Shown here one piece after another: positions 1-64,000 of a stretch of 64,000 bases of DNA (its first letter is position 1; each line of letters begins with the position of its first letter). The notes beneath the pieces were generated by a model. The model worked only from the letters and a program-made list of their open reading frames with translations, was not told the origin of the DNA and did not search any database. The translations under genes were made by a program, and so were the position numbers. Source of the stretch: an uncultured Thermoplasmata archaeon. GTDB lineage: Archaea; Thermoplasmatota; Thermoplasmata; RBG-16-68-12. The stretch lies in contig CAVYJM010000011.1 of the NCBI GenBank assembly GCA_963768855.1, positions 192,001 to 256,000 of the forward strand. Reading direction: 5' to 3'.

Positions 1-2
1 AG

Positions 3-65
3 ATTAAGCGGGGCGGCACGCTGAGTTCCGTGCTTGAGCTCGAGAAGTGGGAGCAGGTCCGCTGA
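3..65 (+). CDS. 3' end of an upstream gene (partial)
   Basis: Open frame IKRGGTLSSVLELEKWEQVR* ending just before the larB RBS; product not identifiable. Confidence 0.35.
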   Translation: MKRGGTLSSVLELEKWEQVR

Positions 66-72
66 GGTGGGC

Positions 73-819
73 ATGGATCGCAAGGCAGTCGAAGCCCTCC
101 TGCGCGACCTGAAGGACGGCAAGGTCACTGTCAAGGAGGCCATGAGCGCACTCCGCGCCCTGCCCTACGAAGACCTCGGGTTCGCGAAGATCGACTCCCA
201 CCGCGACCTGAGGCGGGGCATCCCCGAGGCGGTCTACTGCCCCGGCAAGACGACGGACCAGATCGTCGCGATCGTGACGCGAATGGTGGCGTCCCGCTCC
301 CTCGCACTCGCGACGCGGGCGACCCCGGAGATCCACGCGCGGATCCAGGAGAGCCTCGTCGGGACGCCCGTCACCTACCACGAGAAAGCGCGCATGGTCG
401 TGGCGGGGAAGCCGCCTGCCGCGCGGCGCGGGCGGGTCCTCGTGGTCACCGCGGGGACGAGTGACATCCCCGTCGCCGAGGAAGCGGCGGTGACCGCCGA
501 GGTGCTGGGCAACCGCGTGACCCGCCTCTACGACGTCGGCGTGGCGGGGATTCACCGCGTGCTCGACCACCGGGACCTCCTCCAGGGGGCGAAGGTCGTC
601 GTCGTCGTGGCGGGGATGGAAGGCGCACTCCCGAGCGTCGTCGCGGGCCTCGTGGACGTCCCCGTGATTGCCGTGCCCACCTCCGTCGGGTACGGCGCGA
701 GCTTCGACGGCCTCGCCGCCTTGCTCGGAATGATGAACGCGTGCTCGCCCGGGGTTGCGGTCGTCAACATCGACAACGGGTTCGGCGCAGGCTACCTCGC
801 CAGCGTGATGAACCGCTGA
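73..819 (+). CDS. larB: Nickel-pincer cofactor biosynthesis protein LarB (AIR carboxylase-like)
   Basis: Motifs DLGFAKID..R..RRGIPEAVYCPGKT, AGTSDIPVAEEA, VAGMEGALPSVV, VVNIDNGFGA; ATG at 73 after GAGGTGG. Confidence 0.9.
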   Translation: MDRKAVEALLRDLKDGKVTVKEAMSALRALPYEDLGFAKIDSHRDLRRGIPEAVYCPGKTTDQIVAIVTRMVASRSLALATRATPEIHARIQESLVGTPVTYHEKARMVVAGKPPAARRGRVLVVTAGTSDIPVAEEAAVTAEVLGNRVTRLYDVGVAGIHRVLDHRDLLQGAKVVVVVAGMEGALPSVVAGLVDVPVIAVPTSVGYGASFDGLAALLGMMNACSPGVAVVNIDNGFGAGYLASVMNR

Positions 820-825
820 AGGCGC

Positions 826-1548
826 TCAGATGAAGAGGTAACCGAGGTACGCTCCTGTCCCCAGGATTCCGAGCGTTACGGCGAGGATTCCGACCCACAC
901 GCCCTTGTTCCAGTGCCACACCTTCGCTCCGTCTAGGGGCATCACGGGAATCATGTTGAATCCAGCAAGGATGAGGTTCACGGACGCAGCGTACTGGAAG
1001 AGGAAATACACGAGGAACGCGAGGTACACGGTCTCGGCGAGGGGAGCGATGAGCACGACCGCGGCAAAGAACCCGAGGCCGAGCACGATATTGGTGACGG
1101 GACCGGCCGCGCTGATCCGGCCGTTCTGCTCGGGCGTGACCATCCCCGAGATGTACGTCGCTCCGGGAGCCCCGAAGATGAACCCGAGGAAGGCGAAGAC
1201 GAACGCCATCATGAGGCCCTGCAGGGAGTAGCGGAATTCGGCCCAGTGGCCGTAGCGCTGCGCGGTGATCTTGTGCATGATCTCGTGCAGGCCGACCCCG
1301 GATCCGACGGAGACGAGCGCCGCAAGGAAGAAGTAGCCGATGCCCACGGCGGGGCTGGAGAACAGGTCCAAGTATGCCATCCCTCCGTAGAACGGGTTGA
1401 GGATGACCACCGTGAAGGCCGCGCTCAGGGCCAGGATGGCGACCCCGAGCTGGACGAGCTCCGTCCGGCTGAACCGGACGCCAGGAGTCGGCGGCTGCGG
1501 GACCACATAGATCGGAGGCGCCGCGTACTCGGAATAGGGAGGGCGCAT
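826..1548 (-). CDS. M50-family (site-2-like) membrane metalloprotease
   Basis: HEIMH (HExxH), AAGPVTN and FNMIPVMPLDG motifs with transmembrane segments; start chosen at ATG 1548. Confidence 0.85.
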   Translation of the reverse strand: MRPPYSEYAAPPIYVVPQPPTPGVRFSRTELVQLGVAILALSAAFTVVILNPFYGGMAYLDLFSSPAVGIGYFFLAALVSVGSGVGLHEIMHKITAQRYGHWAEFRYSLQGLMMAFVFAFLGFIFGAPGATYISGMVTPEQNGRISAAGPVTNIVLGLGFFAAVVLIAPLAETVYLAFLVYFLFQYAASVNLILAGFNMIPVMPLDGAKVWHWNKGVWVGILAVTLGILGTGAYLGYLFI

Positions 1549-1592
1549 GCGAGGACCCCACGCCCCATCCGTATATAGGATTGTGCTCCGCC

Positions 1593-2444
1593 TTAGACGA
1601 ACTTCGCGCCGCAGTTCTCGCACTGCTCCGCCGCAGGCGGCAGGCGAACGTCGCAGAGAGGGCAGCGGAACTGGCCCCGTTCCGCCTTCTTCAGGATCTG
1701 CGCGCGGATCAGGCGCACGCTCCGCTCGCGGAACGCATCGAGGTCCGTCGCCAGGAGCGCCTCGAGCGGGGCGACATCGAACCCTTTCTCCCGCCAGGCG
1801 TCGATCTGTCGGCGGTACTCATCCCGGACCACGTCCTCGGGGCTCAGGCCGCCGAAGGCGTCGAGCAGCTCGAGACGCACGTCCTCGGGCATCTCCCGGA
1901 AGTCCTCGTCCTCGGCGAGGCCCACGAGCTCTCCCGCGACCTCCTGGAGCTTCTGCTCGACCGTCTCGACGGGAAGGTGGGCGGAGGCCGACCCGCATGT
2001 GGCGCACTGATCGGCGCCTGCGGGCCAGGCTGAGCCGCACACCGCGCACCGGTCGCTCGAGGCGGGGCGGTCGATCTTCGGGGCGAGGTCGGCCAGGAGC
2101 GCCCGCCGCGCGATCGCATGGTGCAGCCCCTTCTGGACGTCGCTCTCGGGGAGGGCGAGTCGCACGATGTCGGAGAAGTCCCGGTACCCGCGGGCCACGA
2201 GGGCCCGGGCGCGCTCGGGCGAGATGCCCGGGACGGACGCGAGAAGCCGAACGGCCTCCTCGTCCGCAGGGCCCTGCGGCTCGGGACCTAGGTTCGCCCC
2301 GCAGGCGTCGCAGAGTGCGATCCACCCCGAGAAGAGCTTGCCGCACTTCGGGCAGATCGCCTGGCCTCGGAGGAGGATCGTGTTGCAGCGCGGGCAGACC
2401 GCATTGTCCGACTTGAACCCGCAGACGGCACACCGGCGGGCCAC
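1593..2444 (-). CDS. Multi-zinc-ribbon protein with helix-hairpin-helix motif
   Basis: Repeated CxxC pairs at the N-terminus, middle and C-terminus; LASVPGISPERARAL is HhH-like. Confidence 0.75.
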   Translation of the reverse strand: MARRCAVCGFKSDNAVCPRCNTILLRGQAICPKCGKLFSGWIALCDACGANLGPEPQGPADEEAVRLLASVPGISPERARALVARGYRDFSDIVRLALPESDVQKGLHHAIARRALLADLAPKIDRPASSDRCAVCGSAWPAGADQCATCGSASAHLPVETVEQKLQEVAGELVGLAEDEDFREMPEDVRLELLDAFGGLSPEDVVRDEYRRQIDAWREKGFDVAPLEALLATDLDAFRERSVRLIRAQILKKAERGQFRCPLCDVRLPPAAEQCENCGAKFV

Positions 2445-2526
2445 GGGGGCGGACTCCGGTGGGCGTTACTTAAGGCGTCGCCTCCGATTATCCGCTGCGA
2501 GCCGCGTCCCGGAGAGAGGCCGGGCA

Positions 2527-2970
2527 TCACGGGTCGACGTATCGTTCCGGCAGCAGGTCCGCGGCCCTCCGCCGGACCACGGTCCCTTTGGGACCCGCCA
2601 GGAGGACCGTGAGCTTCGGCGCGTAATCGTTGAACATCTCGCGGCACACACCGCAAGGCGGGACGATGCGGCCCCGTGGGCTCCTCGCGCCCCGTCGCCC
2701 CCGCTGCACGGCCACGATCGTTTCGAGCCCCTTCTCGCCCGCGGCGATCGCCATGCCGAGCGCGATGGCCTCCGCGCACACGTCGACCCGGCCGACGTAT
2801 TTCGCGTTCAGGTTGACCGCGGTGTAGATCCTCCCCGACCGACCGCGGAGCGCGGCCCCGACCGAGTGGATCCCAGGTCGGAACCGCCGTGCGAGCACGG
2901 AGCGGGCCGCGTCCAGGAGGCGCCGGTCGTCGACGGAGGTCTCCGCCGCCTTCCGACTGCGCATCGCCAT
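2527..2970 (-). CDS. cdd: Cytidine deaminase
   Basis: VGAALRGRSGRIYTAVN, CAE and PCGVCRE zinc motifs. Confidence 0.85.
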   Translation of the reverse strand: MAMRSRKAAETSVDDRRLLDAARSVLARRFRPGIHSVGAALRGRSGRIYTAVNLNAKYVGRVDVCAEAIALGMAIAAGEKGLETIVAVQRGRRGARSPRGRIVPPCGVCREMFNDYAPKLTVLLAGPKGTVVRRRAADLLPERYVDP

Positions 2971-3109
2971 GCACGTAGCGGCACGGGTTCGTGGGGCATG
3001 AACCTGAGCCTCGTCGTCCCATCCGAGGCATTTGGGCTCGGACCTTTCACAGTTGTTCCACAGACCTCATATGTCCGTCTGCGGTAGAATCGGCCGGGAA
3101 GCGAACCGG

Positions 3110-3457
3110 ATGGTCGATGCACCTGCATGGGATCTGCGCCTCCTCGTGTCCGGTCTTGCGATTGGCTTCATCGCGATGGCTGTCGGCGTCGCCACGGCGA
3201 ACCTGCCGGGCTTCCAGACGACGGTCGTGTCCCAGGGCCGCAGCGCGGTCGTCGTCACGCCCCCGGGTCTGATGGCGCTCGACGTACTCGTCGTCGGTTC
3301 GTTCTTCCTGAGCGTGGCGGGGATCGGGCTTGCGGGTCGGTCGACGCGCAGCGAGGTCCCAGGCCGTGCGCCCGCCGCCGTCCCGACCCGGAGACAACGT
3401 GAGCGTGCGTCGAAGCCCTGGCTCACCGGCCGCCGGCACCCACGGCGGACGGCGTGA
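3110..3457 (+). CDS. Small two-TM membrane protein
   Basis: Two hydrophobic stretches; ATG at 3110. Confidence 0.5.
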   Translation: MVDAPAWDLRLLVSGLAIGFIAMAVGVATANLPGFQTTVVSQGRSAVVVTPPGLMALDVLVVGSFFLSVAGIGLAGRSTRSEVPGRAPAAVPTRRQRERASKPWLTGRRHPRRTA

Positions 3458-3542
3458 GGGTTCGTCACTTTCGCTCCCCTCTCCTCCACAACGCTTCATA
3501 TCCCCTGGCCCGTCGCTGGGCCTTGCGGCCCGAAGGTAGTTG

Positions 3543-5432
3543 ATGGAGCAGCTTGCGGTCCCAGAGGCGTCCCCCTCGGGGGCGGAGCGCGTGCCGTGGC
3601 CCTTCGACCGCGTGCGCCCGGGCCAGGCCGAGTTCCTCGCGGATGCCCGACGGGCGATCGCGGAAGGCCGGCATCTCCTGGCCCACGCCCCCACGGGGAT
3701 CGGGAAGACCGCCGTGGCGCTCGTCGCCTCCCTCGGGTACGCCCTCGAGACGGGGAAGACGGTCCTCTTCCTGACCGCGCGGCAGAGCCAGCACCGGATC
3801 GCCATCGAGACCCTCCGGCGCCTGGAGGCGAAGGGCGCCCGCGTGCCCGCGGTGGACGTGATCGCGAAGCAGGACATGTGCCTCCAGTCGGACCGGCCCG
3901 AGTTCGGACGCGCCTTCCACGAGTTCTGCGAGCTGAAGGTCCGGACCCATGCCTGCACGTTCTTCAACCGCGATGACGGGGTCGTCGTGACGGCGGTCCT
4001 CCAGCGTGCCCTCCACGTGCAGGAGCTCGTCCAGGCGAGCTCCGCGTGCCACGTGTGCCCGCACAAGGTCGCGATGGACGCGGCGGAGCGCGCGAGCCTG
4101 ATCGTGTGCGACTACAACTACGTCTTCAGCGACATCCTGAGCTGGACCCTCGAACGCCTCGGGAAGGGGCTCGAGGACCTCGTGCTCATCGTCGACGAGG
4201 CGCACAACCTCCCGGACCGCATCCGTGCGCACCTGGGCGGGGACCTCTCCCTCACGGACGTCCTGCGCGCGGTGCGGGAGTCCCGCGACCTCGACGCGGA
4301 GACCTCCCACCAGCTCCTCGGGGTCGCGAAGGCCCTCGAGCGGTTCCTCCTCGGCCTCCCGGCCGAGCGGATCGCGAAGAAAGAGGAGTTCATCGAGGCC
4401 GTCGAGGCGGGGCTCCGCCATGGCCTCGGCCGTCGCGTGAACTATACGGACCTCGTCGAGCTCGTCTCCCACGCCGCGGAGGAGGGCGTCCGCCGCGGAC
4501 GGTCCACCTCGCTCCCCCAGCTCGAGGAGTTCCTGCGCCGGTGGCGGGACCAGGACGAGGGTATCCTGCGCCTCGTCGTCCCGGGGAACGAGGGCAAGTT
4601 CGCGTTCCGCCTCATGGACCCGAGCGTCCTGAGCCAGCCCGTGTTCGACCGCGTCCACGCCAGCGTGCTCATGTCGGGCACCCTGTACCCGGCCGAGATG
4701 TACGCGGACCTGCTGGGAATCAGAGACGGGCGGCGGTGGATCCGCACCTATCCGTCGCCCTTCCCCCCGGAGAACCGTCTCCTCCTCGTGCACCCGATCG
4801 CTACCACGCTCTACGCGAAGCGGTCCAAAGGGATGCACGACCTGATCGCCCGGGAGGTCGTCGCCGTCGCGGCGGGCACCCCGGGGAACGTCGCGGTGTT
4901 CTTCCCGTCGTACGAGCTCCTGAAGGAGGCGGAGGGCCGCATCCGCCCGGCGGGATTGAAGAAGAAGCTGCTCGTCGAGCATCCGACGTGGAACAAGGCG
5001 AAGCGCGACGGGGCGCTCGAGGCGCTTCGTCTCGCGCGCGGCCAGGGCGGGGGCATCCTCCTCGGAGTGCAGGGTGGCTCTCTGAGCGAGGGCGTGGACT
5101 ATGAGGGCAACCTCCTCCAGGCGGTGGTCGTCGTCGGGCTGCCGATGAGCCCGCCGAACCTCGAGGTCGAGTCCCTGAAGGACTACTACATCCGGAAGTT
5201 CGGGCCGTCGAAGGGCTACGACTACGCGTACGTCTTCCCGGCGGTGAACAAGGTCCTCCAGGCCGCGGGGCGCCCGATCCGGAGCGAGCGGGACCGGGCC
5301 GCGGTCGTCCTCCTGGAGGGCCGCCTCCTGGCGCCGCGGTACCAGAGGTGCCTCCCTCCCGAGTTCGCGCCCCACTCGAGCTCGACTCCCTCCCACGAGG
5401 TCCGCCGGTTCCTCACGGTCCCGGCGGCATGA
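3543..5432 (+). CDS. xpd: XPD/Rad3-family Fe-S ATP-dependent DNA helicase
   Basis: APTGIGKT, Fe-S cysteines, CPH, CDYNY, DEAH, SGTL, SEGVD and QAAGRPIR helicase motifs. Confidence 0.9.
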   Translation: MEQLAVPEASPSGAERVPWPFDRVRPGQAEFLADARRAIAEGRHLLAHAPTGIGKTAVALVASLGYALETGKTVLFLTARQSQHRIAIETLRRLEAKGARVPAVDVIAKQDMCLQSDRPEFGRAFHEFCELKVRTHACTFFNRDDGVVVTAVLQRALHVQELVQASSACHVCPHKVAMDAAERASLIVCDYNYVFSDILSWTLERLGKGLEDLVLIVDEAHNLPDRIRAHLGGDLSLTDVLRAVRESRDLDAETSHQLLGVAKALERFLLGLPAERIAKKEEFIEAVEAGLRHGLGRRVNYTDLVELVSHAAEEGVRRGRSTSLPQLEEFLRRWRDQDEGILRLVVPGNEGKFAFRLMDPSVLSQPVFDRVHASVLMSGTLYPAEMYADLLGIRDGRRWIRTYPSPFPPENRLLLVHPIATTLYAKRSKGMHDLIAREVVAVAAGTPGNVAVFFPSYELLKEAEGRIRPAGLKKKLLVEHPTWNKAKRDGALEALRLARGQGGGILLGVQGGSLSEGVDYEGNLLQAVVVVGLPMSPPNLEVESLKDYYIRKFGPSKGYDYAYVFPAVNKVLQAAGRPIRSERDRAAVVLLEGRLLAPRYQRCLPPEFAPHSSSTPSHEVRRFLTVPAA

Positions 5433-5483
5433 GCCGGCGGCCGCCGGGGAAGGTTTTTCCCGCAGCACGGGTTCGCGCGGGAC

Positions 5484-6095
5484 GTGTGGCTGAAACGGGG
5501 AGCCGAGGCCGAGCTGCGGAAGACGGAGTTCCTCGGTCGCGCTGCGGTCGAGAAGTTCCGGGTGCCGAAGGCCTACCGCCTGGCCGCGCTAGACGAGGAG
5601 CTCCGGCGCACGCGCATCCGCATGGAGGCGCGCCTCATGTCGGAGGCCCGCGCGGCAGGGGTGGCCGTCCCGATCCTGTATGACGTCAACCTGGTCGACA
5701 ACAAGATCGTCATGGAGTTCATCGACGGACCGACCGTGAAGGAGGTTCTGGACCGCGGCGGCCCCGCGGCCCGTGAGGCGGCGAGGGAGGTCGGCCGGAT
5801 TGCGGGGCGGCTGCACAAGGCAGGGATCATCCACGGCGACCTGACGACGTCGAACATGATCCTGCGCGACGGGCGGATCGTCATGATCGACTTCAGCCTC
5901 GGAGGGAAGGGGGGCACCGCGGAGGAACGTGGGGTGGACCTGCACCTCCTGCGGGAGGCTCTCACGAGCGCGCACAAGAACGCGGCAGGCTACTACCGCG
6001 AGGTGCTCGCGGGGTATCGCGAGGTCCTGGGCGACGCCGCGAGCGAGACGATCGCGAAGGTCAAGGAGATCGAGGGGCGGGGGCGGTACACGTGA
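5484..6095 (+). CDS. bud32: KEOPS complex kinase Bud32
   Basis: GAEA, K..VPKAYR, IHGDLTTSN, IDFSLG, GVDLHLL, RGRY C-terminus. Confidence 0.92.
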   Translation: MWLKRGAEAELRKTEFLGRAAVEKFRVPKAYRLAALDEELRRTRIRMEARLMSEARAAGVAVPILYDVNLVDNKIVMEFIDGPTVKEVLDRGGPAAREAAREVGRIAGRLHKAGIIHGDLTTSNMILRDGRIVMIDFSLGGKGGTAEERGVDLHLLREALTSAHKNAAGYYREVLAGYREVLGDAASETIAKVKEIEGRGRYT

Positions 6096-6652
6096 CGATC
6101 CAGTTCATCACGACGAACGCGGGGAAGTTCGCGGAGGTCTCCGGGAAGCTCGACGAGGTGAACGTCAAGCTCGTCCATCTGGACCGCGGCTACCCGGAGA
6201 TCCAGACGGACCGCCTCGAGAAGGTCCTGAAGTCCGCGGCCACCGGCCTCGACGACGAGGTGAAGGGCGACTACCTGATCGACGACTCGGGGCTCTTCAT
6301 CGAGGCCCTCGGGGGCTTCCCCGGCGTGTACTCGGCGTACGCGCAGAAACGCCTCGGGAACCGGGGGATCCTCAAGCTCATGGCCGGGGAGACGTACCGC
6401 GCCGCGACGTTCCAGACGGTCTTCCTCCTGCGGCAGGGCGACGAGCACGGGGTCTTCCACGGGGACTGCCCCGGGACGATCACGGAGGCGGAGCGGGGGA
6501 AGAACGGTTTCGGGTACGATCCGATCTTCATGCCGAAAGGCGAGACGCGGACGTTCGGCGAGATGACCCTGAAGGAGAAGAACGCGATCTCCCACCGGGC
6601 CCGCGCCGTCGAAGCCCTCGTGGCGCACCTGACCCGAACGAAGGAACCTTGA
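6092..6652 (+). CDS. rdgB: RdgB/HAM1 non-canonical purine NTP pyrophosphatase
   Basis: TTNAGK, DDSGLFIEALGGFPGVYS, GFGYDPIF, KNAISHR. Confidence 0.93.
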   Translation: MTIQFITTNAGKFAEVSGKLDEVNVKLVHLDRGYPEIQTDRLEKVLKSAATGLDDEVKGDYLIDDSGLFIEALGGFPGVYSAYAQKRLGNRGILKLMAGETYRAATFQTVFLLRQGDEHGVFHGDCPGTITEAERGKNGFGYDPIFMPKGETRTFGEMTLKEKNAISHRARAVEALVAHLTRTKEP

Positions 6653-6677
6653 AGTCGCGGGCCCCCATCCCTCGCAC

Positions 6678-7658
6678 ATGGCGCAGGAGCGCGTCGTCAT
6701 CACCGGCGGAGCCGGCTTCATCGGGAGTCACCTGGCCGACGCGCTCGTCCCCGATGCGGACGTGAAGCTCGTCGACAGCTTCACGGCCGGCACCCGAGCG
6801 AACGTCGCGGACGCCGTGCGCGCGGGCGCGACCGTCGTGCGCAGGGACTTGCTCCGCGGCGACCTGGCCCCGGTCCTGCGCCGCGCGGACGTCGTCTACC
6901 ACTTCGCCGCCAACCCGGACGTGCGCTTGAGTCGGGAGGGCCCGAAGGCCCATATCGAGCAGAACGTCCTCATGACGTACCGCGTCCTGGAGGCATGCCG
7001 CGCGAACCACGTTCCGCGGATCGTCTTCGCGTCCACCTCGACCGTGTACGGCGAAGCGAAGACGGTCCCGACCCCGGAGGATTACGGTCCCTGTGAGCCG
7101 ATCTCCCTGTACGGCGCCTCGAAGCTCGCCTGCGAATCCCTCCTGTCCGCGTACGCGCACACGTACGGCCTCCAGGCGGTCGTCTTCCGCATGGCGAACG
7201 TCGTGGGCGGCCGGAGCGGCCACGGCGTGGTCCACGACCTCGTCGAGAAGCTCGTGCGGAATCCGAGGCGCCTCGAGATCATCGGCGCGGACCCGGGAAC
7301 CTCGAAGTCGTACGTGCACATCGAGGACACCCTCGCGGGCTACCGCGCGGGACTCGCCGCCGCCCGCGCGCCGTTCACGGTCTACAACCTCGGCAGCTCG
7401 GACGCGATTAGTGTGCGCGCCCTGGCAGACGCGATTTGCCGCGAACTCGAGCTGGCGGACGTTGAGTACGCCTGGACAGGCGGTTCCGGATTGGGGCGAG
7501 GCTGGGTCGGCGACGTGCGGACGATGGCCCTTTCGATCGACCGACTCAAGGCGACCGGGTGGCGTCCCTCCCTGATGAGCGAGAAGGCAGTGGCGCGGGC
7601 CGCGCGCGAGGCGTACGACCGCATGGCGCGAAAGCCCGCCCGCCGGCAGGCGCGGTGA
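6678..7658 (+). CDS. NAD-dependent epimerase/dehydratase (GalE-like)
   Basis: TGGAGFIGSH, HFAANPDV, ASTSTVYG, YGASK. Confidence 0.9.
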   Translation: MAQERVVITGGAGFIGSHLADALVPDADVKLVDSFTAGTRANVADAVRAGATVVRRDLLRGDLAPVLRRADVVYHFAANPDVRLSREGPKAHIEQNVLMTYRVLEACRANHVPRIVFASTSTVYGEAKTVPTPEDYGPCEPISLYGASKLACESLLSAYAHTYGLQAVVFRMANVVGGRSGHGVVHDLVEKLVRNPRRLEIIGADPGTSKSYVHIEDTLAGYRAGLAAARAPFTVYNLGSSDAISVRALADAICRELELADVEYAWTGGSGLGRGWVGDVRTMALSIDRLKATGWRPSLMSEKAVARAAREAYDRMARKPARRQAR

Positions 7659-7669
7659 GAACTTATTTA
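7659..7669 (+). promoter_or_regulatory. TATA-like box of tRNA-Pro
   Basis: GAACTTATTTA about 30 bp upstream of the tRNA. Confidence 0.5.
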
Positions 7670-7698
7670 GCGCCGCAGCCGATGGCGCGCGCGACCGT

Positions 7699-7776
7699 GG
7701 GGCTGTGGGGTAGCTTGGTCCATCCTTCGGGCTTTGGGAGCCTGCGACGGCAGTTCAAATCTGCCCAGCCCCACCA
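7699..7776 (+). tRNA. tRNA-Pro(TGG)
   Basis: Acceptor GGGGCTG/CAGCCCC, anticodon arm CGGGC-TTTGGGA-GCCTG, T-loop GTTCAAAT, encoded CCA. Confidence 0.95.
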
Positions 7777-7851
7777 CCTCGTCCGAGCGATCCCGGAGGG
7801 TAGTCCACGCCACCGTCACGACGACTGACGGAGCGCGAGTGGCACCGCAAG

Positions 7852-8283
7852 ATGGCGGCTAGGGAGTTCAACCTCGTCTGGTCCCTCCTCGAGAAGAGGC
7901 ACCGCAGCGCGGACGAGGAAGACCGGATGATCCATGCGGCCCACTCCTCGCGGTACCACTGGGGAATCGTGGGCAAGCCGATCCACCGGGCGATCGGCGA
8001 GTGGCAGATCTCCCACGTGTACGCGGTCCTCAAACGCCCGGAGCCGTCGCGGTACCATGCGCAACGGTGCTTGGAGATATGTCGAAGGAATCGGATCGGG
8101 GACTTCCCGCTCGCCTTTGCCTACGAGGCCCTCGCCCGCGCCTCGGCAGTCGAGGGGAACTCCGCCGCGCGGGACCGTTACGTCCTCCGGGCGCTGAAGG
8201 CCGGGGAGCGGATCCGCGACCGCGAGGACCGCGTGCAGTTCTTCGCGGACCTGAAGACAATCCCCCGCACCCGGCGCCGGTGA
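7852..8283 (+). CDS. Conserved hypothetical helical protein
   Basis: FNLVWSLLEK..RS..EEDRMIHAAHSSRYHW-type sequence with coding-like codon usage. Confidence 0.75.
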   Translation: MAAREFNLVWSLLEKRHRSADEEDRMIHAAHSSRYHWGIVGKPIHRAIGEWQISHVYAVLKRPEPSRYHAQRCLEICRRNRIGDFPLAFAYEALARASAVEGNSAARDRYVLRALKAGERIRDREDRVQFFADLKTIPRTRRR

Positions 8284-8284
8284 G

Positions 8285-8974
8285 TCAGGCTACCGGCAAC
8301 GGCGGCTTCTCCTCGAGGTGGGCCTCCTTCACGCTCCAGCTTCCGGCGGCACCCTCCCACAACGCCTCGGCTCGATCGACGACGATCCGCTTTCGGAAGA
8401 ACGGCGCGTCGAGGACAAGGGTCTCGAACTCCCCCCCTTCCCCGCACGGGTGCACGCCCCGCGTTTCCGCGAGCCGGAGGAGGTCCGCGACCGCGGCGGC
8501 GTCCCAGGCGCGTCCGAGCCAGGTGCGGTCGAACCCATCCGCGGAGACGCTCGAGAAGACGATCCGCAAGCCGGCGTCGAGATAGTCGTGGACGAGCTGC
8601 CGCGGGTCCTGCCGCCAGAGCGGAGCGAAAATCCGCAGTCCGAGTTCATGGGCGACGCGGTTCACGCGGCTGTGTTGGTAGTCGGAGGCGATGGCGCCGA
8701 CCACGATGCCGTCCGCATCGGCCTGCCGGAAGGCGCGCCGCAAAGCGTCGAGCTCGCCGGCCTCCCCCGGCTCGGCTGCGACCTCGATCCGAGGGAGCCC
8801 CATCGCTTCTGCCTGCTGCTCGGTCAGGGAGAGATTCGGCACGTGGAACATCATCGATTCCGGATCTGCGGGGCGGATCGTGAGCAGGGAGGCGATCTCC
8901 CAGCCGCGCTGCATCGCGACGTAGGCCGCGTAGGTCGAATCCTTCCCGCCGGAGAAGAGGCAGGCGACGCGCAC
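8285..8974 (-). CDS. dph6: Diphthine--ammonia ligase
   Basis: LFSGGKDS, SMMFH, GAIASDYQ, HPCGEGGEFETLVLDAPFF. Confidence 0.92.
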   Translation of the reverse strand: MRVACLFSGGKDSTYAAYVAMQRGWEIASLLTIRPADPESMMFHVPNLSLTEQQAEAMGLPRIEVAAEPGEAGELDALRRAFRQADADGIVVGAIASDYQHSRVNRVAHELGLRIFAPLWRQDPRQLVHDYLDAGLRIVFSSVSADGFDRTWLGRAWDAAAVADLLRLAETRGVHPCGEGGEFETLVLDAPFFRKRIVVDRAEALWEGAAGSWSVKEAHLEEKPPLPVA

Positions 8975-9056
8975 GGGCCCGAGACCGCCGGGCAGCGGTA
9001 AAGGGCTTTCGAGTCATCCGGGGTGGGGCCGCCGCGGTCGACTCCCTGCATTGGGA

Positions 9057-9082
9057 AAGTCAACCTTAAACAAGGTTGACTT
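9057..9082. promoter_or_regulatory. Perfect palindromic operator AAGTCAACCTT-AAAC-AAGGTTGACTT overlapping a TATA-like TTAAA
   Basis: 11-bp arms with 4-bp spacer; 18 bp recur identically at 42844-42861. Confidence 0.75.
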
Positions 9083-9134
9083 GACCACCGCGTGCGCGCG
9101 AACGGTTTATGGCCGCCCCCGCGCTTCCCGCGGC

Positions 9135-9836
9135 GTGCGCCTCGACGAGTGGACCTCGGAGGAGTTCGCGAAGAATGTGGGAGCCGACACGGTCATCATC
9201 CTCCCGGTGGGCTCCGTCGAGAAGCACGGGAGCCATCTTCCCCTCGGCTCGGACCTAATCCAGCCCCTCCATGTCCTGGAGGCGGTCTGCCGGAAGACCG
9301 GGGCGGTCCTCGCCCCGCCGATCCCCTATGGCGTGATCACGACGACGCGGCATTATCCGGGCGGCATCGGCATCTCGTACGACTCCCTGCGCGCATTCAC
9401 GAGGGACGTGCTGCGCGACCTCGTCCGGAACGGCGCGCATCGCGTGATGATCGTCAGCGGCCACGCGGCCCACGACCACATGGCCGCCCTGCGGGCCGCG
9501 GCCCAGGACGTCGTCGACGAGGGCACGCTCAAGGCCACGGTCCTCTCCGACTACGACATCATCTACGCGCAGAAGGACCTCCCGCCCAAGGAGGGCCATG
9601 CGGGCATGATCGAGACCTCCCGCCTCCTCGTCCACCGCCCCGACCTCGTGAAGGGTCGCAGCCCGCCCGGAGCGAACCGCCTCCCTCCCTACGCGGTCGT
9701 GAAAGACGCGAAGCCGTATTGGGACGGGGCCACGGGCGATTCCTCGAAGGCGACGGCGGCCTACGGGGAGGCGCTCGACCGGGTCGTCGTGGAGGAGCTC
9801 GTGAAGCTCGTCGAGGAACTTCGGGGGCGGGCGTGA
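9135..9836 (+). CDS. Creatininase/creatinine amidohydrolase family protein
   Basis: LPVGSVEKHGSHLPLGSD, SGH, GHAGMIETS; GTG start at 9135. Confidence 0.88.
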   Translation: MRLDEWTSEEFAKNVGADTVIILPVGSVEKHGSHLPLGSDLIQPLHVLEAVCRKTGAVLAPPIPYGVITTTRHYPGGIGISYDSLRAFTRDVLRDLVRNGAHRVMIVSGHAAHDHMAALRAAAQDVVDEGTLKATVLSDYDIIYAQKDLPPKEGHAGMIETSRLLVHRPDLVKGRSPPGANRLPPYAVVKDAKPYWDGATGDSSKATAAYGEALDRVVVEELVKLVEELRGRA

Positions 9837-9837
9837 C

Positions 9838-10530
9838 ATGGCCACGGACGACCTGAAGCGGGCTGCCGCGGACGCCTCCCTGAAGTACGTGAACGACGGG
9901 ATGATCCTCGGGCTCGGGACCGGATCGACGGCTCGGTACGTTCTGGAGGGCCTGGCGCGCCGGATCGCGGAGGAAGGTCTCCTCGTGAGCGGCGTGCCGA
10001 CCTCCCTGGCGACCGCGGAGGCGGCGAAGATGCTCGGAATCCCACTCACTTCCCTGGAGGAGCACCCCGTGCTCGACCTGGCGATCGACGGCGCGGACGA
10101 GGTCGACCCGAGGATGGACCTCATCAAGGGGCTGGGAGGCGCGCTCTTCCGCGAGAAGATCGTCGCCGCATCCGCGAAGAAGTTCGTCGTCGTCGTGGAG
10201 GAGTCGAAGCTCGTGCCCCGCCTGGGGACGAAGGCGCCCGTGCCCGTCGAGGTCCATCCGTTCGGGCTGCGGTCCACCCAGACGCGGATCGAGGCGCTCG
10301 GTGCGAGGGCCCCGCTCCGGATGCGGGGCTCCGAAGTGTTCCGGACGGACAACGGGAACCACATCCTCGACGCCCGGTTCGGGCCGATCAAGAAGCCGGA
10401 CAGGCTCGCGGAGAGCCTCGAGGCGGTTCCCGGGGTCGTGGGCCACGGCCTCTTCCTCGGGATGACCGATCTCGTGCTCGCCTCCTCGACGGAGGGCGTG
10501 CGGATCCTGCGTTCTAGGCGAAGGACTTGA
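9838..10530 (+). CDS. rpiA: Ribose-5-phosphate isomerase A
   Basis: GLGTGST, DGADEVD, IKGLGGALFREKI. Confidence 0.95.
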   Translation: MATDDLKRAAADASLKYVNDGMILGLGTGSTARYVLEGLARRIAEEGLLVSGVPTSLATAEAAKMLGIPLTSLEEHPVLDLAIDGADEVDPRMDLIKGLGGALFREKIVAASAKKFVVVVEESKLVPRLGTKAPVPVEVHPFGLRSTQTRIEALGARAPLRMRGSEVFRTDNGNHILDARFGPIKKPDRLAESLEAVPGVVGHGLFLGMTDLVLASSTEGVRILRSRRRT

Positions 10531-10879
10531 GCTTCTTGCGGTTCGCCTCGATCCGCTCGAGCCGGTTCTGCTGATCGCGGTCGAGCTGGGCCAGGATGTC
10601 GTCCCAGCGGGTGCTCAGGCGGTAGGCGTGCACGGGACGGCCCTTGCCCTCCTTCTTGATGTCGCGCTTCTCGACCCAGCGCCGCCGTCGGAGTTCCTGC
10701 ATCGCGATGCTGACCTCGGGCTGCCGCAGTCCCGTGGCCTTCTCGATCTCCACGGAGGTCGTCTCGTCGCGCTTCGAGAGGAACACGAGGGTTTTCGCGA
10801 CGTTCTTGGAGAGGCCGGTCTCGATCAGCAGGTCCACCAGGGTCTCGTCTCGGCGGCTGAGGCGGACGTCCCGGCCCAT
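10514..10879 (-). CDS. Winged-HTH transcriptional regulator (TrmB/ArsR-like)
   Basis: [34 protein letters not shown]; ATG at 10879. Confidence 0.85.
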
Positions 10880-11066
10880 TGTATCTCCCCAGCAATTATT
10901 AATTTCGCCATATATATTTCTTGTCCTCATCTTCCGCGGCGCGAGACGAGCCGCGTCGTCCGCTCGTTCGAACGCGTCGCGCGACGCGTGGCGGACGAGT
11001 CGGCCGCGCGCACCTCGTAACCCTTTAATAGCAGTTCCTCTGTCTAACGCTGCCTGGTTCGTCTCC

Positions 11067-11354
11067 ATGAAGGTGCCCCAGATAATCCGCGGCTACTGCC
11101 CCTTCTGCAACAAGCATGTGGACCTGGAAGTCGAGCGTGTGAAGAACCGCCCGAGGTCCGAGCTTCGCGCAGGTCAGCGGCGATTCCGCCGCGTCACGGC
11201 CGGGTACGGCGGATTCCCGAGGCCGAAGCCTGAGGGACGCGAGAAGCCGACCAAGAAGATCCATCTCCGCTACCGATGCAAGGTGTGCAAGAAGGCGTAC
11301 CAGCGGGTGGGAATCCGCGCCAAGAAGTTCGAGATCATCGAGGTGCACAAGTGA
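11067..11354 (+). CDS. rpl44e: 50S ribosomal protein L44e
   Basis: [39 protein letters not shown]. Confidence 0.95.
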
Positions 11355-11530
11355 TTCCCAAGCCGGAGAGCCAGTTCCTCAGGGTCAAGTGCGAGGATTG
11401 CGGGAACCAGCAGATCGTCTTCGACCGGGCCGCGAGCGTGGTCCTCTGCCAAGTGTGCGGGGCGACTCTCGCCAAGCCGACGGGGGGGAAGGCCGCGATC
11501 CGAGGCGAGGTCCTGGGGGTCCTCGAGTAG
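11351..11530 (+). CDS. rps27e: 30S ribosomal protein S27e
   Basis: [32 protein letters not shown]; GTGA overlap with rpl44e. Confidence 0.95.
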
Positions 11531-12316
11531 ATGGCCAACCGCGGGTACGACTGGCCCGAGGAGGGCGAACTCGTCGTCTGCTCCGTGGCCAACGTCAAGA
11601 ACTTCGGGGCCTTCGTCACCCTCGACGAGTACGAGGCCAAGGAGGGCTTCATCCACATCGCCGAGGTCTCCTCCGGATGGATCAAGTACATCCGGGACTA
11701 CGTGCGGGAGGGGCAGAAGGTCGTCTGCAAGGTCCTCCGCGTGGACCAGGACAAGGGTCACATCGACCTCTCTCTGAAGGCCGTCAACGAGCACCAGCGC
11801 CGCGACAAGATCCAGGAATGGAAGAACGAGCAGAAGGCGGAGAACCTCCTGGGGATCGTCGCGAAGCGCCTCGACAAGACGCCGGAGGCGTGCTGGGACG
11901 AGTTCGGGTACGACCTCCTGGACGCCTTCGGCACGCTCTACCGCGCCTTCGAGGAGTGCGTGATGGACGATCACGCCCTCGAGGAGGAGGGCTTCAAGGG
12001 TGCGTGGATCAAGGCGTTCGTCGAGGTCGCGCGGGAGAACATCGTCCCGCCCTACGTCACGATCGACGGGTACCTCGAGGCCACGGACTACGCGCCCGAC
12101 GGCGCGAACCACCTGAAGGACGCGCTCACGAAGGCCGCCCGCGAGGACGGCACGGTCACGGTCAAGGTCCAGTACATCGGCGCCCCCCGCTACCGCCTCG
12201 TCGTCCGCGCCCCGGACTACAAGACCGCAGAGGACGAAATCGAGAAGGCCGCGGCGCGCGTCTCGAAGGCCCTCGAGGCGACGGGCGGCGAGGCCAAATT
12301 CCACCGCAAGGATTGA
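11531..12316 (+). CDS. eif2a: Translation initiation factor 2 subunit alpha
   Basis: PEEGELVV, S1 domain EGFIHIAEVSSGWIK, YIGAPRYR. Confidence 0.95.
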   Translation: MANRGYDWPEEGELVVCSVANVKNFGAFVTLDEYEAKEGFIHIAEVSSGWIKYIRDYVREGQKVVCKVLRVDQDKGHIDLSLKAVNEHQRRDKIQEWKNEQKAENLLGIVAKRLDKTPEACWDEFGYDLLDAFGTLYRAFEECVMDDHALEEEGFKGAWIKAFVEVARENIVPPYVTIDGYLEATDYAPDGANHLKDALTKAAREDGTVTVKVQYIGAPRYRLVVRAPDYKTAEDEIEKAAARVSKALEATGGEAKFHRKD

Positions 12317-12325
12317 GGCGGTCCC

Positions 12326-12505
12326 ATGCGTTCCCTCATGCACAAGTGCCGCGCGTGCGGGCGGTACACCCTGCAGGACGTCTGCCCGGCGTGCGGCGCG
12401 GCCGCGGGGAACCCGATGCCGCCGCGCTATTCCCCCGAAGACCGCTACGGGGTCTACCGCCGACGGCTGAAGCGGGAAGGTGAATCGCCATGGAAAACAT
12501 CGTGA
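12326..12505 (+). CDS. nop10: H/ACA RNP protein Nop10 (not in ORF track)
   Basis: Translates to MRSLMHKCRACGRYTLQDVCPACG...PPRYSPEDRYGVYRRRLK; conserved operon position. Confidence 0.92.
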   Translation: MRSLMHKCRACGRYTLQDVCPACGAAAGNPMPPRYSPEDRYGVYRRRLKREGESPWKTS

Positions 12506-13278
12506 TCCGGTACCTGGAGAAGCCCAAGCTCGAAGACCCCATCTTCGTCGAGGGCCTCCCCGGGATCGGCAACGTGGGGAAGCTCGCGGCCGAACACTTG
12601 AAGGACGAGCTGAAGGCGGTCAAGTTCGCGGAGATCTTCTCGAAGTACTTCCCGCCCCAGGTCCTCGTCCAGGACGACGGCCAGATCAAGCTCGTGAACA
12701 ACGAGATGCACTACGTGAAGCGGGGGAACGGCAAGGACATCATCTTCCTCACGGGCGACTACCAGGGCCTGACGCCGGAGGGGCAGTACGAGCTCAGCGA
12801 TTTCATCCTGAAGGAGCTCAAGACCCTCGGCGTGCGGCGGATCTTCACCCTGGGCGGCTACGGCCTCGGACGGATGATCACGAAGCCGCGGGTCCTGGGC
12901 GCCGCGACGGACGCCGCCCTGGTCAAGGAGATGGAGAAGGTGGGCGTCGTGTTCTCCCGCGGCGAACCGGGCGCGGGCATCGTCGGCGCGAGCGGCCTGA
13001 TGCTCGGCCTCGGGCGGCTCTACGACATGCAGGCCGTGTGCCTGATGGGCGAGACGTCCGGATACTTCGTCGACCCGAAGAGCGCGCAGGCGGTCCTCGA
13101 GATCCTGACGAAGGTCCTCGACGTGACGATCTCCTTCACCGAGCTCGAGAGCAAGGCGAAGCAGATCGACCAGATCACCTCGAAGCTCCGCGACATCGAG
13201 AGGGCGATCGTCAGGACGACGCCGATGAGGGGGACGGACATCCCCTCCCCGTTCAGGAAGAGGGCCAGGAAGCTGTAG
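12490..13278 (+). CDS. PAC2-family proteasome assembly chaperone, C-terminus apparently replaced
   Basis: EGLPGIGNVGKL, TLGGY, GIVGASGL, CLMGETSGY, DPKSA; the last about 25 aa are antisense to an MFS fragment. Confidence 0.88.
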   Translation: MENIVIRYLEKPKLEDPIFVEGLPGIGNVGKLAAEHLKDELKAVKFAEIFSKYFPPQVLVQDDGQIKLVNNEMHYVKRGNGKDIIFLTGDYQGLTPEGQYELSDFILKELKTLGVRRIFTLGGYGLGRMITKPRVLGAATDAALVKEMEKVGVVFSRGEPGAGIVGASGLMLGLGRLYDMQAVCLMGETSGYFVDPKSAQAVLEILTKVLDVTISFTELESKAKQIDQITSKLRDIERAIVRTTPMRGTDIPSPFRKRARKL

Positions 13279-13710
13279 TACACATTGATCAGGGCGTAGA
13301 AGACGACGACGAGGTAGATGGTCCGGAGGAACCGCGGATCCCGCAGGTGTCCCGCGAGGGTCGCCACCTGGGCCCGGAAGGGCGCGGCCAACGGCTTCGG
13401 GACCTCCTTGAGAGACAGCGTCACCACGGCCAGGGCCGCGAGGCTCGTGCCGCTGAGGACGTAGAAGGGCAGGACGAACGACACGAGGGAGATGAGGCCC
13501 CCGACCAGAGGGGACAGGGCGGATGCCAGGTCGTTCATGTCCGAGAAGAACCCGACCTCCTTGCCGGTCACCTTCGCGTCCGCGTAGCTGAGGACGTAGG
13601 CCCAGGACGTGAGCCAGAGGAACGACGAAGCGATCCCCCGCGCGACGGACAGCAGGAGGAGGGGCAGGAGGGCGTTGGCCTGGGGATAGAGGAGCGCAGG
13701 ACGCCCAGCC
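13198..13710 (-). pseudogene. Internal fragment of an MFS transporter
   Basis: Frame reads LLLLSVARGIASSFLWLTSWAYV...SPLVGGLI...YLVVVFYALINVYYSFLALFL..GVVL, with no proper start, and runs into antisense PAC2. Confidence 0.65.
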
Positions 13711-13805
13711 CGAGACGCCAGAGAAGCGCGAGGACCTGGGATACATCGGATAGTCTTGCCGGAAAACCTCTATACCCCGGCCCGGGGATACCGTCCCTGC
13801 AAGGG

Positions 13806-14498
13806 ATGGGCGAAGACGAGTTGCGCAAGGCCTTCCTGAAGGGCTATGAGGAAGGCCTGAAGGCCGCATGGCGCGAGATCGGGCTGCTGACCACCCGCGG
13901 GTACTCCTCCACGGAGCTCAGCGTCATGTCGAAGTCCAAGATGGCTGTCCTCTACCGGGACGTTGAATCGATGGCCGCGCGGCTCGCGGAGGAGGAGCCG
14001 GCGACGATCGGACCGAGCGTCCCCCAGCGGGACCTCGGAGGCCGCGGGTCCTACCTCGTGCGCGAGCCGAAAGCAGAGCGCATCTTCGACCTGTTCGCCG
14101 ACCTCCTCGGCGCGGGCGCCCGCGGGCTCTGCATCACCCGCACCCACCCGGATGACCTGCGCTCCCGGTACCGGCTCGAGGAATCGGGCTTCATCTGGCT
14201 GTCGAGCACGCCGGGGAAGAAGAGCAAGGGCATGGCGGTCGTCTCGCCGACGGGGCTCGTGGACATCGCCTCCGCGATCTCCGAGTTCGCCGCCCAGGGA
14301 GGCAACGCGGCCGTCCTCCTCGAGGGCGTGGAGTACATGATCGGCCAGAACGGCTTCTCGTCCTTCCTGCGGTTCCTCCAGAAGGTCAACGAGAAGATCG
14401 TCCTGAACAACTCGTACCTCCTGATCTCGGCGAACCCCGCGGCGCTCAAGGAGCAGGAGTACAAGCTCCTCGCGCGGGAGATGGTCGGGGAGATCTGA
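13806..14498 (+). CDS. DUF835-domain (RecA-like, degenerate) protein
   Basis: GLCITRTHP, FIWLS, VLLEGVEYMIGQNGF..FLRFL pattern; ATG at 13806. Confidence 0.85.
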   Translation: MGEDELRKAFLKGYEEGLKAAWREIGLLTTRGYSSTELSVMSKSKMAVLYRDVESMAARLAEEEPATIGPSVPQRDLGGRGSYLVREPKAERIFDLFADLLGAGARGLCITRTHPDDLRSRYRLEESGFIWLSSTPGKKSKGMAVVSPTGLVDIASAISEFAAQGGNAAVLLEGVEYMIGQNGFSSFLRFLQKVNEKIVLNNSYLLISANPAALKEQEYKLLAREMVGEI

Positions 14499-14504
14499 GG
14501 CGGC

Positions 14505-15140
14505 TCAACGCCCCGCGACGGAGAGGGCGGCACGCTTGAAGCTCGCCCAGTTCAGCGTGTGGTCATCCCGCATCAGCGAGACGAGCATGACGACCGTGAG
14601 TCCCTCCACGAGCTTCGAAACGATCCACAGGTCGTAGACGTTCTCGACCTCGGATAGGGGCCAGATCGGCACGACGAGGGAGATCCCGGCGAGGACGATG
14701 AGGAACACGGGCCATCCGAGGAGGTAGGGGTCGTACTTCGCCGGGAGCCGCGTGATCAGGATCCCGCAGGCGATCTGGACGGGGCCGATGATCGCGAAGA
14801 AGACCGCCTCGATGAGGGACTCGTTGATGTGGTCGTTGAAGGCGAACAGGTGCAGCGCGCCATCGAGGATGAACAGCGCCTGGATGAGGTACCGCTTCGA
14901 GTACACCGGGTCGTTCAGGAACCGGTTGTGGTTCTCATACACCGCGCCTCCGGCGGCGAAGAAGAGCCCGAACAGGGTGAAGAACAGGCGGTTGATCAGG
15001 CTGCCCGCGCTGTGCCCGCCCGTCGCCACCTCCTGGAGCACGATCAGGCCGATGTAGTCCGAGGCCCAGCCCAGCAGGATGATCAGCAGGCCGGAAATGA
15101 GGAAGACGTTCTCCGTGGTGAAACGGATCTTCCACTGCAT
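14505..15140 (-). CDS. Multi-pass membrane protein
   Basis: About six TM segments; DGALHLFAFNDH; ATG at 15140. Confidence 0.7.
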   Translation of the reverse strand: MQWKIRFTTENVFLISGLLIILLGWASDYIGLIVLQEVATGGHSAGSLINRLFFTLFGLFFAAGGAVYENHNRFLNDPVYSKRYLIQALFILDGALHLFAFNDHINESLIEAVFFAIIGPVQIACGILITRLPAKYDPYLLGWPVFLIVLAGISLVVPIWPLSEVENVYDLWIVSKLVEGLTVVMLVSLMRDDHTLNWASFKRAALSVAGR

Positions 15141-15190
15141 CGGCCCGCCCATGCGCAGGTCCGCCAAGAAGTTTCGCGCGGGCGAGAGCT

Positions 15191-15207
15191 CGCAAAAGCC
15201 TTTATGG
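15191..15207 (+). promoter_or_regulatory. BRE/TATA of tRNA-Glu
   Basis: CGCAAAAGCCTTTATGG about 30 bp upstream of the tRNA. Confidence 0.6.
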
Positions 15208-15232
15208 GCCTCCGAGCTAACCGGCCTCCCGC

Positions 15233-15307
15233 GCTCCCGTAGTCTAGTCCGGTCAAGGATCGGGGCCTTTCGAGCCTCAGACGCGGGTTCGAATCCCGCC
15301 GGGAGCA
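15233..15307 (+). tRNA. tRNA-Glu(TTC)
   Basis: Acceptor GCTCCCG/CGGGAGC, anticodon arm GGGGC-CTTTCGA-GCCTC, T-arm GCGGG-TTCGAAT-CCCGC. Confidence 0.95.
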
Positions 15308-15377
15308 TGATATTTTTTAGCACGGTGATGCACCGGTAGCATCATGTGTTGGTCAGTGACGAGCTATCTACTGGGGG

Positions 15378-15433
15378 ATAGCGCGATCTTCACTGCGCCG
15401 TCGCTCCGCCGAGCGGCCCGAAGGGCTATGCCG
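15378..15433 (+). repeat. Hairpin repeat copy 1
   Basis: CCGTCG-ctccgc-CGAGCGG-cccGAAGGGCTATGCCG; outer pairs CTTC/GAAG and ATAGC/GCTAT. Confidence 0.8.
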
Positions 15434-15512
15434 AGATGGCAAGTCGGGAAGCTTCGCGAATGGCCAAGGTCCTTCTAAGGGTCCGCCTTGGGCGGGAGCA
15501 GGCGCATCCAGC

Positions 15513-16271
15513 ATGGTCTCCGTGGTGATCGATTCCCGGTTCCAGGGGCTCAAGGACATCGCCCTCGGCGGCTACGTCGGCGGCGTCCTGGCGGGCGGAC
15601 GGGCCGCGGAGGTCCGCTTCCTGCGACCCGCGCCGGTCGGACGCCCGTTGCAGGTCGGGGACCGCGCGGACGGAACTACGGCTCTCTTGGACGGGAAGAA
15701 TCTCTTGGCCCTCGCACAGCCTGCGGACGTGGATCTAGACGTGCCCGCGCCGGTCACGGCGGAGGAGGCTGCGGCGGCCACCCAAAGCTACCCCGGGCTC
15801 GATCGCCACCTCATCCCGGCCTGTTTCGTCTGCGGCCCCGGACGGCGTGAAGGCGACGGCCTGCGAATCTTCCCTGGCCCCGTGCCGGAGCGTGACCTTG
15901 TCGCCGCGCTGTGGACGCCGGATGTCTCCCTGGGCGGCCCAGATGGATGCGTCGCTCCCGAGTTCGTCTGGTCCGCCGTGGACTGCCCGAGCATCTGGGC
16001 TCTGGTTCACCGAGCGCCGCCCGACTCCAAGGAGCGGGTCGTGACCGCTCGCCTCGCCCTCCGGCCCGTGGCGCCGCTCCGCGTGGGCGAGTCCTGCGTG
16101 GTGACGGGATGGGCCGTCGGCGGAGACGCCCGGTTCCAGGTAGCCGGCGCGGCCGTGCGTTCAGCGGAAGGTCGTCTCCTCGCCGTGGCGCGGCACACCC
16201 TCGCGTCGACGGACTGGGGCGTGCCGCTCGGCCTTGACAAGTGGGGGACCGATTCGCGCCAACCCGCGTGA
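15513..16271 (+). CDS. Double hotdog-fold (thioesterase-like) protein
   Basis: FQG....GGYVGG, LRPAPVG, CFVCGP, VWSAVDCP, VTARL. Confidence 0.7.
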   Translation: MVSVVIDSRFQGLKDIALGGYVGGVLAGGRAAEVRFLRPAPVGRPLQVGDRADGTTALLDGKNLLALAQPADVDLDVPAPVTAEEAAAATQSYPGLDRHLIPACFVCGPGRREGDGLRIFPGPVPERDLVAALWTPDVSLGGPDGCVAPEFVWSAVDCPSIWALVHRAPPDSKERVVTARLALRPVAPLRVGESCVVTGWAVGGDARFQVAGAAVRSAEGRLLAVARHTLASTDWGVPLGLDKWGTDSRQPA

Positions 16272-16381
16272 GAGTGCCTCCGCTTCCACGCTGTATGCCG
16301 CCCTGCTCCTCGTCGCCTCCCGGAGAAGAGCGCGAGTTGCTCGAGCGGGAGTCCAGCTATTCCTTCTGGATGCGCTGCGCG

Positions 16382-17362
16382 TCACCTCAAATGCTTCTGC
16401 AGGAACTCACGCTGCCGCTGGCTCGCCCGGTCAAAGACCGGACTTGGATGGTGGAGAAGGCCGAAATGACCTCCCTCCACCTCCACGAGTTCCTTGGGTC
16501 CCGAGGCCCGGTCGAAGGTCATCCGGGAGATGACGTCGCTTGCCCCGGGCATCTCGTCCCCCGGGGCGACCATCACGAGGAGGGGGACCTCGAGATGAGG
16601 GGTGCAGAGGGCGGGGTGCAGCGGGACCGACACAGCGGGGCCGCCGACAGTCGCCCAGTTTTCCCATCGGGTGCCGAAGCGGCCTCCGTACTCGATGAAC
16701 CATCGGAACGCCGTCAGCGGGGTGAGGAGCGAGGGAGCCCTGTGCTGGTCCGCGGAGACTACAGGCAGTGGGCCGGTCGTGGTCTCGGGCATGGTACGCA
16801 GGTCCCCGTGGAGGAGGGTCCCCTTAAGAGCTGCGAACAGCGAGCCGTTCGCGTCGGCGGGAGGCGGACCATCCCCGCAGGCGGGCACCTGCGCAACCAC
16901 CGCCTTCACACGAGCGTCGAAAGCCCCGACGACAAGAACCTCCGCGCCGCTCATGCTGTCGCCCCAGAGGGCGACCCGGTGGATGTCCACATCCTGTCTC
17001 TTGGCCAGGAAGTCGAGGGCATCGCGGTAGCCGCGAGCCTGCACCCACTTGTTGAGCTCCTGCCGTGGCTCGCCGCCGCTGATTCCGAGGTTGCGGTGGT
17101 CGTAGAGCAAAACCGCGAAGCCTGCCCGGTGGAAGACATCCGCGTAGGCATCGGCGACCATGCCCTGGATCGTTGCGGAGAAGCCGTGGGCCATGATGAC
17201 CGCGGGCGCGGACTCAGTCGCTCCCGCAGGGACATACAGCCTACCTCGCAGGGTCGCGCCTTGCGAGGGGAACTCGACTGCCTGGAACGCTGATTCCTGC
17301 GTCGGTCCTGGCGTCGGAGTCGTCCGATTTGGATGTGTCTCTCGCGGCGTCCTGCCTTTCAT
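16382..17362 (-). CDS. Alpha/beta hydrolase
   Basis: MAHGFSAT, YDHRNLGISGGEPR, WGDSMSG nucleophile elbow, GGHF; ATG overlaps the upstream stop. Confidence 0.85.
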   Translation of the reverse strand: MKGRTPRETHPNRTTPTPGPTQESAFQAVEFPSQGATLRGRLYVPAGATESAPAVIMAHGFSATIQGMVADAYADVFHRAGFAVLLYDHRNLGISGGEPRQELNKWVQARGYRDALDFLAKRQDVDIHRVALWGDSMSGAEVLVVGAFDARVKAVVAQVPACGDGPPPADANGSLFAALKGTLLHGDLRTMPETTTGPLPVVSADQHRAPSLLTPLTAFRWFIEYGGRFGTRWENWATVGGPAVSVPLHPALCTPHLEVPLLVMVAPGDEMPGASDVISRMTFDRASGPKELVEVEGGHFGLLHHPSPVFDRASQRQREFLQKHLR

Positions 17363-17814
17363 TCCAGCGCGCCTTCCCGGAGCTCCCAGAGGGCGTTGAC
17401 GATCAACCACCGCCTCTCCCCGAACTTGGCAAGATGAAGGTAGTCCACATACTGAGGCGAGACGCATCGGGCCGTGGCGACGTGGCGGAAGACATGGAGA
17501 ACATCAATCTGGTAGCCTCGCTGGGACGCGGGGACCTCGGTGCCGCCTCCCTGCCGAGTCGCCTCGACCATACCGTCGAAGGTGCTGGGACGCCTCAACT
17601 GCCAGGTCCCAGGCTCAGCGCCCGGGACGATTGTTCGCTTCACGAGATCCGGATGGAGGCAGCGGCGCATGCGTTCAGGGTCACCGTCGTACCACCCTCC
17701 GACGTAGTCCCGGATGGACTCAACGATGGAATCGTAGTCTTCCTGGGCCGGGAGCCAGTTTCCGCTCTCGGTGGACTTCTTCAGGTCATCGCCCCCCCGT
17801 TGAGAGGGCGGCAT
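17359..17814 (-). CDS. NTF2/SnoaL-like (lumazine-binding family) protein
   Basis: IRDYVGGWYDGDPERMRRCLHPDL, YVDYLHLAK..RWLIVNALW. Confidence 0.8.
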   Translation of the reverse strand: MPPSQRGGDDLKKSTESGNWLPAQEDYDSIVESIRDYVGGWYDGDPERMRRCLHPDLVKRTIVPGAEPGTWQLRRPSTFDGMVEATRQGGGTEVPASQRGYQIDVLHVFRHVATARCVSPQYVDYLHLAKFGERRWLIVNALWELREGALE

Positions 17815-18060
17815 ATTGTTCGGCCTTAACTCTTTTCCTCTTTAGCGTGGAAGGGGAAAGTGCCCGCACTTGCGGGTGGCTACCGGCACTGGCCGCATCG
17901 CGAGCAGTGCCACCGGCCGTTTTGCGGAATCTGGGCGAGGGATTGACCGCAAAGACTACAGCACGGCGGCCCGGTCCAAGGACCCTCAACCGTAGGACCG
18001 ATTCCCACCGGATGATCAGCGGGGATCGCTCGATACACGCGTGAGGCCACCTTTCGGTCC

Positions 18061-18145
18061 CGAGGAAGGTGTCCTGCCTCCGTCGCCCCCTCGCGGCCGG
18101 AAGGGCTTTGCCCGATGAGGTTCGAAGCCACATGACTTCGAACCA
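18061..18145 (+). repeat. Hairpin repeat copy 2 plus 11-6-11 palindrome
   Basis: GAGGAAGGTG..CCGTCG..GCGGCCGGAAGGGCTTTGCC, then AGGTTCGAAGC-CACATG-ACTTCGAACCA (18118-18145). Confidence 0.85.
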
Positions 18146-18194
18146 CTGTGGAAATGAAGGCCCGACGGAGAGCCATCGGACCTCTTGGGCCAGG

Positions 18195-18450
18195 TTACGT
18201 GCGTGCAGGCACTGGGATAGCTGGTTGGATTCCCGCGAGCATTCTGTCAACGACTTCCTGGAAGTCACGCAGGGAGCGTAGCTCGCCGGCTTCCATGGCG
18301 CGACGGCCATAGGCCTCCATGAGCTCCGTGTCACGCCCCACGAGGATTGCTTCGGCCTCCGGAAGGAGTTCCTCCTCGAGCTTGATGTGCTCGCGCTGCA
18401 TCGTCAGGTACGTGTGCGCGGCCTCGAGGAAGGCTCTGCCCGCGGATGGG
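18195..18450 (-). pseudogene. C-terminal fragment of a hemerythrin-like protein
   Basis: FLEAAHTYLTMQREHIKLEEELLPEAE resembles HI..E hemerythrin helices; upstream part is low-complexity. Confidence 0.5.
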
Positions 18451-18647
18451 TCCGTTGACCCGAGCCCGAGTCCGTCGCCCACCTTGGGCGTGTCTCCCTC
18501 GCTCCCTGCCCTTGGACGGTCTGTGGGAGCCCGCGGTGCGCCCCAGCCGAGCGTCTCGCATGACCCTCCCTTGAGGTTCTCCGAAAATTGCAACCCGGGT
18601 TTCGAAACCTTCTTAAACGCCGCGCGTCGCTACCACTCGGAAGGCCG

Positions 18648-19208
18648 ATGTCATTCGAAACGGAGGACTGTCAGCACCTCGTCGCGGACGCGGGAGCCAT
18701 CCTGGATCGGGACGGCGTGACGGAGGCGAGCTTGAGGGCCGTCGGCTCGCGGATGCAGCGTATCGCGGGCGCCTTCGAACCTCGCACGGTCGCGGGCCTC
18801 AAAGCCCTTCACGGGACGGGGTCCTCGTCCACGGTCCTCCACAGCGAATCCGTGGACGGGCTCACCCTCGCTCTATCCCGATTCCCCCCAGAGGCCGCGA
18901 CCCCGGTCCACAACCACGGGACGTGGGGCGTCGCCCTCGTGATCGAAGGCAGGGACCACCACATCCACTGGCGCCGGATGGATGACGGCTTGACCCCCGG
19001 GCGCGCCAGGCTCGAGATCGATGCCGACGAGATCGTCCCGGGGGGCGAGTTCGTCTCCTGGCTCGGGCCGCCGGGAGACATCCACAGTCAGCAGGGCGTC
19101 TCGGGGCCGGTGTACGAGCTCGTCCTCTTTGGCCGTAACGTGATGGTCCATCCCCGCCTGTATTTCGACCCCGCCGCGGGGACGGTCCGCGAGCGCTTGC
19201 CCCAATGA
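18648..19208 (+). CDS. Cysteine-dioxygenase-like cupin
   Basis: TPVHNHGTWGV, PPGDIH; TTCTTAAA box about 30 bp upstream suggests a leaderless transcript. Confidence 0.8.
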   Translation: MSFETEDCQHLVADAGAILDRDGVTEASLRAVGSRMQRIAGAFEPRTVAGLKALHGTGSSSTVLHSESVDGLTLALSRFPPEAATPVHNHGTWGVALVIEGRDHHIHWRRMDDGLTPGRARLEIDADEIVPGGEFVSWLGPPGDIHSQQGVSGPVYELVLFGRNVMVHPRLYFDPAAGTVRERLPQ

Positions 19209-19215
19209 CGGGGGG

Positions 19216-19257
19216 CCCCGCCCCCTCGCTCCCGAGCGGCCGGAAGGTTCGTATCCC
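19216..19257 (+). repeat. Hairpin repeat copy 3
   Basis: CCCCGCCCCCTCGCTCCCGAGCGGCCGGAAGG, 8 bp after the cupin stop. Confidence 0.85.
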
Positions 19258-19271
19258 CTGCGGATGATACT

Positions 19272-19607
19272 ATGTCGGAGCGGGTGCGTGTGAGAACCCC
19301 CCAGAAGGTGGGTGTGCTCGGCATCGTGCTGATTGTCGTAGGGGCATCCTTCACGGTTCTCCTTCCGTGGAGCGGGACGACGCTCAGCGGTGCCTCGTAC
19401 CCCGTAGGAGTCGCCTTCTTCGCGCTCGGCGGAGCCCTGTTCTTCGTCGGTGTTATCTGGGCATGGGTGGTCGGGTTTGCGAACGCCACACGGGCATGGG
19501 ATACGGTTCGACGGCCGCTGTTTTGCCCCGCGTGCGGCCAGCGGTATCCGGAGGAGCAGGGACACACCTGCCCGAAGGATGGCTCGGAACTGAGACCCGT
19601 GGCGTAG
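19272..19607 (+). CDS. Two-TM membrane protein with C-terminal zinc ribbon
   Basis: Two hydrophobic helices; CPACG...TCPKDGSEL. Confidence 0.75.
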   Translation: MSERVRVRTPQKVGVLGIVLIVVGASFTVLLPWSGTTLSGASYPVGVAFFALGGALFFVGVIWAWVVGFANATRAWDTVRRPLFCPACGQRYPEEQGHTCPKDGSELRPVA

Positions 19608-19613
19608 GTGACT

Positions 19614-19637
19614 CCGAGTCGGCCGGAAGAGCTACGC
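19614..19637 (+). repeat. Truncated hairpin repeat copy 4
   Basis: CCGAGTCGGCCGGAAGAGCTACGC, 6 bp after the stop. Confidence 0.6.
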
Positions 19638-20384
19638 ATTGCAACCCTTTGGGCATCGCCAAGACCCGTCGCCACCATCGTGCTCGTCGAGGGACTCGAT
19701 GTCCGGGAGCCACGCCTGACCGCATTTTCGACATTGGACGATGATGCGCTGGGAACCAACGATGTCCACGACTTCGAAGAAGGCGGAAGCAGGCGGCCTC
19801 ACGCCTGAACGAAGAAAGAACCGCGGATAAGGTCTTGCAGCCGGGGGGGCGGATATGAGGAAAGGGCCGAGGTCCGCAATGGACCCCGGCGTGCAGGGGA
19901 ACAGGGCGTCGGCTAACGAAGCACGAGGAGCGTCTCGATAGCATTCTGCTAAATTGCCCGGCTCAGGCCTATCATCCCGAGCATAGTGTCAAAGTTCAAT
20001 CCTCGCTGATTGAAGTCCCTGGCACATCGTTTTCTCTCCATATGGAAGGCAACTCGCTATGGGTCCGGACGGACCTGTTCTCTCCATTAAGTCAGTCTAA
20101 GGGGAAAGTGAGGCGACCGGGGGTGCCCAATCGCCTCATGCGGGGACAGTAGACCAGACGACGAATCTCGCCTCCACGCGCTGATTGATTCCGGTTTGAA
20201 GGATTGACCACGAATCCGCACGACGGCGCTCCACCCATACGCCCGGTGCAGATTTGGCCTGTACCTGTCGTCAAGGTACCGACTAGACTCCCGTGGCACC
20301 TTTCCCCTTCATGCTGCGCCCTCGCGGGCGCGGCCCCTTCCGGGGCAAACAACGACTAAGTGCCGGGAGCTGCATCTCGCCAGC

Positions 20385-20579
20385 ATGGCTCTCAAGATGA
20401 GCGCGACGGGGATCATTGAGGTGTTCGTCTTTCTTGGCGTGGCAACCGTCGCCCTACTGCTGGTTGGGGTCGCGTCGAGCATGGAACAAGTCTTTCTTCT
20501 CGGCATTGGAGTTCTAATCCTAACTGGCATCATGGCCGGGGTTGTGGTCCTCTACAGGGCGCTCTCCAGCCCGGAGTAG
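20385..20579 (+). CDS. Small two-TM protein
   Basis: 64-aa hydrophobic ORF. Confidence 0.5.
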   Translation: MALKMSATGIIEVFVFLGVATVALLLVGVASSMEQVFLLGIGVLILTGIMAGVVVLYRALSSPE

Positions 20580-20597
20580 GCGGTCTCGAGCACGGGC

Positions 20598-20951
20598 ATG
20601 CTCGTGTTCGCCGCGATGTCGGGCTCGAGACCTCGGCTGCGGCGGTGGGGAGCCCTCCTCGGCCTCTTGGCCTTCGTCCTCGCACTCGTTGCGCTCCTCT
20701 ACGTCCTGGTGCTGCTCCCAGGAGCCGCGACTCAAGACATCGGGGCTCCCGCCATTCTGTACTCGGGCTTCTGGGGTTCCGGAGACTACTCATTCATGCA
20801 TGGAGGTGCAACCGTCACCTGGGGAGCAGGATGGGCCTGGTACGCGCTCATGGCCGCGGCCGTCCTGTCTCTGATTGGCGTCATCGTCCTGTTCCGCGCG
20901 CGGGCACCATCCTCCATGCAGGCCGCTCCGCAGGCAACACAGCAGCCGTAG
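20598..20951 (+). CDS. Small membrane protein
   Basis: TM segments around TWGAGWAWY; Gln-rich tail. Confidence 0.6.
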   Translation: MLVFAAMSGSRPRLRRWGALLGLLAFVLALVALLYVLVLLPGAATQDIGAPAILYSGFWGSGDYSFMHGGATVTWGAGWAWYALMAAAVLSLIGVIVLFRARAPSSMQAAPQATQQP

Positions 20952-20955
20952 TCCA

Positions 20956-21041
20956 GAGGAGAGTGCCCCCGCCCCGTCGTCCCCCGAGCGGCCGGAAGGG
21001 CTATGCCTCGAAGAGGTTCGAAGTCACATGGATTCGAACCC
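20956..21041 (+). repeat. Hairpin repeat copy 5 plus 11-6-11 palindrome
   Basis: GAGGAGAGTGCCCCCGCCCCGTCG..CCGAGCGGCCGGAAGGGCTATGCC, then AGGTTCGAAGT-CACATG-GATTCGAACCC (21014-21041). Confidence 0.88.
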
Positions 21042-21130
21042 GCCGGGTCACGGTCCCCTCTAGGCTGGGGGAGGACCCTCGGGCCTGCCTCCGCTACAGT
21101 TAAGCGGGGACATCCCTTGGGCCGGCCCTG

Positions 21131-21967
21131 GTGACGCCCATGGTTCCGAGGACCGCGGGGGATGCCTCTCAGCTCTGGACCGCCTTCCGCCACCAGTCTC
21201 TCTTCTACTTGCGGACGAACCGGTTCCTCGGGCTCCTCGCTGTGACTGTCGCCTTGGCCGCCGTTTTCCTTGCTTTTGAGCTGTATGCCGGGACCGCCTC
21301 GGTTTTGGCGACGAACCCGACAGCTTCCTCCTATCTCGCAGGGTCCCTTGGAAGCGTGGGGTTCAGCGTGGCCCTCACCGCCGCGTTCTTCGGAGGCGAT
21401 GCGATCGCGAGGGACTTCGGGAGCGCCACGGGGTACTATGTCCTCGTCCTTCCCGTGCGTCGGAGGGTCCTGCTCCTGGGACGGTACCTCGCAGCCTCCC
21501 TGGTCTCGTTCGGGGTCTTGCTCTCCTACTACGCCATCGCGGCGGCGGGCACCTGGTACTTCTACGGGGGCCTCCCCATGACCCTGGCGGCCTCCCTCGG
21601 ACTCGGGGCGCTTCTCACCCTCGCGACCGTGGCCTTCGCGTTCTTCCTGAGCTCCCTCTTTCGGAACCCGTCCGTGAGCATGATCGTGACCGTCCTCCTC
21701 CTCTGGATCGCCCTGCCTACCATTACCAGCGCTGTTGGCGAATTCGGCGGCATCGAGCCTTGGCCGTCTTTGTCCTACGGCAGTAATGTCGTCACCTTGG
21801 TCTTCGCAGGGAGCTACGCTCACGACTCCCTCATGACGATTGGCCCCCTAACGTTCCATGTCTTCCAGCCCTACATCTGGGAGGGGATCGCCATCATGAT
21901 CGCGTACCTCGTGATTTTCCTCGCAATCGCGGGCCTCCTGTACCGTTACAAGGAGGTCCGCGGATGA
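21131..21967 (+). CDS. ABC-2 type transporter permease
   Basis: Six TM segments; GGDAIARDF..TGYY..VLPVRR..LLLGRY. Confidence 0.85.
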   Translation: MTPMVPRTAGDASQLWTAFRHQSLFYLRTNRFLGLLAVTVALAAVFLAFELYAGTASVLATNPTASSYLAGSLGSVGFSVALTAAFFGGDAIARDFGSATGYYVLVLPVRRRVLLLGRYLAASLVSFGVLLSYYAIAAAGTWYFYGGLPMTLAASLGLGALLTLATVAFAFFLSSLFRNPSVSMIVTVLLLWIALPTITSAVGEFGGIEPWPSLSYGSNVVTLVFAGSYAHDSLMTIGPLTFHVFQPYIWEGIAIMIAYLVIFLAIAGLLYRYKEVRG

Positions 21968-22902
21968 CGTCGGGACCGAGCCTCGAAGCGGCCGACCTCA
22001 GCAAGGCCTACGCCCGCGTACTCGCGCTCGACGGCGTGTCGTTCCGGTACGAGGGGCCGGGGGCGATTGGCTACCTCGGGCCCAACGGCGCGGGCAAGAC
22101 GACGACCCTCAAGCTGTTCACGAGCCTCCTCCGGCCGACTCGCGGGCGGGCGTTCGTTGACGGCATCGACGTTGCGAAGAATCCGAAGGCGGCCCTCGCG
22201 GATGTGGGCGCATTGATTGAAACCCCCGAGCCCTACCCACGTCAGAGCGTGGAGGAGGCCCTGCGGATGGTGGGGGAGTTCCGGGGCATACCAGCTGAGG
22301 AACTCCGGGAGCAGATTGGGAAGTACGTCGAGGCTTTGGATCTTCCGCCCCTCGACGCTCGGATTGGCAGCCTCTCGAAAGGCCAGAAGCAGAGGGTCGT
22401 CTTCGCGGCGACGCTCCTCGGGGACCCACGACTGCTCCTCCTCGACGAGCCGACGAACGGCCTCGACCCGGCGGAACGGGTCCGGGTACGCGAGGTGCTG
22501 CGGGACCTCAAGAAGGACCGCCTCATCTTCATGAGCTCCCATCTGCTCCAAGAGGTCACGGAGGTCTGCGACCGCGTGATGTTCCTGAACCGGGGCAAGG
22601 TCCTCCTCGAGGACTCTGTCGCTCACTTGGCGGATCGGTTCAAGGCGACGCGGGTTGATGTGGAATTCAGTGCTCCGGTCGCCATGAATCGCCTCAGCCC
22701 GCTGCAAGGCCTAGCCCTAGGGGTCATGGCCCTCTCGGACCGCCGGCTGCGGATCGAGTTCGACGGATCCACGGAAACCCGCACGAAAATCCTCGTCGCG
22801 TGCCAGGCCGTCGGCGCCGTCGTCTCCTTCAGCAGCGCCGGCCTCGCGCTTGAGGATGCGTACCTCCAGCTGCTTCAGGGTTCAGCCAACGGCGGCCGTT
22901 AG
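21964..22902 (+). CDS. ABC transporter ATP-binding protein
   Basis: GPNGAGKTT, LSKGQKQR, LLLDEPTNGLDP, SSHLL. Confidence 0.92.
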   Translation: MTSGPSLEAADLSKAYARVLALDGVSFRYEGPGAIGYLGPNGAGKTTTLKLFTSLLRPTRGRAFVDGIDVAKNPKAALADVGALIETPEPYPRQSVEEALRMVGEFRGIPAEELREQIGKYVEALDLPPLDARIGSLSKGQKQRVVFAATLLGDPRLLLLDEPTNGLDPAERVRVREVLRDLKKDRLIFMSSHLLQEVTEVCDRVMFLNRGKVLLEDSVAHLADRFKATRVDVEFSAPVAMNRLSPLQGLALGVMALSDRRLRIEFDGSTETRTKILVACQAVGAVVSFSSAGLALEDAYLQLLQGSANGGR

Positions 22903-22961
22903 CCCCAGCAGGCAACCCACCGGGCGGGCCGCTCCAAACGCAACCCAGCAGCTGTAGCCAA

Positions 22962-23049
22962 GAGGGAAGGTGCCCTCGCCCCGTTCGCCCCCGAGCGGCC
23001 GGAAGGGCATTATCCCCGGTGAAGTGCGAAATCACATGGAATCGAACCC
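22962..23049 (+). repeat. Hairpin repeat copy 6 plus degenerate 11-6-11 palindrome
   Basis: GAGGGAAGGTGCCCTCGCCCCGTTCG..CCGAGCGGCCGGAAGGGC, then AAGTGCGAAAT-CACATG-GAATCGAACCC (23022-23049). Confidence 0.85.
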
Positions 23050-23186
23050 ACGAGTTCGCTACTGATGTGTCAAGGGCGTCTTCGATGGCCGCCCACGCTA
23101 CTCCGACCTGAATCGGATGGCTCACGAGGTGCTAGCCGAACCTCGTGACGACGACCGCGACGGCAATCCAGAGGACGGCCGCTTTG

Positions 23187-24173
23187 TCAGGTTCTGTCGT
23201 TGTGTTCCAAAGTTATGACCACATTTCCTTTTTTGCGTCCTGTTTCGACATACCTGTGGGCCTCGGCGGTCTGCTCCAACGGATAGCGTCTGTCGATGAC
23301 CGACCTGATCTTTCCCGCCTCAATGAGCTCTTTGAGGGCGGTCAGATTCTCGGTGCTGAGGGGCGCTGCCCCACCGACTATTCTCTTGCCGCCTGTAACC
23401 GAAGTCCATCGCCCTCGAATTCTTGTTGACAGCGAAGGGTTACCCAAGAGTAAGATTCCTTCTTCCTTCAGTGATCCTACGCAACCCGAAAACGAACCCT
23501 TGCCTATCACGTCAAAAATGACATCATAGGTCTTGCCGCTTTTGGTGAAGTCTTCTTGAGTGTAATCAATGACATGGTCTGCACCAATGGAGCGCAGCAT
23601 GTCCAATTTCCCCGCGCTGTCCACGCCCGTCACCTCAGCCTCGAATGACTTGGCAAGCTGCACCGCAATGGTGCCTATGCTTCCACCCGCACCATTAATC
23701 AGAACCTTCTGTCCGCTCTGGATCCTTCCCTTTCGAAGAAAATGCAAGGCATTGAGTCCTCCGAGAGGAACGGCGGCAGCTTCCTCATAGGTCATGTTGG
23801 CTGGCTTCAGTGACACGCTTTCTTCAGGCAGACATGCGTACTCAGCATAGGCGCCAAAATGAAAACCGGTAGCAGCAAAGACCTGGTCACCTTTCCTAAA
23901 GCGCCTTACCTCTTTGCCTACTGATTCGATCTCCCCGGCTAGCTCCTGCCCCAGGATGGTTACTCTCTTTGGTCTTCTGAGACCCGTATACATTCGCATG
24001 AGGAGCCGGAACAAGATGGCGAGTCTGAGACTTCGCATCTCACAGTCCCCTGCTGTCACCGTTGTCGCGTGCACTCTTATCAGTGCTTCATTGTCCTTGG
24101 GATTCGGTCTTTCGACCTCTTGGAGCTCAAGACCATCCGGTGGTCCGTATTTTGTCCACACGATCGCTTTCAT
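23187..24173 (-). CDS. NAD(P)-dependent alcohol dehydrogenase / quinone oxidoreductase (MDR family)
   Basis: [42 protein letters not shown]; visibly lower GC than neighbours. Confidence 0.9.
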
Positions 24174-24261
24174 GGGTCCCCTCCAAGAGGGCCTTGATCC
24201 GACCATCTTTCCATGTAGTTCTAAAATCTATCCCACGAGTTTGCCGGACCTAACCACCCAA

Positions 24262-24500
24262 GTTCTGTTGGGGCGGGGTCTCGCCCGCAGCCCCGGGTGG
24301 AAACCCCGAAGGAGCCGCCGAACGCCGTGAATCCTGCGGAGGGCGGGAACTCCGGCACCGGGAATTGCCTGCGCTCCCGAGGAACTCCGGAGGTCTCGGG
24401 TGGGGAACACAGTCTCGGATTCGCTATCGGGAATCCGGCGAGAGGCGCTAAGAGTGCGATTCCCACATACTCCGAGCGTCCGGTGGGAAACCGGCACACA
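24262..24500 (+). other. Highly structured GC-rich leader upstream of the Hsp20 gene (candidate ncRNA)
   Basis: Hairpins GGGCG/CGCCC, GGGT-GGAA-ACCC, CCCGAG/CTCGGG, GGATTC/GAATCC, CCGGT-GGGAA-ACCGG. Confidence 0.35.
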
Positions 24501-24526
24501 CGACAGAAGAGAAGGGAGGGAAGACA

Positions 24527-25267
24527 ATGGAGTACCGTGCGAGTGGTTCGAACGAGCATATGATTGGAGAGACGAAGCTTTGGCGTTCCTCGGAGGCGCG
24601 CCTGCTTGAACCGCCAGCCAGCGAACTCCAGTTCGCCTTGGCGCGTGGGGCCGGGGAGCTGAGAGACCTCGAACGACGGATTCAGCGCATCCAAGCCTCG
24701 ACGGAGCGCGTCCTCGCCTCGAGCCGCGGGCTTCTGCCCGCCTACAGTCCGCTCGCCGCCGAGATCGCGGAGGCGGCACAGGAAGCTGAGCAGGCCCAGC
24801 GGCAGATTGGATCGACCCGGGCGTTCTTGGAGAACTCGACGGGACCCGTGGGCGCGGCCGGCGCATTCGCGGCGCTGGGCGCGGTCGCAGGTCCGGCCTC
24901 GAGCATCCAGGGCTCGCGAGGGAGCGAGTTCCCGAGCTCCCACGTCCGGCTACCTTTCGTGGAGATCCGGGACAACGGCAAGGAGTTCCTCGTGCGAGCG
25001 GAACTCCCGGGCATGTCCAAGGAAGACATCGAGGTCGAGGCTACGGAAGGCTCCCTCCGCGTCCTTGCGGAGCAGGAGGACAAGGCGACGGAGGCGGGGC
25101 AGCTCATATCCGGCGAGCGCCTTGCGAAGCAGTTCGAGCGGACCGTGGCATTGCCCGAGTACGTGGTGCCGAGCAAGGCCATGGCCGCGTTCCGTGACGG
25201 CATCCTCGAAGTGACGCTGCCGAAGAAGCACCCGGGAGAGCCCGCGCAGAGGTTGATCCTCAAGTGA
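24527..25267 (+). CDS. Hsp20/alpha-crystallin protein with long N-terminal extension
   Basis: VEIRDNGKEFLVRAELPGMSKEDIEV, FERTVALP, AAFRDGILEVTLPK. Confidence 0.88.
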   Translation: MEYRASGSNEHMIGETKLWRSSEARLLEPPASELQFALARGAGELRDLERRIQRIQASTERVLASSRGLLPAYSPLAAEIAEAAQEAEQAQRQIGSTRAFLENSTGPVGAAGAFAALGAVAGPASSIQGSRGSEFPSSHVRLPFVEIRDNGKEFLVRAELPGMSKEDIEVEATEGSLRVLAEQEDKATEAGQLISGERLAKQFERTVALPEYVVPSKAMAAFRDGILEVTLPKKHPGEPAQRLILK

Positions 25268-25485
25268 TCCACGAGGATCGGTACATAGTTCGCCGGGGTT
25301 GAGAGGCCTCTGCCTGCAGGGACAGGACATCGGTAGGCGTCGGCCTTGAGTCCTGGCAACTACCCGTCCATTGACTCGGATTTCAGAGGTATAGAGCAAA
25401 TCCGCACGACGGCAAACCTTGAGAACATGCAGAAAAGGCCGGGGCTTCGCTGCCACCCGTCGGAGACCATGTGCACAGAGGCTCT

Positions 25486-25645
25486 CCGCCGGGAGCACTC
25501 TCACACGAGGTCCTTTTTCCGGTAGCAGATGGGAAGGCCAACGGTAGCAACCTAACACTAGGTCGATCTTCCGGTAGCAGATGGGCCGGGGCTTATCCCG
25601 CTTCCACCCCATTTCCGCTCGCCGGAGCGGCCGGAAGGGCTATGG
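25486..25645 (+). repeat. tRNA-Glu 3'-end copy plus about 160-bp arm (direct repeat with 35944-36105), ending in hairpin copy 7
   Basis: CCGCCGGGAGCACTCTCACACGAGGTCCTTTTTCCGGTAGCAGAT identical in both; three CGGTAGCA boxes; CCGCTC-GCCG-GAGCGG hairpin. Confidence 0.88.
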
Positions 25646-25677
25646 CGTGACCGGTCGATGCGGCTGCAGGGGGTGGA

Positions 25678-26037
25678 GTGATGCAACCGAATACGACAGA
25701 AAGCGGTCCGTCCGAGACACCATGCCGCGCTTGCGGCTCATCTGCGCGGTTGGTGGGGACCGAGCAATTTCGTGTAGGAGGCACGTCCGGTGGCTGGAAG
25801 CTGCTGTTCGGTGAATGGGCCGAGCTGGGCGAGGAGATGATGCCCCTTGAGATGTGGGTGTGCCCTTCCTGCCGTCGAGTAGAATTCCGAGTCCCCGTGG
25901 GCTACAAGCGACCGGATGAGGTCGCGCGGGGACTGCGATACGCATGTCCAGGATGTGGCGGCGATGTTTATCACGGTCAGACCGCGTGTCCCGAGTGCGG
26001 CTACGTGTTGAAGGATTCCCCCACGTCAGAGGGGTAA
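25678..26037 (+). CDS. Double zinc-ribbon protein
   Basis: CRACG...VCPSCRRVEF, CPGCG...CPECG. Confidence 0.75.
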   Translation: MMQPNTTESGPSETPCRACGSSARLVGTEQFRVGGTSGGWKLLFGEWAELGEEMMPLEMWVCPSCRRVEFRVPVGYKRPDEVARGLRYACPGCGGDVYHGQTACPECGYVLKDSPTSEG

Positions 26038-26086
26038 GGTCCCCCGCCCCGTCGCGCCCGCAAGCGGCCGGAAGGGCAATGCCGGG
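26028..26086 (+). repeat. Hairpin repeat copy 8, overlapping the upstream stop codon
   Basis: GAGGGGTAAGGTCCCCCGCCCCGTCGCGCCCGCAAGCGGCCGGAAGGGCAATGCCGGG. Confidence 0.85.
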
Positions 26087-26183
26087 ACGGGCGAAGGGAG
26101 GATGGCGCGTCGCCGAACAACGACGAAGAAGGAGGAGGGAGGCTTACGCATGTTTAAGGTCTAGGGCGACGTCCACTCGGTTT

Positions 26184-26525
26184 ATGGCTAGACAAAAGCA
26201 CTCTGAACCCGCCCACGTTAGTGTACTTCGTGATGTACCTCCGGAGAATGCGTTCTACTTCTACGAAGGGATCGGTCAACCGACCGGTGTGGCTTCCAAG
26301 AACCTGGCTGAGTTCCGCGACCAGACGAAGGGCGCCAGTCCCACGTCCATCGAGTTTCACCTCGAGCGAGGCGATTTCGAGAACTGGTTCCGAATGTTGG
26401 GCGACGAGTCGCTCTCGCATCAGGTGGCCAATCTGAGGAAGCGAAGGCCCGCGGCCGACCAACTGCCCAGTCGTCTCTCGAGCCTTGTCGACTCGCGAAT
26501 CCGCCAGCTGCGGAGATCAGGGTAG
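26184..26525 (+). CDS. DUF5752-like protein
   Basis: LRDVPPENAFYF, SIEFHLERGDFENWF; family recalled from glucan-metabolism loci. Confidence 0.7.
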   Translation: MARQKHSEPAHVSVLRDVPPENAFYFYEGIGQPTGVASKNLAEFRDQTKGASPTSIEFHLERGDFENWFRMLGDESLSHQVANLRKRRPAADQLPSRLSSLVDSRIRQLRRSG

Positions 26526-26881
26526 CCAGGAGCATTCGTCCTCCCGCAGGCAATGCAGCGTTTTCTCGGACTTCCTCCTGCGGCAGAGAATGCGCACCGA
26601 CGCGAAACGTCAACCGAGCCTGCAGCCCACGCTCGGTCAAGCGGGTCACCCTGCAAGATCCTGGCACACGATGCGAGCCGCTCTGGATCAATCCTCGGGT
26701 CCGACTCCTGGCCAACTCTCCTCCGTGCGGGTGAGCGCGCCAAGGACGAGGCGTTCCCGCGAGGCACCCCGGGGCGGCTCATTCCCGGGAGTCTGGCCCT
26801 TCGTGTCGCGCGGAGGGACGTCACGGCACAACCCTAAAATACGGAGGCCTTCATCGACGGGCGTCCCCTGCAGGCGTCCCC

Positions 26882-27868
26882 ATGCCCGAACTCCGGAAGG
26901 ACTACGTGACGGACACCTGGGTGGTGTTCTCCCCGGCCCGCTCGAAGCGGCCCACGGACTTTCACACCCAGACGCGGCCCACCGACAAGGCGAAATGCCC
27001 CTTCTGCCCGGGCCACGAGGCCATGACGCCGCCGGAGATCCTCGCGTACCGGAAGGATGGCTCTCCGAACTCCCCCGGATGGTGGATCCGCTGCATCCCG
27101 AACGCCTACCCTGCCCTCGAAATCGAGGGCGAGCTCCACCGACACGTCACCCAGCTGTTCCACAGCATGAGCGGCATCGGCGCCCACGAGGTCATCGTCG
27201 AGACGCCGGAGCACGCGGCCAACCTCTCCGCCCTGAGCGACTTCCAGATGCAGGAGGTGATCACCGCCTACAAGCAGCGGTACGTCGACCTCACGCGGGA
27301 CAAGCGGTTCAAGTACATCCTCATCTTCAAGAACCACGGAGAGCGCGCCGGTGCGTCGATCTCGCATCCGCACTCGCAGCTGATCGCGACCCCCATCCTC
27401 CCGCGCCATCTCCTCGAGGAGGTGAACGCGCTCCACCGGTTCTACGAGGCCACGGGCGGCTCGTGCATCTACTGCGAGATCGTGGAGACCGAACTGGAGG
27501 AGAAGCGGCGGATTGTCTCCGAGAACCGATCGTTCGTCGCGATCTCGCCCTACGCCGCCCGTTTCCCCTTCGAGACGTGGATCCTCCCGAAGTCCCACGA
27601 GAACGCCTTCGAGGACATCACCGACGAGGAGCGTGCCCCACTCGCCTCGATGATGAAGGACGTGCTCGGTCGCCTGTACCACGTCCTGGACGATCCCCCC
27701 TTCAACTTCTACATCCACACCTCGCCCTGCGACCGCAAGGAGGTCAAGTTCCACTGGCACGTGGAGATCACGCCGCGGCTCACGGAGACGGCAGGCTTCG
27801 AGCGCGGAACCGGGTTCTACATCAACCCGGTGATGCCCGAGGACGCGGCCTCGATCCTGCGCGGCTAG
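26882..27868 (+). CDS. galT: Galactose-1-phosphate uridylyltransferase family (GalT/HIT)
   Basis: ELRKD, CPFCPG, GAHEVIVETP, FKNHG..GASISHPHSQ, FHWHVEITPR. Confidence 0.93.
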   Translation: MPELRKDYVTDTWVVFSPARSKRPTDFHTQTRPTDKAKCPFCPGHEAMTPPEILAYRKDGSPNSPGWWIRCIPNAYPALEIEGELHRHVTQLFHSMSGIGAHEVIVETPEHAANLSALSDFQMQEVITAYKQRYVDLTRDKRFKYILIFKNHGERAGASISHPHSQLIATPILPRHLLEEVNALHRFYEATGGSCIYCEIVETELEEKRRIVSENRSFVAISPYAARFPFETWILPKSHENAFEDITDEERAPLASMMKDVLGRLYHVLDDPPFNFYIHTSPCDRKEVKFHWHVEITPRLTETAGFERGTGFYINPVMPEDAASILRG

Positions 27869-29334
27869 ACGGCCACGGCGGACGGCCCGCCCGAGACGAT
27901 CGTCTTCAACCTCGAGCCCCACGCGCCCCGGGACCGCTCGTACCAACGGACGTACTGCGCCGCGGAGCTCTTCCAGGACAAGTCGGAGGCCATCGCCCTC
28001 TGTTGCAACGCCTTCCAGCCACGCCGCCCGCGGTAGAACTCCACGGCCCGTCGGGTCGTGTCCAGGAGGGCCTCTGGTGCGTAGTCCGAGAACACGAAGC
28101 CGTTCCCCTTCTTCGGGTCCCGGGCCACGTCTGTGACGGTGTCCACGAGTCCGCCCGTCGCGCGCACGATGGGCACGGTCCCGTACCGCAGGCTGATCAT
28201 CTGCCCAAGTCCGCAGGGCTCGAACTTCGAGGGCATGAGGAAGAAATCCGAACCGGCGTAGATCCGGTGCGCGAGGGCCTCATCGTACTTGAGGTAGGCC
28301 ACGAGGTTGTTCGCGTCCTTCGCGAGCTCCGCGAGGGGGTCCTCGTACTTCTTCTCCCCCGTGCCCAGGATGACCACCTGGGCGCCCAGCTCCAGGATGC
28401 GAGGGAGCGCGGGAAGGAGGATGTCGAGCCCCTTTTGTTCCGTGATCCGCGTGACCATGCCCAGCAGCGGGGCCTTCGGGTCCGTCGGGATTCCCGCCTC
28501 CTTCTGCAGCGCGTGCTTGTCCTCCGCCTTCCGGTCGATCGTCGATCTCGTGTACGTGCGGGGAATCTGGGCGTCCTGGGCCGGGTTCCACACGTCGTAG
28601 TCGATGCCGTTGAGGATGCCCGAGAGCTTCAAGCCGCGAGAGCGCAGGAGATCCTCGAGGCCGTACCCATACTCCTTGGTCTGGATCTCCTTCGCATACG
28701 TGGGGCTGACCGCATTGACGAGGTCCGCGTAGACGATGCCCGCCTTCATGAAGTTCAGCTTTCCGTAGAACTCGACGCCCTCGGGCCCCCACGACTCCGT
28801 CGGGAAGCCCATCCATTCGAACAGATCCCGGCCGAACAGTCCCTGGTGCTGGAGGTTATGGATCGTGAAGGCCGTGCGGATGCCGCGGTAGCGCTCGTCG
28901 CCCGCATACAAGGTCCGGAGGAACGCCGGGGTCATGGCAGAATGCCAGTCGTTGCAGTGAATCACATCGGGCCAGAAGTTTGCGGCAGGCAAGAGGTCGA
29001 GGAGCGCCTTGCAAAAGAAGCCGAAGCGCTCGCCGTCATCTTCGTATTCATAGACCTTCGGTCGGTCATACAGCTCCGGCTTGTCCACGAGGTACACTGG
29101 GACGCCATCAATGCTGGAGGTGAGCAAGTGCGCCTCGTCGGTCCTGCCTCCGATGCGTACCGGAAAGGCACCCAGGTTCTCCTGCGTGCCACGGATCATT
29201 CCGTAGCGGGGCAGCGCGAGCCGGACATCGTGGCCGAGGGACCGGAGGGCCTTGGGCAGGCTCCCCGCAACGTCGCCGAGGCCGCCGACCTTCGCAAGGG
29301 GGTAGGCCTCCGCTGCTGCGAACAGGACTTTCAT
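27865..29334 (-). CDS. glgA: Glycogen synthase (GT5)
   Basis: KVGGLGDV, HCNDWH, TIHNL, PSKFEPCGLGQ, TGGLVDTV. Confidence 0.95.
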   Translation of the reverse strand: MKVLFAAAEAYPLAKVGGLGDVAGSLPKALRSLGHDVRLALPRYGMIRGTQENLGAFPVRIGGRTDEAHLLTSSIDGVPVYLVDKPELYDRPKVYEYEDDGERFGFFCKALLDLLPAANFWPDVIHCNDWHSAMTPAFLRTLYAGDERYRGIRTAFTIHNLQHQGLFGRDLFEWMGFPTESWGPEGVEFYGKLNFMKAGIVYADLVNAVSPTYAKEIQTKEYGYGLEDLLRSRGLKLSGILNGIDYDVWNPAQDAQIPRTYTRSTIDRKAEDKHALQKEAGIPTDPKAPLLGMVTRITEQKGLDILLPALPRILELGAQVVILGTGEKKYEDPLAELAKDANNLVAYLKYDEALAHRIYAGSDFFLMPSKFEPCGLGQMISLRYGTVPIVRATGGLVDTVTDVARDPKKGNGFVFSDYAPEALLDTTRRAVEFYRGRRGWKALQQRAMASDLSWKSSAAQYVRWYERSRGAWGSRLKTIVSGGPSAVAV

Positions 29335-29446
29335 GGAATCCGGCAGTCAGAAGAAGGGTCGCGTATTCAAATGTGTGTAGCGGCTTTCCCGCCAGGCCCG
29401 CACAGTCTCGGGAGACTAGCGGCGCGAGCGTTCCTTGGGTGACAAG

Positions 29447-31138
29447 ATGGCCGACAAGCCGATGGGATCCGTCGTCTTCGTGCTCCACACTCATCTTCCC
29501 TGGGTCCTGGGCCATGGTCGGTGGCCCCACGGGGAATCGTGGCTCTACGAGGCCGCCGCGGAATGCTACGTGCCGCTCCTGCGGATGCTCGACCGTCTTT
29601 CGAACGAGACACCCGACGTCCGCCTGACGTTCGGCATCACGCCCGTGCTCACGGAGAGCCTGGCCTCCCCGAGGTTCCGAGACGGCTTCCTGGCGTACCT
29701 CGAGGAACGGCAGGGCCAGGCCGAGAGGGACCGCGAGGACTTCCGAGCGCAAGGGGACGCGCCCGCGGGACGCCAGGCCGTCGCGTGGTCCGCGTTCTAT
29801 CGGACGATCCGGACCCATTTCGAGGGACCGCTCGGGAGCGATCTCCTTGGGGGATTCCGCCGCCTTCAGGATTCGGGCCTCATCGAGATCATCACCTCCG
29901 CCGCGACCCATGGATACCTGCCGCTCTTGGGCCGCGACGAATCCGTGGCCGCGCAGATTCAATGCGGCATCTCCTCCTACCGCCGGCATTTCGGGCGTGA
30001 CCCGCGGGGGGTGTGGCTCCCCGAATGCGCGTACCGGCCTCGCGGTCCCTGGTCGAGGCCGGTCGGACCAGCGCGGTCTTGGACTCGGCCCGGCCTGGAA
30101 GACGTGCTCGCCCGTCACCACTTGCGGTACTTCTTCGTGGACACGCATCTCGTGGCCGGCGGCGTCCCTCTCGGCACGTACGACGATCGCTTCGAGGAGA
30201 GGCGCCTCGACGCGACGGCTCCCGCCCGAGGGTCCTCGCCCAACGAGGCGCACGCCCTCCTGGCGGACGGCGGCCGTCAGCGCGTCGCCGTCCTCGCCCG
30301 CGACCCAGGCACCAGCGTCCAGGTCTGGAGCGCGGACTACGGCTACCCGGGCGACGGGGCGTATCTCGAGTTCCACCGGAAGAAGAGACCCGGTGGGCTG
30401 CGCTACTGGCGGATCACGGATCGGCGCCTGCCGCTCGAGGCAAAGCTTCCTTACGAGCCCGAGGATGCGGAGGCTCGGGTGCGGGCCCACGCGGAACATT
30501 TCACGGGGCTCGTGCGGCAGACCCTGGCGGACCACCGGGAGCGCACGGGACGCTCGGGGGTCGTCGTCGCGCCCTTCGACACGGAGCTCTTCGGGCACTG
30601 GTGGTTCGAGGGCCCCGCGTGGCTCGAGGCCGTCCTCCGTGACTTGCGAGGCGACCTCGACACCCGGACCGCCTCCGAGTATCTCGAGCACCATCCCCCG
30701 AGGTCCGTCGTCAGCCTCCCAGAGGGTTCCTGGGGACAGGGGGGCCACCACTGGGTATGGTTGAACGATGGGACCCGCTGGGTGTGGGAGCTGATCTACC
30801 GTGCGGAGGATGCGTTCGCGGAGGCTCTGGGTTCTGGCGGCGACGCGCCCGATGCCTTGAGCGAGCGGATCCTGAGGCAGCTCGCTCGGGAGCTGCTCCT
30901 CCTCGAGTCCTCGGATTGGCCCTTCCTCATCACCACGGTGGCAGCCCACGATTACGCCGAGGCGCGAGCGCGGCTTCACTTCGAGACGTTCGAATGGCTC
31001 CTGCGCATGTCGAGACGCACCGCAGAGGGTCCGATCTCCTCCGAGGACCTCGCTCGGCTTTCGCAGCTCGAGGAGCGAGACTCCCTCTTCCCCGAGATCG
31101 ACCTGCGGTGGTGGGCGGGGGAGCCCGCGAGCCCATGA
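29447..31138 (+). CDS. GH57 1,4-alpha-glucan branching enzyme
   Basis: LHTHLPWV, ATHGYLPLL, WLPECAY, PFDTELFGHWWFEGP, PEGSWG, SSDWPF. Confidence 0.9.
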   Translation: MADKPMGSVVFVLHTHLPWVLGHGRWPHGESWLYEAAAECYVPLLRMLDRLSNETPDVRLTFGITPVLTESLASPRFRDGFLAYLEERQGQAERDREDFRAQGDAPAGRQAVAWSAFYRTIRTHFEGPLGSDLLGGFRRLQDSGLIEIITSAATHGYLPLLGRDESVAAQIQCGISSYRRHFGRDPRGVWLPECAYRPRGPWSRPVGPARSWTRPGLEDVLARHHLRYFFVDTHLVAGGVPLGTYDDRFEERRLDATAPARGSSPNEAHALLADGGRQRVAVLARDPGTSVQVWSADYGYPGDGAYLEFHRKKRPGGLRYWRITDRRLPLEAKLPYEPEDAEARVRAHAEHFTGLVRQTLADHRERTGRSGVVVAPFDTELFGHWWFEGPAWLEAVLRDLRGDLDTRTASEYLEHHPPRSVVSLPEGSWGQGGHHWVWLNDGTRWVWELIYRAEDAFAEALGSGGDAPDALSERILRQLARELLLLESSDWPFLITTVAAHDYAEARARLHFETFEWLLRMSRRTAEGPISSEDLARLSQLEERDSLFPEIDLRWWAGEPASP

Positions 31139-32898
31139 CGACAATCTCGTTTCACTTCCATGGCTACCAGCCTGGGGACATCGTCCGATGGCGGGAGCCC
31201 GATCCCCTGAGGCCCCAATCCTGGGAGGAGCGCGTTTCGCCGGTGTCCCATGCAGTGGGAGCCGACCGCTTCTCCGGACGCAACTGGACGGATGCGGTGC
31301 TCCAGACGTACGGCCGGCTCCAGACGGTCCTGGACCGGGCCGCGGGAGCGGCGTCGGTCGACATCGAGCCACAGACCCTCGTGTGGCTCCTCCAGCGCGA
31401 CCCGGACGCCTTCCACCGGGTCCGCGCCTCCTTCGAGCGCGGGTCGGCGTCCTTGGCGCTCACGCCTCCGTTCCACCCCATCCTCCCGCACCTCCATCGG
31501 TTCGAGCGAGAGGTCTTGTTCGACCTGATGATTGATTTCCATGCGCCGCTCCTCCGTAGGCGCCCCGAGGCCCCCACGGGCCTCTGGCTGCCGGAGGCCG
31601 CGTTCTCGCGTGAAACGATCGAGGACTACCTACGTGTGGCGCGGGCAGCCTCCATCGGACAGGAAGGCCTCTCGGACTTGTTGCACGCGGTGCACCTCCT
31701 CTTGGACGCGCGGCAGTTCTCCGACCCGGGCAAGGCCGCCAGCGCCTGGGCGGCGGTGGACGGCACGCCGGGGATCGCTGCAGTGGGGCGGGACCATCCC
31801 CTCAGCTCAGAATTCGCTTTCGGCCCAACGGGGGCCCCTGACTTCTGTCGTGCGGCTCTGGCCCGAGGGAACGGGCACGTCTTCATCGCGAGCGATCTGG
31901 AGTCCCTCCTCGCGAATCCGGCCCAGGCGGAGCGTTTCGAGACCATCGTGCAGGCGCTGCGTGCGCAGGGAGCGGAGGTCCGTGCACCCCGGCCCCCTTC
32001 GGGGCTGGAAGTCGTCCGTGTGGTCGAGTTCTCAAGCTGGTCCGACTACGACGAGTACCTGCAGGCGGGGCACACCTCGGACACCCGCTGGACTGGGTTG
32101 CTTCGCCAGGGCGGACTCGTCGTCCCGCGGATGCACCGCGGCCGGCGGATGTCCCAGCTGTGGAAGCACGCCTTCACCCTCGCCTCGGAGCGCATCGAGA
32201 CCGTCGTGCGGCGCGCCGGGCAGAAGGTCCTCACGGAGAAGGGCGTCGCGAAGCCGCGGGAGACGCTGCGTCATCTGTCGGTGGCCTACGGCCGGCACCT
32301 CTTCCGACCGTATTATCTGGCCTGTGGGACGTCCGGTGCGGAACTTGACGTGGAGGCGGCGATGAGCGCGATCCTCGGAGGCCGGGTGGATCTCGAGCTC
32401 GCGGGCTACGTGGCACGCGGCTACCTCTTCATGCTCATGGGCCTCCGCTCAGACCCTCGCTTCTGGGACAATCCCGACACGCGGGTGACCTTCCAGAACG
32501 TCGCGTGCCTCGCACACTCCCTCGTGGACATGGCCGAGGCGTGCCGCCGTGCAGGGGATGATGCGACCGCCACGCGCCTCCTCCGGCTCCTGCGGGCGGC
32601 CCTGATTGAGTTCGCCGAGGGGTTCGCGCGGTGGGGCTTTGGGGACCTGCAAGGCCTCGAAGGCTGGGAGACCACGGAGGAAGCGTGGTTCGAGTCTCTC
32701 CAGTCCGAGGTCCCGGACCGTTCGGGCTACGACGTAGTGAAGCGTGCAACGCTCTTCGCCGTCGGAGAGCGCCTTCCCCGGAGCATCGACATTCCCACGC
32801 CCCGTGCGGAGGCGGTGGTCGCGGACACAGGACATATCGCGGGGGAGGCCCACGGCCAGTGGGAGAACCCTGCGTGGTGCGAGCATCGGTCGTCCTGA
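31135..32898 (+). CDS. Divergent GH57-family glycoside hydrolase/transferase
   Basis: Recognisable GH57 regions HFHGYQP, FHPILPHL, GLWLPE, ASDLE, SSWS; C-terminal half unrecognised. Confidence 0.7.
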   Translation: MTTISFHFHGYQPGDIVRWREPDPLRPQSWEERVSPVSHAVGADRFSGRNWTDAVLQTYGRLQTVLDRAAGAASVDIEPQTLVWLLQRDPDAFHRVRASFERGSASLALTPPFHPILPHLHRFEREVLFDLMIDFHAPLLRRRPEAPTGLWLPEAAFSRETIEDYLRVARAASIGQEGLSDLLHAVHLLLDARQFSDPGKAASAWAAVDGTPGIAAVGRDHPLSSEFAFGPTGAPDFCRAALARGNGHVFIASDLESLLANPAQAERFETIVQALRAQGAEVRAPRPPSGLEVVRVVEFSSWSDYDEYLQAGHTSDTRWTGLLRQGGLVVPRMHRGRRMSQLWKHAFTLASERIETVVRRAGQKVLTEKGVAKPRETLRHLSVAYGRHLFRPYYLACGTSGAELDVEAAMSAILGGRVDLELAGYVARGYLFMLMGLRSDPRFWDNPDTRVTFQNVACLAHSLVDMAEACRRAGDDATATRLLRLLRAALIEFAEGFARWGFGDLQGLEGWETTEEAWFESLQSEVPDRSGYDVVKRATLFAVGERLPRSIDIPTPRAEAVVADTGHIAGEAHGQWENPAWCEHRSS

Positions 32899-32968
32899 AG
32901 GAGGGGGTGAGACCGCGAACCTGGCGCACCGGAATCTTCATCGGCGCTCAGCCGGCTTACGTCCTGGG

Positions 32969-34114
32969 ATGAAGGCCACCGTCCTCACCTGGGAATACCC
33001 GCCCAACATCTACGGCGGGGCCGGCGTCCATGCGAAATACATCACGGCTTCCCTGGCGAAGCTCATCGACGTAGAGGTACGGACGATCGAGGAGGGGCCG
33101 CCGCCAAACATCCCCGGCGTGCGCGTGCGACGCTACCGCCCGACCCTCCGTGGACTGGGGTCCCCCGACCCGCGGATTGCGAAGGCCCTCGAGATCTTCT
33201 CCCTCAACGCGAACATGGTGGCGGACCCGATTGATGCCGATGTGGTCCACACCCACACCTGGTATACGAACTTCGCGGGTGCCCTCGCCAAGCGCATCTA
33301 CGGCTGCCGACTCGTGGCCACCGTCCATTCCCTCGAGCCCTTGCGGCCCTGGAAGCGAGAGCAGCTCGGGGCGGGCTACGAACTGAGCTCGTGGATGGAG
33401 AAGGAAGGTCTCGAGGCGTGTGACGCCGTCGTGGCCGTGTCCCGGGAGATGAAACGGGACATCCTGAAGTGCTACGACATCCCCGCCTCTCGAGTCGCCG
33501 TGATTCACAACGGCGTCGATCCGCAGAAATACCACCCGCAGGATGGGAGCAGGACCGTCTCGAATTTCGGGATCCGGACGCCCTTCGTCTTGTTCGTCGG
33601 CAGGCTCTCCCGGCAGAAGGGGGTGTTCGACCTCCTGGAAGCCATGCACAGCGTGCCCGAGGATACGACCCTGGTCCTCGTGACCGGGAAGCCCGACACC
33701 CCCGCGATCGAGGAGGAGGTCCGGCGCGCCCTCTCGGGCGTGGGGCACGTGACCTGGATTCCGGAAATGCTCCAGGATCCCGATCTCGTGGGTCTTTACA
33801 ACGAGGCCGCCGTTTTCGTCTGTCCCTCGATCTACGAGCCGTTCGGTATCATCAATCTCGAGGCCATGGCGTGCGAGACGCCCGTGGTCGCGACGCGGGT
33901 GGGCGGCATCAAGGAGGTCGTCGTCGACAAGGAGACGGGGTTCCTCGTCCCTCCTGGAGACCCCGTGAAGCTCGGACGCGCGATCACGAGGTTGCTCGAA
34001 GACCCCCCGCTCGCCGCCCGAATGGGGAAGGAAGGCCGACGCCGCGTCCTGGAACACTTCACCTGGGACCGGATTGCGGCGAAGACCCTCGAGCTGTACC
34101 GGTCGCTGACGTGA
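32969..34114 (+). CDS. glgM: GT4 GlgM-like alpha-maltose-1-phosphate synthase (actinobacterial glgA type)
   Basis: LTWEYPPNIYGGAGVH, HSHTWY-like HTHTWY, HSLEPLRPWKREQLGAGY, PSIYEPFGIINLEAMAC. Confidence 0.85.
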   Translation: MKATVLTWEYPPNIYGGAGVHAKYITASLAKLIDVEVRTIEEGPPPNIPGVRVRRYRPTLRGLGSPDPRIAKALEIFSLNANMVADPIDADVVHTHTWYTNFAGALAKRIYGCRLVATVHSLEPLRPWKREQLGAGYELSSWMEKEGLEACDAVVAVSREMKRDILKCYDIPASRVAVIHNGVDPQKYHPQDGSRTVSNFGIRTPFVLFVGRLSRQKGVFDLLEAMHSVPEDTTLVLVTGKPDTPAIEEEVRRALSGVGHVTWIPEMLQDPDLVGLYNEAAVFVCPSIYEPFGIINLEAMACETPVVATRVGGIKEVVVDKETGFLVPPGDPVKLGRAITRLLEDPPLAARMGKEGRRRVLEHFTWDRIAAKTLELYRSLT

Positions 34115-35670
34115 TGCCGCCTCGGTTCGAGGACGCGGTGGGTATCCTCGAAGACGCCGTGCGGCGCTCGGCCGCCTTCCGTGTGTGGCTCCGTTCCCGC
34201 CGGTGGTGTGGCGAGACCGTCGGGATGCGCTCGGAACTGGTCGTGCGGGACTCCGCCCTGCTCGCTGCGTCGGGCACCGAGATGTTGGTGCTCATCCTCG
34301 TTCTCGCGAGGGAAGGCCCGTCCTCGGTCCTGCTCCATCTCCCGCTCTCGGTGGCTACCGCGCGGCTCGATCCCGAGGCCTTCGAGCTGTCGAGCGGAGC
34401 CGAGCGGTGGTACGTTGTGGAGGCGGAGCGGCGAGAGAGCTATGCGCGGTTCCTCACGGAGGGCCTGCGAAGGGGACTCCGGCTCCCCACGCGCGCGGGG
34501 GACAGCCTCCACTTTCGAGGGGAATCCGTCGGCGCCTTCCAATCCTTCGAGCCCGGGACCGAACGCGACAGCTCGAACCTCCTCGTCCATGTGGCCACCG
34601 CGGGCCTGGAGGTCGTGTTCAAGAGTTACAAGATCCTCGACCCCCAGAACCGGGAGCCTCGGATCCTGGAGCGTCTTCGCCGGCGAGGCTTCGCCCAAAC
34701 GCCGCGTTTCCTCGGCGAGGTCTCTCTGGGGCAAGGGGAGGCGCGCCTCGTCCTCGGGGTGGCGACGCAGAAGGTCGAGGCGGAGGATTTGTTCGCCTAT
34801 CTCGCCGGACGCTGGCGGGAGGAACTGGGACGGTCATCCCCGGTGCCAACCGACCTCGACCAGGTCACGCTGAGCCTTGCGGACGGGCTAGGCGAGGCGA
34901 CCGCGGCCCTCCACGACATCTTGGTTGATCGCAAGCCGGGCCCCTTCCAGGCGGAGCCCTTCACGCGGGAAGACGCCCAGGCGGCGTATCGCATCGCGGC
35001 ACGGAATCTCACGGATTCAGCCCGGCTCCTCGCGCGCCGGCACCAGGAGGGACGCGGGCTCCCGTCGGATCTGGCCTCCGAGTGCCGGGAGCTCCTCCTC
35101 GACCATCGGAAGGAGATCGAAGGGGTGCTTGGCTCTCTGGAAGCCTCTGTCGGCACGGTGAAGACCGTGACCCACGCGGACCTCCACCTCGGTCAGGTGC
35201 TTCGCTCGCGACAGGACGGATCCCTTTTCTACATCGACTTCGAAGGCGAGCCGGAGCGGTTGCCTGGCCAGCGCTCCGTGAGACTGCCGCCGCTCCGGGA
35301 TGTAGCCACGATGGCCCGTTCCTTCGCGTACGTGAAACACGGCGCATGGCGCGACTGCCTGGGGGGAGACCCTCGCGCCGCGTTGAAGGCCATGCGCCCG
35401 CACGATCTCTCCCCCGGACTGCGGGAGGTGCTGGGGCGACTGCAAGCATGGGAAGACGCCGCGGTCCGGCGTTTCTCGGGGCGATACCTCGCCCGCACCA
35501 GCCTGTATCCCGAGATCGACCAGGCCATGGCCCAGCGCATCATTTGGGGCTGGACGATGGAGAAAGCCCTCTACGAGCTCCGTTACGAGCTGAAGCACCG
35601 GCCCGCGAACTTCCTCATCCCGGTCGAAGGGATTCTGTCTCTCGCAGCCCCGCAGGTTCAATCACACTGA
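34114..35670 (+). CDS. Maltokinase (Mak/Pep2-like)
   Basis: SSNLLV, FKSYK, THADLHLGQVL, IDFEGEP, LRDVATMARSF, KALYELRYEL. Confidence 0.85.
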   Translation: MPPRFEDAVGILEDAVRRSAAFRVWLRSRRWCGETVGMRSELVVRDSALLAASGTEMLVLILVLAREGPSSVLLHLPLSVATARLDPEAFELSSGAERWYVVEAERRESYARFLTEGLRRGLRLPTRAGDSLHFRGESVGAFQSFEPGTERDSSNLLVHVATAGLEVVFKSYKILDPQNREPRILERLRRRGFAQTPRFLGEVSLGQGEARLVLGVATQKVEAEDLFAYLAGRWREELGRSSPVPTDLDQVTLSLADGLGEATAALHDILVDRKPGPFQAEPFTREDAQAAYRIAARNLTDSARLLARRHQEGRGLPSDLASECRELLLDHRKEIEGVLGSLEASVGTVKTVTHADLHLGQVLRSRQDGSLFYIDFEGEPERLPGQRSVRLPPLRDVATMARSFAYVKHGAWRDCLGGDPRAALKAMRPHDLSPGLREVLGRLQAWEDAAVRRFSGRYLARTSLYPEIDQAMAQRIIWGWTMEKALYELRYELKHRPANFLIPVEGILSLAAPQVQSH

Positions 35671-35943
35671 GCTGGCGGGCGGTTCGAGTGGTCTTCCTTC
35701 CGACCCGGCGGCTCGCCCGTGCGTGCATCGAGGACGAGGTCGTTCGCCTGCGCAAGAGTATCACCGAACCCATCCGCCCGCTCATGATTGAGCAGGTCCG
35801 GGAGGGGATGGAAGGGGTTCGCATTCGTCGATTCCCGTCCCTGATGCGCGCCCGAAGTGCGGCTTCAAGTCTCAGGATGAGGCCATGCAACCTGCACACA
35901 TTTTGGAGAGCCAATCGGGATTGGGTCTTGGAGTGCCCACTCA

Positions 35944-36105
35944 CCGCCGGGAGCACTCTCACACGAGGTCCTTTTTCCGGTAGCAGATAGGAAGGACCGC
36001 GGTAGCAGCCTCACACTAGATCGATTGTCCGGCAGCAGAGGGGCCCGGGGGCTATCCCGCCTCCACCCCGTTCCCCCTCGCTCTGAGCGGTCGGCAGGGC
36101 TTTGC
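35944..36105 (+). repeat. tRNA-Glu 3'-end copy plus arm (direct repeat with 25486-25645), ending in hairpin copy 9
   Basis: See the 25486 copy; ends GAGCGGTCGGCAGGGCTTTGCC. Confidence 0.88.
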
Positions 36106-36177
36106 CGGGACGGGTTCCGAGCGGCATGTGCGAAATCTTTGAATCCCCGCAGGTCGATGTCAGTCCGAGGTGGAGAG

Positions 36178-36651
36178 ATGCGGAAGGATGTCCTCGGAAT
36201 CGTCCTGATGCTTCTCGGCGCGGGCTACCTCATCGGAGCTGCGCTCAGCGTGGTTGGAAACACAGCTTTGGGCAATCCTATCCAAGACGGGTTCCTCTTC
36301 GAGTTGCTGGCGTGGGGGTTGGGCGGAGCCGCGGTGTTGGTTGTGGGACTCGTCGTGCTCCTTCGGAGTCTCCGGCGTCCCGTATCCCCGCAACCTCAAC
36401 CGATGCCGAGGATGGTCGGTCCGCCGTCGATGAACGAGTACAGGACTCCGTGGTCGGCGATTGCGTTCCTCCTCGTGCTCTTGCTCCTTGCCGCCCTGTA
36501 TCTGGTGTTGGTTTTCGTGTCCGCCGGGATAGCTGGGGTGTTGCTCCAGTTTGTCTTCTTCCTCCCCATCATCGCCGTCCTCCTCGTCCTTGCCCGCTGG
36601 TGGTCGAGGTTGGCGAGTCCCTGGAACGAACCTCCGACCTCCCTCCGGTGA
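36178..36651 (+). CDS. Four-TM membrane protein
   Basis: Hydrophobic segments; ATG after GAGGTGGAG. Confidence 0.7.
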   Translation: MRKDVLGIVLMLLGAGYLIGAALSVVGNTALGNPIQDGFLFELLAWGLGGAAVLVVGLVVLLRSLRRPVSPQPQPMPRMVGPPSMNEYRTPWSAIAFLLVLLLLAALYLVLVFVSAGIAGVLLQFVFFLPIIAVLLVLARWWSRLASPWNEPPTSLR

Positions 36652-36658
36652 GGTGCGC

Positions 36659-37084
36659 ATGGAACCAAGGATTCCGTCTTGGCTTGCCCAAATTGTCAGC
36701 TTGGTCCTCATGCTCGTGGGATTCGGTCCCATGGCCGCCGGGGTCCTGTACCAAGTGATTTCCGGGGGTCCTCCCAACTTCGCCTTCTACCTGCCCTATG
36801 CTTCTGCCTTCGTCGCTGGGCTGGTCGTCTTGTTCTGGGACCGTCAGAGGCAACCGTCGGAACCGCATTCGACCGGGACGGCGTCAAGGGTCCTCTACTC
36901 CCGGATGACACTGGCCTTTCTCGGTCTTCTCGTCGTCGCTCTCGCCGTCGCTGTCGTATGGTCAACTGAACTTCAGGGGAGCATCGTATGGTACTTGCTC
37001 TCGGTGTTCGTAACCGCCGGGTTGTGGGGCTCCCTGTTCAGCGGGTGGGGCTGCTACAAGGCCGGCGGCCGTCTCCGCGCGTAG
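36659..37084 (+). CDS. Four-TM membrane protein
   Basis: Hydrophobic segments; ATG after GAGGTG. Confidence 0.7.
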   Translation: MEPRIPSWLAQIVSLVLMLVGFGPMAAGVLYQVISGGPPNFAFYLPYASAFVAGLVVLFWDRQRQPSEPHSTGTASRVLYSRMTLAFLGLLVVALAVAVVWSTELQGSIVWYLLSVFVTAGLWGSLFSGWGCYKAGGRLRA

Positions 37085-37093
37085 AGGTTCTTG

Positions 37094-37140
37094 GCCCCGC
37101 CTCGTTCTCGTGCCCAAGGGTCGGCCAGAAGGACTTGCCG
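37094..37140 (+). repeat. Degenerate hairpin repeat copy 10
   Basis: GCCCCGCCTCGTTCTCG..GGGTCGGCCAGAAGGACTTGCCG, 10 bp after a stop. Confidence 0.55.
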
Positions 37141-37287
37141 CCGGCGAGTCGCCCAAGTTGCCTCTAGAATGCTCGCCAAGTCGCCTAGAAAGCCCTAGAA
37201 TCGGTCCGGACCGAAAAGCCATACCCAGGGGTGGATTTGTATTTCTTCAGCACACCCTTGGGAGCAGAGCCTACCGCTAGTTGGCAC

Positions 37288-37300
37288 CCCGCCGGGAGCA
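37288..37300 (+). repeat. 13-bp copy of the tRNA-Glu 3' end (att-like)
   Basis: CCCGCCGGGAGCA equals tRNA 15295-15307. Confidence 0.7.
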
Positions 37301-37366
37301 CTCCTTTCGGGTTCTGGATCTGTGGGTTCCGGACCCACCCTGCGTCTCATCGACCCGGAGCCAGGT

Positions 37367-37402
37367 CCGTCGTCGTCCCGATCGCGAGCGGTCCGCGGAA
37401 GG
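37367..37402 (+). repeat. Degenerate hairpin repeat copy 11
   Basis: CCGTCG..CGAGCGG..GGAAGG about 67 bp after the att-like copy. Confidence 0.55.
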
Positions 37403-37436
37403 CGACCGAGGGCGCTTCGGTGCAGCCGGCTTCCGC

Positions 37437-37649
37437 GTGAGGCCCGCAAAGACGCAAAGGACAAACCCCTCGCCGTACCTCTGGTGGCTGATCATGCTGC
37501 ACCTCGCGGACCGGGACGGAAACGCATTCTGCGGAGCGACGGACGGCGCTCGCACGTTCGAGTACGAGCGAATCGACTGCCCGGATTGCATCCGGATGAT
37601 CCGGCAGGCCGAGCTGCAGGACCGTCGAGACGGAAGCGGTGGAGGATAG
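37437..37649 (+). CDS. Small putative zinc-binding protein
   Basis: H..D..G..FCG...IDCPDC; start uncertain. Confidence 0.45.
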   Translation: MRPAKTQRTNPSPYLWWLIMLHLADRDGNAFCGATDGARTFEYERIDCPDCIRMIRQAELQDRRDGSGGG

Positions 37650-37805
37650 ACCGAAACCCGTCGCATCCCACCCTGTTCGGGTCAATGGGGAGGGAGCGGG
37701 TACCCGCACAACGCGGTGGCCCATCTTGTTCGCGACCTTCTCTGGCCGCCCCTGGTTCCGAAACCTTTCAATCCTGACGACGTGGTGCAACCCTCGGCGG
37801 CAAGG

Positions 37806-38006
37806 ATGGTATCCTACAAGGTGGAGGTCGTGACGCCCACGGGATGGACATCGGCCCAGGTGATCACCAAACAGGTCCAGGCGAGGCTGGATGCGTTCGT
37901 GGCCGGAGGATGGCGTCTGTCGGGAATGGCAGGCCTCGCGGGGACCGGCGGATTTCTCGGAGGTGCGATGAACCCGTACCTGGTCCTGGTCTTCGAACAC
38001 GAATGA
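37806..38006 (+). CDS. DUF4177-like small protein
   Basis: SYKVEVV...LDAFVAGGWRL...LVLVFE. Confidence 0.6.
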   Translation: MVSYKVEVVTPTGWTSAQVITKQVQARLDAFVAGGWRLSGMAGLAGTGGFLGGAMNPYLVLVFEHE

Positions 38007-38133
38007 CGGCCCGATGCGGGGGGAGGAGACCTCCTCCCTCTTCTCGACCCGAGGGCGACCGAGCCTCTACGATGAGGTCGTCCTGGCCGGGCGCGAGGAA
38101 GGTTCGCAGCGGCTCCAGCGACGGGTGCCGCGA

Positions 38134-38898
38134 TCAGCCCAGGCGTTGCGCGACGGCCATGGGGAGCGGGTCGTCCCGCCGCAGCGAGTGAAGTCCCGAT
38201 CCCTCGTCCGTGCTGTACGCCCCGACGAGGACCATCCCGGCGCGGGCGAGGAGCCTCCGGAGGACGGGCACGGAGAGGACGCGCGTGGAATACGTGTTCA
38301 CGAACGTCCGCCGGACGCGATCCCCGTCGAGCGCGAAGAAGCGGTTCTGGGCGGTGAGGAGGTGCCGCCGCGGGTCGAAGGCGAGATCGTAGAGCCAGAT
38401 GATCCGCATGGGGGCGTCGTGGTAGATCCAACCCGGGCCCTCCGTCTCCCGCTCCAGGGCCTGCGCGAATTCGAAGACGTACGCCCCACCCGGGCTCAGG
38501 TGCCGGCGGACCGTGCGGAGGTGTCCGAGCAGGTCTCGCTCCGTGAGGAGGTGCGTGAACGCCCCGTCCATGCAGACGGCTGCGTCGAACGTCCGTCCGA
38601 GATCGAAGCGTCGCATGTCCGCGCGAACGAACGTGAGGCTCGGGCGTCCGCGCGCTTTCGCCCGCGCGACTCGGAGCATGCCCGCGGAAGAATCGATTCC
38701 CGTGACTCGGTATCCGCGCGTCGCGAGGATGAGGGCGTGGTTTCCGGTGCCGCATCCGAGATCGAGTAGGGAAGCGGGTTGGCGAGGGAGGAATCTCGAG
38801 AAGACCGTCTGTAAGAGGGAGCACTCCGCAGGATAGTCGACGTCATCGTGGAGGACGTCGTAGTACTCCGCGATCCGATCGAAGAGGTTCCCCGTCAT
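38134..38898 (-). CDS. Class I SAM-dependent methyltransferase
   Basis: LDLGCGTG, GIDSS..ML, ADMR..FDAAVC. Confidence 0.88.
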   Translation of the reverse strand: MTGNLFDRIAEYYDVLHDDVDYPAECSLLQTVFSRFLPRQPASLLDLGCGTGNHALILATRGYRVTGIDSSAGMLRVARAKARGRPSLTFVRADMRRFDLGRTFDAAVCMDGAFTHLLTERDLLGHLRTVRRHLSPGGAYVFEFAQALERETEGPGWIYHDAPMRIIWLYDLAFDPRRHLLTAQNRFFALDGDRVRRTFVNTYSTRVLSVPVLRRLLARAGMVLVGAYSTDEGSGLHSLRRDDPLPMAVAQRLG

Positions 38899-39141
38899 GG
38901 CCGCTCGTCCGCCTGGCACGCCTTTCGCCGCGGACGGTCTCCCGGGCGGAGGCATGGCTCAGCAGGTTTTCAGGGTATCTTCGGGGGGAATCCTGATCGG
39001 AGCGTTCGTGATGCTGCTCCTCAAGCGCCGCAAGAGCGAGCCGGGGAGCGGGAACCCGCCCAAGGGGCGAGTCCCCCTGAGGGATCTGCCTCCCGGACTC
39101 AGGGCGAGGGTTCTTGCCCCGAGTGCCCTTTTCCTTCCCCG

Positions 39142-39918
39142 ATGCTCGCGCACGACGCGTTCGGACGGGAGGGCTCGCCCGCGGTTGCCCTCCTGCACGG
39201 CTGGCCCCTGGATCGGACGATGTGGTCCGAGGTCGCACCCCGCCTTGCGGATGCGGGCTTCCGCGTCCTGTGTCCCGATCTCTCCGCCTTCGGCCAGAGC
39301 CCCGCGCTCCCCGAGGATCGATGGACCGTCGAAGCTTACGCCGAGGAGGTCGCCGCCTTCCTGCACGGCGTCGGCGCAGGGCGAGTCGCGGTGGCCGCGC
39401 ACAGCTTCGGGGGGTACGTGGCCCTCGCCCTCGCGCATGCGGATCGGGACCTCATCGCAGGGCTCGGCCTCGTCTCCTCGCGGACCACGGCGGACACGGA
39501 GGCGGGCCGCGCCGGACGACTCGCGACGATCGAGAGAGTCCGAGCGCAGGGATCCCAGGCGCTCCTCCCGGACCTCGCGGGGAAGCTCCTGGCTCCCGCC
39601 GCCCCGGACGAGCTCCGGGTCCGGGCGACCCAGATGATTCAGGCCGCCCCCCCGCGGGCGGTCATCGCCGGACTCGCCGCGATGGCGGCGCGCCGGGACC
39701 GCACGGTCGTCCTGGAGTCCCTCCCGCGGCCCCTGCTCGTCCTGCACGGCGCCGCGGACCAGCTCATCCCGGTCGCGGAGGCCCCCAAGCCCTCGCGCCA
39801 GGCCGGCCCGCTTGACCGTATCATCCTCCCGGGGATCGGCCACATGCCGATGTGGGAGGCGCCTGCCAAGACGGCGGAGGCTCTGCAGGCCTGGGCCCGC
39901 TCCGCCCACGGTGTGTGA
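39142..39918 (+). CDS. Alpha/beta hydrolase
   Basis: LLHGWP, AHSFGG, LHGAADQLIP, GIGHMPMWE. Confidence 0.88.
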   Translation: MLAHDAFGREGSPAVALLHGWPLDRTMWSEVAPRLADAGFRVLCPDLSAFGQSPALPEDRWTVEAYAEEVAAFLHGVGAGRVAVAAHSFGGYVALALAHADRDLIAGLGLVSSRTTADTEAGRAGRLATIERVRAQGSQALLPDLAGKLLAPAAPDELRVRATQMIQAAPPRAVIAGLAAMAARRDRTVVLESLPRPLLVLHGAADQLIPVAEAPKPSRQAGPLDRIILPGIGHMPMWEAPAKTAEALQAWARSAHGV

Positions 39919-40020
39919 GGCCGGCCGTCTCCCGGAACGGCGCGTTCGCCGTCGCTGCCTTCCGGATGCGGTCAATGGGCACGAAAGAGCTAAGCCCCCG
40001 CAGACCCCCTGCGTCGTTGG

Positions 40021-41208
40021 ATGCGCATCGCGATCCTCGGCGTCGGGGGACTCGGTCGCACCCTCGCTTCCGAGCTCCGGACCGATCCTCGGGTCAGCGG
40101 CCTGCTCCTCGCCGACCAGAGGGGTGAGCGCGCGCGGATTCTGACCGCGATCCGCGGACGCGTTCCGATCGAGGCGCGCCAGATCAACATCGAGGACACC
40201 GAGGCCGTCGTGCGCGCGGTCCGCGGCTACGACGCGATCGTCAACACGGCCCTGCCGAAGTACAACCTGTCCCTCATGGAGGCGGCCCTCCAGGTGGGGA
40301 CGGACTACCTGGACGTTTCCGCGGCGGGGCCGCGCGTGCGGGGTGGCAAGCCCGGGATCTTGGAGCAGCTCGACCTCGACGACCGGTTCAAGGCGGCGGG
40401 ACGGACTGCGCTCCTGTCGATGGGCGTCGATCCCGGCATATCGAACGTCCTGGCGCGGGACGCGGCGGACCACTTCGATACGATCGACAGCATCCGCGTC
40501 CGCACCGCGAGCCTCAACAAGGAGGGACGCGTCCAGCCGTTCCCCGTCTACTCCCGGGAGGCCTTCCTGGCCGACATCCTGATCCCACCGACCGTGTGGC
40601 TCGACGGGAGCCTGCAGGAGCGGGAGCCCCTGAGCGAGGAGGAGGAGTTCCCCTTCCCGCCGCCGGTCGGGCGCCAACGGGTCTTCATGGTGTCCCACGA
40701 GGAGACGAAGTCGCTCCCGCGGTTCCTCCGCAAGCCGGTCCGCCGAGTCGACTACAAGGTCGCCCTCGAACCGAACCTCGTCCGCGCCCTGATCGCGCTG
40801 GACCACCTCGGCCTCCTCGAGGACTCCCGCATGATCCGCGTGGGGGAGCAGATGGTCCCCTTCCGCCGCACGCTCCTCGCCGCCTTCCCGGAGACCTCGG
40901 CCCTCCTCCTCCCGCTCGATGGCCTCGAGGCCCTCGCCGTCGAGGTCGAGGGCACGCGCGGCAGCGATCGCCTCGTGCGGCGCGGGGACATCGTCTTCTC
41001 GCATCAGGAGGCGAACCGTCGGCGTAGCACGACGGCGGTGTACTACCTCACCGCCGTGGGCGCGGCGATCGGCCTCGAGCTCCTCGGCGAGAAGGCCGCG
41101 GGAGGACCCGGCGTCGTCACCCCGGAGGCGCTGGACCCGGCCCGCGTCTGGAAGGAGTGGTCGGCGAGGCAGCTGCCGCTCGTCTGGTCGGAGAGACCCG
41201 CGGCCTAG
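40021..41208 (+). CDS. Saccharopine dehydrogenase / carboxynorspermidine synthase-like oxidoreductase
   Basis: ILGVGGLG, NTALPKYN..LMEAAL...DYLD, MGVDPGISN, HEE. Confidence 0.8.
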   Translation: MRIAILGVGGLGRTLASELRTDPRVSGLLLADQRGERARILTAIRGRVPIEARQINIEDTEAVVRAVRGYDAIVNTALPKYNLSLMEAALQVGTDYLDVSAAGPRVRGGKPGILEQLDLDDRFKAAGRTALLSMGVDPGISNVLARDAADHFDTIDSIRVRTASLNKEGRVQPFPVYSREAFLADILIPPTVWLDGSLQEREPLSEEEEFPFPPPVGRQRVFMVSHEETKSLPRFLRKPVRRVDYKVALEPNLVRALIALDHLGLLEDSRMIRVGEQMVPFRRTLLAAFPETSALLLPLDGLEALAVEVEGTRGSDRLVRRGDIVFSHQEANRRRSTTAVYYLTAVGAAIGLELLGEKAAGGPGVVTPEALDPARVWKEWSARQLPLVWSERPAA

Positions 41209-41235
41209 CCGAGGGCGGACGCATCCTCGAGGGGC

Positions 41236-42741
41236 TCAGCTCGGATCGCCGAACGTGATGTAGTGCCACGGCTTGCGGACCGCGTCGTTCAGGTCCACGT
41301 ACACGTGCTTGACCTGAGTGTACTCCTCGAGGCTGTAGATCGAAAGGTCCTTGCCGAACCCGGACTGCTTGTACCCGCCGTGGGGCATCTCGCTCACGAG
41401 GGGCAAGTGCTCGTTGATCTCCGCCGCGCCGAAGCGCAGGGCGTTCGCGACGCGGAACGCGCGCTGCACGTCCTTCGTCCAGACGCTCGAGTACAGGCCG
41501 AAGACCACGCCGTTCGCGATCTCGAGGGCGTCGGCCTCCGTCTTGAAGGACATCGCGGTCACGAGAGGCCCGAAGACCTCCTCGCAGGAGATGCGCATGT
41601 CCGCGGTCGCCCCGCTGAACAGGGTGGGCTCATAGTACCAGCCCTTCTCGAACTGCTTCCCGGCCGGCCGCTTCCCGCCCGTCTCGAGGCGGCAGCCTTC
41701 CTCCTTCGCGAGGCCGGCGTACTTCTCCACTTTCTCCCGCTGCCGGTCACTCACGAGGGGCCCGAGGTCCGTGGACCGCTCGAGCGGGTCGCCCGGGCGG
41801 ACGTCCTTGAGCCGCTTCGCGAACTTCTGAATGAACTTCGGGTACGTCTTCTCCTGGATGACGAAGCGGCACGCCTGGGTGCAGTCCTGCCCGCCGTTGA
41901 CCATCGATGCGGCGACCGCGCCCTCGACGGCGGCGTCCAGGTTCGCGTCGTCGAAGACGATGAACGGGGCCTTGCCTCCGAGCTCGAGGTGCAGCCGCTT
42001 CACGTTGTTCGCGCCCGCGCGCATGATCTCCTTCCCCGTGGCCGTGTCGCCCGTGAGGGAGACCATGTCGACCTTCTCGGACGAGGACAGCGCCTCGCCG
42101 AGGACCGCGCCGGGTCCCGTAATCACGTTCACGACGCCCTTCGGCAGCCCGGCCTTCTCGACGAGCTTCCCGAGCTCGATGGACGTGAGCGGTGTCAGGG
42201 ATGCGGGCTTGAGGACCGCGCAGTTCCCGGCCGCCAGGGCGGGGGCCAGCTTCCAGATCGCCATCATGAACGGGTAGTTCCACGGGGTGATCGACCCGAT
42301 GACGCCGACGGGCTCCCGGCGGATGATGCTCGTCGCGCCGTAGGCGTATTCCATCGACGCGGAGCCCGTGAGGGTGCGCGCGGCTCCCGCCATGAAGCGC
42401 AGGTTGTCCACGCTGAACGGCAGGTCCCCGTCCCGGGCCTGCTTGATCGTCTTCCCCTGGTTCTTCGATTCCAGGATCGCGAGGCGGTCCATGTCCGCTT
42501 CGATGAGGGCGGCGAGCTTGAGCAGGGCGGCCGCGCGGTCGCTCGGCGTCATCTGGGGCCACTTGCCCTTGTCGAACGCCTCGCGCGCCGCGTCGATCGC
42601 GGCCTTCGCGTCCGGCTCGCCGCCTTTCGGGACGTCCGCGAGCTTCGATCCGTCCGCGGGGTTGATGACCTTGTAGGTCTCGCCCTTCTCTGCCCCGACC
42701 CACTCCCCGTTGATGTAGTTCAGGTACTCCAGCTTGGCCAA
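41236..42741 (-). CDS. Aldehyde dehydrogenase (aminobutyraldehyde dehydrogenase-like)
   Basis: ITPWNYP, LELGGKAP, GQDC, EEVFGP, HGGYKQSGFGKD. Confidence 0.9.
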   Translation of the reverse strand: MAKLEYLNYINGEWVGAEKGETYKVINPADGSKLADVPKGGEPDAKAAIDAAREAFDKGKWPQMTPSDRAAALLKLAALIEADMDRLAILESKNQGKTIKQARDGDLPFSVDNLRFMAGAARTLTGSASMEYAYGATSIIRREPVGVIGSITPWNYPFMMAIWKLAPALAAGNCAVLKPASLTPLTSIELGKLVEKAGLPKGVVNVITGPGAVLGEALSSSEKVDMVSLTGDTATGKEIMRAGANNVKRLHLELGGKAPFIVFDDANLDAAVEGAVAASMVNGGQDCTQACRFVIQEKTYPKFIQKFAKRLKDVRPGDPLERSTDLGPLVSDRQREKVEKYAGLAKEEGCRLETGGKRPAGKQFEKGWYYEPTLFSGATADMRISCEEVFGPLVTAMSFKTEADALEIANGVVFGLYSSVWTKDVQRAFRVANALRFGAAEINEHLPLVSEMPHGGYKQSGFGKDLSIYSLEEYTQVKHVYVDLNDAVRKPWHYITFGDPS

Positions 42742-42843
42742 CGTATCCTCCCCAGGAGGTTGGCTAAGGAACGCGGGAGGGCGTAAGTAGGTTTCGCGGG
42801 GTCCCCGGAGGCCGCGTGCCGGGGCCGGCGCAAGCGTCCTGCA

Positions 42844-42861
42844 TCAACCTTAAACAAGGTT
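42844..42861. promoter_or_regulatory. Second copy of the AACCTT-AAAC-AAGGTT operator, upstream of ALDH
   Basis: TCAACCTTAAACAAGGTT identical to 9060-9077; minus strand reads TTTAAG (TATA-like) about 105 bp before ALDH. Confidence 0.72.
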
Positions 42862-42908
42862 AACCGGCGCCCGATGCGCGCAGGTCGTCGGGTGGGGCCG
42901 ACTCCGGC

Positions 42909-44006
42909 TCACGCGCGGAGCGCGCCCATGACCTCGGGGAACGCGGTCGCGAAGCGCTTCGCGTCTTTTTCCGGCACGGTGAACGAGACGCGGAAGAACT
43001 TGCTCCCGTTGAGCTTGGAGAGGTAGGAGCCTGCGCGGCCGTGGACGAGGTGGTCGTGGAGCAGCTTCTCCTCGAGGGCCTCGGGGTTCACGCCCGTCGC
43101 GCTCACGTCGATCACGAACATGTTCGCCTTGGAGGGGAACACGGGCAGGGACGCTCCGTCGACCTTGTCCACCGCTCCCTTGATCGTCCTCTGGTTTGTC
43201 TCGCAGGTCTTGCGGATTCCAGGCAGCCACTCCTTCTTCGTCTGCAATGCGGCGAGCGCGGCATGCTGCGCGAGGACGTTCACGCCGAGCGGGTTCGTGT
43301 CGAACTTCTTGATCTGCCTCATGAGCTCCATCGGCCCTAGGATCGCGCCGACCCGCATCCCCGCGAGGCCGGGCGCCTTGCTGAAGCTGTACGACAGGAG
43401 GGTCTTCTCCGGGTAGAACTCGGAGGCGAGCACGTGGTCCGGGTTGAAGTCGCGGTAGGTGATGTCGTCGATCAGGACGAGGTCGTGGTCCCTCGCGACC
43501 TCCGCGACCCCCTTCACCTGGGACCGCGTGTAGCCGGAGCCCATCGGGTTGTCCGGGTCGATGAGGAACACCGCCTTCGTCGCCGGCCCGACGGCCTCGT
43601 TCGCCCACTCCGGCGTCAGGACGTATGGCTTGCGGTAGATGTCGACGGCCTTCGGCCGGGCGCCGCACATCTCGATCTGCGCGTGGATCGGGAGGAAGGC
43701 GGGGTCCGTCGAGACGACCTCGTCGCCCGGCTTCAGGAGCGCGCGGGTCGCGAAGTACTCGCCCTCGATGCCGCCGTTCGTCAGCACGAGATCGTAGCCC
43801 TCGAGCCCGAGGTCCTCGAGGATCGCCTCGGGCAGGCCGAAGATCCCGCGCTTGAACGGGTAATTGTTGAACTCCCGTTGCTCGAAGCTCGTCCGGATCG
43901 CGTCGAGGATCGCGGGATGCATCGGGAGCGTGTTCGTGTTCTGGGACATCCAAGCGACTTCGCTGCGGTGCTGGTGGGCGTACTCGAAGTTGTCAATCGA
44001 GGCCAT
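42909..44006 (-). CDS. Class I/II PLP-dependent aminotransferase
   Basis: DPDNPMG, IDDITY, SFSKAPGLAGMRVG. Confidence 0.9.
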   Translation of the reverse strand: MASIDNFEYAHQHRSEVAWMSQNTNTLPMHPAILDAIRTSFEQREFNNYPFKRGIFGLPEAILEDLGLEGYDLVLTNGGIEGEYFATRALLKPGDEVVSTDPAFLPIHAQIEMCGARPKAVDIYRKPYVLTPEWANEAVGPATKAVFLIDPDNPMGSGYTRSQVKGVAEVARDHDLVLIDDITYRDFNPDHVLASEFYPEKTLLSYSFSKAPGLAGMRVGAILGPMELMRQIKKFDTNPLGVNVLAQHAALAALQTKKEWLPGIRKTCETNQRTIKGAVDKVDGASLPVFPSKANMFVIDVSATGVNPEALEEKLLHDHLVHGRAGSYLSKLNGSKFFRVSFTVPEKDAKRFATAFPEVMGALRA

Positions 44007-44085
44007 GGGACCCCTCCGGTGGGTGCGACCACGGCGACCTTCCTCATATCGGTTGCGGTCGATTCCATTCGGGCACCGTCGCGGA

Positions 44086-44436
44086 ATGATATGTTCGGCA
44101 CCTTCTTCGGGAGCCGCGGTCCGTGGCTCGTGGGGTGTCCCGTTGACGTGCTGCGAGGATCTGCACAAGGCGTTCGATGCGAAGGCGAACCGCGATATTC
44201 AGGTCGGCGAACTCCCGACCGGCCTGCATGTGAACGGCCGGGTCGCATGGTACGTGTACCAGGGTTCCTACGCGGACCTGTCCGTCAAGGGCTGGGACGT
44301 GTTCTGGAAGAAGTTCGCGACGTCGGGCCTGAAGATGGAGGGCGCTCCCGGGGACGTGTACGCCTGCAGCCCCGGCTGCCACACGGAGGACCACCAGGCC
44401 AAGATGCTCACGATCATGTGGGCGCCCGTGGCCTGA
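44086..44436 (+). CDS. GyrI-like small-molecule-binding protein
   Basis: VAWYVYQGSYADL..GW..F, PGDVY; start uncertain. Confidence 0.6.
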   Translation: MICSAPSSGAAVRGSWGVPLTCCEDLHKAFDAKANRDIQVGELPTGLHVNGRVAWYVYQGSYADLSVKGWDVFWKKFATSGLKMEGAPGDVYACSPGCHTEDHQAKMLTIMWAPVA

Positions 44437-44440
44437 CCTC

Positions 44441-44454
44441 GGAAAGACTTAAAC
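44441..44454 (+). promoter_or_regulatory. BRE/TATA of tRNA-Val
   Basis: GGAAAGACTTAAAC about 28 bp upstream. Confidence 0.55.
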
Positions 44455-44480
44455 GGAATCAGTCCTTAGGCGGCGGGGCC

Positions 44481-44553
44481 GGGCTCGTGGTCTAGTGGTT
44501 ATGACGTCACCCTGACATGGTGAAGGTCACCGGTTCGAATCCGGTCGAGCCCA
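44481..44553 (+). tRNA. tRNA-Val(GAC)
   Basis: Acceptor GGGCTCG/CGAGCCC, anticodon arm TCACC-CTGACAT-GGTGA, T-arm ACCGG-TTCGAAT-CCGGT. Confidence 0.95.
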
Positions 44554-44589
44554 CTTACCTTCCGGTTCGAAATCTATATCCCCTGGCGC

Positions 44590-45933
44590 GTGAATCCCGT
44601 TCTCGTGGTTCGAGTCCCAGGGAGAGGCGGGCGCGGGGCGAAGTACGTCAGCCTCCTGGCCGATCCCTCCATGGAGCGATGGCATCGGAACGTGGCCCGC
44701 GGATCCCAGATCACCGCGGACGTGTACCTTCGGCGACTGGGTCATGTGTGCGCGACCCGCGGTACCTCGCCTGCCGCCCTTCTGACAATGAGTTCGAAGG
44801 AGCGGCGCGACTTCGCCGCGGACCTCGTCTCGGATATGGAAGAGGCGGGCCGCGCGGGGAGCTACGTCCTCTCCACCCTGCGTGCGATCAAATCGTGGCT
44901 CGCGTTCAACGGAGCCGCCCTGGAGCATCCGATCAAGGTCCGGGGTGCGCAGGCGACACCCACACTGGAGAAGGAACGCGTGCCCACGCAGGACGAGCTT
45001 CGGCGGATTCTCCTCGCCGCTTCGCCTCGGGAGCGATGCGCGGCCGCCCTGCTGGCCCACGCGGGTCTGCGGCCGGAGACCCTGGGGAACTACCGTGGAA
45101 CGGACGGGCTTCGCCTTGGCGACCTCCCGGACATACGGATCAAGGGCAAGATCGTGGCCTTCAACAAGCTGCCCGCCCAGGTCGTCGTCCGTCCGGAGCT
45201 CTCCAAGTCCGGCCGGAGGTACTTCTCGTTCCTCGGCCCCGAGGCCGCCGACTACCTGAAGGCGTACCTCGAGGAACGGATGCGGGACGGGGAACGCTTG
45301 AACGAGGAGAGCGACGTGATCGCCCCGGCGTGGTCCACGAAGGCCTTCCTGACGTCCATCAACGTGAGCGACGCGGTGCGGAAGGCGATCCGCGTGGCCG
45401 GCTTCCGCTCCCGGCCCTACGTCCTCAGGGCGTACTTCGACACCCAGCTCCTGCTCGCGGAGAGCAAGGGGAAGATGACCCACGCCTACCGGCAGTTCTT
45501 CATGGGCCACGTCGGGGACATCGAGGCTCGCTACACGACGAACAAGGGCCGCCTACCGCCCGACCTCGTCGAGGACATGCGCGACGCGTACCGGCGGAGC
45601 TTGTCGTTCCTTGAGACGACGAAGCCGACGGACCGCGAGGGGGAGCTCAAGGCGTCCTTCCGGCGGCAGATGCTCCTCGTCGTGGGCCTCGAGGAGAAGG
45701 AGATCGGGAAGATGGACCTCGACGGGATGAGCGACGCGGACCTCCAACGGATCGTCCGGGAGCGGCTCGTGGGCGCTTCCGGTGGCGCCGGCAACGGTTC
45801 CGTGAATGGGCCCCCGAATGGCTCACGCCAGACGATCGTCGCCCTGTCCGCCGTGGAGACTTACCTCGAGCGCGGCTGGGAATGGGTCGCGCAGCTGCCC
45901 GACGATCGCGCGGTGCTCAGGCACGTCGGTTGA
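44590..45933 (+). CDS. Tyrosine recombinase (site-specific integrase)
   Basis: Catalytic set GLRPETL (R), YVLR (Y replacing H in H-x-x-R), FMGH, ARYT (Y); N-terminal SAM-like domain. Confidence 0.9.
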   Translation: MNPVLVVRVPGRGGRGAKYVSLLADPSMERWHRNVARGSQITADVYLRRLGHVCATRGTSPAALLTMSSKERRDFAADLVSDMEEAGRAGSYVLSTLRAIKSWLAFNGAALEHPIKVRGAQATPTLEKERVPTQDELRRILLAASPRERCAAALLAHAGLRPETLGNYRGTDGLRLGDLPDIRIKGKIVAFNKLPAQVVVRPELSKSGRRYFSFLGPEAADYLKAYLEERMRDGERLNEESDVIAPAWSTKAFLTSINVSDAVRKAIRVAGFRSRPYVLRAYFDTQLLLAESKGKMTHAYRQFFMGHVGDIEARYTTNKGRLPPDLVEDMRDAYRRSLSFLETTKPTDREGELKASFRRQMLLVVGLEEKEIGKMDLDGMSDADLQRIVRERLVGASGGAGNGSVNGPPNGSRQTIVALSAVETYLERGWEWVAQLPDDRAVLRHVG

Positions 45934-46144
45934 GCAGGATCGTCCAGACCTCCATCTTCGCGAGGAACTCCGGGGGTGTCAGGACATCACGCTCGGCGAG
46001 GATCACCGAGCGGAGGGGATGATCGTCGGGGAGATGGGCGAGGACGAAGTCCTTCAGCCTGTGGATGGACACGGCGGAGATCCCGTGGAGGGCCGGCGGT
46101 GCCTCGACGGAAACGGATCGAGGTCTACGAGGTCCGCGGGGCAT
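45917..46144 (-). CDS. Small hypothetical protein
   Basis: LKDFVLAHLPDDHPLRSVILAERD..EFLAK..W. Confidence 0.55.
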   Translation of the reverse strand: MPRGPRRPRSVSVEAPPALHGISAVSIHRLKDFVLAHLPDDHPLRSVILAERDVLTPPEFLAKMEVWTILLNRRA

Positions 46145-46838
46145 CCTTCCGCATCGCCTCCTTCCTCGTGCTGCGTGATTTGCTCAATGAACAGCCCACG
46201 AGGCATAGGCGGCGCGCGGTCGTCCGTCCGACGCCCAGGGTCCGGGCCACCTGAGCCCAGGAACGTCCGCTCCGGCGCAGCTCAAGCGCCCTGGCGGGCA
46301 GACCGGGGTCCCGGGCCAGAGCGGAGACCCGGGCGCGTCCCCAGAGGAACGGCTTTCCGCGTCTCGCGGCCTCGGCACGGCGGGCCGCGATCCCCGCTGC
46401 GACGCGCTCGCCGATCGCTCGGCTCTCGAACTCGGCGGCCCACGCCAGCACGGCGAGGATGAGTTCCGCCGTAGGTGCGTCGGGATCCCACCACGTCTCG
46501 CAGACGGAGTAGACCCGAACCCCGGCACCTTGCAGCGTCTTGAGGACACGGAACATCTCCGCGATGCCTCCGCGCGTGAACCGGTCCAGGCGGAAGACGA
46601 TCAGGATTTGGAAGCGGTGCATCGCCGCGTCGTGGAGGAGCTTGCGGAGGACGGGACGATCCCGTCGTCGTCCCGAACCCTCCTCCTCGTAGACCGTGAC
46701 GCCGCGGAGGGAGAACCCGAGCCGCTCCACCAGCTCCCGGCACGCGTGGACCTGGGTCTCGAGACCGTGACCTTGGAGCTCTCGTCCCGTCGAGATGCGC
46801 GCGTAGATGGACGCGGAGCGCGCAGGTCGGTCGACCAT
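46125..46838 (-). CDS. Serine recombinase (resolvase/invertase) with C-terminal HTH
   Basis: IYARIST..Q, EEEGSG, LIVFRLDRFTR, FESRAIGERV..G, SWAQVARTLGVGRTT. Confidence 0.9.
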   Translation of the reverse strand: MVDRPARSASIYARISTGRELQGHGLETQVHACRELVERLGFSLRGVTVYEEEGSGRRRDRPVLRKLLHDAAMHRFQILIVFRLDRFTRGGIAEMFRVLKTLQGAGVRVYSVCETWWDPDAPTAELILAVLAWAAEFESRAIGERVAAGIAARRAEAARRGKPFLWGRARVSALARDPGLPARALELRRSGRSWAQVARTLGVGRTTARRLCLVGCSLSKSRSTRKEAMRKDAPRTS

Positions 46839-47107
46839 CAGCCCTCCCCGTGCCGCGAATCCGCGGGGTGTACAACCCCCGCGGGGGCCTGGGGGTCGCC
46901 CTCCCTGCCCGCCGGGGGCTCTGCGGGGTGTGAAACCCCCGCCCGGCGCATCTCGAGGCATTCCTGGAGGTATGCGCCCAGGGCCTTGGACAGGGTCGCG
47001 TACCCGCGGTCGATCATGAAGCGGGCGAGTTCGTGGAAGACCTCCTCGCTCACCACGCCCGCGATCCGGACGAATCCCTTCCTTAGACGACCCGTGGGCA
47101 TCAGCAC
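46838..47107 (-). CDS. Small ribbon-helix-helix-like DNA-binding protein
   Basis: FVRIAGVVSEEVFHELARF..RGYATLSKAL..YL pattern. Confidence 0.5.
   Translation of the reverse strand: MLMPTGRLRKGFVRIAGVVSEEVFHELARFMIDRGYATLSKALGAYLQECLEMRRAGVSHPAEPPAGREGDPQAPAGVVHPADSRHGEG
46863..46942. repeat. Two palindromes GCGGGGTGT(AC/GA)AACCCCCGC 60 bp apart
   Basis: Copies at 46863-46882 and 46923-46942; related palindrome at 48645-48662. Confidence 0.6.
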
Positions 47108-47207
47108 CGCCTTCGCTCAGAGAGGCGTGGCGTCCACGCGACGGGAACGGCGGGTGCTGATGTCGTGGTACTCATTCCCGGGCCGGGACGCCGTGGTGAA
47201 CCTTTAG

Positions 47208-47234
47208 GGTAGCGAAAACGCTACCTGGGTAGCG
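47208..47234. promoter_or_regulatory. Triple GGTAGCG box (direct-inverted-direct)
   Basis: GGTAGCG-AAAA-CGCTACC-TG-GGTAGCG directly upstream of the HTH gene. Confidence 0.6.
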
Positions 47235-47245
47235 GTGCTGATGTC

Positions 47246-47905
47246 ATGGAGCCCAAGAATGGAACCCGTCCGGATGCACGGCGAGATCGCGGCCTCGCGA
47301 TGAGGCGTAGGATCCTGGGATGGCTGCCCGTGGATGGCCCACCCCTGCGAAGCAACGACCTCTTCCGCCGTGCGGAGCGAGAGCGGATCGCGAAGACGAC
47401 GGTCTTGCGACACCTGCGCGAGGCAGAGAGGGAGGGAATCGTCCTCTCCCATCGGGCCGTTGCGAAAGGGAGGTCTGTCGTTGCTTACCGCCTGGATTTG
47501 GACTCCATGTTCCCCTACGGCAATCTCCGGAAGAAGCTTCTAGCGTTCGGACGGGACACACCGGGCGATCGCCGCGGGCTGTTCATCCCCACGCGGCGGG
47601 AGGACTTCGTCAAGTTCGTGCGGTTGCATACGGACCTCCTCGTCCTTCACCTGAACCGCCTCCTGGTCGATGCGACGGAGATGCCGACGGAACGGGGAGC
47701 CGAGGCGCGGGCCCAGCTCTTCGTGGACCACACCCTCCATCTCTGGCTTTCCTGGCTAGCGGTGGCTGCGTGGCGACGGCGGGATTTCGGCGAGGAGGCC
47801 ATCGATGAGGGGATGCGCGACATCCTCAAGGCGGTGGCCGGGGACGCGGACCGGCGCACGAAGGCGAAACCGAAGCCACCCGAGCGCGCGGGCGGCTCAC
47901 CGTGA
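47246..47905 (+). CDS. Winged-HTH-containing protein
   Basis: LRSNDLFRRAE..RIAKTTVLRHLREAE..G..V..YRL. Confidence 0.65.
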   Translation: MEPKNGTRPDARRDRGLAMRRRILGWLPVDGPPLRSNDLFRRAERERIAKTTVLRHLREAEREGIVLSHRAVAKGRSVVAYRLDLDSMFPYGNLRKKLLAFGRDTPGDRRGLFIPTRREDFVKFVRLHTDLLVLHLNRLLVDATEMPTERGAEARAQLFVDHTLHLWLSWLAVAAWRRRDFGEEAIDEGMRDILKAVAGDADRRTKAKPKPPERAGGSP

Positions 47906-48780
47906 CGAGCACCGGCGACGGGATGTCCTGGGGTTCCTAAGGATTCATTCGATCCGCAGAGCTCATTGGCGAAGGGCGACGCCCGCGACCGCGCTGTACG
48001 AACGGCAAGGCGGATTCGAAGCAACGAGGCAACGGTCGCGGTCGCGCTCGAGCGGGCTCGTGCGGCCTCGGGTATCCTACGTGGCACTTGGCGGAGGCGG
48101 TCTGTGCGCTGGCTTTGTGAAGAGTAAAACGACCTCCTATGCCAAAAAATCTGGGCCGTCGCACTCCGGTCCGACGCGAACCCGTCTCTTTAGGTTCCTC
48201 CGCGCGCCCGACCTAGGCCAAGCGCGTTGATCATCGACTGCGCGCAAGAGGGTTTGAGGAACATACGTTCCTGTTCGGGTCAGGTGGCATCGGAGCGGTC
48301 GGAACGAACCGTACCCGTTTTCCTGTTCAGTATTTGATCGTTTAGCAAGTGGATGTCCCGATCGTGCGCTCCGTTTTGGCCTCGGGTAGCTCGATACCGG
48401 AGGTATCGAGCGTATCTAGAGATTTACCTAACATACGAGGCTGGAGCCTGAAAAAAAGAAACAAGAGGGTCTCTCGCACGGTGGGTTCGAGCACGCGGCC
48501 CTCTATATGGAGAGAACGGGCTCCTGACGAGATCCGGATGAGCGCTCGGATGTGTCACGTACAGCCCGTTGCTATTTGAATCGTGATGCCGCGAATGCTG
48601 TGATCGCGTCGCTAATGCGCGGGCACCCGTGGAAGACCATCTCGGAGGGGTGTAACACCCTCCCGGGCTCTCTTCGCCGTGAGGGATCCGGCGGTCACCA
48701 ACGCATGTAGTGAGCTACTAACGCCCCGCCACCACAGGCACCCTCGAAGTCACCACGATGACTTCAGGTCGGAACGAGAG

Positions 48781-48819
48781 CTTCTTTGCTTGCTCCGTCG
48801 CCCCGAGCGGCAGAAGGGC
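48781..48819 (+). repeat. Hairpin repeat copy 12
   Basis: CTTCT..CCGTCG-CCC-CGAGCGG-CAGAAGGGC. Confidence 0.75.
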
Positions 48820-48853
48820 CCGAAGTCGCAGCCCTAGCAGGCCAAGGTTCTCT

Positions 48854-48881
48854 TGGTTCGCCGTCGACCGGATTCGAACCA
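48854..48881. repeat. 11-6-11 palindrome containing an inverted 17-bp copy of the tRNA-Val T-arm
   Basis: TGGTTCGCCGT-CGACCG-GATTCGAACCA; 48864-48880 is the reverse complement of 44532-44548. Confidence 0.75.
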
Positions 48882-49114
48882 CGGAATGGCTCGATTACGC
48901 TACCAAGGCAGAGGCCCCGGTTGAGAGCCTTGAGCTGAGGTTCGAAGGCTCCCTGGCTCCTCAGCGCGGGGCAGTAGCCCCGCATGGCGAGCCAATAGCC
49001 TCCCAGCATAATGTGTGGTGAGATGCTCGGCAGGCAACTCCTACCGCGCAGGGAAAGGCTTAACCTTCTTTGCGTTCATTGAACCGCGCGATAGCCTTGC
49101 GTGCGCACGGGCAA

Positions 49115-50122
49115 ATGGCTTCTGCACTGCTCCTGGTCTGCGCGCTCACGGTGGCCGTCACGTGGATCGTACCGGCCGGCGCGGACGTGGCCCTGCAAGC
49201 TTGGAGCGCTGGCGACTTCTGGGTGTACACGACCTTCGGACTCGGAAACTCGTTCAACATTCCCGACGGGACCAAGCTGAACTACAGCGTCGCAGGGCTC
49301 GATTCGATTGATTTTCGGGGAGTCTCGTACCCAACCTTCCACGTGACGATCTCGTTCCCTTCCCTTCAAAATGCGACATCGGGATCGACTTCCTTCAGGC
49401 GACTTGAGGGCGATGCGTGGTACAACGAGTCGGATCTGTCGCTCCTGCGGATGACGTACCGTGTCTGGCAGAACGGTGCGGGGGGTTGTTTGTCATGCTG
49501 GGCGAACGCCTCCGAGACTTGGACGGCGGGCCCGCCCTTGGCGCCCCGATTCCCGCTGAGGACCGGCTTTGGATGGTTCGCCTCGACCACCGTGAACATT
49601 AGGACCTTGGACCTCGACACGGGGGCGCTGGTCGCGGAGACGAACCAAAGCGCGTTCGGCACATTCACGGTTGGGTCCAACCTCAGCGTCGGGGTGCCGG
49701 CGGGCACCTTCACGACCACACCGATGACCGAGAACCTGACGAAGAACGGGCAGTGGGCTGGAATCGGAGCCAACCCGCTCCTCCCGCTAACCTTCGCGGC
49801 GAAGACGGTGGCCTTCTATTCGCCTCTCGTCGGTAATGCCGTCTGCGTGGCCGACGTCGGGTGGGGACAAGGGTGCGGTGGCGTCAGCGCGACCGACGGC
49901 TTTGAACTCGTGTCCTATGGCCATAGTGTTCCCGCAAGTGCGGGTAAGGTGTTCGGAATGTCGTACCTGGAATGGGGGATCATCGCTCTCGCCGTCGTTG
50001 CCGCTTTTGTCGCGGTGACACGGTTGGTCCGTCGGAGACCGCCGCGTGTCACCGAAGAACCCACGCAGGCGACATCCCCCTCCGAGACAACCACGGAATC
50101 CCACTTGGGACCCAAGGAATGA
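49115..50122 (+). CDS. Secreted, C-terminally membrane-anchored surface protein
   Basis: Signal peptide, WSAGDFWVY..., Thr/Ser-rich beta region, C-terminal TM followed by RRR. Confidence 0.7.
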   Translation: MASALLLVCALTVAVTWIVPAGADVALQAWSAGDFWVYTTFGLGNSFNIPDGTKLNYSVAGLDSIDFRGVSYPTFHVTISFPSLQNATSGSTSFRRLEGDAWYNESDLSLLRMTYRVWQNGAGGCLSCWANASETWTAGPPLAPRFPLRTGFGWFASTTVNIRTLDLDTGALVAETNQSAFGTFTVGSNLSVGVPAGTFTTTPMTENLTKNGQWAGIGANPLLPLTFAAKTVAFYSPLVGNAVCVADVGWGQGCGGVSATDGFELVSYGHSVPASAGKVFGMSYLEWGIIALAVVAAFVAVTRLVRRRPPRVTEEPTQATSPSETTTESHLGPKE

Positions 50123-50437
50123 GTCATCAGCAAGCTCCACCGGAGCATGCCTGGGCCCGTTTTCAGTGTGGTGCTGAGGGTCCCGGCTTCCGAAAGCGTC
50201 TGCGGCCGGGCAGCGCGTTTCCCAGGAGAGACGATGAGTGTGAGAAGGCATGCCGATTACCTCAGCGCAAAGAAATCGGCTCTTGCATGGAGGAAGGGTT
50301 TCGAGTAATGGGCTCGTCCGAATAGAGGCCCAATCGGCACGCTTCACGACCCGTCATCCGGGAAACCGCAATTCCGTTGACTTCACGTGATAGTCGCGTC
50401 ATGCGGGAGGCGCGGGGAGACCCTCGCTCGAGGAGGT

Positions 50438-51283
50438 TTACGCTCCAGCACTTCCAGAAGTCACTACCGAGGTTGGCCGCAGCTTCGCTGCCAGGAGATC
50501 AATTGCGTCATCCAGGGACATTGGAAGGTCTTCAACTGGATGGCCAAGCTGGCGAAGCAACCGATACACGCGGCCGATGGTCGGCACCTCCAGCTTCGCC
50601 TTCGCCATCAGATCGTCCCTCGTCATCACCTCGCGCGGGTCACCTTCGGCGACCTTCGTCACGTCAAGCACCACGAGTCGATCCACGAATCCAACCAAGT
50701 CCTCCACGTGGTGGGTCGTGATCAGCATCGTCGTCGACATTCCAGAAATCTTCTTGAGGAGTTCGCATCGGGTGGGATAGTCCAGCCCCGTCGTGGGCTC
50801 GTCGAGGAGGAGGATCTCCGGACTCATCGCCAGAACACCGGCCACGGCCACGCGCTTCTTCTGGCCATAGCTCAGCCGGTGCGGCGCCCTGTCCTCGAGA
50901 TCCTTGATGCGTAGTTCGAGCAGAGATCGGTCGACGGCCTCACGGACTTGGTCAGGAGACCACCGAAGGTTTTTGGGTCCGAAGGCGACGTCGTCCCAGA
51001 CGCGCGGCATGAAGACTTGGTCATCCGGGTCTTGGAAGACGAGGCCAAGATGCTTCCGAATCGTCCGCGCGGTCTCCTTGGTAAGGGCTTGTCCGAGGAC
51101 TTCTACCTGTCCGCGGAACGGAAAGCGGAATCCCGCGATCAGCTCGAGGAGCGTTGATTTTCCCGCGCCATTGGCACCCACCAGGGCCACCTTTTCGCCC
51201 TGTTCCACTCTCAGATCGAGCGCTTCCAAGGCGGTGACTCCGTCGGGATAGCTGTACGTCAGCCCGCGGGTCTCTAGGGCAAT
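50438..51283 (-). CDS. cbiO: ECF transporter ATPase CbiO/NikO
   Basis: GANGAGKST, VFQDPDDQ, LSYGQKKR, DEPTTGLD; start uncertain (ATT 51283 or GTG 51319). Confidence 0.88.
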   Translation of the reverse strand: MALETRGLTYSYPDGVTALEALDLRVEQGEKVALVGANGAGKSTLLELIAGFRFPFRGQVEVLGQALTKETARTIRKHLGLVFQDPDDQVFMPRVWDDVAFGPKNLRWSPDQVREAVDRSLLELRIKDLEDRAPHRLSYGQKKRVAVAGVLAMSPEILLLDEPTTGLDYPTRCELLKKISGMSTTMLITTHHVEDLVGFVDRLVVLDVTKVAEGDPREVMTRDDLMAKAKLEVPTIGRVYRLLRQLGHPVEDLPMSLDDAIDLLAAKLRPTSVVTSGSAGA

Positions 51284-52047
51284 CGCGGCACCACCCCCAA
51301 CGTGGCAGCGAGGAGCCACCCCGACACGACGAAGACGGGCACGAAGAATGCGACGTCGCGGGCCCCGACGTGATGACTGCCCTCCACGGGGAGATCCCCC
51401 GAGTACTGGCGGCTGAGCATCGCGCGGAACAGCGCCTGCGATCGGGCGTGGGCCCGCACGAGGAGCATGCCCGCGTTGTACGAGTACATGCGGAGAACCT
51501 CGCGAGGGAAGAAGCTTCTCTTGGGTTCGAATCCGCGGGCCGCCCTCGCACGCTCCATGGTCTCCGCCTCGTCCCGGAACAGGAAGAAGTAGCGATAGGT
51601 CAGGAGGAGGGTGTTCGTGAGCAGCTTCGGCAGGCCCAATCGGCGCAATGCATAGGCGAGTTCCGTGGAGGTCGACGTGAGCGCCATCGCCAGGAAGAAC
51701 GTCGTCGCGGTCAAGATTCGGAGGAACAGGATGAGGGCTGCGGGCGGACCGCGGAACACACCAACGGAAAGGGAGGCGAAGGCGGCGAGGAGGACGACGG
51801 ATGCGACGGGCCTCCGGATGTGGGACCAGCGGAGGCCACTGACGAGCATCGCGACGACGGCGACGCCGAGGGCAACGAGGACCATCACGAGATCGGTGAG
51901 GAAGGAAACCGCGATGGCGAAGGTAATCGCCGCGAGGATCTTCAGAGTCGGGTTGAGCGTGTGGCACCGGCAACCCGCGGCGACCTCGTCCGGGTCGCTC
52001 ACCTGGAGGTTATGGCCCACGAGGAGCGTGAGGAGAAGGGGATCCAT
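51274..52047 (-). CDS. cbiQ: ECF transmembrane component CbiQ/NikQ
   Basis: LLLTYRYFFLF, ARAARGF, GMLLVRA..RS..AMLSRQY. Confidence 0.88.
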   Translation of the reverse strand: MDPLLLTLLVGHNLQVSDPDEVAAGCRCHTLNPTLKILAAITFAIAVSFLTDLVMVLVALGVAVVAMLVSGLRWSHIRRPVASVVLLAAFASLSVGVFRGPPAALILFLRILTATTFFLAMALTSTSTELAYALRRLGLPKLLTNTLLLTYRYFFLFRDEAETMERARAARGFEPKRSFFPREVLRMYSYNAGMLLVRAHARSQALFRAMLSRQYSGDLPVEGSHHVGARDVAFFVPVFVVSGWLLAATLGVVPRLP

Positions 52048-52324
52048 GCTTGTTCCGCCGAACGCGAACGACGCGCAGAAGGCCGTACACCAAGAGGAGA
52101 ATCAATCCGAATCCGATGAGTCCGAAGAGGAACGTCTCGAAGGGGTTCGTTCCATAGGACAGGGGTGGCGTCCAGATGGGGTTGGGTGTGGGGTTCCCCC
52201 CGCCCTGGGACACGGACTGCTGCAGGCCGTCGTTCTTGCCGTAGGAAAAGTAGTAGAAGGCGGGGATGGCCACGGCGAAGGCTACGACGAGCACGACAAG
52301 GGCCTTGACGTACCGCCGTTTCAT
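52010..52324 (-). CDS. PDGLE-type (NikN/CbiN-like) accessory component
   Basis: Two TM segments with an NDGLQ motif, between cbiM and cbiQ. Confidence 0.7.
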   Translation of the reverse strand: MKRRYVKALVVLVVAFAVAIPAFYYFSYGKNDGLQQSVSQGGGNPTPNPIWTPPLSYGTNPFETFLFGLIGFGLILLLVYGLLRVVRVRRNKHGSPSPHAPRGP

Positions 52325-52983
52325 TCCGGCGCCCCCACGAAACGGATCTTCTTCGTCGCAATCACGTCCGGCGCGACCCGGTGCAGGTACGTGAGGATGC
52401 CCACAGTGATAACGGCCTCGCCGACTCCAATGAACGCGTGGTACAGCGCCATCGACGAGATCGCGACGATCGGAGGGATGCCATACGTGCCGTCGCTCAG
52501 TACGTAGCTCGCCCCGAGTTCCACGCCCGCCAGGACGGCCCCGAGGAAGACCGAGGCCCACGAAGCGAGGAGGACCGCCCAGGTCTCGTTCCGGCGCCTC
52601 AGTCCGCGGTAGGTGATCCATGCCACGAGGGATGCGACGACGCCCATGTTCAGGATGTTCAGGCCGAGCGCGAGGACGCCGCCGTCCCCGAACAGGAATG
52701 CCTCGATGATTAGGATCACGGTGAAGATGACGACGGAGGTTGCCGGTCCGAGCAGGATCACCGCCAGGGCCGCCCCTACGAGGTGGCCCGTGGTGCCTCC
52801 GATGATCGGGAAGTTGAGCATCTGGGACACGAAGATGCCCGCGGCGAGGAGCGCGATGAGAGGCATCTGCTCCTCCTCGACGAAACGGCCCACCTTGCGG
52901 ACCGCGAGTCCGACGGCGACGAGGGCGACGGCCCAGCCCGCAGCGAGGACCACCGGAGTCATCATTCCGTCCGGGATGTGCAT
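52321..52983 (-). CDS. cbiM: Ni/Co ECF substrate-binding component CbiM/NikM
   Basis: N-terminal MHIPDG, TTGHLVG, GDGG..ALGLN, HAFIGVGEA. Confidence 0.93.
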   Translation of the reverse strand: MHIPDGMMTPVVLAAGWAVALVAVGLAVRKVGRFVEEEQMPLIALLAAGIFVSQMLNFPIIGGTTGHLVGAALAVILLGPATSVVIFTVILIIEAFLFGDGGVLALGLNILNMGVVASLVAWITYRGLRRRNETWAVLLASWASVFLGAVLAGVELGASYVLSDGTYGIPPIVAISSMALYHAFIGVGEAVITVGILTYLHRVAPDVIATKKIRFVGAPE

Positions 52984-53160
52984 GAGAAGTGCCTCCCTAG
53001 GCGTAGTGTTACGCCTGGAACTGGAGTGTCACCCATGACCCCCAGCATATATAACGATTTGTCCGCGGTCGAGGCCTTTCTCGAGTCGGACTCCGCACCC
53101 GGTGCGAGGCCGATCACCGTGGATGAAGCGGGGTCCCCAGGAAAGTACGATCATCCATGA

Positions 53161-53568
53161 CTACCGGAGTCCCGGCGAAGTCATCACGGTCTCACAGAAC
53201 AGCACGCCCTTCACCGTCCGGATCCGGTCGCCCAGCGCAGCGATCTCATCGGAACGACCGTCCACGAGTAACACCTCGAGGCAGCTCTCCTCGCCCAAGT
53301 GGATGTGGGCGGTCCCGCGGATGACATCCAGGAAGTCGTGCTGCCGGTGGAGGATCCGGTGGGTCACCATGCCGACGTCGTGCCGGTACAGAATCGTCAC
53401 GGTGCCGACGGCCTTCCCCCCGGCTTGCACACGGCGGTGGGCGAGGGATCTGCGGATTAACTCCCGGAGAGCTTCGGAACGGCTCGCGAAGCCTTCTTCC
53501 TTGCGCAGTCGGTCGAACTCAGCCAGGAGAGGCCCTTCCAACGAAACACCAATGCGCGCGACGGGCAT
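53161..53568 (-). CDS. nikR: Nickel-responsive regulator NikR
   Basis: RIGVSL..LL.EFD, SRSEALRELIR, H..H, HIHL..SCLE. Confidence 0.92.
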   Translation of the reverse strand: MPVARIGVSLEGPLLAEFDRLRKEEGFASRSEALRELIRRSLAHRRVQAGGKAVGTVTILYRHDVGMVTHRILHRQHDFLDVIRGTAHIHLGEESCLEVLLVDGRSDEIAALGDRIRTVKGVLFCETVMTSPGLR

Positions 53569-54386
53569 GCTAAGCTCCCAACACGGGTAGGCGATCTGGG
53601 AGACTTAAGGGGAACGGCGCCCCACACGCCACGCTTTGCGAACTATGCTTGAAGCGGCGGGCAACAGAGGCCCGTTGGCCCAACGCTTGTCCTCTCAACA
53701 ATTCCAGTTCGAACTCGGCAGGATACGAATCCCTGGTATTCCTCCGCTGCGAATAACAGCCCTCTATTTGGACCAAGCTCGGTCTCGAATGTTCCCCTCC
53801 TTGCAGATGCTGGTTCTCGGTGCTAGGATAATCGGCACAGTCCCCATTGGTCAGTGGATCCCGGATGTCCACCGTTTCGGTTCCGGTCTTAGAGTGTCAT
53901 CCATCCTGAATTCCTCACGGCCGAACGCCCCCGGGAGCGGATCCTCACGGGCGCGAATCTAGCCGAGCCTACATCCGTCAACCCTCTATGGGCCGACTGG
54001 CATGGGAAGGGTCCTCCCATGGGGGCCAAGGACAAAAGGCCCGCGAAAAGACGCTCTCCCCGGATGTCCAAGGTGGGTTAGTCACCCGAACATGACGTCC
54101 CGTCTAGTTGGGCCATAGATGTGTCAGGGGTCGGCCAGCCGGGGCGGCAATTAGCCACCCGAGCCGCCAGCGAGTTCTGGCGCACACACGCCATTGTTCC
54201 TCGGGAGCCTTCGCAGGACCACTAGAAATGGGATTCCAGCGCGGTCAGGCCTTGCGGGCGCCTATCCCGCAGTCGGGTCCCGGAACGCCTAGGAACCCAA
54301 CCGCTGCGTGGCTACGGGCCAACGCCGGTGTCATGCCCAGGTTAGGTCAGGGCTTCGGTCTTCACAAGGCGGTCGTACCTACGCCG

Positions 54387-57314
54387 TTAGTCCCGGCTCA
54401 TTATGGCTCGCAGCGATTCAATCCTGGCCGCGAGGCGATCACAGAGCTCACCAACCCGAAGCTCCTCGGCGGAGGAGCCGATCGCCTTCGCCACGACAGT
54501 ATCGATTGCTGTCCGACCTTCAAAGTGGTTCTTGAGTTGTTCAAGGAGCGGAGGGAACGGAACCGACTTCCAGCGGTTATAGACGGTGAGGAGCTCGCGC
54601 TTCGCATCGTCGGACAAGGCTTTCGGGTTGAGCACCTGGAGCCCGACCAGGGTGTCCCGGAGCCACCCCATCCAAGATCCACGTACCTCCGTCCGGTTGT
54701 CCATGAGTTGTGCAAGGTGCAGGGTCGAATTCCACCAGAGTGCGAGGAGTCGCGCATCTTCAATCGAGCCCGTCTTTATCGACCAGAAACTCCAAGTCGG
54801 CGGTATTGGCACTGGAGATACGACCCCGAGGAAGTGGGTGCCTGGAGCTGCTAGGTCCACGTTGTTACGGCCTGCAGCAACGAGGTAGGCCTCCCGGCTC
54901 TCTAGGTGCGGCAGGCGTTTTTCAAGGATTGCGTCCGGTTTCGGATCATCCCAGAATGGTTCGTCTCCGTCAAAACGACCAATCACGATGTAATCCGGCG
55001 GGTCAAGGATTTCAAGTGTCTCCATCCCGGCAGCGGAGCGGATGGAGGGGCGGAGCACTGCCTTCGGAATCATGACCCTCGCTCCCGAACTGAGGCTGAC
55101 CGCTTCGAACTTGTCGCCCAAGTCGTTCTCGATGCGCCAGTTCATTATTACGTCAGCTGTGCGCGGCCTAGAGACTACGGTGTTCTTTACATCCACCCGG
55201 TCACTGTGTTTGTGGAATCGTATCCCCTGAACCACGCGAACGGCTACCTCCGCAAGAGGTGCAAGCGCGGGGGACGAGGGGAGTGTGTAGCTTCCAGAAA
55301 CTCGCTCCGGGAGGAGTCTATGCCAGTCTCTTGAAATGCGGAGAGCTTCCTGAGTTGTGGTTGACACGCGCAGCTTCATCTGCTCGGCGCTATCCCGGAA
55401 CGACTTCGATACCTGGCCGGCATGAGTAATGGCCTTGAGCAGGTTCGCAAGCGCATCAGCGTTTGCGTCCGTAATCATCTCCTGCACCGTTGCGATAACA
55501 CACGGTTGATCGGCTGTGCCGGGCCTCTTCTTCGAGGCGACGAGTAGTATTTCCCTGAAGGATGTACTCTCACTGAACGCGGAACGATAACCAGATTCAA
55601 TGACATATTCCACGTTGTATCGCTCGGAGAGCAGACGCCTCACGCCTTCAGAACTCAGTTGCTGCAGAACGGTGGAAGGCAATACCATCGCCATCCGTCC
55701 GCCATCGTTCAGAAATCTGTCCGCCAAGAAGACAAAGTAGCCGAAGAAGTTCTGTTCCCTGCTCGTATATCCGGCGTAGTCCTCAAATTCAGCCGTCAGT
55801 ATCTTGCGGAACTCCTTCTTGACATGCTGCTTCCGTGTAAATGGCGGGTTCATGATGACAACGTCGACGGGTCGTGCATCGAATCCCTTCCCTGCGCCAG
55901 CACCCGACACCGCACCAGCACGTATCTTGCGGTTCTCCGATTCACCCTCTGTAAAGTCTCGAATGGATGCCTGTCCTCGTGGCATCTCCCGCTGCAGTGA
56001 TCGAATCGCGGTGCCTGGTTTGAGGTTGGTCGAGTCGTACACGGCGACCCGGACCTTGTCGGTGAGATAGCCTGGGTTCCTCAGTGCGAGTTGAACCACC
56101 GCAAGGTGAGCCGCGAACGGCATGATGTCGATACCGGTTAGGTCTTCCTCCAAGAATCGCCGGTGAGTCTCCTCGTCCATCGGTTTGCCCAGGAGTTCCG
56201 CCTTGCGCTCGTAGGCTGCCATGAGCAAAGTGCCGGAGCCACAGGCGAAGTCAGCCACGCTGTCGGCGGAGGATTCGATTGCCAGCTTCGCAAGCAGGCG
56301 TCCGGCCATAGGATTTGTGTAGTATGCCGCGACGGGCTTCCGAACCTCCAGGGGAATCAGGGAGTGGAACATATTCCCGAGCAGATCACGGGTGAACTGC
56401 TCCGGCTGGAGTTCGGAGATGATTCGGACCATGTCCCGGATGTACTCAATTGCCTCCTGAGGAAAGAGGGACGCCACATCAAAGTCGAAGACCGCTTGGT
56501 AATCGTCCTTCAAAACTAGGTCGAAGTAGCTCTCCTTCAGGTCCGCAGGCCGCTGTAACGTCTCAGGCTTGATGGTGGGATACCCACGTTGTTCGAGGAT
56601 CCGATAGAAGACCATCTGATTGACCACCAGGTACGCTGCTGCACGGCGGGCGGTCTCCAATTCCCCTTTGTCTCGGGGCATTGTGGCGATGATGTGCTCA
56701 AATAGCGTTGGGAATTCGCCGTGGGCAGGAAGGAGGTCTGTGAGGTCACGGAAACTCATGTCACGCATCAACTGTACGAACTCGTTAGGGTCGGGCGGTT
56801 TCGGCTTTTCCATGGCCTCTTTGAGCCACTGAGGCAATTGCTCAAGCTGACCCCGAAAGAGGCTGGTGGGCCTCCCCTTGATCTTCAGCATCCCCCGGTA
56901 CTCAACGCCGCGCAGGAGGACCGCAGGGGACACTCGGTCGATTCGTCCTTGCCGTATCCGCGCTCTCAACGACTCAGGGTATCCGATCAGGAAGTAGCCT
57001 GAAGCACCCGAGATGTCGCCGAACCCAATCGCCTGGTTGTACCCGTCCACGTACTTCGAGTCCCACTCCCCTTCGCCGTAGAGGATCGCTCCGTTTCTCA
57101 ACTCGAAGTCGGGCTTGGTGCGTCTGTGCCCACGCAAACTTGATCGCGCACTGACTTGCGTGGTGATGCTCAGTTGCTGGTCCCGGAGGAACGAGGCCAT
57201 GAGGTCGTTGACTGTGTCCTCTGTGACCTCGGGCACGGCGCTGGAAGAGGTTTCGGTACTTAAGAACAACTCGCTTCCAATCGACTGGAAGAACACCTGG
57301 ATTCGGGCGTTCAT
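54387..57314 (-). CDS. Type IIG-like restriction-modification fusion (N6-adenine MTase with N-terminal PD-(D/E)xK-like domain)
   Basis: YYT.P, DFACGSGTLL (motif I), NPPF (motif IV); N-terminal KPD..EGEW. Confidence 0.85.
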   Translation of the reverse strand: MNARIQVFFQSIGSELFLSTETSSSAVPEVTEDTVNDLMASFLRDQQLSITTQVSARSSLRGHRRTKPDFELRNGAILYGEGEWDSKYVDGYNQAIGFGDISGASGYFLIGYPESLRARIRQGRIDRVSPAVLLRGVEYRGMLKIKGRPTSLFRGQLEQLPQWLKEAMEKPKPPDPNEFVQLMRDMSFRDLTDLLPAHGEFPTLFEHIIATMPRDKGELETARRAAAYLVVNQMVFYRILEQRGYPTIKPETLQRPADLKESYFDLVLKDDYQAVFDFDVASLFPQEAIEYIRDMVRIISELQPEQFTRDLLGNMFHSLIPLEVRKPVAAYYTNPMAGRLLAKLAIESSADSVADFACGSGTLLMAAYERKAELLGKPMDEETHRRFLEEDLTGIDIMPFAAHLAVVQLALRNPGYLTDKVRVAVYDSTNLKPGTAIRSLQREMPRGQASIRDFTEGESENRKIRAGAVSGAGAGKGFDARPVDVVIMNPPFTRKQHVKKEFRKILTAEFEDYAGYTSREQNFFGYFVFLADRFLNDGGRMAMVLPSTVLQQLSSEGVRRLLSERYNVEYVIESGYRSAFSESTSFREILLVASKKRPGTADQPCVIATVQEMITDANADALANLLKAITHAGQVSKSFRDSAEQMKLRVSTTTQEALRISRDWHRLLPERVSGSYTLPSSPALAPLAEVAVRVVQGIRFHKHSDRVDVKNTVVSRPRTADVIMNWRIENDLGDKFEAVSLSSGARVMIPKAVLRPSIRSAAGMETLEILDPPDYIVIGRFDGDEPFWDDPKPDAILEKRLPHLESREAYLVAAGRNNVDLAAPGTHFLGVVSPVPIPPTWSFWSIKTGSIEDARLLALWWNSTLHLAQLMDNRTEVRGSWMGWLRDTLVGLQVLNPKALSDDAKRELLTVYNRWKSVPFPPLLEQLKNHFEGRTAIDTVVAKAIGSSAEELRVGELCDRLAARIESLRAIMSRD

Positions 57315-57414
57315 GAGAGGTTCATTGAGGAGGTGTCGGTGGACTATTCCGAATACAATTAGGCTACAAGCAATTCATCCTGGGCCATAATCGGCACTTG
57401 CCAGAGCCTCGCGG

Positions 57415-58122
57415 TCACGGCGGTGCTGCCGTGGGGCACAACATCGGCTTGTGCCGATGTCCCACTGCTCCGGACACCAAGTTGCCCTTGGAATCGAGAG
57501 TCGCATCGAACGCTTCCACGCAGCGCTGGCACTCCTCGATAAGGAATTCACCCATGGTCATCATGTTCACCTCGTTGTAGCGATAGTTGACCGTTGCCAG
57601 CCATTGATTTCGCTTCGCGTTCGAAAGGTCGTGGGTCAAGAATAGCATGCAGTCGTGTTGTGACTCGTACAGCTCAACAGACTGGTTAACGATTTCCTCA
57701 GGGGTCTTGCCGCACTTGATGTGTCTATAGGCCGGCGTCGCGTGGAACATGTTGTTCCGAACATCTTGGATCATCCGCAGCACGTGGACCGCCTGATGCC
57801 CGCGATGGCATGGAACTATGAAGTCAGGAGTGGCCGTGACCACTGTCTGCATGGACGCCGTGTGAAGAACCTTCGCCGTGTACCTCTCAAGGGCCGCCTT
57901 CACCAAGCCTATCGAGCTTACCGTGACAGCCCTCAGCGCCGCGCTTCGAAGGTCTTTCATGTCGGCGAACGGTGAGGCCTTTCCCGACGCTTTCGCACCT
58001 GCAAGGGAAGCGGTGAGTTCCTGGTCATGATCCTTGAGATACGCAATAGCGAAGTCCACGATGTTAGCTTCAATGACTTCCCTCTTCAACTCATCGAGTG
58101 CCACTGTCACAGGCATCACCAT
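57415..58122 (-). CDS. Putative HEPN-domain protein
   Basis: All-helical ORF with RNNMFH (Rx4H); start uncertain. Confidence 0.55.
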   Translation of the reverse strand: MVMPVTVALDELKREVIEANIVDFAIAYLKDHDQELTASLAGAKASGKASPFADMKDLRSAALRAVTVSSIGLVKAALERYTAKVLHTASMQTVVTATPDFIVPCHRGHQAVHVLRMIQDVRNNMFHATPAYRHIKCGKTPEEIVNQSVELYESQHDCMLFLTHDLSNAKRNQWLATVNYRYNEVNMMTMGEFLIEECQRCVEAFDATLDSKGNLVSGAVGHRHKPMLCPTAAPP

Positions 58123-58966
58123 GCGCCTGCTCTTCAGCTCTAAGGCCGAGAAGGAGCCGGGCGAGGGACGCCACGATGCTTTCGGAGGAGCCGCCCCGGC
58201 GGTATGTTGGATGAACCACGGTGACAATCGTAGTGACCCCTTCGGAGCCACGGCTCCGATACAAGGCGGCAAACTTGTCTTCCGACTCCGCCATCTTCTC
58301 CGGGCTGGCGAGGGGCAGGTGCTCCAGGCCACTTTTCCCAAGCAGCAGCAGCCACTTGGGCTTGAGTATTCCCAGCTCGTGTTTCAAATATCGCTGCGGA
58401 CACAAGTGTTGCATGTTGTTTGTCGGCTCGGATTCGGGCCAATCCGGCGAGCACTTGACCATTTCCAGGAACGCCACCGACTCAAGAGTTTGTGCGAGGG
58501 TATCGGGGCTATCGAGCAGCCTTTGGCCCCCAACGAATACTTCATCGTCACGAAGCTCCCAATCATCCCGAACGACCAGCGCTGCGTAACACGCAAATCG
58601 GTGCCAGAAGACCGAGCCACTGTAGTCCTGGGGGTCATTTCCGAAGCGCGTTTTCTTCGCACCCGAAGCCAAGATGTATTGTGCGTGGAGAGTGAGTTCG
58701 AGGATTGCGGACAAGCCTCCGTCATGATTCAGGTTCAGACCCAAGGCGACCAGGCGCCTTGCGCTTGATTCGTAATCAGGTCCGATGTATGGGATTTGGA
58801 TTTTGTTCCAATCCGCTTTTCCATCGCTCCTTCCGTTCCAACATTGGAACCTGTCGGGGCAGGACTCGTGGAGAAGCAGCTCGTCCAGCTTCTGACCCGA
58901 ATCGTCGAGGACACCGTTCCGCTTGTACAGTCTTAGGAGCTCGGTGAACCTAGCCTCAGTCGGCAA
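58091..58966 (-). CDS. Uracil-DNA-glycosylase-like fold protein
   Basis: FLEMVKCSP, CPQRYLKHELGILKPKWLLLLGK, VVHPT. Confidence 0.65.
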   Translation of the reverse strand: MPTEARFTELLRLYKRNGVLDDSGQKLDELLLHESCPDRFQCWNGRSDGKADWNKIQIPYIGPDYESSARRLVALGLNLNHDGGLSAILELTLHAQYILASGAKKTRFGNDPQDYSGSVFWHRFACYAALVVRDDWELRDDEVFVGGQRLLDSPDTLAQTLESVAFLEMVKCSPDWPESEPTNNMQHLCPQRYLKHELGILKPKWLLLLGKSGLEHLPLASPEKMAESEDKFAALYRSRGSEGVTTIVTVVHPTYRRGGSSESIVASLARLLLGLRAEEQAHGDACDSGTR

Positions 58967-59211
58967 CGATTCTGACAGTGATCGCTCGCCCGATAAGGGT
59001 TCCGGGACCGGGTTGAACGGCTAACGATGCGTGGGGTTCTGTGGTGGAGGCGGGCCGGAGAGAGCCGCCGGCGCGTGTCGGGGGCAAAACGGAACAAGCA
59101 GCTATAATCCTTTAAGTACACAAATGGCCAATGTGGAGCAGCCGAGCTGTGGGCGGCGGAGGGATTGCGGTAGCCTGCGCGTCGCCGACTAGATAGGGTC
59201 AGTTGATAGAC

Positions 59212-59667
59212 ATGGGTTCGAGAAGTGGAGGGGACTTCGGGAAGTTCGCGGGGGCGCATGAGTCGAGCGCCGTTAGCACCGCGATTCAAGAAGTCGAAAC
59301 CACTCTATCCGACAACAAGTCTGCAAGGATTATCGTTGGTACCGCAATCGATGTCTTGGCGCTGTCCAACCCCGCGATTGGAACTCTTGTGGCCACCTAC
59401 AAAGTGTCGAAAGTGATCTACCAGATTGCATCCAAGGCCAGCGACGCGTACAGTGAAACTCGCGACGCGAACACGGCAATCAAGGCCGCGGCTGGCGAGG
59501 TGCTCCACATAGGTGTTGGAGCGACGAGGGACCAGGCCGTCGGCGGCCTGGTCGACGTCGGGTGGACAGTCATGAAAGCGTCAGCAGGCATCTCCACGAA
59601 CGAGATGGAGGACAGAATACTCACGAGCGCTGCGAAGAACACATTGTCGGAGGTGTTGCCAAAGTGA
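59212..59667 (+). CDS. Hypothetical protein with N-terminal MGSRSGG (QatB-N-like, inferred)
   Basis: ATG at 59212; first gene of a tightly coupled operon upstream of the QueC-like gene. Confidence 0.65.
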   Translation: MGSRSGGDFGKFAGAHESSAVSTAIQEVETTLSDNKSARIIVGTAIDVLALSNPAIGTLVATYKVSKVIYQIASKASDAYSETRDANTAIKAAAGEVLHIGVGATRDQAVGGLVDVGWTVMKASAGISTNEMEDRILTSAAKNTLSEVLPK

Positions 59668-59954
59668 GCGAGGAGGAAATCGAGCGCATAATGGCGGCAA
59701 ACTATGCCAACGTCTTTAGAGAGATGCTCCTCGCGAGTTTCAAGACCAACCCGGAAGTGAGTCCGGACTACCTTGCTCAGTCGATCAAGAAACAACGGGA
59801 GGTCGAGAAAGAGATATCGCGGCTCTCCAGTGAGATGGCCAAGGCACTTGTACTGAAACTCAAGACTGAGGGCTACCTCACCAAAGAACCACCGGAACCG
59901 AAGCTGACATCGCTGATCAAGGAAACGCTCGCTGAATTCAGGGTGGAACAATGA
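59664..59954 (+). CDS. Small helical hypothetical protein
   Basis: GTG after GGAGGTG; GTGA and ATGA overlaps with both neighbours. Confidence 0.7.
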   Translation: MSEEEIERIMAANYANVFREMLLASFKTNPEVSPDYLAQSIKKQREVEKEISRLSSEMAKALVLKLKTEGYLTKEPPEPKLTSLIKETLAEFRVEQ

Positions 59955-61321
59955 CTGGAGTCCGTATCGTTGGCGGTCACGCAGCGAAGGGAGTGGCCGA
60001 CTTCTTCATTAGAACGGAGGTGGAGGGGATTCGCAATGAATCGAGGATGAAAGTCGATTTTGGAGATCTGACTCGTTACCTATCTGCACGAGACATGGAC
60101 TTGGCCAGCATTGCCGCAGGGTTGTTCGAATGTGAGGGGTTGTTGAGGAACGAGCTAGTCAGTCTCGATGACGGCTTGGAGATTGTCCTATGCCAAGGGG
60201 GCCTAAGGAACGAGGAATTGTGTCGAACCCTCACCGATCTTCTCTCATTCACCCTGCGTCAACGACCCCACCTCGAACTTCTTCCGGCCAAGAAGGCCTG
60301 CGCTGCCGGATCGGGCACAGCCGAAACATCCTTGCGGAGTGTGTGCCTCTTTTCAGGCGGAATAGACAGTTTAGCAGGGATCCTGAGGGTTCAACGGGAT
60401 CTCGCCCCCACGGCGGGGATCTTCGTCTCGCACAGCAACAGCATGCTCGGCTGCGTGAACAATCTCCAGAGGGACTTTCTCAATGCAAAAGAATTTCCAA
60501 TTCACAGAGTGAGTATTCAGGACGGCCGTCTTGGTCTTCAGCAGATGAGGGGGTTTACGTACCTAGCAATCGCAGCCGTCGTGGCCAAGATGCACGGAAC
60601 AAACAACATCGTGGTTTCCGAGACAGGTCAAACCATGTTCCTGCCGCCCTTCGCAGCGCTCGACGAGATAACCATGACAACGCATCCGACGCTGATTGGA
60701 ATCACCAAGTCCGTGCTGCACGAATGCCTTGGAATCGACTTCAGTGTCTTCGAGCCATTTTCGAATCTGACCAAGGCAGAGGTTGTCTCCCTTTGTGAGA
60801 TGAAGGAAGCTATCCCCGCGACAAACTCGTGCAGGACGAGCCGCTGGGCCAGACAACGGTACTCACACTGCGGCACCTGCTATGGTTGTCTCGTTAGAAG
60901 GGTCGGATGTCTCGTTGCTGGGGTGAAGGATGCCCACTACGCAAGGGATGTTCTCGTCGAGGGCGTAGGACGGAAGGCGCTGGGGCGGCGGCCGGGCGAA
61001 ACCATCCAACCGCATAACCTCGCTGATCTCCAGGCATTGCTGAGGTTCGCGAGAGACGTGTTGGAGGATGAGCTCGATGAGACAACGCGTTTCAAGATTG
61101 AAGCGTTCAAGAAGGAAGACCTCTACAAGCGAGCCGCGCTCGACGTGCTGGTCGGAACATACCTGTTGTACGATGAGACCAAGCAAGGTCACAATCCCCT
61201 GGTTCGGAAGTTCTACGAGGAATGCAAAAACGACGGGTTGGTTAGCTCGGACACCGCCAACAATCGAATTGCGGAAGTCCGCGACCAAAGACGTCAGCCT
61301 GACTTTGACACGAAGCTTTGA
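59951..61321 (+). CDS. QueC-like PP-loop protein of the QatC type
   Basis: LFSGGIDS, LTKAEVV, TNSCR, HCGTCYGCLVRR; N-terminal DLASIAA..LLSF domain and C-terminal extension. Confidence 0.8.
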   Translation: MTGVRIVGGHAAKGVADFFIRTEVEGIRNESRMKVDFGDLTRYLSARDMDLASIAAGLFECEGLLRNELVSLDDGLEIVLCQGGLRNEELCRTLTDLLSFTLRQRPHLELLPAKKACAAGSGTAETSLRSVCLFSGGIDSLAGILRVQRDLAPTAGIFVSHSNSMLGCVNNLQRDFLNAKEFPIHRVSIQDGRLGLQQMRGFTYLAIAAVVAKMHGTNNIVVSETGQTMFLPPFAALDEITMTTHPTLIGITKSVLHECLGIDFSVFEPFSNLTKAEVVSLCEMKEAIPATNSCRTSRWARQRYSHCGTCYGCLVRRVGCLVAGVKDAHYARDVLVEGVGRKALGRRPGETIQPHNLADLQALLRFARDVLEDELDETTRFKIEAFKKEDLYKRAALDVLVGTYLLYDETKQGHNPLVRKFYEECKNDGLVSSDTANNRIAEVRDQRRQPDFDTKL

Positions 61322-61367
61322 GGGTATTGGACTGCAATCTTGCGAAGGGGAGGATGCCGAGGCTTCG

Positions 61368-61505
61368 GTGAGCGCCATTCGCGATTCGCACAGCCCGGAG
61401 GCGAAGGTCGTCCTTTTCAACGAGGGCGATCGGTATCGTCGGTTCAACCACGAGAGGTTCCGGGACCTCGTGGAGCGACTGAGAATGCGAGGAGTGCTTT
61501 GGTGA
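61368..61505 (+). CDS. Possible small protein
   Basis: 45-aa ORF between the QueC-like gene and DUF5131. Confidence 0.3.
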   Translation: MSAIRDSHSPEAKVVLFNEGDRYRRFNHERFRDLVERLRMRGVLW

Positions 61506-61625
61506 GGTATGGAAGAGGGACGAGCTGCTTCGTAACACGTTCCATTGCTGTCCGGATTCAGGCTTTCCACTCGTTTCATTCCCACGACAAGTCGTTATAG
61601 GGGGTTCGGACATTCGGAGGCAGAA

Positions 61626-62345
61626 ATGAGCGCGTCCTCGACGATAGAGTGGACGAACGCGACATGGAATCCGATAACTGGCTGCACCAAGGTTAGCCAG
61701 GGCTGTAAGCATTGCTACGCGGAGCGGTTTGCCGAGCGCTTCCGAGGCGTTCCAGGTCACCCCTATGAGCAGGGTTTCGACCTGCGCATGTGGCCTGACC
61801 GGTTGACTTTGCCTCTGCAATGGCCGGAGCCTAGGCGCATATTCGTGAACTCAATGAGCGATTTGTATCACGAGCGGGTCCCACTCGGTTTCATCACCGC
61901 TGTGTTTGACACTATGGTCCAAGCCCGGTGGCACACGTTTCAGATTCTCACGAAGAGGGCAACTCGTCTCGCGCAACTCGGTCCCACGCTGCCGTGGCAG
62001 TCCAACATATGGCAGGGGGTAAGCATCGAAAACATGGATGTGGCCTGGAGGGCAGACGAACTCCGGAAGGTTCCAGCCGAAGTACGATTCCTGTCGCTCG
62101 AACCGCTGTTGGGACCCCTTGACTACCTGGACCTGACCGGAATCCAATGGGTGATCGTAGGCGGGGAAAGCGGGCCGGGCGCGAGACCGATGAAGAAGCA
62201 GTGGATCAGGTCACTTCGCGACCGGTGTCGTCGAGAGGCAGTACCTTTCTTCTTTAAGCAGTGGGGCGGGCCGATCAAGAGTCGGACCGGTCGGATACTA
62301 GATGGAAAGACGTGGGACGAGATGCCTTCCGTGAATGCCTTCTGA
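61626..62345 (+). CDS. DUF5131 / phage Gp37-Gp68 family (three-Cys, radical-SAM-like)
   Basis: IEWTNATWNPITGCTKVSQGCKHCYA, FVNSMSDL, FLSLEPLLG, WVIVGGESGP, FFFKQWGG. Confidence 0.92.
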   Translation: MSASSTIEWTNATWNPITGCTKVSQGCKHCYAERFAERFRGVPGHPYEQGFDLRMWPDRLTLPLQWPEPRRIFVNSMSDLYHERVPLGFITAVFDTMVQARWHTFQILTKRATRLAQLGPTLPWQSNIWQGVSIENMDVAWRADELRKVPAEVRFLSLEPLLGPLDYLDLTGIQWVIVGGESGPGARPMKKQWIRSLRDRCRREAVPFFFKQWGGPIKSRTGRILDGKTWDEMPSVNAF

Positions 62346-63336
62346 CCTATCTGAGGACCTGCCGGTCGACAAAGTCGCAATTCACACTCGTCAGAAACAT
62401 GCCCTGCTGGAGGCATACCTCAGGGTTTGGACTCAGAATGTTGCGACCAACTGGGGACCGGATTCACCGAGCCTAGACATCTACGACCTGTTCGCGGGTA
62501 CCGGGCAGTGTGTTGAGCGTGAGTATCGAAAGGACCGCTGGCCGGGGACTGCCATTGTGTCGGCTGAGCAACTCAAGGTCTACCCAAGCAGGAGGAAATG
62601 CGTCCTGTTCCTGAATTCGTGGGCGGAGGACCCGATTGAGTGTTCGCGTAATCTCGATGCGCTCGTGCAACGGGTCCAGGCAACTGGCCTGGAGCGGCCC
62701 AATCGAAAAGTCAGACTGATCTCTGAGGAACTGGCTGCCGCTTTGCCAATCGCCCTAGAGGTCCAGTCTCCAAGGAGGAACTATCCGAGCCTGTGGATAT
62801 TGGACCCTTATGCAGCATCTGACTTGCCCTGGGAAGCTGTAGAGCTGATTGCGAACCAAGTCGGGACATACACGACCAAAGCCGGTGACTCAGTGAGTCG
62901 TCGCCCGGAACTCTTCATCAACTTCATGACCAGCTCACTACAACGAAACATCCACAACCTGCCCATGGTGACCCGTGCGCTCGGCTGTTCCGCGCCGGAA
63001 TGGGAGGATCATCTCCGCGAGGTGGAATCGTCAGGCGGGACATCCCTCGATGCTCTCACGACGTTCTATTTCTCCCAGCTGCAGGAACTCTATAGCCGGG
63101 ACCCGGAGGCCACGACGATCACGGGGAAAGACGGAAACCCTGTCTCGGTGGTGTTCCTCGCCGTCGAGCGGCCGGCTGCCTGGTACTCAATTAGGAGGGA
63201 ATCCATCCCTCGCTTCGAAGACTGGCGGGAGCACAAGTACGAACCTCGGAAGGAATGGGTCCGCAGGAGGCACAAGATTGACCGCAACATGCCGAAGGGG
63301 CAGAAACAAACCGAACTCGAAGACTCGTATACATAG
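62335..63336 (+). CDS. tcmP: Three-Cys-motif partner protein TcmP (methyltransferase-like)
   Basis: HT..KH.LL..YL, DLFAGTG, LDPY, ELFINF; coupled to DUF5131. Confidence 0.75.
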   Translation: MPSDLSEDLPVDKVAIHTRQKHALLEAYLRVWTQNVATNWGPDSPSLDIYDLFAGTGQCVEREYRKDRWPGTAIVSAEQLKVYPSRRKCVLFLNSWAEDPIECSRNLDALVQRVQATGLERPNRKVRLISEELAAALPIALEVQSPRRNYPSLWILDPYAASDLPWEAVELIANQVGTYTTKAGDSVSRRPELFINFMTSSLQRNIHNLPMVTRALGCSAPEWEDHLREVESSGGTSLDALTTFYFSQLQELYSRDPEATTITGKDGNPVSVVFLAVERPAAWYSIRRESIPRFEDWREHKYEPRKEWVRRRHKIDRNMPKGQKQTELEDSYT

Positions 63337-63720
63337 GTCACGCCTCGCGCAGCTGATGCTGCAAGGACACTGCTTGTGAATAGGGTCGGGGTCAGTCGTC
63401 GCTGCTGAATGCCCCGGCGACGGCGCTAACTACTGCACCGACTAGCGCCCCAATTGGCCCGCCGATGAAGAAGCCAATCGTCAGGCCGGGCACAGCGAAG
63501 AGCACCACTTTGTAGGCCATGTGAGCAGGATTTCCTAGTCACTTTAACTGGTGTTTCCATGGGTGAGTGAAAGTACTCGCCTGCTGAGCTATTGCTGGTG
63601 ACCCTGACGGCGGGGTGTCGGACCTTGCTGCCCCCACAGCGAGTCTCCGCTGTACTCCTTACAATCGGTACGTGGATTTCATCGCCCCGCAAGTGTTGCC
63701 TGACCGTGGGTTGAGGAAGG

Positions 63721-63948
63721 ATGCCTAGAATCTTCGGACCGATTGGTATCTCTCGAAGGGGAAAACTCTATTTCTCCTTTGGCTCGCTCTTCAGGAGCGC
63801 CTTCAAACCACCGCGTAAGTCGAAGCCTTATCGAGCGCGGTGCGCGGCTTTCACCAAGAATGGCAACCCTTGCAGGAACTATGCCTCGATTGGAGCTTTT
63901 TGCCGTATTCATGCAAGTAACTTCGCTTCGGGTTTTCGCGAGCGATAG
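63721..63948 (+). CDS. Small basic protein with CCCH-like motif
   Basis: RCAAFTKNGNPCRN....FCRIH. Confidence 0.5.
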   Translation: MPRIFGPIGISRRGKLYFSFGSLFRSAFKPPRKSKPYRARCAAFTKNGNPCRNYASIGAFCRIHASNFASGFRER

Positions 63949-64000
63949 CCTCCTTCGGAGGCCGCCCGAGCAGCACCACAGGAGAACGGTGCCCGCTCTT

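Follow-up and report, generated by a model that had tools for sequence, protein, structure and literature searches.

The locus studied here lies in the 2.87 Mb genome of an uncultured Thermoplasmata archaeon of the RBG-16-68-12 lineage (GCA_963768855.1). All coordinates refer to a window of 64,000 nucleotides, which covers positions 192,001-256,000 of contig CAVYJM010000011.1. A tRNA-Glu(UUC) gene is present on the plus strand at 15233..15307 (ARAGORN; Rfam tRNA, 61.4 bits), and is 99-100% identical across 28 relatives. The conserved left flank (9838..15190), recognised by its synteny with relatives, is syntenic up to the tRNA in 13/13 relatives examined, and the gene adjoining the tRNA (14505-15190, minus strand) encodes a multi-pass membrane protein, not a recombinase. 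On the other side of the tRNA there follow, in order, three units of 10.2, 10.5 and 1.3 kb and a tail (37301..38847) which comparison with relatives shows to be variable and which carries a class I methyltransferase gene (38134-38955, minus strand). The conserved right flank (38848..44168) contains an alpha/beta hydrolase gene, a saccharopine-dehydrogenase-like gene and two further genes (Pfam; homologs in relatives). Homologs of this flank are found 5.3-10 kb past tRNA-Glu in relatives G006, G048, G041 and G042, compared with 23.5 kb here.

The units are delimited by copies of CCGCCGGGAGCA, the 12-mer which forms the 3' end of tRNA-Glu(UUC). Exact copies occur on the plus strand as core 1, the attB/attL core within the tRNA gene itself (15296-15307), core 2 (25486..25497), core 3 (35944..35955) and core 4 (37289-37300), with spacings of 10190, 10458 and 1345 bp. 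A sequence-only reading of this DNA had already described the direct recurrence of the tRNA end and the resulting units of about 10.2, 10.5 and 1.3 kb; both descriptions hold. At core 4 the match to the tRNA end extends to 13 nt (26 nt at 81%), and core 2 is part of a 23-nt block (8 nt to its left, the core and 3 nt to its right) which recurs unchanged at a core site in G009:C96. The 12-mer could have been a common word of the genome, but it is rare, with six copies on both strands of the 2.87 Mb, four of these inside the 22-kb array, where about 0.01-0.02 extra same-strand copies would be expected at the background rate. In the genomes of relatives, its frequency does not exceed that of its reversed control. 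Copies 2 and 3 cannot be counted as independent, because each lies in one copy of a 110-nt direct repeat (25482-25591 and 35940-36049; 88% identity). A core of 12 bp is also short for a tRNA att site, which speaks against integration.

The sequences beside the cores are conserved to a degree that the cargo is not. The left arm of unit 2 (25482..25591, plus strand) consists of the core, a T-run and two units of about 52 nt with repeated CCGGTAGCAG motifs, and the left arm of unit 3 (35940..36049, plus strand) is paralogous to it, the longest exact stretch common to both being about 44 nt. As these two arms are only 88% identical, the integration events are not recent. Within the genome, exact CCGGTAGCAGAT is confined to these two arms, and clusters of the shorter CGGTAGCA occur only there and at C7:~945. 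Homologous left arms to that of unit 2 are present in G004, G020, G050 and G051 and in about 30 soil metagenome contigs, which were recovered using one pattern. The right arm of unit 3, of the RE-B type, and core 4 together span 31 nt (37270..37300, plus strand) and match right-arm-plus-core sites of G051 and G020 at 90% identity. Core-flanking sequences as a whole fall into a few families common to several species and to these metagenome contigs, and the cargo between them differs.

Unit 1 (15308..25485, plus strand) contains cargo only: genes for an unknown 252-aa protein, an alpha/beta hydrolase and a lumazine-binding-like protein, small unknown genes, an ABC-2 permease and ATPase pair, a low-GC Zn-dependent dehydrogenase and Hsp20 (Pfam). 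It has a weak GC3 bias, with GC down to 54%, and yields only short scattered matches in 37 relatives. Unit 2 (25498..35943, plus strand; Pfam and NCBIfam) has a host-like GC3 of about 0.9. Besides an alpha-glucan cluster (26822-35670), it holds a gene for a 119-aa zinc-ribbon protein and another of about 148 aa. The cluster comprises genes for a GT5 glucan synthase, a GH57 branching enzyme and a putative maltokinase, together with a GalT-like, a GT4 and a maltose-forming amylase-like gene. The glucan synthase is present in only 12/37 relatives. In G009 the glucan block is found at a different locus, where it travels together with the tail stretch (37301..38847) and ends at 26822 and about 38981; since these ends are not at cores, the block was relocated by another mechanism. 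Neither unit 1 nor unit 2 was found as a core-to-core unit in any of the 37 relatives compared. Unit 3 (35956..37288, plus strand) holds unknown ORFs which have no match in Pfam, PHROG or NCBIfam. When compared by blastn with a 1.2-kb GNAT acetyltransferase cassette from other soil Thermoplasmata, only its two ends are homologous (first 45 nt, 84%; last 41 nt, 85%) and the interior is unrelated.

In relatives, the DNA past tRNA-Glu differs in every species and is unrelated up to the right flank, and many contigs break directly past the tRNA. Further direct copies of the 12-mer were found in seven of the 13 relatives with a usable contig beyond this point, with seven copies in 17 kb in G053, five in G003 and three each in G049 and G051. 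The sequence-only reading had suggested searching relatives for variable units and for empty sites, and its proposal came through both comparisons: the locus is highly variable, and an occupied-versus-empty polymorphism lies exactly at a core. This polymorphism was seen between G020:C57 and metagenome contig L141, which are 98.7% identical over 6.25 kb from a start exactly at a core; upstream of the tRNA-proximal core, one has the tRNA and the other has one extra cassette. A merB-merA cassette is found at different array positions in G003 and G051 and is 93% identical exactly from core to core, compared with 80-86% for the flanking core genes. Other near-identical cassettes (95-98%) also occupy different array positions. 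The cassettes of relatives thus show the presence/absence variation with breakpoints at the att core that is looked for in a tRNA-targeted island. Relatives carry other blocks at tRNA-Glu, which is therefore a recurrent docking site for mobile DNA, and its identification as a real tandem integration hot spot is largely supported. Of the earlier idea of successive integration at one tRNA, the hot spot and the behaviour of the 12-mers as att cores stand, while nesting has to be given up for a tandem arrangement.

No recombinase is encoded between 15.3 and 38.9 kb, as the sequence-only reading had stated for the 22 kb it considered. Pfam searches of about 30 ORFs found none in this interval, a six-frame search of the genome with PF00589 and PF00239 found none in the array, and tblastn with eight integrases (E up to 20) found neither an integrase nor a fragment of one in the window, although tblastn and PF00589 have limited sensitivity to very divergent integrase families. 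No cognate integrase was identified in the source genome, where the homologs of the G003 integrase sit at other tRNAs, namely tRNA-Asn and tRNA-Ser. Integrase-bearing elements at the tRNA-Glu site were found in relatives only: G003 encodes a 336-aa tyrosine integrase which ends about 30 nt ahead of a core, and G009 has two integrases 10-12.6 kb past its tRNA-Glu. A local integrase profile run over about 775 kb of array loci detected none besides that of G003, but this profile is limited, having missed the two divergent G009 integrases that only Pfam found. Pfam analysis of 96 array ORFs recovered only these two integrase loci.

The rare repeats, the conserved arms around unrelated cargo, the hypervariable site, the core-exact insertion polymorphism and the lack of a recombinase are direct observations. 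The best explanation overall, to which we assign a probability of roughly 0.7, is an att-site integration array whose integrase-less units owe their insertion to a tyrosine integrase with no gene at this locus. The chromosomal attachment site, in a genus of uncultured soil Thermoplasmata, would be the tRNA-Glu(UUC) 3' end. Each integration would duplicate the 12-bp crossover core, and successive events would build a tandem array with all cores in direct orientation. The arms beside each core would derive from the attP of the incoming circle, with a right arm of 30-80 nt. The T-run of the left arm probably terminates the tRNA transcript, and the repeated CCGGTAGCAG motifs resemble putative arm-type protein-binding sites. 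The units, carrying only stress, transport and redox genes and the alpha-glucan pathway, would be of the integrase-less, att-flanked, cis-mobilizable (CIME) kind. Catalysis is presumably by a tyrosine recombinase, which may have come in trans from elements that carry an integrase and use this site, such as those of G003 and G009, or may have been lost later.

This is a known kind of island, found here without its own integrase. Under the Islander definition (PMC4383910), an island runs from an intact target tRNA to a displaced copy of that tRNA's 3' end in the same orientation, with an integrase inside. An intact tRNA (15233-15307) and displaced copies of 12-13 nt are present here, and an integrase is present in the G003 and G009 arrays but not in this one. 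CIME accretion has been described (PMC5704250), and the array resembles the CIME and tandem accretion of the ICESt1/ICESt3 family of Streptococcus in having attL/attR-type direct repeats at the 3' end of the target gene (PMC5704250). CIMEs also lack integration and transfer genes and are placed in tandem, because newcomers integrate into the att site of the resident (PMC5704250). The array units likewise keep attL and attR in the absence of integration and transfer genes. The array differs from CIMEs in its archaeal host, in its core of only 12 bp, in having no known conjugative partner and in the lack of an integrase-bearing element in tandem in the source genome.

Archaea are documented to harbour elements integrated in tandem as well as integrated elements that lack an integrase (PMC8371274). 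These elements (PMC8371274, citing Krupovic et al. 2010, 2019) share with the array a tRNA target, integration of the tyrosine-integrase type, tandem placement and, in some cases, the lack of an integrase. However, they are mostly recognisable proviruses or plasmids, whereas the array units have no replication or virion genes, can be as small as 0.7-1.3 kb and have conserved arms around unrelated cargo. The Tycheposon islands of Prochlorococcus are similar in their hypervariable cargo beside a tRNA, their partial-tRNA repeats scattered through the island and their adaptive cargo (metal resistance, nutrient or carbon genes); there, newcomers push older elements outwards from the island tRNA (10.1101/2020.12.28.424599). 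A tyrosine recombinase and a replication module are part of active tycheposons, which also belong to a different phylum with different integrase families. Neither such a recombinase nor a replication module (helicase or primase) was found in the units by Pfam.

Integrons also have a fixed chromosomal platform and an ordered, co-oriented array of exchangeable cassettes with conserved recombination sites, whereas the cassettes here are multi-gene, apparently have their own promoters and use a tRNA 3' end as platform. A true integron was rejected, with no intI beside the platform (the divergent neighbour at 14505-15190 is the membrane protein gene), no PF00589 match in the window and no conserved imperfect-palindrome fold of the attC type in the repeats. 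A split integrase of the SSV type (class I) was also rejected, as no flanking N- or C-terminal fragments were found by tblastn (E up to 20) or PF00589, within the limited sensitivity of these searches to very divergent families. An Xer-exploiting element (IMEX) at dif does not fit either, since it is the 3' end of tRNA-Glu that recurs as the core, and the XerA-like gene of the source genome is 165 kb away.

It is possible, though doubtful, that the array belongs to a genus-wide cassette platform at tRNA-Glu, operated by a recombinase whose gene is viral, plasmid-borne or located elsewhere on the host chromosome. Cassettes of 0.7-16 kb would then retain only a right arm, the 12-bp core and a left arm, and would be inserted, reordered and exchanged between species without an integrase of their own, as a functional, tRNA-anchored archaeal counterpart of the integron. 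Alternatively, complete elements may have arrived with their integrases, with these genes later deleted, the units now immobile and the arms alike through common descent only. Loss after integration is what has been presumed for integrase-less archaeal elements (PMC8371274), and the divergence of the unit 2 and unit 3 left arms to 88%, together with the want of a cognate integrase in the source genome, would agree with this. Such dead relics are nevertheless unlikely, given that the window holds no integrase fragment, that integrases are so scarce among the array loci searched by the local profile and Pfam, that the same arms, better conserved than the cargo, surround unrelated interiors, and that cassettes of 95-98% identity sit at different array positions.

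The contig could also join units of different strains at shared repeats, so that the tandem order exists in no single cell; the bin contamination estimate is 7.7%, and relatives' assemblies often break at this site. We consider this very improbable, as the longest exact match of about 44 nt between the arms, and the 12-nt core, are short for a mis-join, and comparable multi-core arrays came out of separate assemblies of many genomes and metagenomes. Segmental duplication or homologous recombination within the locus, to which the 110 nt plus downstream motif shared by copies 2 and 3 and the tandem duplication of about 52 nt within the left arm might point, is largely refuted as the source of the repeats, since the units have nothing but arms in common, other species have these arms and this core around different cargo, and homology blocks between genomes begin and end exactly at cores.

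The integration array shows how an uncultured lineage of soil archaea gains and shuffles accessory functions at one predictable site. Among them are mercury resistance, an acetyltransferase and a metal-pumping ATPase in relatives, and Hsp20, an exporter and a pathway for alpha-glucan storage here. With the conserved arms and the 12-bp core, soil metagenomes can be searched for such cassettes at exact coordinates, and archaeal integrases can be tested on a defined substrate. Were the cassettes served in trans, they would constitute an archaeal cassette-exchange platform that is invisible to annotation based on integrase genes.

A second repeat, which the sequence-only reading had called a hairpin and placed 70-130 bp downstream of each core copy, does occur there. 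The first copy (core GAGCGGCCGGAAGGGCTATGCC) is at 15402..15436 on the plus strand, and further copies start at 18078, 19221, 20977, 22980, 25616, 26053 and 36076; those that follow cores start at 15402, 25616 and 36076, with a degenerate version near 37385. The hairpin itself did not survive analysis, as single copies fold no better than shuffles (z +1.1 to -1.6) and RNAalifold across 22 copies gave a conserved stem of just 3 bp. The motif occurs at least eight times inside the units (about nine by repeat search; seven by nhmmer) and about 28 times in the genome, but nowhere in 460 kb of array loci from relatives. A role in the att architecture was rejected on account of the copies within units, the lack of a conserved fold and its absence from the arrays of relatives. 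Its sequence resembles the BRE/TATA of the source genome's tRNA promoters, and the motif is likely a species-specific, island-wide promoter module of the BRE/TATA type serving the island genes.

The array downstream of tRNA-Glu is best explained, with a probability of roughly 0.7, by a series of insertions that an integrase made, one after another, at the tRNA-Glu core. These would have left att-flanked units without an integrase gene, and the recombinase would either be provided in trans by integrase-bearing elements with the same site or have been lost. The tRNA-Glu(UUC) gene lies at 15233-15307 (+) (ARAGORN, Rfam), and its final 12 nt, CCGCCGGGAGCA, are repeated exactly at 25486, 35944 and 37289, every one on the + strand. 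These copies, together with that in the tRNA itself, are referred to here as cores 1 to 4; the last of them is identical to the tRNA-Glu end over 13 nt, and 81% identical over 26 nt. The units between them measure 10190, 10458 and 1345 bp, in agreement with the sizes proposed in the sequence-only reading. That reading would have been undermined by a 12-mer common throughout the genome, and on both strands of the complete 2.87-Mb assembly there are six copies, four of which are inside the 22-kb array. At the background rate about 0.01-0.02 extra same-strand copies are expected per 22 kb. Cores 2 and 3 each head one copy of a 110-nt direct repeat (88% identical) and so share descent, which reduces the independent core events to two; this is still far beyond chance. 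With four of the six genomic copies here and the pattern recurring in relatives, chance is ruled out as the origin of the cores. Since their arms are only 88% identical, units 2 and 3 are not recent insertions. No further degenerate att remnants were found within unit 1 using 46 site flanks from relatives (E up to 0.05).

Comparison with relatives, which are uncultured soil Thermoplasmata of one genus, shows a hypervariable site. Synteny of the left flank (homologs of 9.8-15.2 kb) extends as far as the tRNA in each of the 13 relatives with a fetched tRNA-Glu contig, and the content past the tRNA is unrelated between them; the same genes in a contiguous, invariant order, which would have spoken against integration, were thus not seen. 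The right flank (homologs of 38848-44168) lies 5.3-10 kb past the tRNA in four species, compared with 23.5 kb here, and the contigs of about a dozen species stop right after the tRNA. Additional direct 12-mers follow tRNA-Glu in 7/13 relatives, with seven copies in 17 kb in genome G053, five over 29 kb in G003, three each in G049 and G051, and two each in G048, G041 and G007. Contigs lacking the tRNA in five further species carry array fragments with 2-3 co-oriented cores, and several of these fragments, along with single-core contigs of other species, lie 1-4 kb ahead of right-flank genes. Genome-wide, the 12-mer is not commoner than a reversed control; its clustering is the signal, not its genome-wide frequency. 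An assembly chimera, in which the contig would join units at shared repeats, is very improbable beside these arrays in other genomes.

Evidence for successive insertion at the core also comes from individual units. Contig C57 of relative G020 and metagenome contig L141 share 98.7% identity along 6.25 kb starting exactly at a core, upstream of which lies the tRNA itself in L141 and another cassette in G020. The pair is polymorphic at the tRNA-proximal core, occupied in G020 and empty in L141, so that both the variable units and the empty sites that had been suggested as a check in related MAGs are seen. A 3.36-kb merB-merA mercury-resistance cassette, with its limits exactly at two cores, is 93% identical between G003:C5 (L062/L074) and G051:C31 (L068), where flanking core genes are 80-86% identical; its position along the array differs between the two (third against second). 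A 1.2-kb GNAT cassette, 95-98% identical across five contigs, directly adjoins the tRNA in part of them and takes second place in the rest, and its right neighbours differ. Only the two ends of unit 3, 45 nt on the left and 41 nt on the right, resemble this GNAT cassette (84-85%), the interior being unrelated, and the first cassette of contig L127 has the arms alone in common with the mer cassette. Such a combination, with the arms conserved and the cargo unrelated, is expected if the arms are functional recombination sites. In relatives, units 1 and 2 find only scattered short matches, and no movement of unit 2 as a core-delimited module was seen there.

The sequences adjoining the cores can be grouped into a small number of families common to several species. 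To the right of the core these are TCCTAATACGAAGTCGATTTTCCGGTAGCAG and its two-unit versions, which include the 110-nt repeat of this genome, the tRNA-trailer-like TGCTATTTT..CACGC, and CCCACGTGGGTTTACTCC. To the left, one family of 80 nt ends in ..GCTTGCCAATAGACCGACTTC and another, 90% identical to the 31 nt ending at core 4, ends in ..AACCTAGCGCTAGGCGGCACC. Exact CCGGTAGCAGAT is confined in this genome to the two left arms. A single CGGTAGCA cluster occurs elsewhere in the genome, at C7:~900-950 (-), with three copies within 40 nt at the extreme start of contig C7. The pattern of a core, 10-35 nt and CCGGTAGCAG picked out 36 contigs from soil metagenomes; some 30 are arrays of this kind. A cognate integrase abutting the CCGGTAGCAG arm was rejected as a candidate, the adjoining ORFs in two such contigs (L128 and L148) encoding BNR-repeat proteins. 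In another contig, L121 (WNGG01000689.1), two exact cores lie 53 nt apart directly after the tRNA (3491-3586), and the left arm is a tandem repeat of the core plus ~40 nt, in effect an empty unit.

The sequence-only reading found no recombinase in the array, and this held in Pfam annotation of ORFs, six-frame searches with PF00589 and PF00239, and tblastn with eight integrases. All seven PF00589 matches in the genome fall outside the window; tblastn with seven integrases at E up to 20 found nothing in the window (best E 0.09), nor did the integrase of relative G009 at E up to 1e-3. The term 'integrase-free' is valid only at these sensitivities, because a local integrase profile overlooked the divergent G009 integrases, which Pfam detected. 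An SSV-type split integrase was rejected for lack of fragments in the PF00589 six-frame and tblastn searches. The gene divergent from the tRNA (14505-15190), a conserved neighbour, encodes a multi-pass membrane protein, which excludes an integron-like layout with a neighbouring recombinase. The one PF00239 match in the window, and its sole recombinase gene, is a serine recombinase at 46125-46961 (-), with a Resolvase domain at residues 52-198 of 278, located outside the array 1.6 kb past tRNA-Val(GAC). It was rejected as the array enzyme; the five relatives checked each have 1-2 serine recombinase genes, on other contigs, and nothing ties these to the array. No viral contig matched either of two patterns used to look for a free or viral form of the elements.

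Integrases are also scarce in other arrays. Pfam annotation of 96 GC3-supported ORFs from fetched array-bearing contigs of relatives and metagenomes, of which L092, L118, L138, L140 and L148 were taken whole so that a few flanking genes are included, identified cargo such as MerA/MerB, P-type ATPase, O-methyltransferase, NosD-like, GNAT and peroxiredoxin proteins, and two integrase loci only. In G003 a 16.5-kb tRNA-proximal element carries at its distal end a 336-aa tyrosine integrase that stops ~30 nt short of a core, and in G009, among the two nearest relatives identified here, two paralogous integrases, one of them 440 aa long, lie 10-12.6 kb past tRNA-Glu. The two families are unrelated by BLAST, and therefore at least two integrase-bearing element families use the site. 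Homologs of the G003-type integrase in this genome are beside tRNA-Asn and tRNA-Ser, with none at tRNA-Glu. Most units at the tRNA-Glu site are without an integrase. The absence of integrase fragments and the conserved arms favour supply in trans over unit-by-unit decay, short of proof.

The same accretion logic is known from CIMEs in streptococci (PMC5704250), from tycheposon islands, in which newcomers displace older elements from the island tRNA and partial tRNAs are strewn through the island (10.1101/2020.12.28.424599), and from archaeal elements that integrate in tandem or lack an integrase (PMC8371274). The tRNA-Glu array is a further case of this already described tandem accretion, in soil Thermoplasmata, and stands out for its very small cargo-only cassettes, conserved arms around unrelated cargo, 12-bp core and scarce resident integrases.

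Annotation of ~30 ORFs (Pfam, PHROGs, NCBIfam) assigned to unit 1 (15308-25485) an alpha/beta hydrolase, a lumazine-binding-like protein, an ABC-2 permease/ATPase pair, a Zn-dependent dehydrogenase within a 54%-GC patch, Hsp20 and several unknowns. Unit 2 (25498-35943) encodes a 119-aa zinc-ribbon protein, for which the database look-up gave no exact-sequence record, followed by an alpha-glucan cluster (GalT-like, GT5 synthase, GH57 branching enzyme, maltose-forming amylase-like, GT4 and putative maltokinase), and unit 3 (35956-37288) has only unknown ORFs. The 681-aa ORF at 38959-41004 (-) is a spurious antisense frame of a high-GC region, replaced by the true right-flank genes at 38848-39918 and 40021-41208 (both +). 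A ~130-nt non-coding stretch immediately left of core 2 (25315-25447, +) has 86% identity to C8:52285-52417 of the same genome and, at 84-88%, matches a single site in each of at least five relatives; it gave no Rfam match or significant fold.

The glucan synthase is present in 12/37 relatives. In G013 the cluster occupies a 9-kb contig broken at both ends, and in G009:C4 (L087) the cluster and a homolog of the methyltransferase segment 37455-38981 have been inserted as a 10.3-kb block into a multi-copy region, where the site corresponds to C6:150052-150184 of this genome. This insert lacks 35643-37432 (1.79 kb, comprising both cores and unit 3), through a non-site-specific deletion by which the maltokinase ORF is fused to the next gene. 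From the G009 structure the relocated segment ended at 26822 and ~38981, not at cores, and another mechanism therefore had a part in the island's history.

A second repeat, the motif GAGCGGCCGGAAGGGCTATGCC, comes 80-120 nt after every core, as had been noted from the sequence, where it was described as a hairpin. A hairpin or RNA element is ruled out: folding of seven copies was no stronger than that of shuffled sequences, the consensus structure over 22 aligned copies is a 3-bp stem only, and Rfam gave no match. The units contain at least eight copies and the genome ~28, most of these in other islands linked to tRNAs; 460 kb of array loci from relatives had none, which rules the motif out as part of the att site. 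Its centre aligns with the BRE/TATA consensus of this genome's tRNA promoters, cGGAAAg-nCTTTATA (that of tRNA-Glu being GCAAAAGCCTTTATGGG). Several copies have a start codon 27-29 nt 3' of their GGCTATGCC box, as is expected for leaderless mRNAs, and the distance from the motif to the first ORF varies among copies. The motif is taken, with moderate confidence, to be a species-specific promoter module of island genes. Three 9-8-9 palindromes, GGTTCGAAG..CACATG..CTTCGAACC, at 18119-18147, 21012-21040 and ~23020-23048, lie at a fixed offset ~17-45 nt past the promoter-like box, overlapping the likely start codon, and look like operators of a single repressor. The right arm of one (21030-21052) resembles by eye a tRNA T-arm and acceptor end; as an att remnant it was rejected, the flank search giving no support.

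A scan of all 40 tRNAs found 3'-end repeats also downstream of tRNA-Asn (C6:1041397-1070700), tRNA-Asp (C18:112518), tRNA-Arg-TCT (C6:886913) and tRNA-Thr-CGT (C6:744520). A tyrosine integrase adjoins the repeats at tRNA-Asn and tRNA-Asp. The promoter-like motif lies ~50 nt after each distal repeat at tRNA-Asn, and ~18 nt past the 3' end of the tRNA gene itself at tRNA-Thr. Within the window, the 3'-end 12-mer of tRNA-Val(GAC) repeats ~7.0 and 21 kb downstream and GC drops to 55-61% from 48 kb onward; 44481-64000 is probably another tRNA-anchored island, at tRNA-Val(GAC).

Follow-up and report, generated by a model that had tools for sequence, protein, structure and literature searches.

Does an array of small genes punctuated by one intergenic repeat in an uncultured Thermoplasmata archaeon from sediment represent an archaeal counterpart of the integron, or another way of acquiring genes? 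The stretch of DNA analysed here (the window, 64 kb) had been read from its sequence as an integron-like cassette array, in which about twelve same-strand copies of a bulged-hairpin repeat act as structured recombination sites, possibly served in trans by a tyrosine integrase encoded at 44590. Our analysis leads partly elsewhere. The 55-letter repeat most probably serves as a promoter module common to many genes rather than as a folded integron site, and the gain, loss and movement of the small genes that it heads, at joints inside promoters, point to an undescribed gene-capture route.

Repeat copies in the window and in related genomes

The right-hand 18-mer of the repeat has 8 matches within the window, with 0.31 expected. 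A scan with a sequence-only covariance model, filters off, recovered eight strong copies (E values from 5e-15 to 3.5e-6) and three marginal ones, all on the + strand (Table 1). The same-strand arrangement of the original prediction is thereby retained, and the copy that it placed at 37367 was not detected by this model. Likewise, a match does occur inside the tRNA-Val element, as had been claimed, at marginal strength. The proximity of several copies to stop codons is confirmed, since some start 2-15 nt past a same-strand stop (e.g., those at 19208, 20951 and 26037). Compared with Rfam at gathering thresholds, the window contains three tRNAs and nothing else.

Table 1. Repeat copies and associated features of the window
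Feature	Position	Strand	Score or evidence
tRNA-Glu, head of main array	15233..15307	+	
Repeat copy, 87 nt past tRNA-Glu; heads ORF 15513-16271	15394..15439	+	40.4 bits, E 1.6e-11
Repeat copy, then 11-6-11 palindrome	18072..18118	+	38.1 bits
Left half and core with variant TATA (GGTTCGTATCC); 6 nt past stop 19208; heads ORF 19272-19607	19214..19247	+	23.4 bits
Marginal copy, core only	19614..19636	+	10.2 bits, E 0.048
Best full copy, upstream of ABC-2 permease/ABC ATPase pair 21140-22902 (Pfam)	20965..21015	+	51.6 bits
Repeat copy	22972..23011	+	39 bits
Core and right half, different left side; heads Zn-ribbon ORF 25681-26037 via SD-bearing leader	25617..25656	+	37.4 bits
Full copy, 2 nt past stop 26037; then ORF 26184-26525	26040..26092	+	47.9 bits
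Segment with 36066 copy and two small genes, missing at the orthologous site of G009	35670..37455	+	
Repeat copy heading membrane ORF 36178-36651	36066..36115	+	36.2 bits
Marginal decayed copy, past stop 37084	37094..37134	+	10.3 bits, E 0.048
Divergent tyrosine integrase adjoining tRNA-Val	44590..45933	+	phrog_1 integrase E 1.3e-8, no Pfam match
Serine recombinase (resolvase), tRNA-Val island	46125..46961	-	PF00239 E 3e-30
Marginal copy within tRNA-Val island	48791..48819	+	11.4 bits, E 0.022

The whole genome (G000) holds about 33 copies, mostly within small variable islands, and several arrays adjoin tRNA genes (Glu, Thr, Arg), which agrees with the suggested concentration in tRNA islands. 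Copies are also present in 12 of 36 genomes of the same genus and in 11 metagenome contigs. Among the relatives, G013 (98% complete) has 27 copies, one of them ~90 nt past its own tRNA-Glu, and G009 has 10; most of the others have 0-3, compared with 31 for G000 in this tally. The exact core was found in one genome record, the Thermoplasmata archaeon MAG G009, and in none of the viral contigs searched. All genomes compared are MAGs, with an estimated contamination of 7.7% for G000; the contigs from one DNA run are short and of low depth, and their single joint comes from another repeat copy.

In the repeat alignment (A2), mean column identity is 71% over 59 columns, higher in the core and maximal at GAGCGGCCGGAAGGGC. 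Similarity between individual copies can reach further: positions 20918-21041 and the ~125 nt around the 22972 copy, upstream gene tail included, are 80% identical, and the 25617 copy shares 85% identity over 176 nt with the copy at 36 kb.

Promoter-like character of the conserved core

The most conserved block, CCGGAAGGGCTATGCC, fits the BRE/TATA promoter profile of the host genome and faces the downstream gene. This profile was derived from 862 regions upstream of protein genes (consensus GAAAGGTTTATG; most often located 35-39 nt ahead of the start codon). On its scale the core scores 5.7, compared with a median of 4.98 for real promoters, a 95th percentile of 5.0 for the best site in random 80-mers and 7.2 for a resident promoter at an insertion site. 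A profile derived from tRNA promoters gives the core a score of ~0, no better than random, and its TATA (CTAT) is therefore weak. Every copy points in the direction of a downstream ORF; the start codon is found 38-40 nt from the motif start or follows an SD-bearing leader, and some ORFs are more than 100 nt away. In at least one case, the copy ahead of a TBP gene, a distinct canonical TATA comes after the repeat. Transcription is predicted to start ~23 nt past the TATA of the copies. The orientation of a BRE/TATA-like core toward the downstream gene had been overlooked in the original prediction.

Most of the genes that follow the copies are small ORFans or encode membrane or zinc-ribbon proteins, and the ABC pair and a TBP paralog are also among them; searches of Pfam and PHROGs returned no match for most cassette proteins. 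The promoter role does not account for the conserved left half of the repeat. This C-rich 30-nt portion often occupies the gap back to the preceding stop codon and is kept across species ahead of unrelated genes, and in three cassette pairs it is present in one genome and missing in the other. The start of a reverse-strand gene was considered for it and rejected, as the frame stops after 11 codons.

Insertion at resident promoters and re-use of cassettes

Filled and empty versions of the same site could be compared. On contig C6, two genes (A and B) lie 40-55 nt apart, repeat-free and adjacent, in 29 relatives, and in G000 alone a 1,060-nt insert with two repeat copies stands between them. Both flanks of this insert carry a perfect 10-nt duplication of GAAGGGCTAA, which is the stop codon of A and also the BRE/TATA of B. 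The duplicated 10-mer of this insert, at 325k on C6, matches the repeat core at 9 of 10 positions. The relatives have seven repeat-bearing inserts whose sites are unoccupied in G000; in five, the resident BRE/TATA is duplicated imperfectly on the flanks over 10-17 nt, and two (L066 and L059) show no clear duplication. The duplicated target is resident promoter sequence that varies by site. These inserts were located via repeat matches, and the junctions are few. A repeat-free control indel on C8 is a replacement, not an insertion.

The same cassettes also recur at different places. A unit of a 115-aa protein gene and a Zn-ribbon gene is found beside tRNA-Thr on C6, on C8 and on C7, and again inside an insert of G009 at a C12 site empty in G000. 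The cassette at C6 1071168 is found again in G013 (contig C158), with homology running from CGGAAG to GGCCGGAAG and with boundaries that coincide with the core on both sides. A 40-codon K/R-rich ORF with its repeat sits ahead of four different genes, and beside tRNA-Thr G000 and G018 are identical through the core and divergent beyond it. Cassettes are present in one species and absent from its sister species, and a given cassette can occupy several loci or turn up in more than one species; both findings uphold the earlier proposal that the cargo moves. Cassettes are individually mobile and shuffled between arrays, as in integrons. The units measure 0.4-2.7 kb, many of the inserts have no tRNA gene nearby, and the repeat trails tRNA-Thr and tRNA-Glu without being a copy of their 3' part, as an att repeat would be.

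The joints are not uniform. The window segment at 35670-37455 is a real insert: on contig C4 of G009, a match to 35645 is followed within ~20 nt by a match to 37455, and the joints lack a clean duplication. Some breakpoints fall 3' of the TATA and others at stop codons. On the upstream side of the glycogen cluster (26882), gene order is different in each relative and a clean empty site is thus lacking, and at 418k on C11 the contigs of relatives break at the site. That joints lie in the BRE/TATA-like core, and not in the proposed hairpin, is a further aspect overlooked by the first reading.

Proposed explanation

Direct observation covers the repeat family, its promoter-like score, the orientation and spacing of copies, the differences by insertion or deletion and the duplicated promoters. 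The explanation that we favor, at somewhat better than even confidence, is that the repeat is a ~55-nt promoter module and that the genes it heads act as cassettes entering at promoters, which become duplicated. Its near-invariant core would be a BRE/TATA element of the host's own type that faces the downstream gene. The genes headed by it behave as cassettes that come and go and turn up again at other chromosomal positions and in other species of the genus, with joints in or adjoining the promoter core. Inserts would land inside a resident promoter and leave 10-15 nt duplicated on either side; since the resident promoter is duplicated on both sides, incoming and resident gene would each retain a promoter. 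Arrays would grow through repeated entry at promoter cores. Similar promoters might recombine through short homology, or some recombinase might be at work.

A more ambitious version is a dedicated archaeal capture system that inserts cassettes into BRE/TATA cores with duplication of the promoter, with the left half and the CGGCCG-centered dyad as the sequence in cis on which a recombinase, or an enzyme directed by TBP/TFB at the promoter, would act. We hold this to be rather unlikely; if true, a captured gene would be expressed at once and the resident gene would keep its own promoter.

Competing explanations

The repeat could instead be a dedicated site-specific recombination site at which a putative recombinase swaps cassettes, always at one position in CGGCCGGAAG, with the promoter likeness serving targeting or expression; this is unlikely. 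The site would have a CGGCCG center with CCCGCCCCGTC and GCCGGGACGGG as imperfect inverted arms equidistant on its flanks, but pairing and symmetry of these arms are not above shuffled controls. A fixed crossover point would suit the left-half-only copies, every one of which breaks within CCGGA/A/G/G (slashes mark the breaks), and the right-half-only copies, most of which start at CCGGAAGG, although the latter may be plain promoters. The cassette shared by G000 and G013, bounded by the core on both sides, the cross-species retention of the left half and the core-like duplication at C6 325k speak in the same direction, whereas the site-dependent duplication of resident promoters and the breakpoints 3' of the TATA and at stop codons do not.

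Nor does a candidate enzyme accompany the arrays. The tyrosine recombinase (PF00589) matches of G000 lie at C6 1041571, C6 128330, C12 105892, C18 112748, C11 26543 and C7 32083; none is beside any array, and among them no integron integrase with an attI site adjoins one. The family of the 44590 integrase was not found in G013 or G009 and is present in G003 and G023, both repeat-free. The resolvase family of the tRNA-Val island occurs in 35 of 37 genus genomes and therefore offers no discrimination. Neither family tracks the repeat, and the 44590 integrase is not linked to it, contrary to the role in trans first suggested.

Distinctly improbable is an ordinary promoter or operator of a fast-evolving paralogous family, spread by tandem duplication with divergence of the coding parts and no special mobility. 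Such a history would explain sub-families with a common 5' UTR and first codons, namely the MQP genes (C6 325848, C6 886122 and window 25617) and the 115-aa paralogs, as well as variants such as GAGTCGG that neighboring copies have in common and the many small membrane proteins without a family. It does not fit downstream genes as clearly unrelated as those for TBP, the ABC-2 permease and the Zn ribbon, the insert between genes adjacent in 29 relatives, the seven other unrelated insert sites or the same cassette at different loci and in different species.

Very little probability attaches to a selfish repeat of REP/MITE type, or to a transcription terminator, that contributes neither to expression nor to capture. 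The copies are short, GC-rich, intergenic and often directly past a stop codon, as such elements would be, but they always match the orientation of the downstream gene, are clustered in islands rather than dispersed in either orientation, and have no terminal inverted repeats, stable or palindromic hairpin, or T-run.

The hairpin of the original prediction and its covariation are not supported. A short bulged hairpin can be drawn from the consensus, but RNAalifold finds no bulged helix in the repeat alignment, and the DNA folds of the copies (z-scores from -1.7 to +0.6) are no better than those of shuffles. In 22 copies the named hairpin pairs are 65.4% paired, compared with 64.7% in shuffles. 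The 73-copy alignment has a small pairing excess (80.7 vs 76.6%), which can be traced to a single pair; its 'compensatory' class consists of the GAGTCGG subfamily, displaced by one column. The outer CTTCC/GGAAG helix, said to covary, is 54% paired. A structured, folded recombination site is unsupported because covariation is missing, and what stands of the gene-capture proposal is that the repeats bound small cassette-like gene units. The absence of attC-type RYYYAAC/GTTRRRY ends, already pointed out, holds for the consensus sequences built from 22 and from 73 copies. Attributing the repeats to attC-like single-strand sites of an archaeal integron, with the tRNA-Val island integrase acting in trans, is hardly credible and already largely refuted: it agrees with same-strand arrays among small ORFs and with copies beginning at stop codons, but not with the missing covariation and end motifs, the failure to find the integrase family in the relatives with most copies, the marginal copy inside the integrase island, or a promoter 5' of each gene where integron cassettes are promoterless.

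Significance and comparison with known systems

To our knowledge, archaeal acquisition of single genes is poorly understood outside viruses, plasmids and a few reported integrons. The pairs of filled and empty sites are concrete and checkable cases of small genes entering exactly at a promoter. If general, this would explain why, in uncultured archaea, small genes that are unrelated but arrayed together have one intergenic repeat in common, and it would offer a simple route to immediate expression of newly acquired genes. The repeat model R1 provides a search handle for such variable islands in metagenomes.

In integrons, each attC site occupies the 3' end of a cassette that has no promoter. 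The single strand of the site adopts a conserved structure with R/L boxes, and IntI, next to an attI site, cuts it (Ghaly et al. 2022, PMC9668308). Integron arrays and CALINs, including archaeal ones (PMC9668308), resemble the present arrays in their same-direction organization, short and mostly unknown ORFs and single repeat family, in cassettes that are gained, lost and common to several genomes, and in the frequent lack of a nearby integrase. They differ in that here a promoter stands 5' of each gene, no conserved fold, attC boxes or IntI accompany the repeat, and ordinary promoters are the points of entry for inserts and become duplicated.

With tRNA-linked islands bounded by tyrosine-integrase att repeats, the system shares arrays beside tRNA genes (Glu, Thr, Arg) and, in the window, a tRNA-Val island with an integrase; unlike in those islands, the repeat is not a copy of the tRNA 3' end, the 0.4-2.7 kb units carry no integrase and many inserts are distant from tRNA genes. 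The yeast retroelement Ty3 integrates at Pol III initiation sites and, unlike the inserts as described here, comes with its own integrase and LTR ends. The likeness, insertion directed to a promoter to which TBP binds and a short duplication of the target, may serve as a lead only.

The repeat fits the description of the putative mobile promoters of Matus-Garcia, Nijveen and van Passel (2012; PMC3575422), which are stretches of at least 50 nt with ~80% or more identity that precede unrelated genes, both in one genome and across genomes. That survey was descriptive and mostly bacterial and did not establish the mode of movement (PMC3575422); the insertion junctions, promoter-duplicating target sites and array organization described here have no counterpart in it.

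Repeat copies and their distribution

The most likely reading of the ~55-nt repeat family, and one that we hold with moderate confidence, is that a lineage-specific promoter module heads mobile gene cassettes whose entry points are promoter cores. The source MAG (G000), in which the window occupies C11 192001–256000, comprises 2.87 Mb at 66% G+C, with an estimated completeness of 93.6% and contamination of 7.7%, and the one sequencing run with the window's DNA is labelled as a freshwater sediment metagenome. The window contains 8 matches to the right-hand 18-mer of the originally predicted consensus, where 0.31 would be expected, and nhmmer, iterated on the whole genome, retrieved 33 copies. 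A scan with a sequence-only covariance model (R1), built from 22 full copies, matched 31 copies in G000; the family is genuine. Of the approximately 12 copies originally placed in the window, R1 with filters off recovered eight as strong plus-strand matches and three as marginal ones; at position 37367 it detected none.

The full consensus is GGTGCCCCCGCCCCGTCGCCCCCGAGCGGCCGGAAGGGCTATGCCGGGACGGG, with CGGCCGGAAGGGC as its near-invariant part. Partial copies consist of the left half alone or of the core plus the right half. The left half is C-rich, kept across species and preceded by a purine-rich GGAAGG-like stretch. Rather than being scattered evenly, about 25 of the 33 copies sit in clusters of 2–7, several of which lie beside tRNA genes, immediately next to Thr and at distances of about 90 nt from Glu and about 190 nt from Arg. 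Of the 36 other genomes of the genus, 12 have R1 matches; of 24 genomes belonging to the order's other genera, one has a match, and it is weak. Outside G000, the exact 22-nt core appears in one genome record only, that of G009. Repeat numbers track kinship: the top clade (G013 with 27 copies, G009 with 10 and G036 with 3) is nearest to G000 by identity of the C6 gene B. Independent metagenome contigs carry arrays of five co-oriented copies.

Three G000 contig ends share 1.7–5 kb at 97–99% identity and part right at repeat arrays, which suggests either strain-level variants of the arrays among the organisms sampled or repeats at which the assembly broke.

Coordinates of the repeat family and associated features (k, kilobases)
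Feature	Location	Remarks
Strong repeat copies	window 15394, 18072, 19214, 20965, 22972, 25617, 26040, 36066	+ strand; R1, filters off
Marginal repeat copies	window 48791, 37094, 19614	R1 E 0.02–0.05, filters off
Repeat clusters	C4; C6 325k, 875–886k, 1069–1071k; C7 76–78k, 128–131k; C8 5–7k; window
Palindrome	window 18118–18143, 21014–21040, 23022–23047
ABC-flanking duplication	window 20918–21041 / 22924–23049	80% identity
Lysine/arginine-rich ORF, G000	C7 128806 (+); C6 about 875.7k (-)
Lysine/arginine-rich ORF, G009	C8 (locus L064, about 4400); C104 (locus L065, about 5270)
TBP loci, G000 (n=4)	C7 129110–129658; C6 149.2k; C11 134.8k; C24 1.5k
Shared contig ends, G000	C4 1–1672; C8 1–5009; C6 1122166–1127194
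Arrays where these ends part	C4 1688; C8 5387–7129
4.2-kb insert with T-arm-like end, G009	C8 (L064, about 8190–8290)	Site empty in G000 (C6 1083992)

The repeat core as a probable promoter

A promoter profile trained on 862 protein-gene upstream regions of G000 yielded the BRE/TATA consensus GAAAGGTTTATG. This motif peaks 35–39 nt before the annotated start codon (196/862 regions), a position indicating that leaderless mRNAs are the commonest class in this organism. Upstream of tRNA genes, CGGAAAG-N-CTTTATA lies ~31 nt ahead of where the mature tRNA begins. In its correct register, the repeat core GGAAGGGCTATGCCGG scores 5.7 on the protein-gene profile, which exceeds both the median real promoter (4.98) and the 95th percentile (5.0) of top-scoring sites in random 80-mers. 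On a profile of tRNA promoters only, it scores about 0; the TATA part of the repeat is therefore weak, and the promoter reading leans on the protein-gene profile, orientation and spacing. All copies face a same-strand ORF. Four of them show the spacing of leaderless genes, with the start codon 38–40 nt from the beginning of the motif; others precede 10–25-nt leaders carrying GGAG-type sites, and a few ORFs are more than 100 nt away. The copy ahead of the TBP gene is followed by a separate canonical TATA. The transcription starts are predicted from sequence.

About 12 nt past three copies there is an 11-6-11 palindrome, GGTTCGAAG - CACATG-type spacer - CTTCGAACC, which spans the predicted transcription start and looks like a putative operator for a dimeric regulator. 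Its arms also look similar to a tRNA T-loop.

Insertion sites and re-use of cassettes

On C6, 40–55 nt of repeat-free sequence separates gene A (201 aa) from gene B (256 aa) in all 29 same-genus relatives compared; G000 alone carries a 1,060-nt insert between them, which contains a 236-aa gene along with two copies of the repeat. At the empty site the sequence is ...GCGAAGGGCTAA|ATACCGGG..., in which AAGGGCTAA serves A as its stop codon and B as its BRE/TATA. GAAGGGCTAA is perfectly duplicated on both sides of the G000 insert, and this 10-mer matches the repeat's own core at 9/10 positions. Relatives contain seven repeat-bearing inserts of 0.5–4.2 kb at sites empty in G000, five of them flanked by imperfect 10–17-nt duplications of the resident BRE/TATA element (AACCCTTTTT, reverse complement AAAAAGGGTT; AATCCCTYATCCC; AAAGGGATTCGCG, reverse complement CGCGAATCCCTTT; CCGCAAACCCTYAT; GCACTTRTYATTCTC). 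Two show no clear duplication at their flanks, and the ends of the seven have no sequence in common. Window segment 35670–37455, which includes the 36066 copy, is missing from G009. A dedicated site-specific system is a less likely possibility and would be of high interest.

Just within its right junction, the 4.2-kb insert of G009 terminates in a minus-strand sequence that resembles the T-arm of a tRNA.

Cassettes recur elsewhere. One unit, made up of a repeat, a 115-aa gene and a convergent zinc-ribbon gene of 48 aa, is present on C6 by tRNA-Thr, on C8 and partly on C7, as well as inside an insert that G009 carries at a C12 site empty in G000. The C6 1071168 cassette is found again in the G013:C158 array, with homology that starts exactly at CGGAAG and stops at GGCCGGAAG. 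In three further cassette pairs, homology is limited to the stretch from core to stop codon; because one genome has the left half past the stop where the other has unrelated sequence, the left half is judged to be an optional module, inherited separately. It may serve as a control site upstream, as a recombination arm or as a 3'-end element belonging to the gene before it. A conserved 40-codon lysine/arginine-rich ORF (MTGKGRKGSRTLQRGQQKSRKWKRRQQRR...) with its own TATA lies immediately upstream of the repeat ahead of four different genes. The tRNA-Thr flanks of G000 and the distant relative G018 are identical through left half, core and CTATGCC and divergent beyond, and a copy follows tRNA-Glu in both G000 and G013. 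Inserts opposite empty sites, and the same cassettes at other loci and in other species, support the idea that the repeats bound mobile cassettes.

The majority of proteins downstream of repeats have no Pfam or PHROG family and are apparently small membrane or zinc-ribbon proteins. Known families are an ABC-2 permease and ATPase pair (window 21140–22902) and a TBP paralog on C7. The window island at 15.3–26.8 kb additionally encodes an alpha/beta hydrolase, a lumazine-binding-like protein, a zinc alcohol dehydrogenase and Hsp20, and no integrase was found in it.

Around the ABC pair, ~125 nt containing the upstream gene's last codons, the repeat and the palindrome are duplicated on either side. 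Among the four TBP paralogs of this 2.9-Mb genome, one stands behind a repeat copy and one (C24) is possibly broken; in G009, the glycogen cluster has a TBP paralog directly upstream, at the position taken in G000 by the cassette array.

Folding and candidate recombinases

The bulged hairpin first proposed did not emerge as a conserved fold. RNAalifold, applied to 22 copies, gave just one 4-bp local helix with zero compensatory changes, and DNA folds of six copies differed in structure (z-scores -1.7 to +0.6). Across the 22 copies, the named hairpin with its outer helix was 65.4% paired (64.7% in shuffles) and an alternative CCCGTC/GACGGG helix 66.4% (66.2%). Aligning 73 copies, drawn from G000 as well as from relatives and metagenome contigs, raised hairpin pairing to 80.7% vs 76.6% in shuffles; covarying-pair and pair-type counts were not above shuffles, and a second helix paired below its own. 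This excess was rejected as covariation: it is an alignment artefact, in which the 'C-G' class of one pair is a GAGTCGG subfamily shifted by one column. The claimed covariation is not supported.

The ORF at 44590–45933 by tRNA-Val encodes a divergent archaeal tyrosine integrase/recombinase (phrog_1, E 1.3e-8; no Pfam match at E 0.01). Its family, present in 8/37 genus genomes, was not found in the 27-copy G013 (98% complete) or the 10-copy G009 and is present in G003 and G023, both with zero copies, which argues against its serving the repeats in trans. None of the PF00589 loci in G000 adjoins a repeat array, and resolvase-domain genes do not discriminate, since 35/37 genomes have them. An attC-like site worked by an integrase is unlikely.

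Comparison with known systems

An earlier study (PMC9668308) reported integron arrays and CALINs from archaeal MAGs, with IntI and attC sites of the canonical folded type. The present family resembles them in the layout and dynamics of repeat-bounded arrays, but all sequence-level defining features tested fail, and cassette mobility alone is shared. Overall, the original prediction was partly confirmed as an observation and partly supported as an interpretation. Under the reading preferred here, promoter-headed gene cassettes would enter at promoter cores; a literature search of incomplete coverage found no description of gene insertion duplicating a resident archaeal promoter. The repeat family does fall among putative mobile promoters as these have been descriptively defined (PMC3575422).

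Follow-up and report, generated by a model that had tools for sequence, protein, structure and literature searches.

A recurrent 26-bp dyad in tRNA-linked accessory islands of an uncultured Thermoplasmata archaeon: a possible recombination site

The window analyzed here, a 64,000-nucleotide stretch of one contig from an uncultured Thermoplasmata archaeon, contains an accessory island that starts at a tRNA-Glu gene and extends to ~26.1 kb, as well as part of a second island at a tRNA-Val gene (Table 1). A preliminary description of this DNA reported three palindromes in the first island, at 18118, 21014, and 23022; reading of the sequence at all three sites located 26-bp palindromes there, and all three are co-oriented, as had been proposed. 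The 2.0-kb interval between dyads 2 and 3 was thought to correspond exactly to an ABC transporter pair. The permease and ATPase genes are indeed present, but so are a hairpin copy and the duplicated tail of a gene. Similarly, the 2.9-kb interval between dyads 1 and 2, described as cupin and membrane genes, is more complex, with an additional minus-strand ORF, another hairpin copy, and 22 nt identical to the tRNA-Asn att core, from the T-loop to the 3′ end. The best match to the ABC permease within the genus was 37% identical, the exact ATPase protein was not on record when looked up for strain variants, and in eight relatives the DNA downstream of tRNA-Glu contained none of the island genes. 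An att duplication of tRNA-Glu was rejected, as no second tRNA-Glu 3′ end occurs within the window at ≤3 mismatches, and a 20-bp repeat around an ADH gene (23040 and 24225) matches at 17 of 20 positions, approximately the chance level.

Table 1. Features of the window discussed in the text (positions are those of the window)
Feature	Position	Strand	Remarks
tRNA-Glu	15233..15307	+	Island start
Truncated hairpin-repeat copy and 12-bp linker ahead of dyad 1	18063..18117	+	
Dyad copy 1	18119..18144	+	GGTTCGAAGCCA CA TGACTTCGAACC; half-site match 11/12
tRNA-Asn att-core copy	20211..20232	+	Between dyads 1 and 2
3′ tail of 117-aa membrane ORF (..AAPQATQQP stop)	20911..20957	+	Repeated at 22917-22964
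Truncated hairpin-repeat copy and linker ahead of dyad 2	20958..21013	+	Starts 7 nt past the stop of the 117-aa membrane ORF
Dyad copy 2	21015..21040	+	Equals family consensus; half-site match 10/12
ABC-2 permease and ABC ATPase pair	21131..22902	+	Between dyads 2 and 3
Gene-tail copy	22917..22964	+	In frame past the ABC ATPase stop codon; 78% identical
Truncated hairpin-repeat copy and linker ahead of dyad 3	22965..23021	+	
Dyad copy 3	23023..23048	+	Both outer boxes degenerate
tRNA-Val	44481..44554	+	attL of 21-kb island
Divergent tyrosine integrase of tRNA-Val island	44590..45933	+	
Resolvase-type serine recombinase of tRNA-Val island	46125..46961	-	C-terminal HTH
Related dyad	48856..48881	+	GGTTCGCCGTC-GACC-GGATTCGAACC; holds inverted 17-nt tRNA-Val T-arm copy

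The three window dyads are real and far beyond chance. The pattern TTCGAA-NN-CACATG-NN-TTCGAA, with ≤3 mismatches allowed, occurs at three places in the window and in none of 100 shuffles. The sites had been described as 11-bp arms around a 6-bp spacer, but arms read in this way pair at only 9/11 (site 1), 8/11 (site 2), and 5/11 (site 3) positions. The symmetry enters the supposed spacer (CA..TG) so that only a 2-bp centre, CA, remains, and the dyad is thus better described by a 12-2-12 layout, GGTTCGAA-xx-CA/CA/TG-xx-TTCGAACC. In the family consensus, 10 of the 12 half-site positions are symmetric, and 11 of 12 copies retain CA at the centre.

Four dyad copies were found in the 2.87 Mb of this genome (designated G000), the fourth in a defence island on a different contig, and all four are within compositionally atypical islands adjacent to tRNA genes. 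Other copies are carried by 3 of 37 congeneric metagenome-assembled genomes (MAGs; G009, G013, and G014) and by four metagenome contigs. At ≤2 mismatches, the dyad is therefore present in 4 of the 38 genomes of the genus, and several 94 to 98% complete MAGs lack it. The 12 copies, from at least eight genomes or contigs, keep 24 to 26 bp with a mean column identity of 85%, and nine of them lie within two positions of the 26-bp consensus (the C/T position of the centre being written as Y); dyad copy 3 and one G013 copy (G013b) are degenerate. The asymmetric centre is kept in all copies, including those from metagenomes, where a GTCACATGGA-type centre was recovered in four of four cases with those letters left free in the search. 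Orthologous genes of the dyad-bearing genomes share only 65 to 89% DNA identity, and the dyad flanks are unrelated except for a common left flank among the window copies and another between the C12 and G009 copies. A tblastx comparison of all flanks yielded only noise and generic ABC similarity rather than a conserved ORF, and viral contigs gave no match. Single-arm matches on C4 and C6, considered as a terminal repeat of an insertion sequence, lie in a 1.7-kb inter-contig overlap and not at an element end. Look-alikes in Nitrososphaerales adjoin tRNA-Ile; as ~2 chance matches are expected in such a collection, these serve as a lead only.

Each window dyad begins ~12 bp after a copy of the genome's hairpin repeat. 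This spacing had been recognized, but the three occurrences are not independent: the canonical repeat has a right arm (GGGACGGGT) that is missing from all of these hairpin copies, and this common deletion places them in a single subfamily and marks them as one duplicated unit. The duplicated unit spans ~85 bp across sites 1 to 3 and ~130 bp for sites 2 and 3. Only three of the seven hairpin-repeat copies in the array carry a dyad. An IS200/IS605 or RAYT origin of the hairpin was rejected, as the genome has no Y1 transposase and its TnpB genes lie only elsewhere. Homology between related dyad copies ends at the right edge of the dyad every time, both among sites 1, 2, and 3 and between the C12 and G009 copies, and GC content shifts at site 3 from ~0.66 on the left to 0.51 to 0.57 on the right. 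Together with the retention of the dyad amid unrelated flanks, these features suggest junction-like behavior.

The dyad arms had also been attributed to the tRNA T-arm. This origin was not borne out: ARAGORN and Rfam detected no tRNA or tRNA fragment at the dyad sites, none of the 40 tRNAs of this genome extends its match to the dyad past GGTTCGAATCC, beyond the T-loop, and the T-arm CATGG-TTCGAAT-CCATG is absent from the tRNAs of this genome and of 401 genomes in the class. Given that there is no tRNA match, the dyad lacks the identity with a tRNA 3′ part that defines a tRNA-gene att core. Fragments of tRNA 3′ ends do litter the islands, with tRNA-Asn at 20211, tRNA-Val at 48864, and a tRNA-Asp-like piece near the C12 copy. 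Furthermore, the proven att sites of this genome draw on similar sequence: attR of the tRNA-Val island, a 24-bp direct repeat 1.5 kb past the window end, reads GATTCGAACCGG-TT-CCGGTTCGAATC, that is, TTCGAA-N10-TTCGAA, the same geometry as the dyad. The related dyad in this island has a left arm identical to the one in G013b.

None of the dyad copies adjoins a recombinase gene, and no recombinase common to the four dyad-bearing genomes, which are incomplete MAGs, was detected. Between 15.3 and 26.1 kb of the window there is no integrase; the PF00589 matches of the genome all fall beyond the island, with the closest one on this contig ~180 kb away. The tyrosine integrase at 44590, previously suggested as the partner enzyme, is not the partner: its orthologues occur in the dyad-free genomes G005, G003, and G023 and were not found in the dyad-bearing G009, G013, and G014. 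Nothing shows a role for the host XerA. The genome contains four resolvase-domain genes, and the serine recombinase in the window has close orthologues only in G009, which has the dyad, and G023, which does not; no TTCGAA dyad lies near either orthologue. No empty site, circle junction, excision product, or transposed module was found at the dyads.

Comparison with known systems helps to place the dyad. Small serine recombinases act at crossover sites, such as hix and res site I, that consist of 12-bp inverted half-sites around a 2- to 4-bp centre. The 26-bp, 12-2-12 dyad has this geometry; its outer boxes are invariant, and the dinucleotide at its centre is asymmetric and sets polarity. What had been called classic tyrosine-recombinase geometry thus suits serine-recombinase sites at least as well, and the symmetry allows an enzyme of either type. 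Unlike serine-recombinase sites, however, the dyad was seen with no adjoining recombinase gene, accessory sites, enhancer, or inversion or resolution product. The sites had also been called dif-like. Archaeal dif sites of the XerA system are imperfect inverted repeats of ~28 bp, single-copy and conserved among relatives, with half of their positions common to bacterial dif (PMC2958812). The dyad is of similar length and is likewise an imperfect inverted repeat, but it differs from dif, a single-copy site with 11-bp arms and a 6-bp spacer, in its layout, in its four copies here and presence in only 4 of 38 genomes, and in its inner arms, which are AAGT/GATT rather than of the ATAA/TTAT type that belongs to the bacterial dif consensus. 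The comparison with a host dif that had been suggested found no clear counterpart, as searches of the genome for 11-6-11 palindromes and ATAA-N6-TTAT gave no convincing candidate; one AT-rich palindrome, located on C21 and centred on CATGTG, occurs in only 3 of 38 genomes.

The pdif modules of Acinetobacter plasmids, in which XerC/D-like sites bound accessory gene modules (PMC6449649, PMC5790767, PMC7399989), resemble the arrangement described here in that short recombinase-less dyad sites surround small accessory modules in variable replicon parts, with the enzyme in trans, as proposed for the dyad. In contrast, pdif sites are similar to the dif of their host and mostly occur in alternating orientations, whereas the dyads are unlike dif and co-oriented, their host is an archaeon, and XerA use is not supported. 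Integron attC sites and CALIN arrays, archaeal ones included (PMC9668308), offer a second parallel: a structured repeat of ~60 to 130 bp lies at or just past the stop codons of successive ORFs with a putative crossover at its far end, and, as in CALINs, the array has no nearby integrase. However, attC sites are foldable, 57 to 141 bp long, and bounded by the R″ core RYYYAAC and the R′ core GTTRRRY, neither of which is present; the dyad's GTTCGAA departs from the R′ core at both RRR and Y, and the unit does not begin with RYYYAAC. Also unlike an integron, genes lie on both strands, and no IntI was found in a search at the level of PF00589, whose matches all fall outside the island. Finally, the core att sites of tRNA-targeting archaeal tyrosine integrases (reviewed in PMC8371274) share T-loop-type TTCGAA boxes, and the tRNA-Val attR repeats the dyad's spacing, but no tRNA 3′ end or adjoining integrase was found at the dyad copies.

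Several other functions could produce a conserved palindrome. The dyad may be a transcription factor operator at which a dimer controls neighboring accessory genes (ABC exporter, SnoaL-like, or metal uptake), an explanation that we consider unlikely. Its palindromic sequence and intergenic position are compatible with this idea, and copy 2 and the G009 copy lie upstream of co-oriented operons. SnoaL-like genes, present near 3 of 12 copies, and ABC ATPases, present near 2 of 11 loci, might appear to be common targets, but the former encode proteins with no relationship at E 1e-3, and the ATPases are only 26% identical. Archaeal operators have a fixed position relative to BRE/TATA and a linked or shared regulator; here, the distance to the downstream start or TATA box (the latter assigned by inspection only) varies from ~60 to >350 bp, several copies lie between convergent genes, and no regulator gene is common to the dyad loci. 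The DtxR-ZnuA operon of G009 has its own TATA box and palindrome ~80 bp beyond the dyad, and DtxR was rejected as the dyad-binding protein because G000 has no orthologue of it. A small GRPYLYFW DNA-binding family has seven paralogues in G000, none of them near a dyad copy. In addition, spacer and flanking inner positions are conserved like the arms, which is unusual for operators. The preliminary description had weighed its own reading against a factor-bound palindrome at ordinary promoters; the dyads in fact occupy every kind of intergenic setting, and this, with the same asymmetric centre amid mostly unrelated flanks, argues against a promoter operator. Formation of an RNA hairpin (8- to 9-bp stem, 8-nt loop) in a 3′ or 5′ untranslated region is very improbable. 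The copy 1 region does fold better than shuffles (z = −2.8), but the copy 2 and 3 regions do not (z = −0.8 and −1.4), orientation relative to neighboring genes is inconsistent, and Rfam gives no match. Compensatory pairs, the mark of structured RNA, are likewise not in evidence: four of nine pairs never vary, four vary only as broken pairs, and the single compensatory cell compares with 0.3 expected, no better than shuffles. That degenerate copies break the dyad without compensating changes is as expected for a decaying DNA site.

Alternatively, the dyad could be a functionless relic, a T-loop-like piece of a former mobile-element end or att region that segmental duplication copied passively along with the hairpin repeat and that is now decaying. 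The common derived deletion of the three window copies, and hence their single origin, the degeneracy of copy 3 and G013b, the tRNA 3′ fragments strewn through the islands, and the lack of a partner protein are all in keeping with this scenario. Nonetheless, 9 of 12 copies are ≤2 positions off consensus while genes differ by 11 to 35% in DNA and flanks are unrelated; such uniformity argues against a neutral relic unless the spread was very recent, and we regard this origin as doubtful. A different DNA-level role, as a partition (centromere-like) site of an integrated plasmid or as a domain boundary or roadblock, appears improbable. Sites of the parS type occur in few copies, clustered, and conserved in full length, and the dyad likewise has few copies per genome, three of them within 5 kb, and full-length conservation in accessory DNA. 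However, no ParA/ParB-, SegAB-, or AspA-like genes were found among the ORFs scanned near any copy, and single copies in other genomes are not clustered.

We therefore favor, with a probability of roughly 0.4, a protein-recognition site that moves with accessory DNA within one genus of uncultured Thermoplasmata, most likely a recombinase core (crossover) site served by an enzyme in trans. The constant centre, unrelated flanks, and varied settings of the dyad, which occurs in tandem, convergent, and divergent contexts 77 to 440 bp from the next start codon, fit a site-specific recombination site traveling with accessory DNA. Of the recombination-site reading as first proposed, the co-oriented asymmetric dyad family, its residence in accessory DNA, and its junction-like behavior were upheld, whereas an excision product and partner enzyme were not found. 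Under this recombination model, two recombinase subunits would bind the invariant outer boxes, GGTTCGAA and TTCGAACC, and strand exchange at the asymmetric centre (CA, flanked by GT..GA) would give the site polarity. Two co-oriented dyads could then release the intervening DNA as a circle, which might re-insert at another dyad copy. The window dyads are paralogues, all belonging to a composite unit made up of truncated hairpin repeat, 12 bp, and dyad; this unit closes three gene modules in succession within the mosaic island that follows tRNA-Glu. Dyad copy 3 is decayed and probably inactive. Against the crossover reading, the direct repeats around the ABC pair reach ~100 bp to the left of the dyad and so are not the product of plain core-site insertion; the likeness of the three window copies reflects duplication of the larger unit.

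In sum, the assembly of archaeal genomic islands from small gene modules is poorly understood, and work on archaeal integrons and Xer-dependent modules is either recent or still at the stage of hypothesis. If the dyad were only a regulator site or relic, it would document how T-loop-like sequences and a 3′-end hairpin repeat accumulate in islands. More speculatively, and with little confidence, the dyad, sometimes fused to the 3′-end hairpin repeat, could act as the crossover in an integrase-less archaeal system of gene-module exchange in tRNA-linked islands, where small accessory modules would be taken up and let go by a recombinase of the host or of an island working in trans. If true, this would give uncultured Thermoplasmata a functional counterpart of integron cassettes or pdif modules. 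As a compact, oriented, and strictly conserved mark of module boundaries, the dyad would supply a defined 26-mer for assays with the few candidate recombinases as well as a marker for following module exchange in metagenomes.

We tentatively regard the dyad, a 26-bp palindrome present three times in the window, as a core site on which a site-specific recombinase would act in trans (probability about 0.4). The three palindromes named in the preliminary description are all present where it placed them, and a pattern of TTCGAA boxes with a CACATG centre matched only these three places in the window and none in 100 shuffles. Their arms are indeed inverted, but not in the 11-6-11 geometry first assigned, as the arms pair at 9/11, 8/11, and 5/11 positions in copies 1, 2, and 3. 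In an alignment of 12 copies (consensus GGTTCGAAGTCACATGGATTCGAACC), symmetry covers the outer 8 bp and resumes in the CA..TG beside the centre, and the dyad therefore reads as 12-2-12. The central CA is found in 11 of the 12 copies, with TA in the contig-12 copy. Half-site positions 9-10 are conserved as asymmetric (GT left, GA right), thus giving the dyad polarity, and the window copies are co-oriented. RNA structure is not supported: among the three window regions, only that of copy 1 folded better than shuffles, and base pairs were either constant or disrupted, compensatory changes not being in excess. An RNA hairpin is accordingly a highly improbable reading.

Features discussed, with positions in the window unless a contig or locus is named
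Feature	Position	Remark
Dyad copies 1, 2, 3	18119-18144, 21015-21040, 23023-23048	
Hairpin-repeat copies	15402, 18063, 19206, 20958, 22965, 25616, 26034	
Hemerythrin-like ORF	18195-18593 (-)	
tRNA-Asn att core	20211-20232	exact, 22 nt
ABC ATPase stop and following codons	22900-22951	
Zinc-ribbon ORF	25678-26037	119 aa
tRNA-Val island, 21 kb	44481-64000 + 1.5 kb beyond	contig 11: 236481-257517
attL of tRNA-Val island	44481-44554	tRNA-Val
attR of tRNA-Val island	1.5 kb past window end	24-bp exact repeat
Tyrosine integrase of tRNA-Val island	44590-45933 (+)	divergent; phrog_1, E 1e-8
Serine recombinase of tRNA-Val island	46125-46961	resolvase-type
T-arm dyad	48856-48881	
tRNA-Asn island, 28 kb	contig 6: 1041397 to 1069498	
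Contig-12 dyad region (L071)	contig 12: 105000-122960	
AT-rich palindrome (L046)	contig 21: 75318-75345	
Cousin dyad GTTCGAATCCA-CA-TGGGTTCGAAC	L022 1525-1620, L021 560-635	Nitrososphaerales MAGs

The arms had been ascribed to the tRNA T-loop; however, the dyad was found not to be a tRNA fragment. Resemblance to dif likewise fails on copy number, conservation, and inner arms (PMC2958812, PMC8371274), and the dyad falls outside the dif, attC, and tRNA-att families. Of the systems already known, it comes nearest to pdif modules (PMC6449649, PMC5790767), attC/CALIN arrays (PMC9668308), and hix/res-type crossover sites. The tyrosine integrase of the tRNA-Val island, earlier proposed as the partner enzyme, has orthologues in the congeneric MAGs G005, G003, and G023 and was not detected in any other genome with the dyad, so that this pairing is not upheld. 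Close orthologues of the island's serine recombinase occur in G009 and G023 only, with no dyad near them, and no tyrosine recombinase common to the four dyad-bearing genomes was seen. Besides the tRNA-Val island's integrase, the source genome encodes six tyrosine recombinases that match PF00589 and four serine recombinases, with a XerA-like gene on contig 11 among this set. On contig 21, an AT-rich 11-6-11 palindrome with the centre CATGTG stands out against the 66% GC of the genome and is shared with G013 and G023 alone.

The source genome, a 2.87-Mb MAG of 66% GC in 24 contigs, carries a fourth dyad copy on contig 12, and 3 of the 37 other MAGs of the genus contain the dyad (one copy each in G009 and G014, two in G013). 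An exact-pattern search of one genome per species, covering 185,579 species, matched only G009 and two Nitrososphaerales contigs. The cousin dyad on the latter is 11-2-11, likewise centred on CA, and lies immediately after tRNA-Ile or a 3' fragment of tRNA-Ile; since about two matches are expected by chance in this collection, it is a lead only. In one Nitrososphaerales MAG it begins 2 nt past tRNA-Ile, and in the other, where it follows the fragment, a ParE toxin gene adjoins. A metagenome search with the centre letters unconstrained found the dyad on four contigs, all with the centre GTCACATG(G/A)A.

Both flanks are unrelated between copies, except among the three window copies and between the contig-12 and G009 copies, which have 73 bp of left flank in common; in every related pair, homology extends no further than the dyad's right edge. 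If the dyad is a recombinase core site, its three window copies, the third of them decayed, would mark where modules of a mosaic island end. That the dyad itself is a relic appears unlikely.

Each window dyad is preceded by a truncated copy of a hairpin repeat (core GAGCGGCCGGAAGGGCTATGCC) that has approximately 20-40 genome copies, frequently clustered, with seven co-oriented copies in the window (15.4-26.1 kb) and others on contigs 4, 6, 7, and 8. Repeat starts tend to fall at or just past stop codons (19206, 20958, 22965, 26034), and outside the window the repeat follows tRNA-Thr and the attR of the tRNA-Asn island; it resembles a 3'-end-associated repeat. The genome carrying it was found to have no Y1 transposase. 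The copies before dyads 1-3 all pass from CGA(A/T)GAGG directly into the dyad and lack the right arm GGGACGGGT, a common loss that makes them one subfamily. Dyad copies 2 and 3 have about 130 bp in common, including a gene tail, AAPxATQQx-stop, whose second copy lies in frame immediately 3' of the ABC ATPase stop codon, and the repeat unit apparently provides genes with tails and stop codons. The CACATG spacer is identical in the three window copies, as first described, because these descend from one duplicated unit. After the ABC ATPase stop (TAG), 16 in-frame codons resemble the C-terminal tail of a 117-aa membrane ORF. The zinc-ribbon ORF lies between two hairpin copies, and the same hairpin with the first bases of this ORF is found again at C6:325865 and C6:886139.

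All four dyads of the source genome sit in islands beside tRNA genes. In the window, which spans 192001-256000 of contig 11 and also encodes aIF2-alpha, the island begins after tRNA-Glu and has weak GC3; in eight relatives none of its genes turned up behind tRNA-Glu, a place where the contigs of many relatives break. The ABC permease reaches at most 37% identity within the genus, and at copy 3 GC declines from 0.66 to the range 0.51-0.57. The contig-12 dyad lies in a 54-60% GC region adjoining tRNA-Ser and an integrase, and this region, with genes for DpdA-like TGT, QueC, Ogg-HhH, ThsB-TIR, and 8xMP, is likely a defence island. To the left of that dyad, the intergenic DNA contains short hairpin repeats, which show 82-97% identity across the genus, together with a tRNA-Asp-like 3' fragment.

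This island setting also bears on whether the dyad is an operator within promoters. Its neighbours vary by copy (SnoaL-like, ABC, DtxR-ZnuA, EamA, AsnC-type, DUF1761, AAA-TPR) and occur in every combination of direction. A TATA-like TTAAGC lies 58 bp past copy 2; in G009, the DtxR-ZnuA operon carries its own palindrome and its own TATA box, which begins 78 bp past the dyad and lies about 24 nt upstream of the ATG. Taken together, neighbours, directions, TATA placement, and islands argue against an operator, which we consider improbable, and some other DNA-binding role is more doubtful still. The minus-strand ORF ending 50 bp past dyad 1 has a hemerythrin-like H..EE..LLPE motif and a frame agreeing with the local GC3 signal, with no Pfam match. 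Seven paralogous small DNA-binding-like proteins (about 80 aa) with a GRPYLYFW motif are encoded on contigs 6, 10, 17, and 18 (e.g., C6:699040, C10:39216), none close to the dyads studied.

At the tRNA-Val attR, an inverted T-arm copy abuts the core and creates TTCGAA-N10-TTCGAA, which was caught by a loose scan because its spacing is that of the dyad family. In the T-arm dyad, an inverted 17-nt T-arm of tRNA-Val is coupled to the left arm GGTTCGCCGTC, which also occurs in one of the two G013 copies (G013b). Furthermore, the tRNA-Asn att core between copies 1 and 2, inside the tRNA-Glu island, recurs as the attR of the tRNA-Asn island. Site-specific recombination has thus assembled these islands as mosaics, and TTCGAA-box dyads belong to their att repertoire, which lends indirect support to the original idea that the palindromes are recombination sites.
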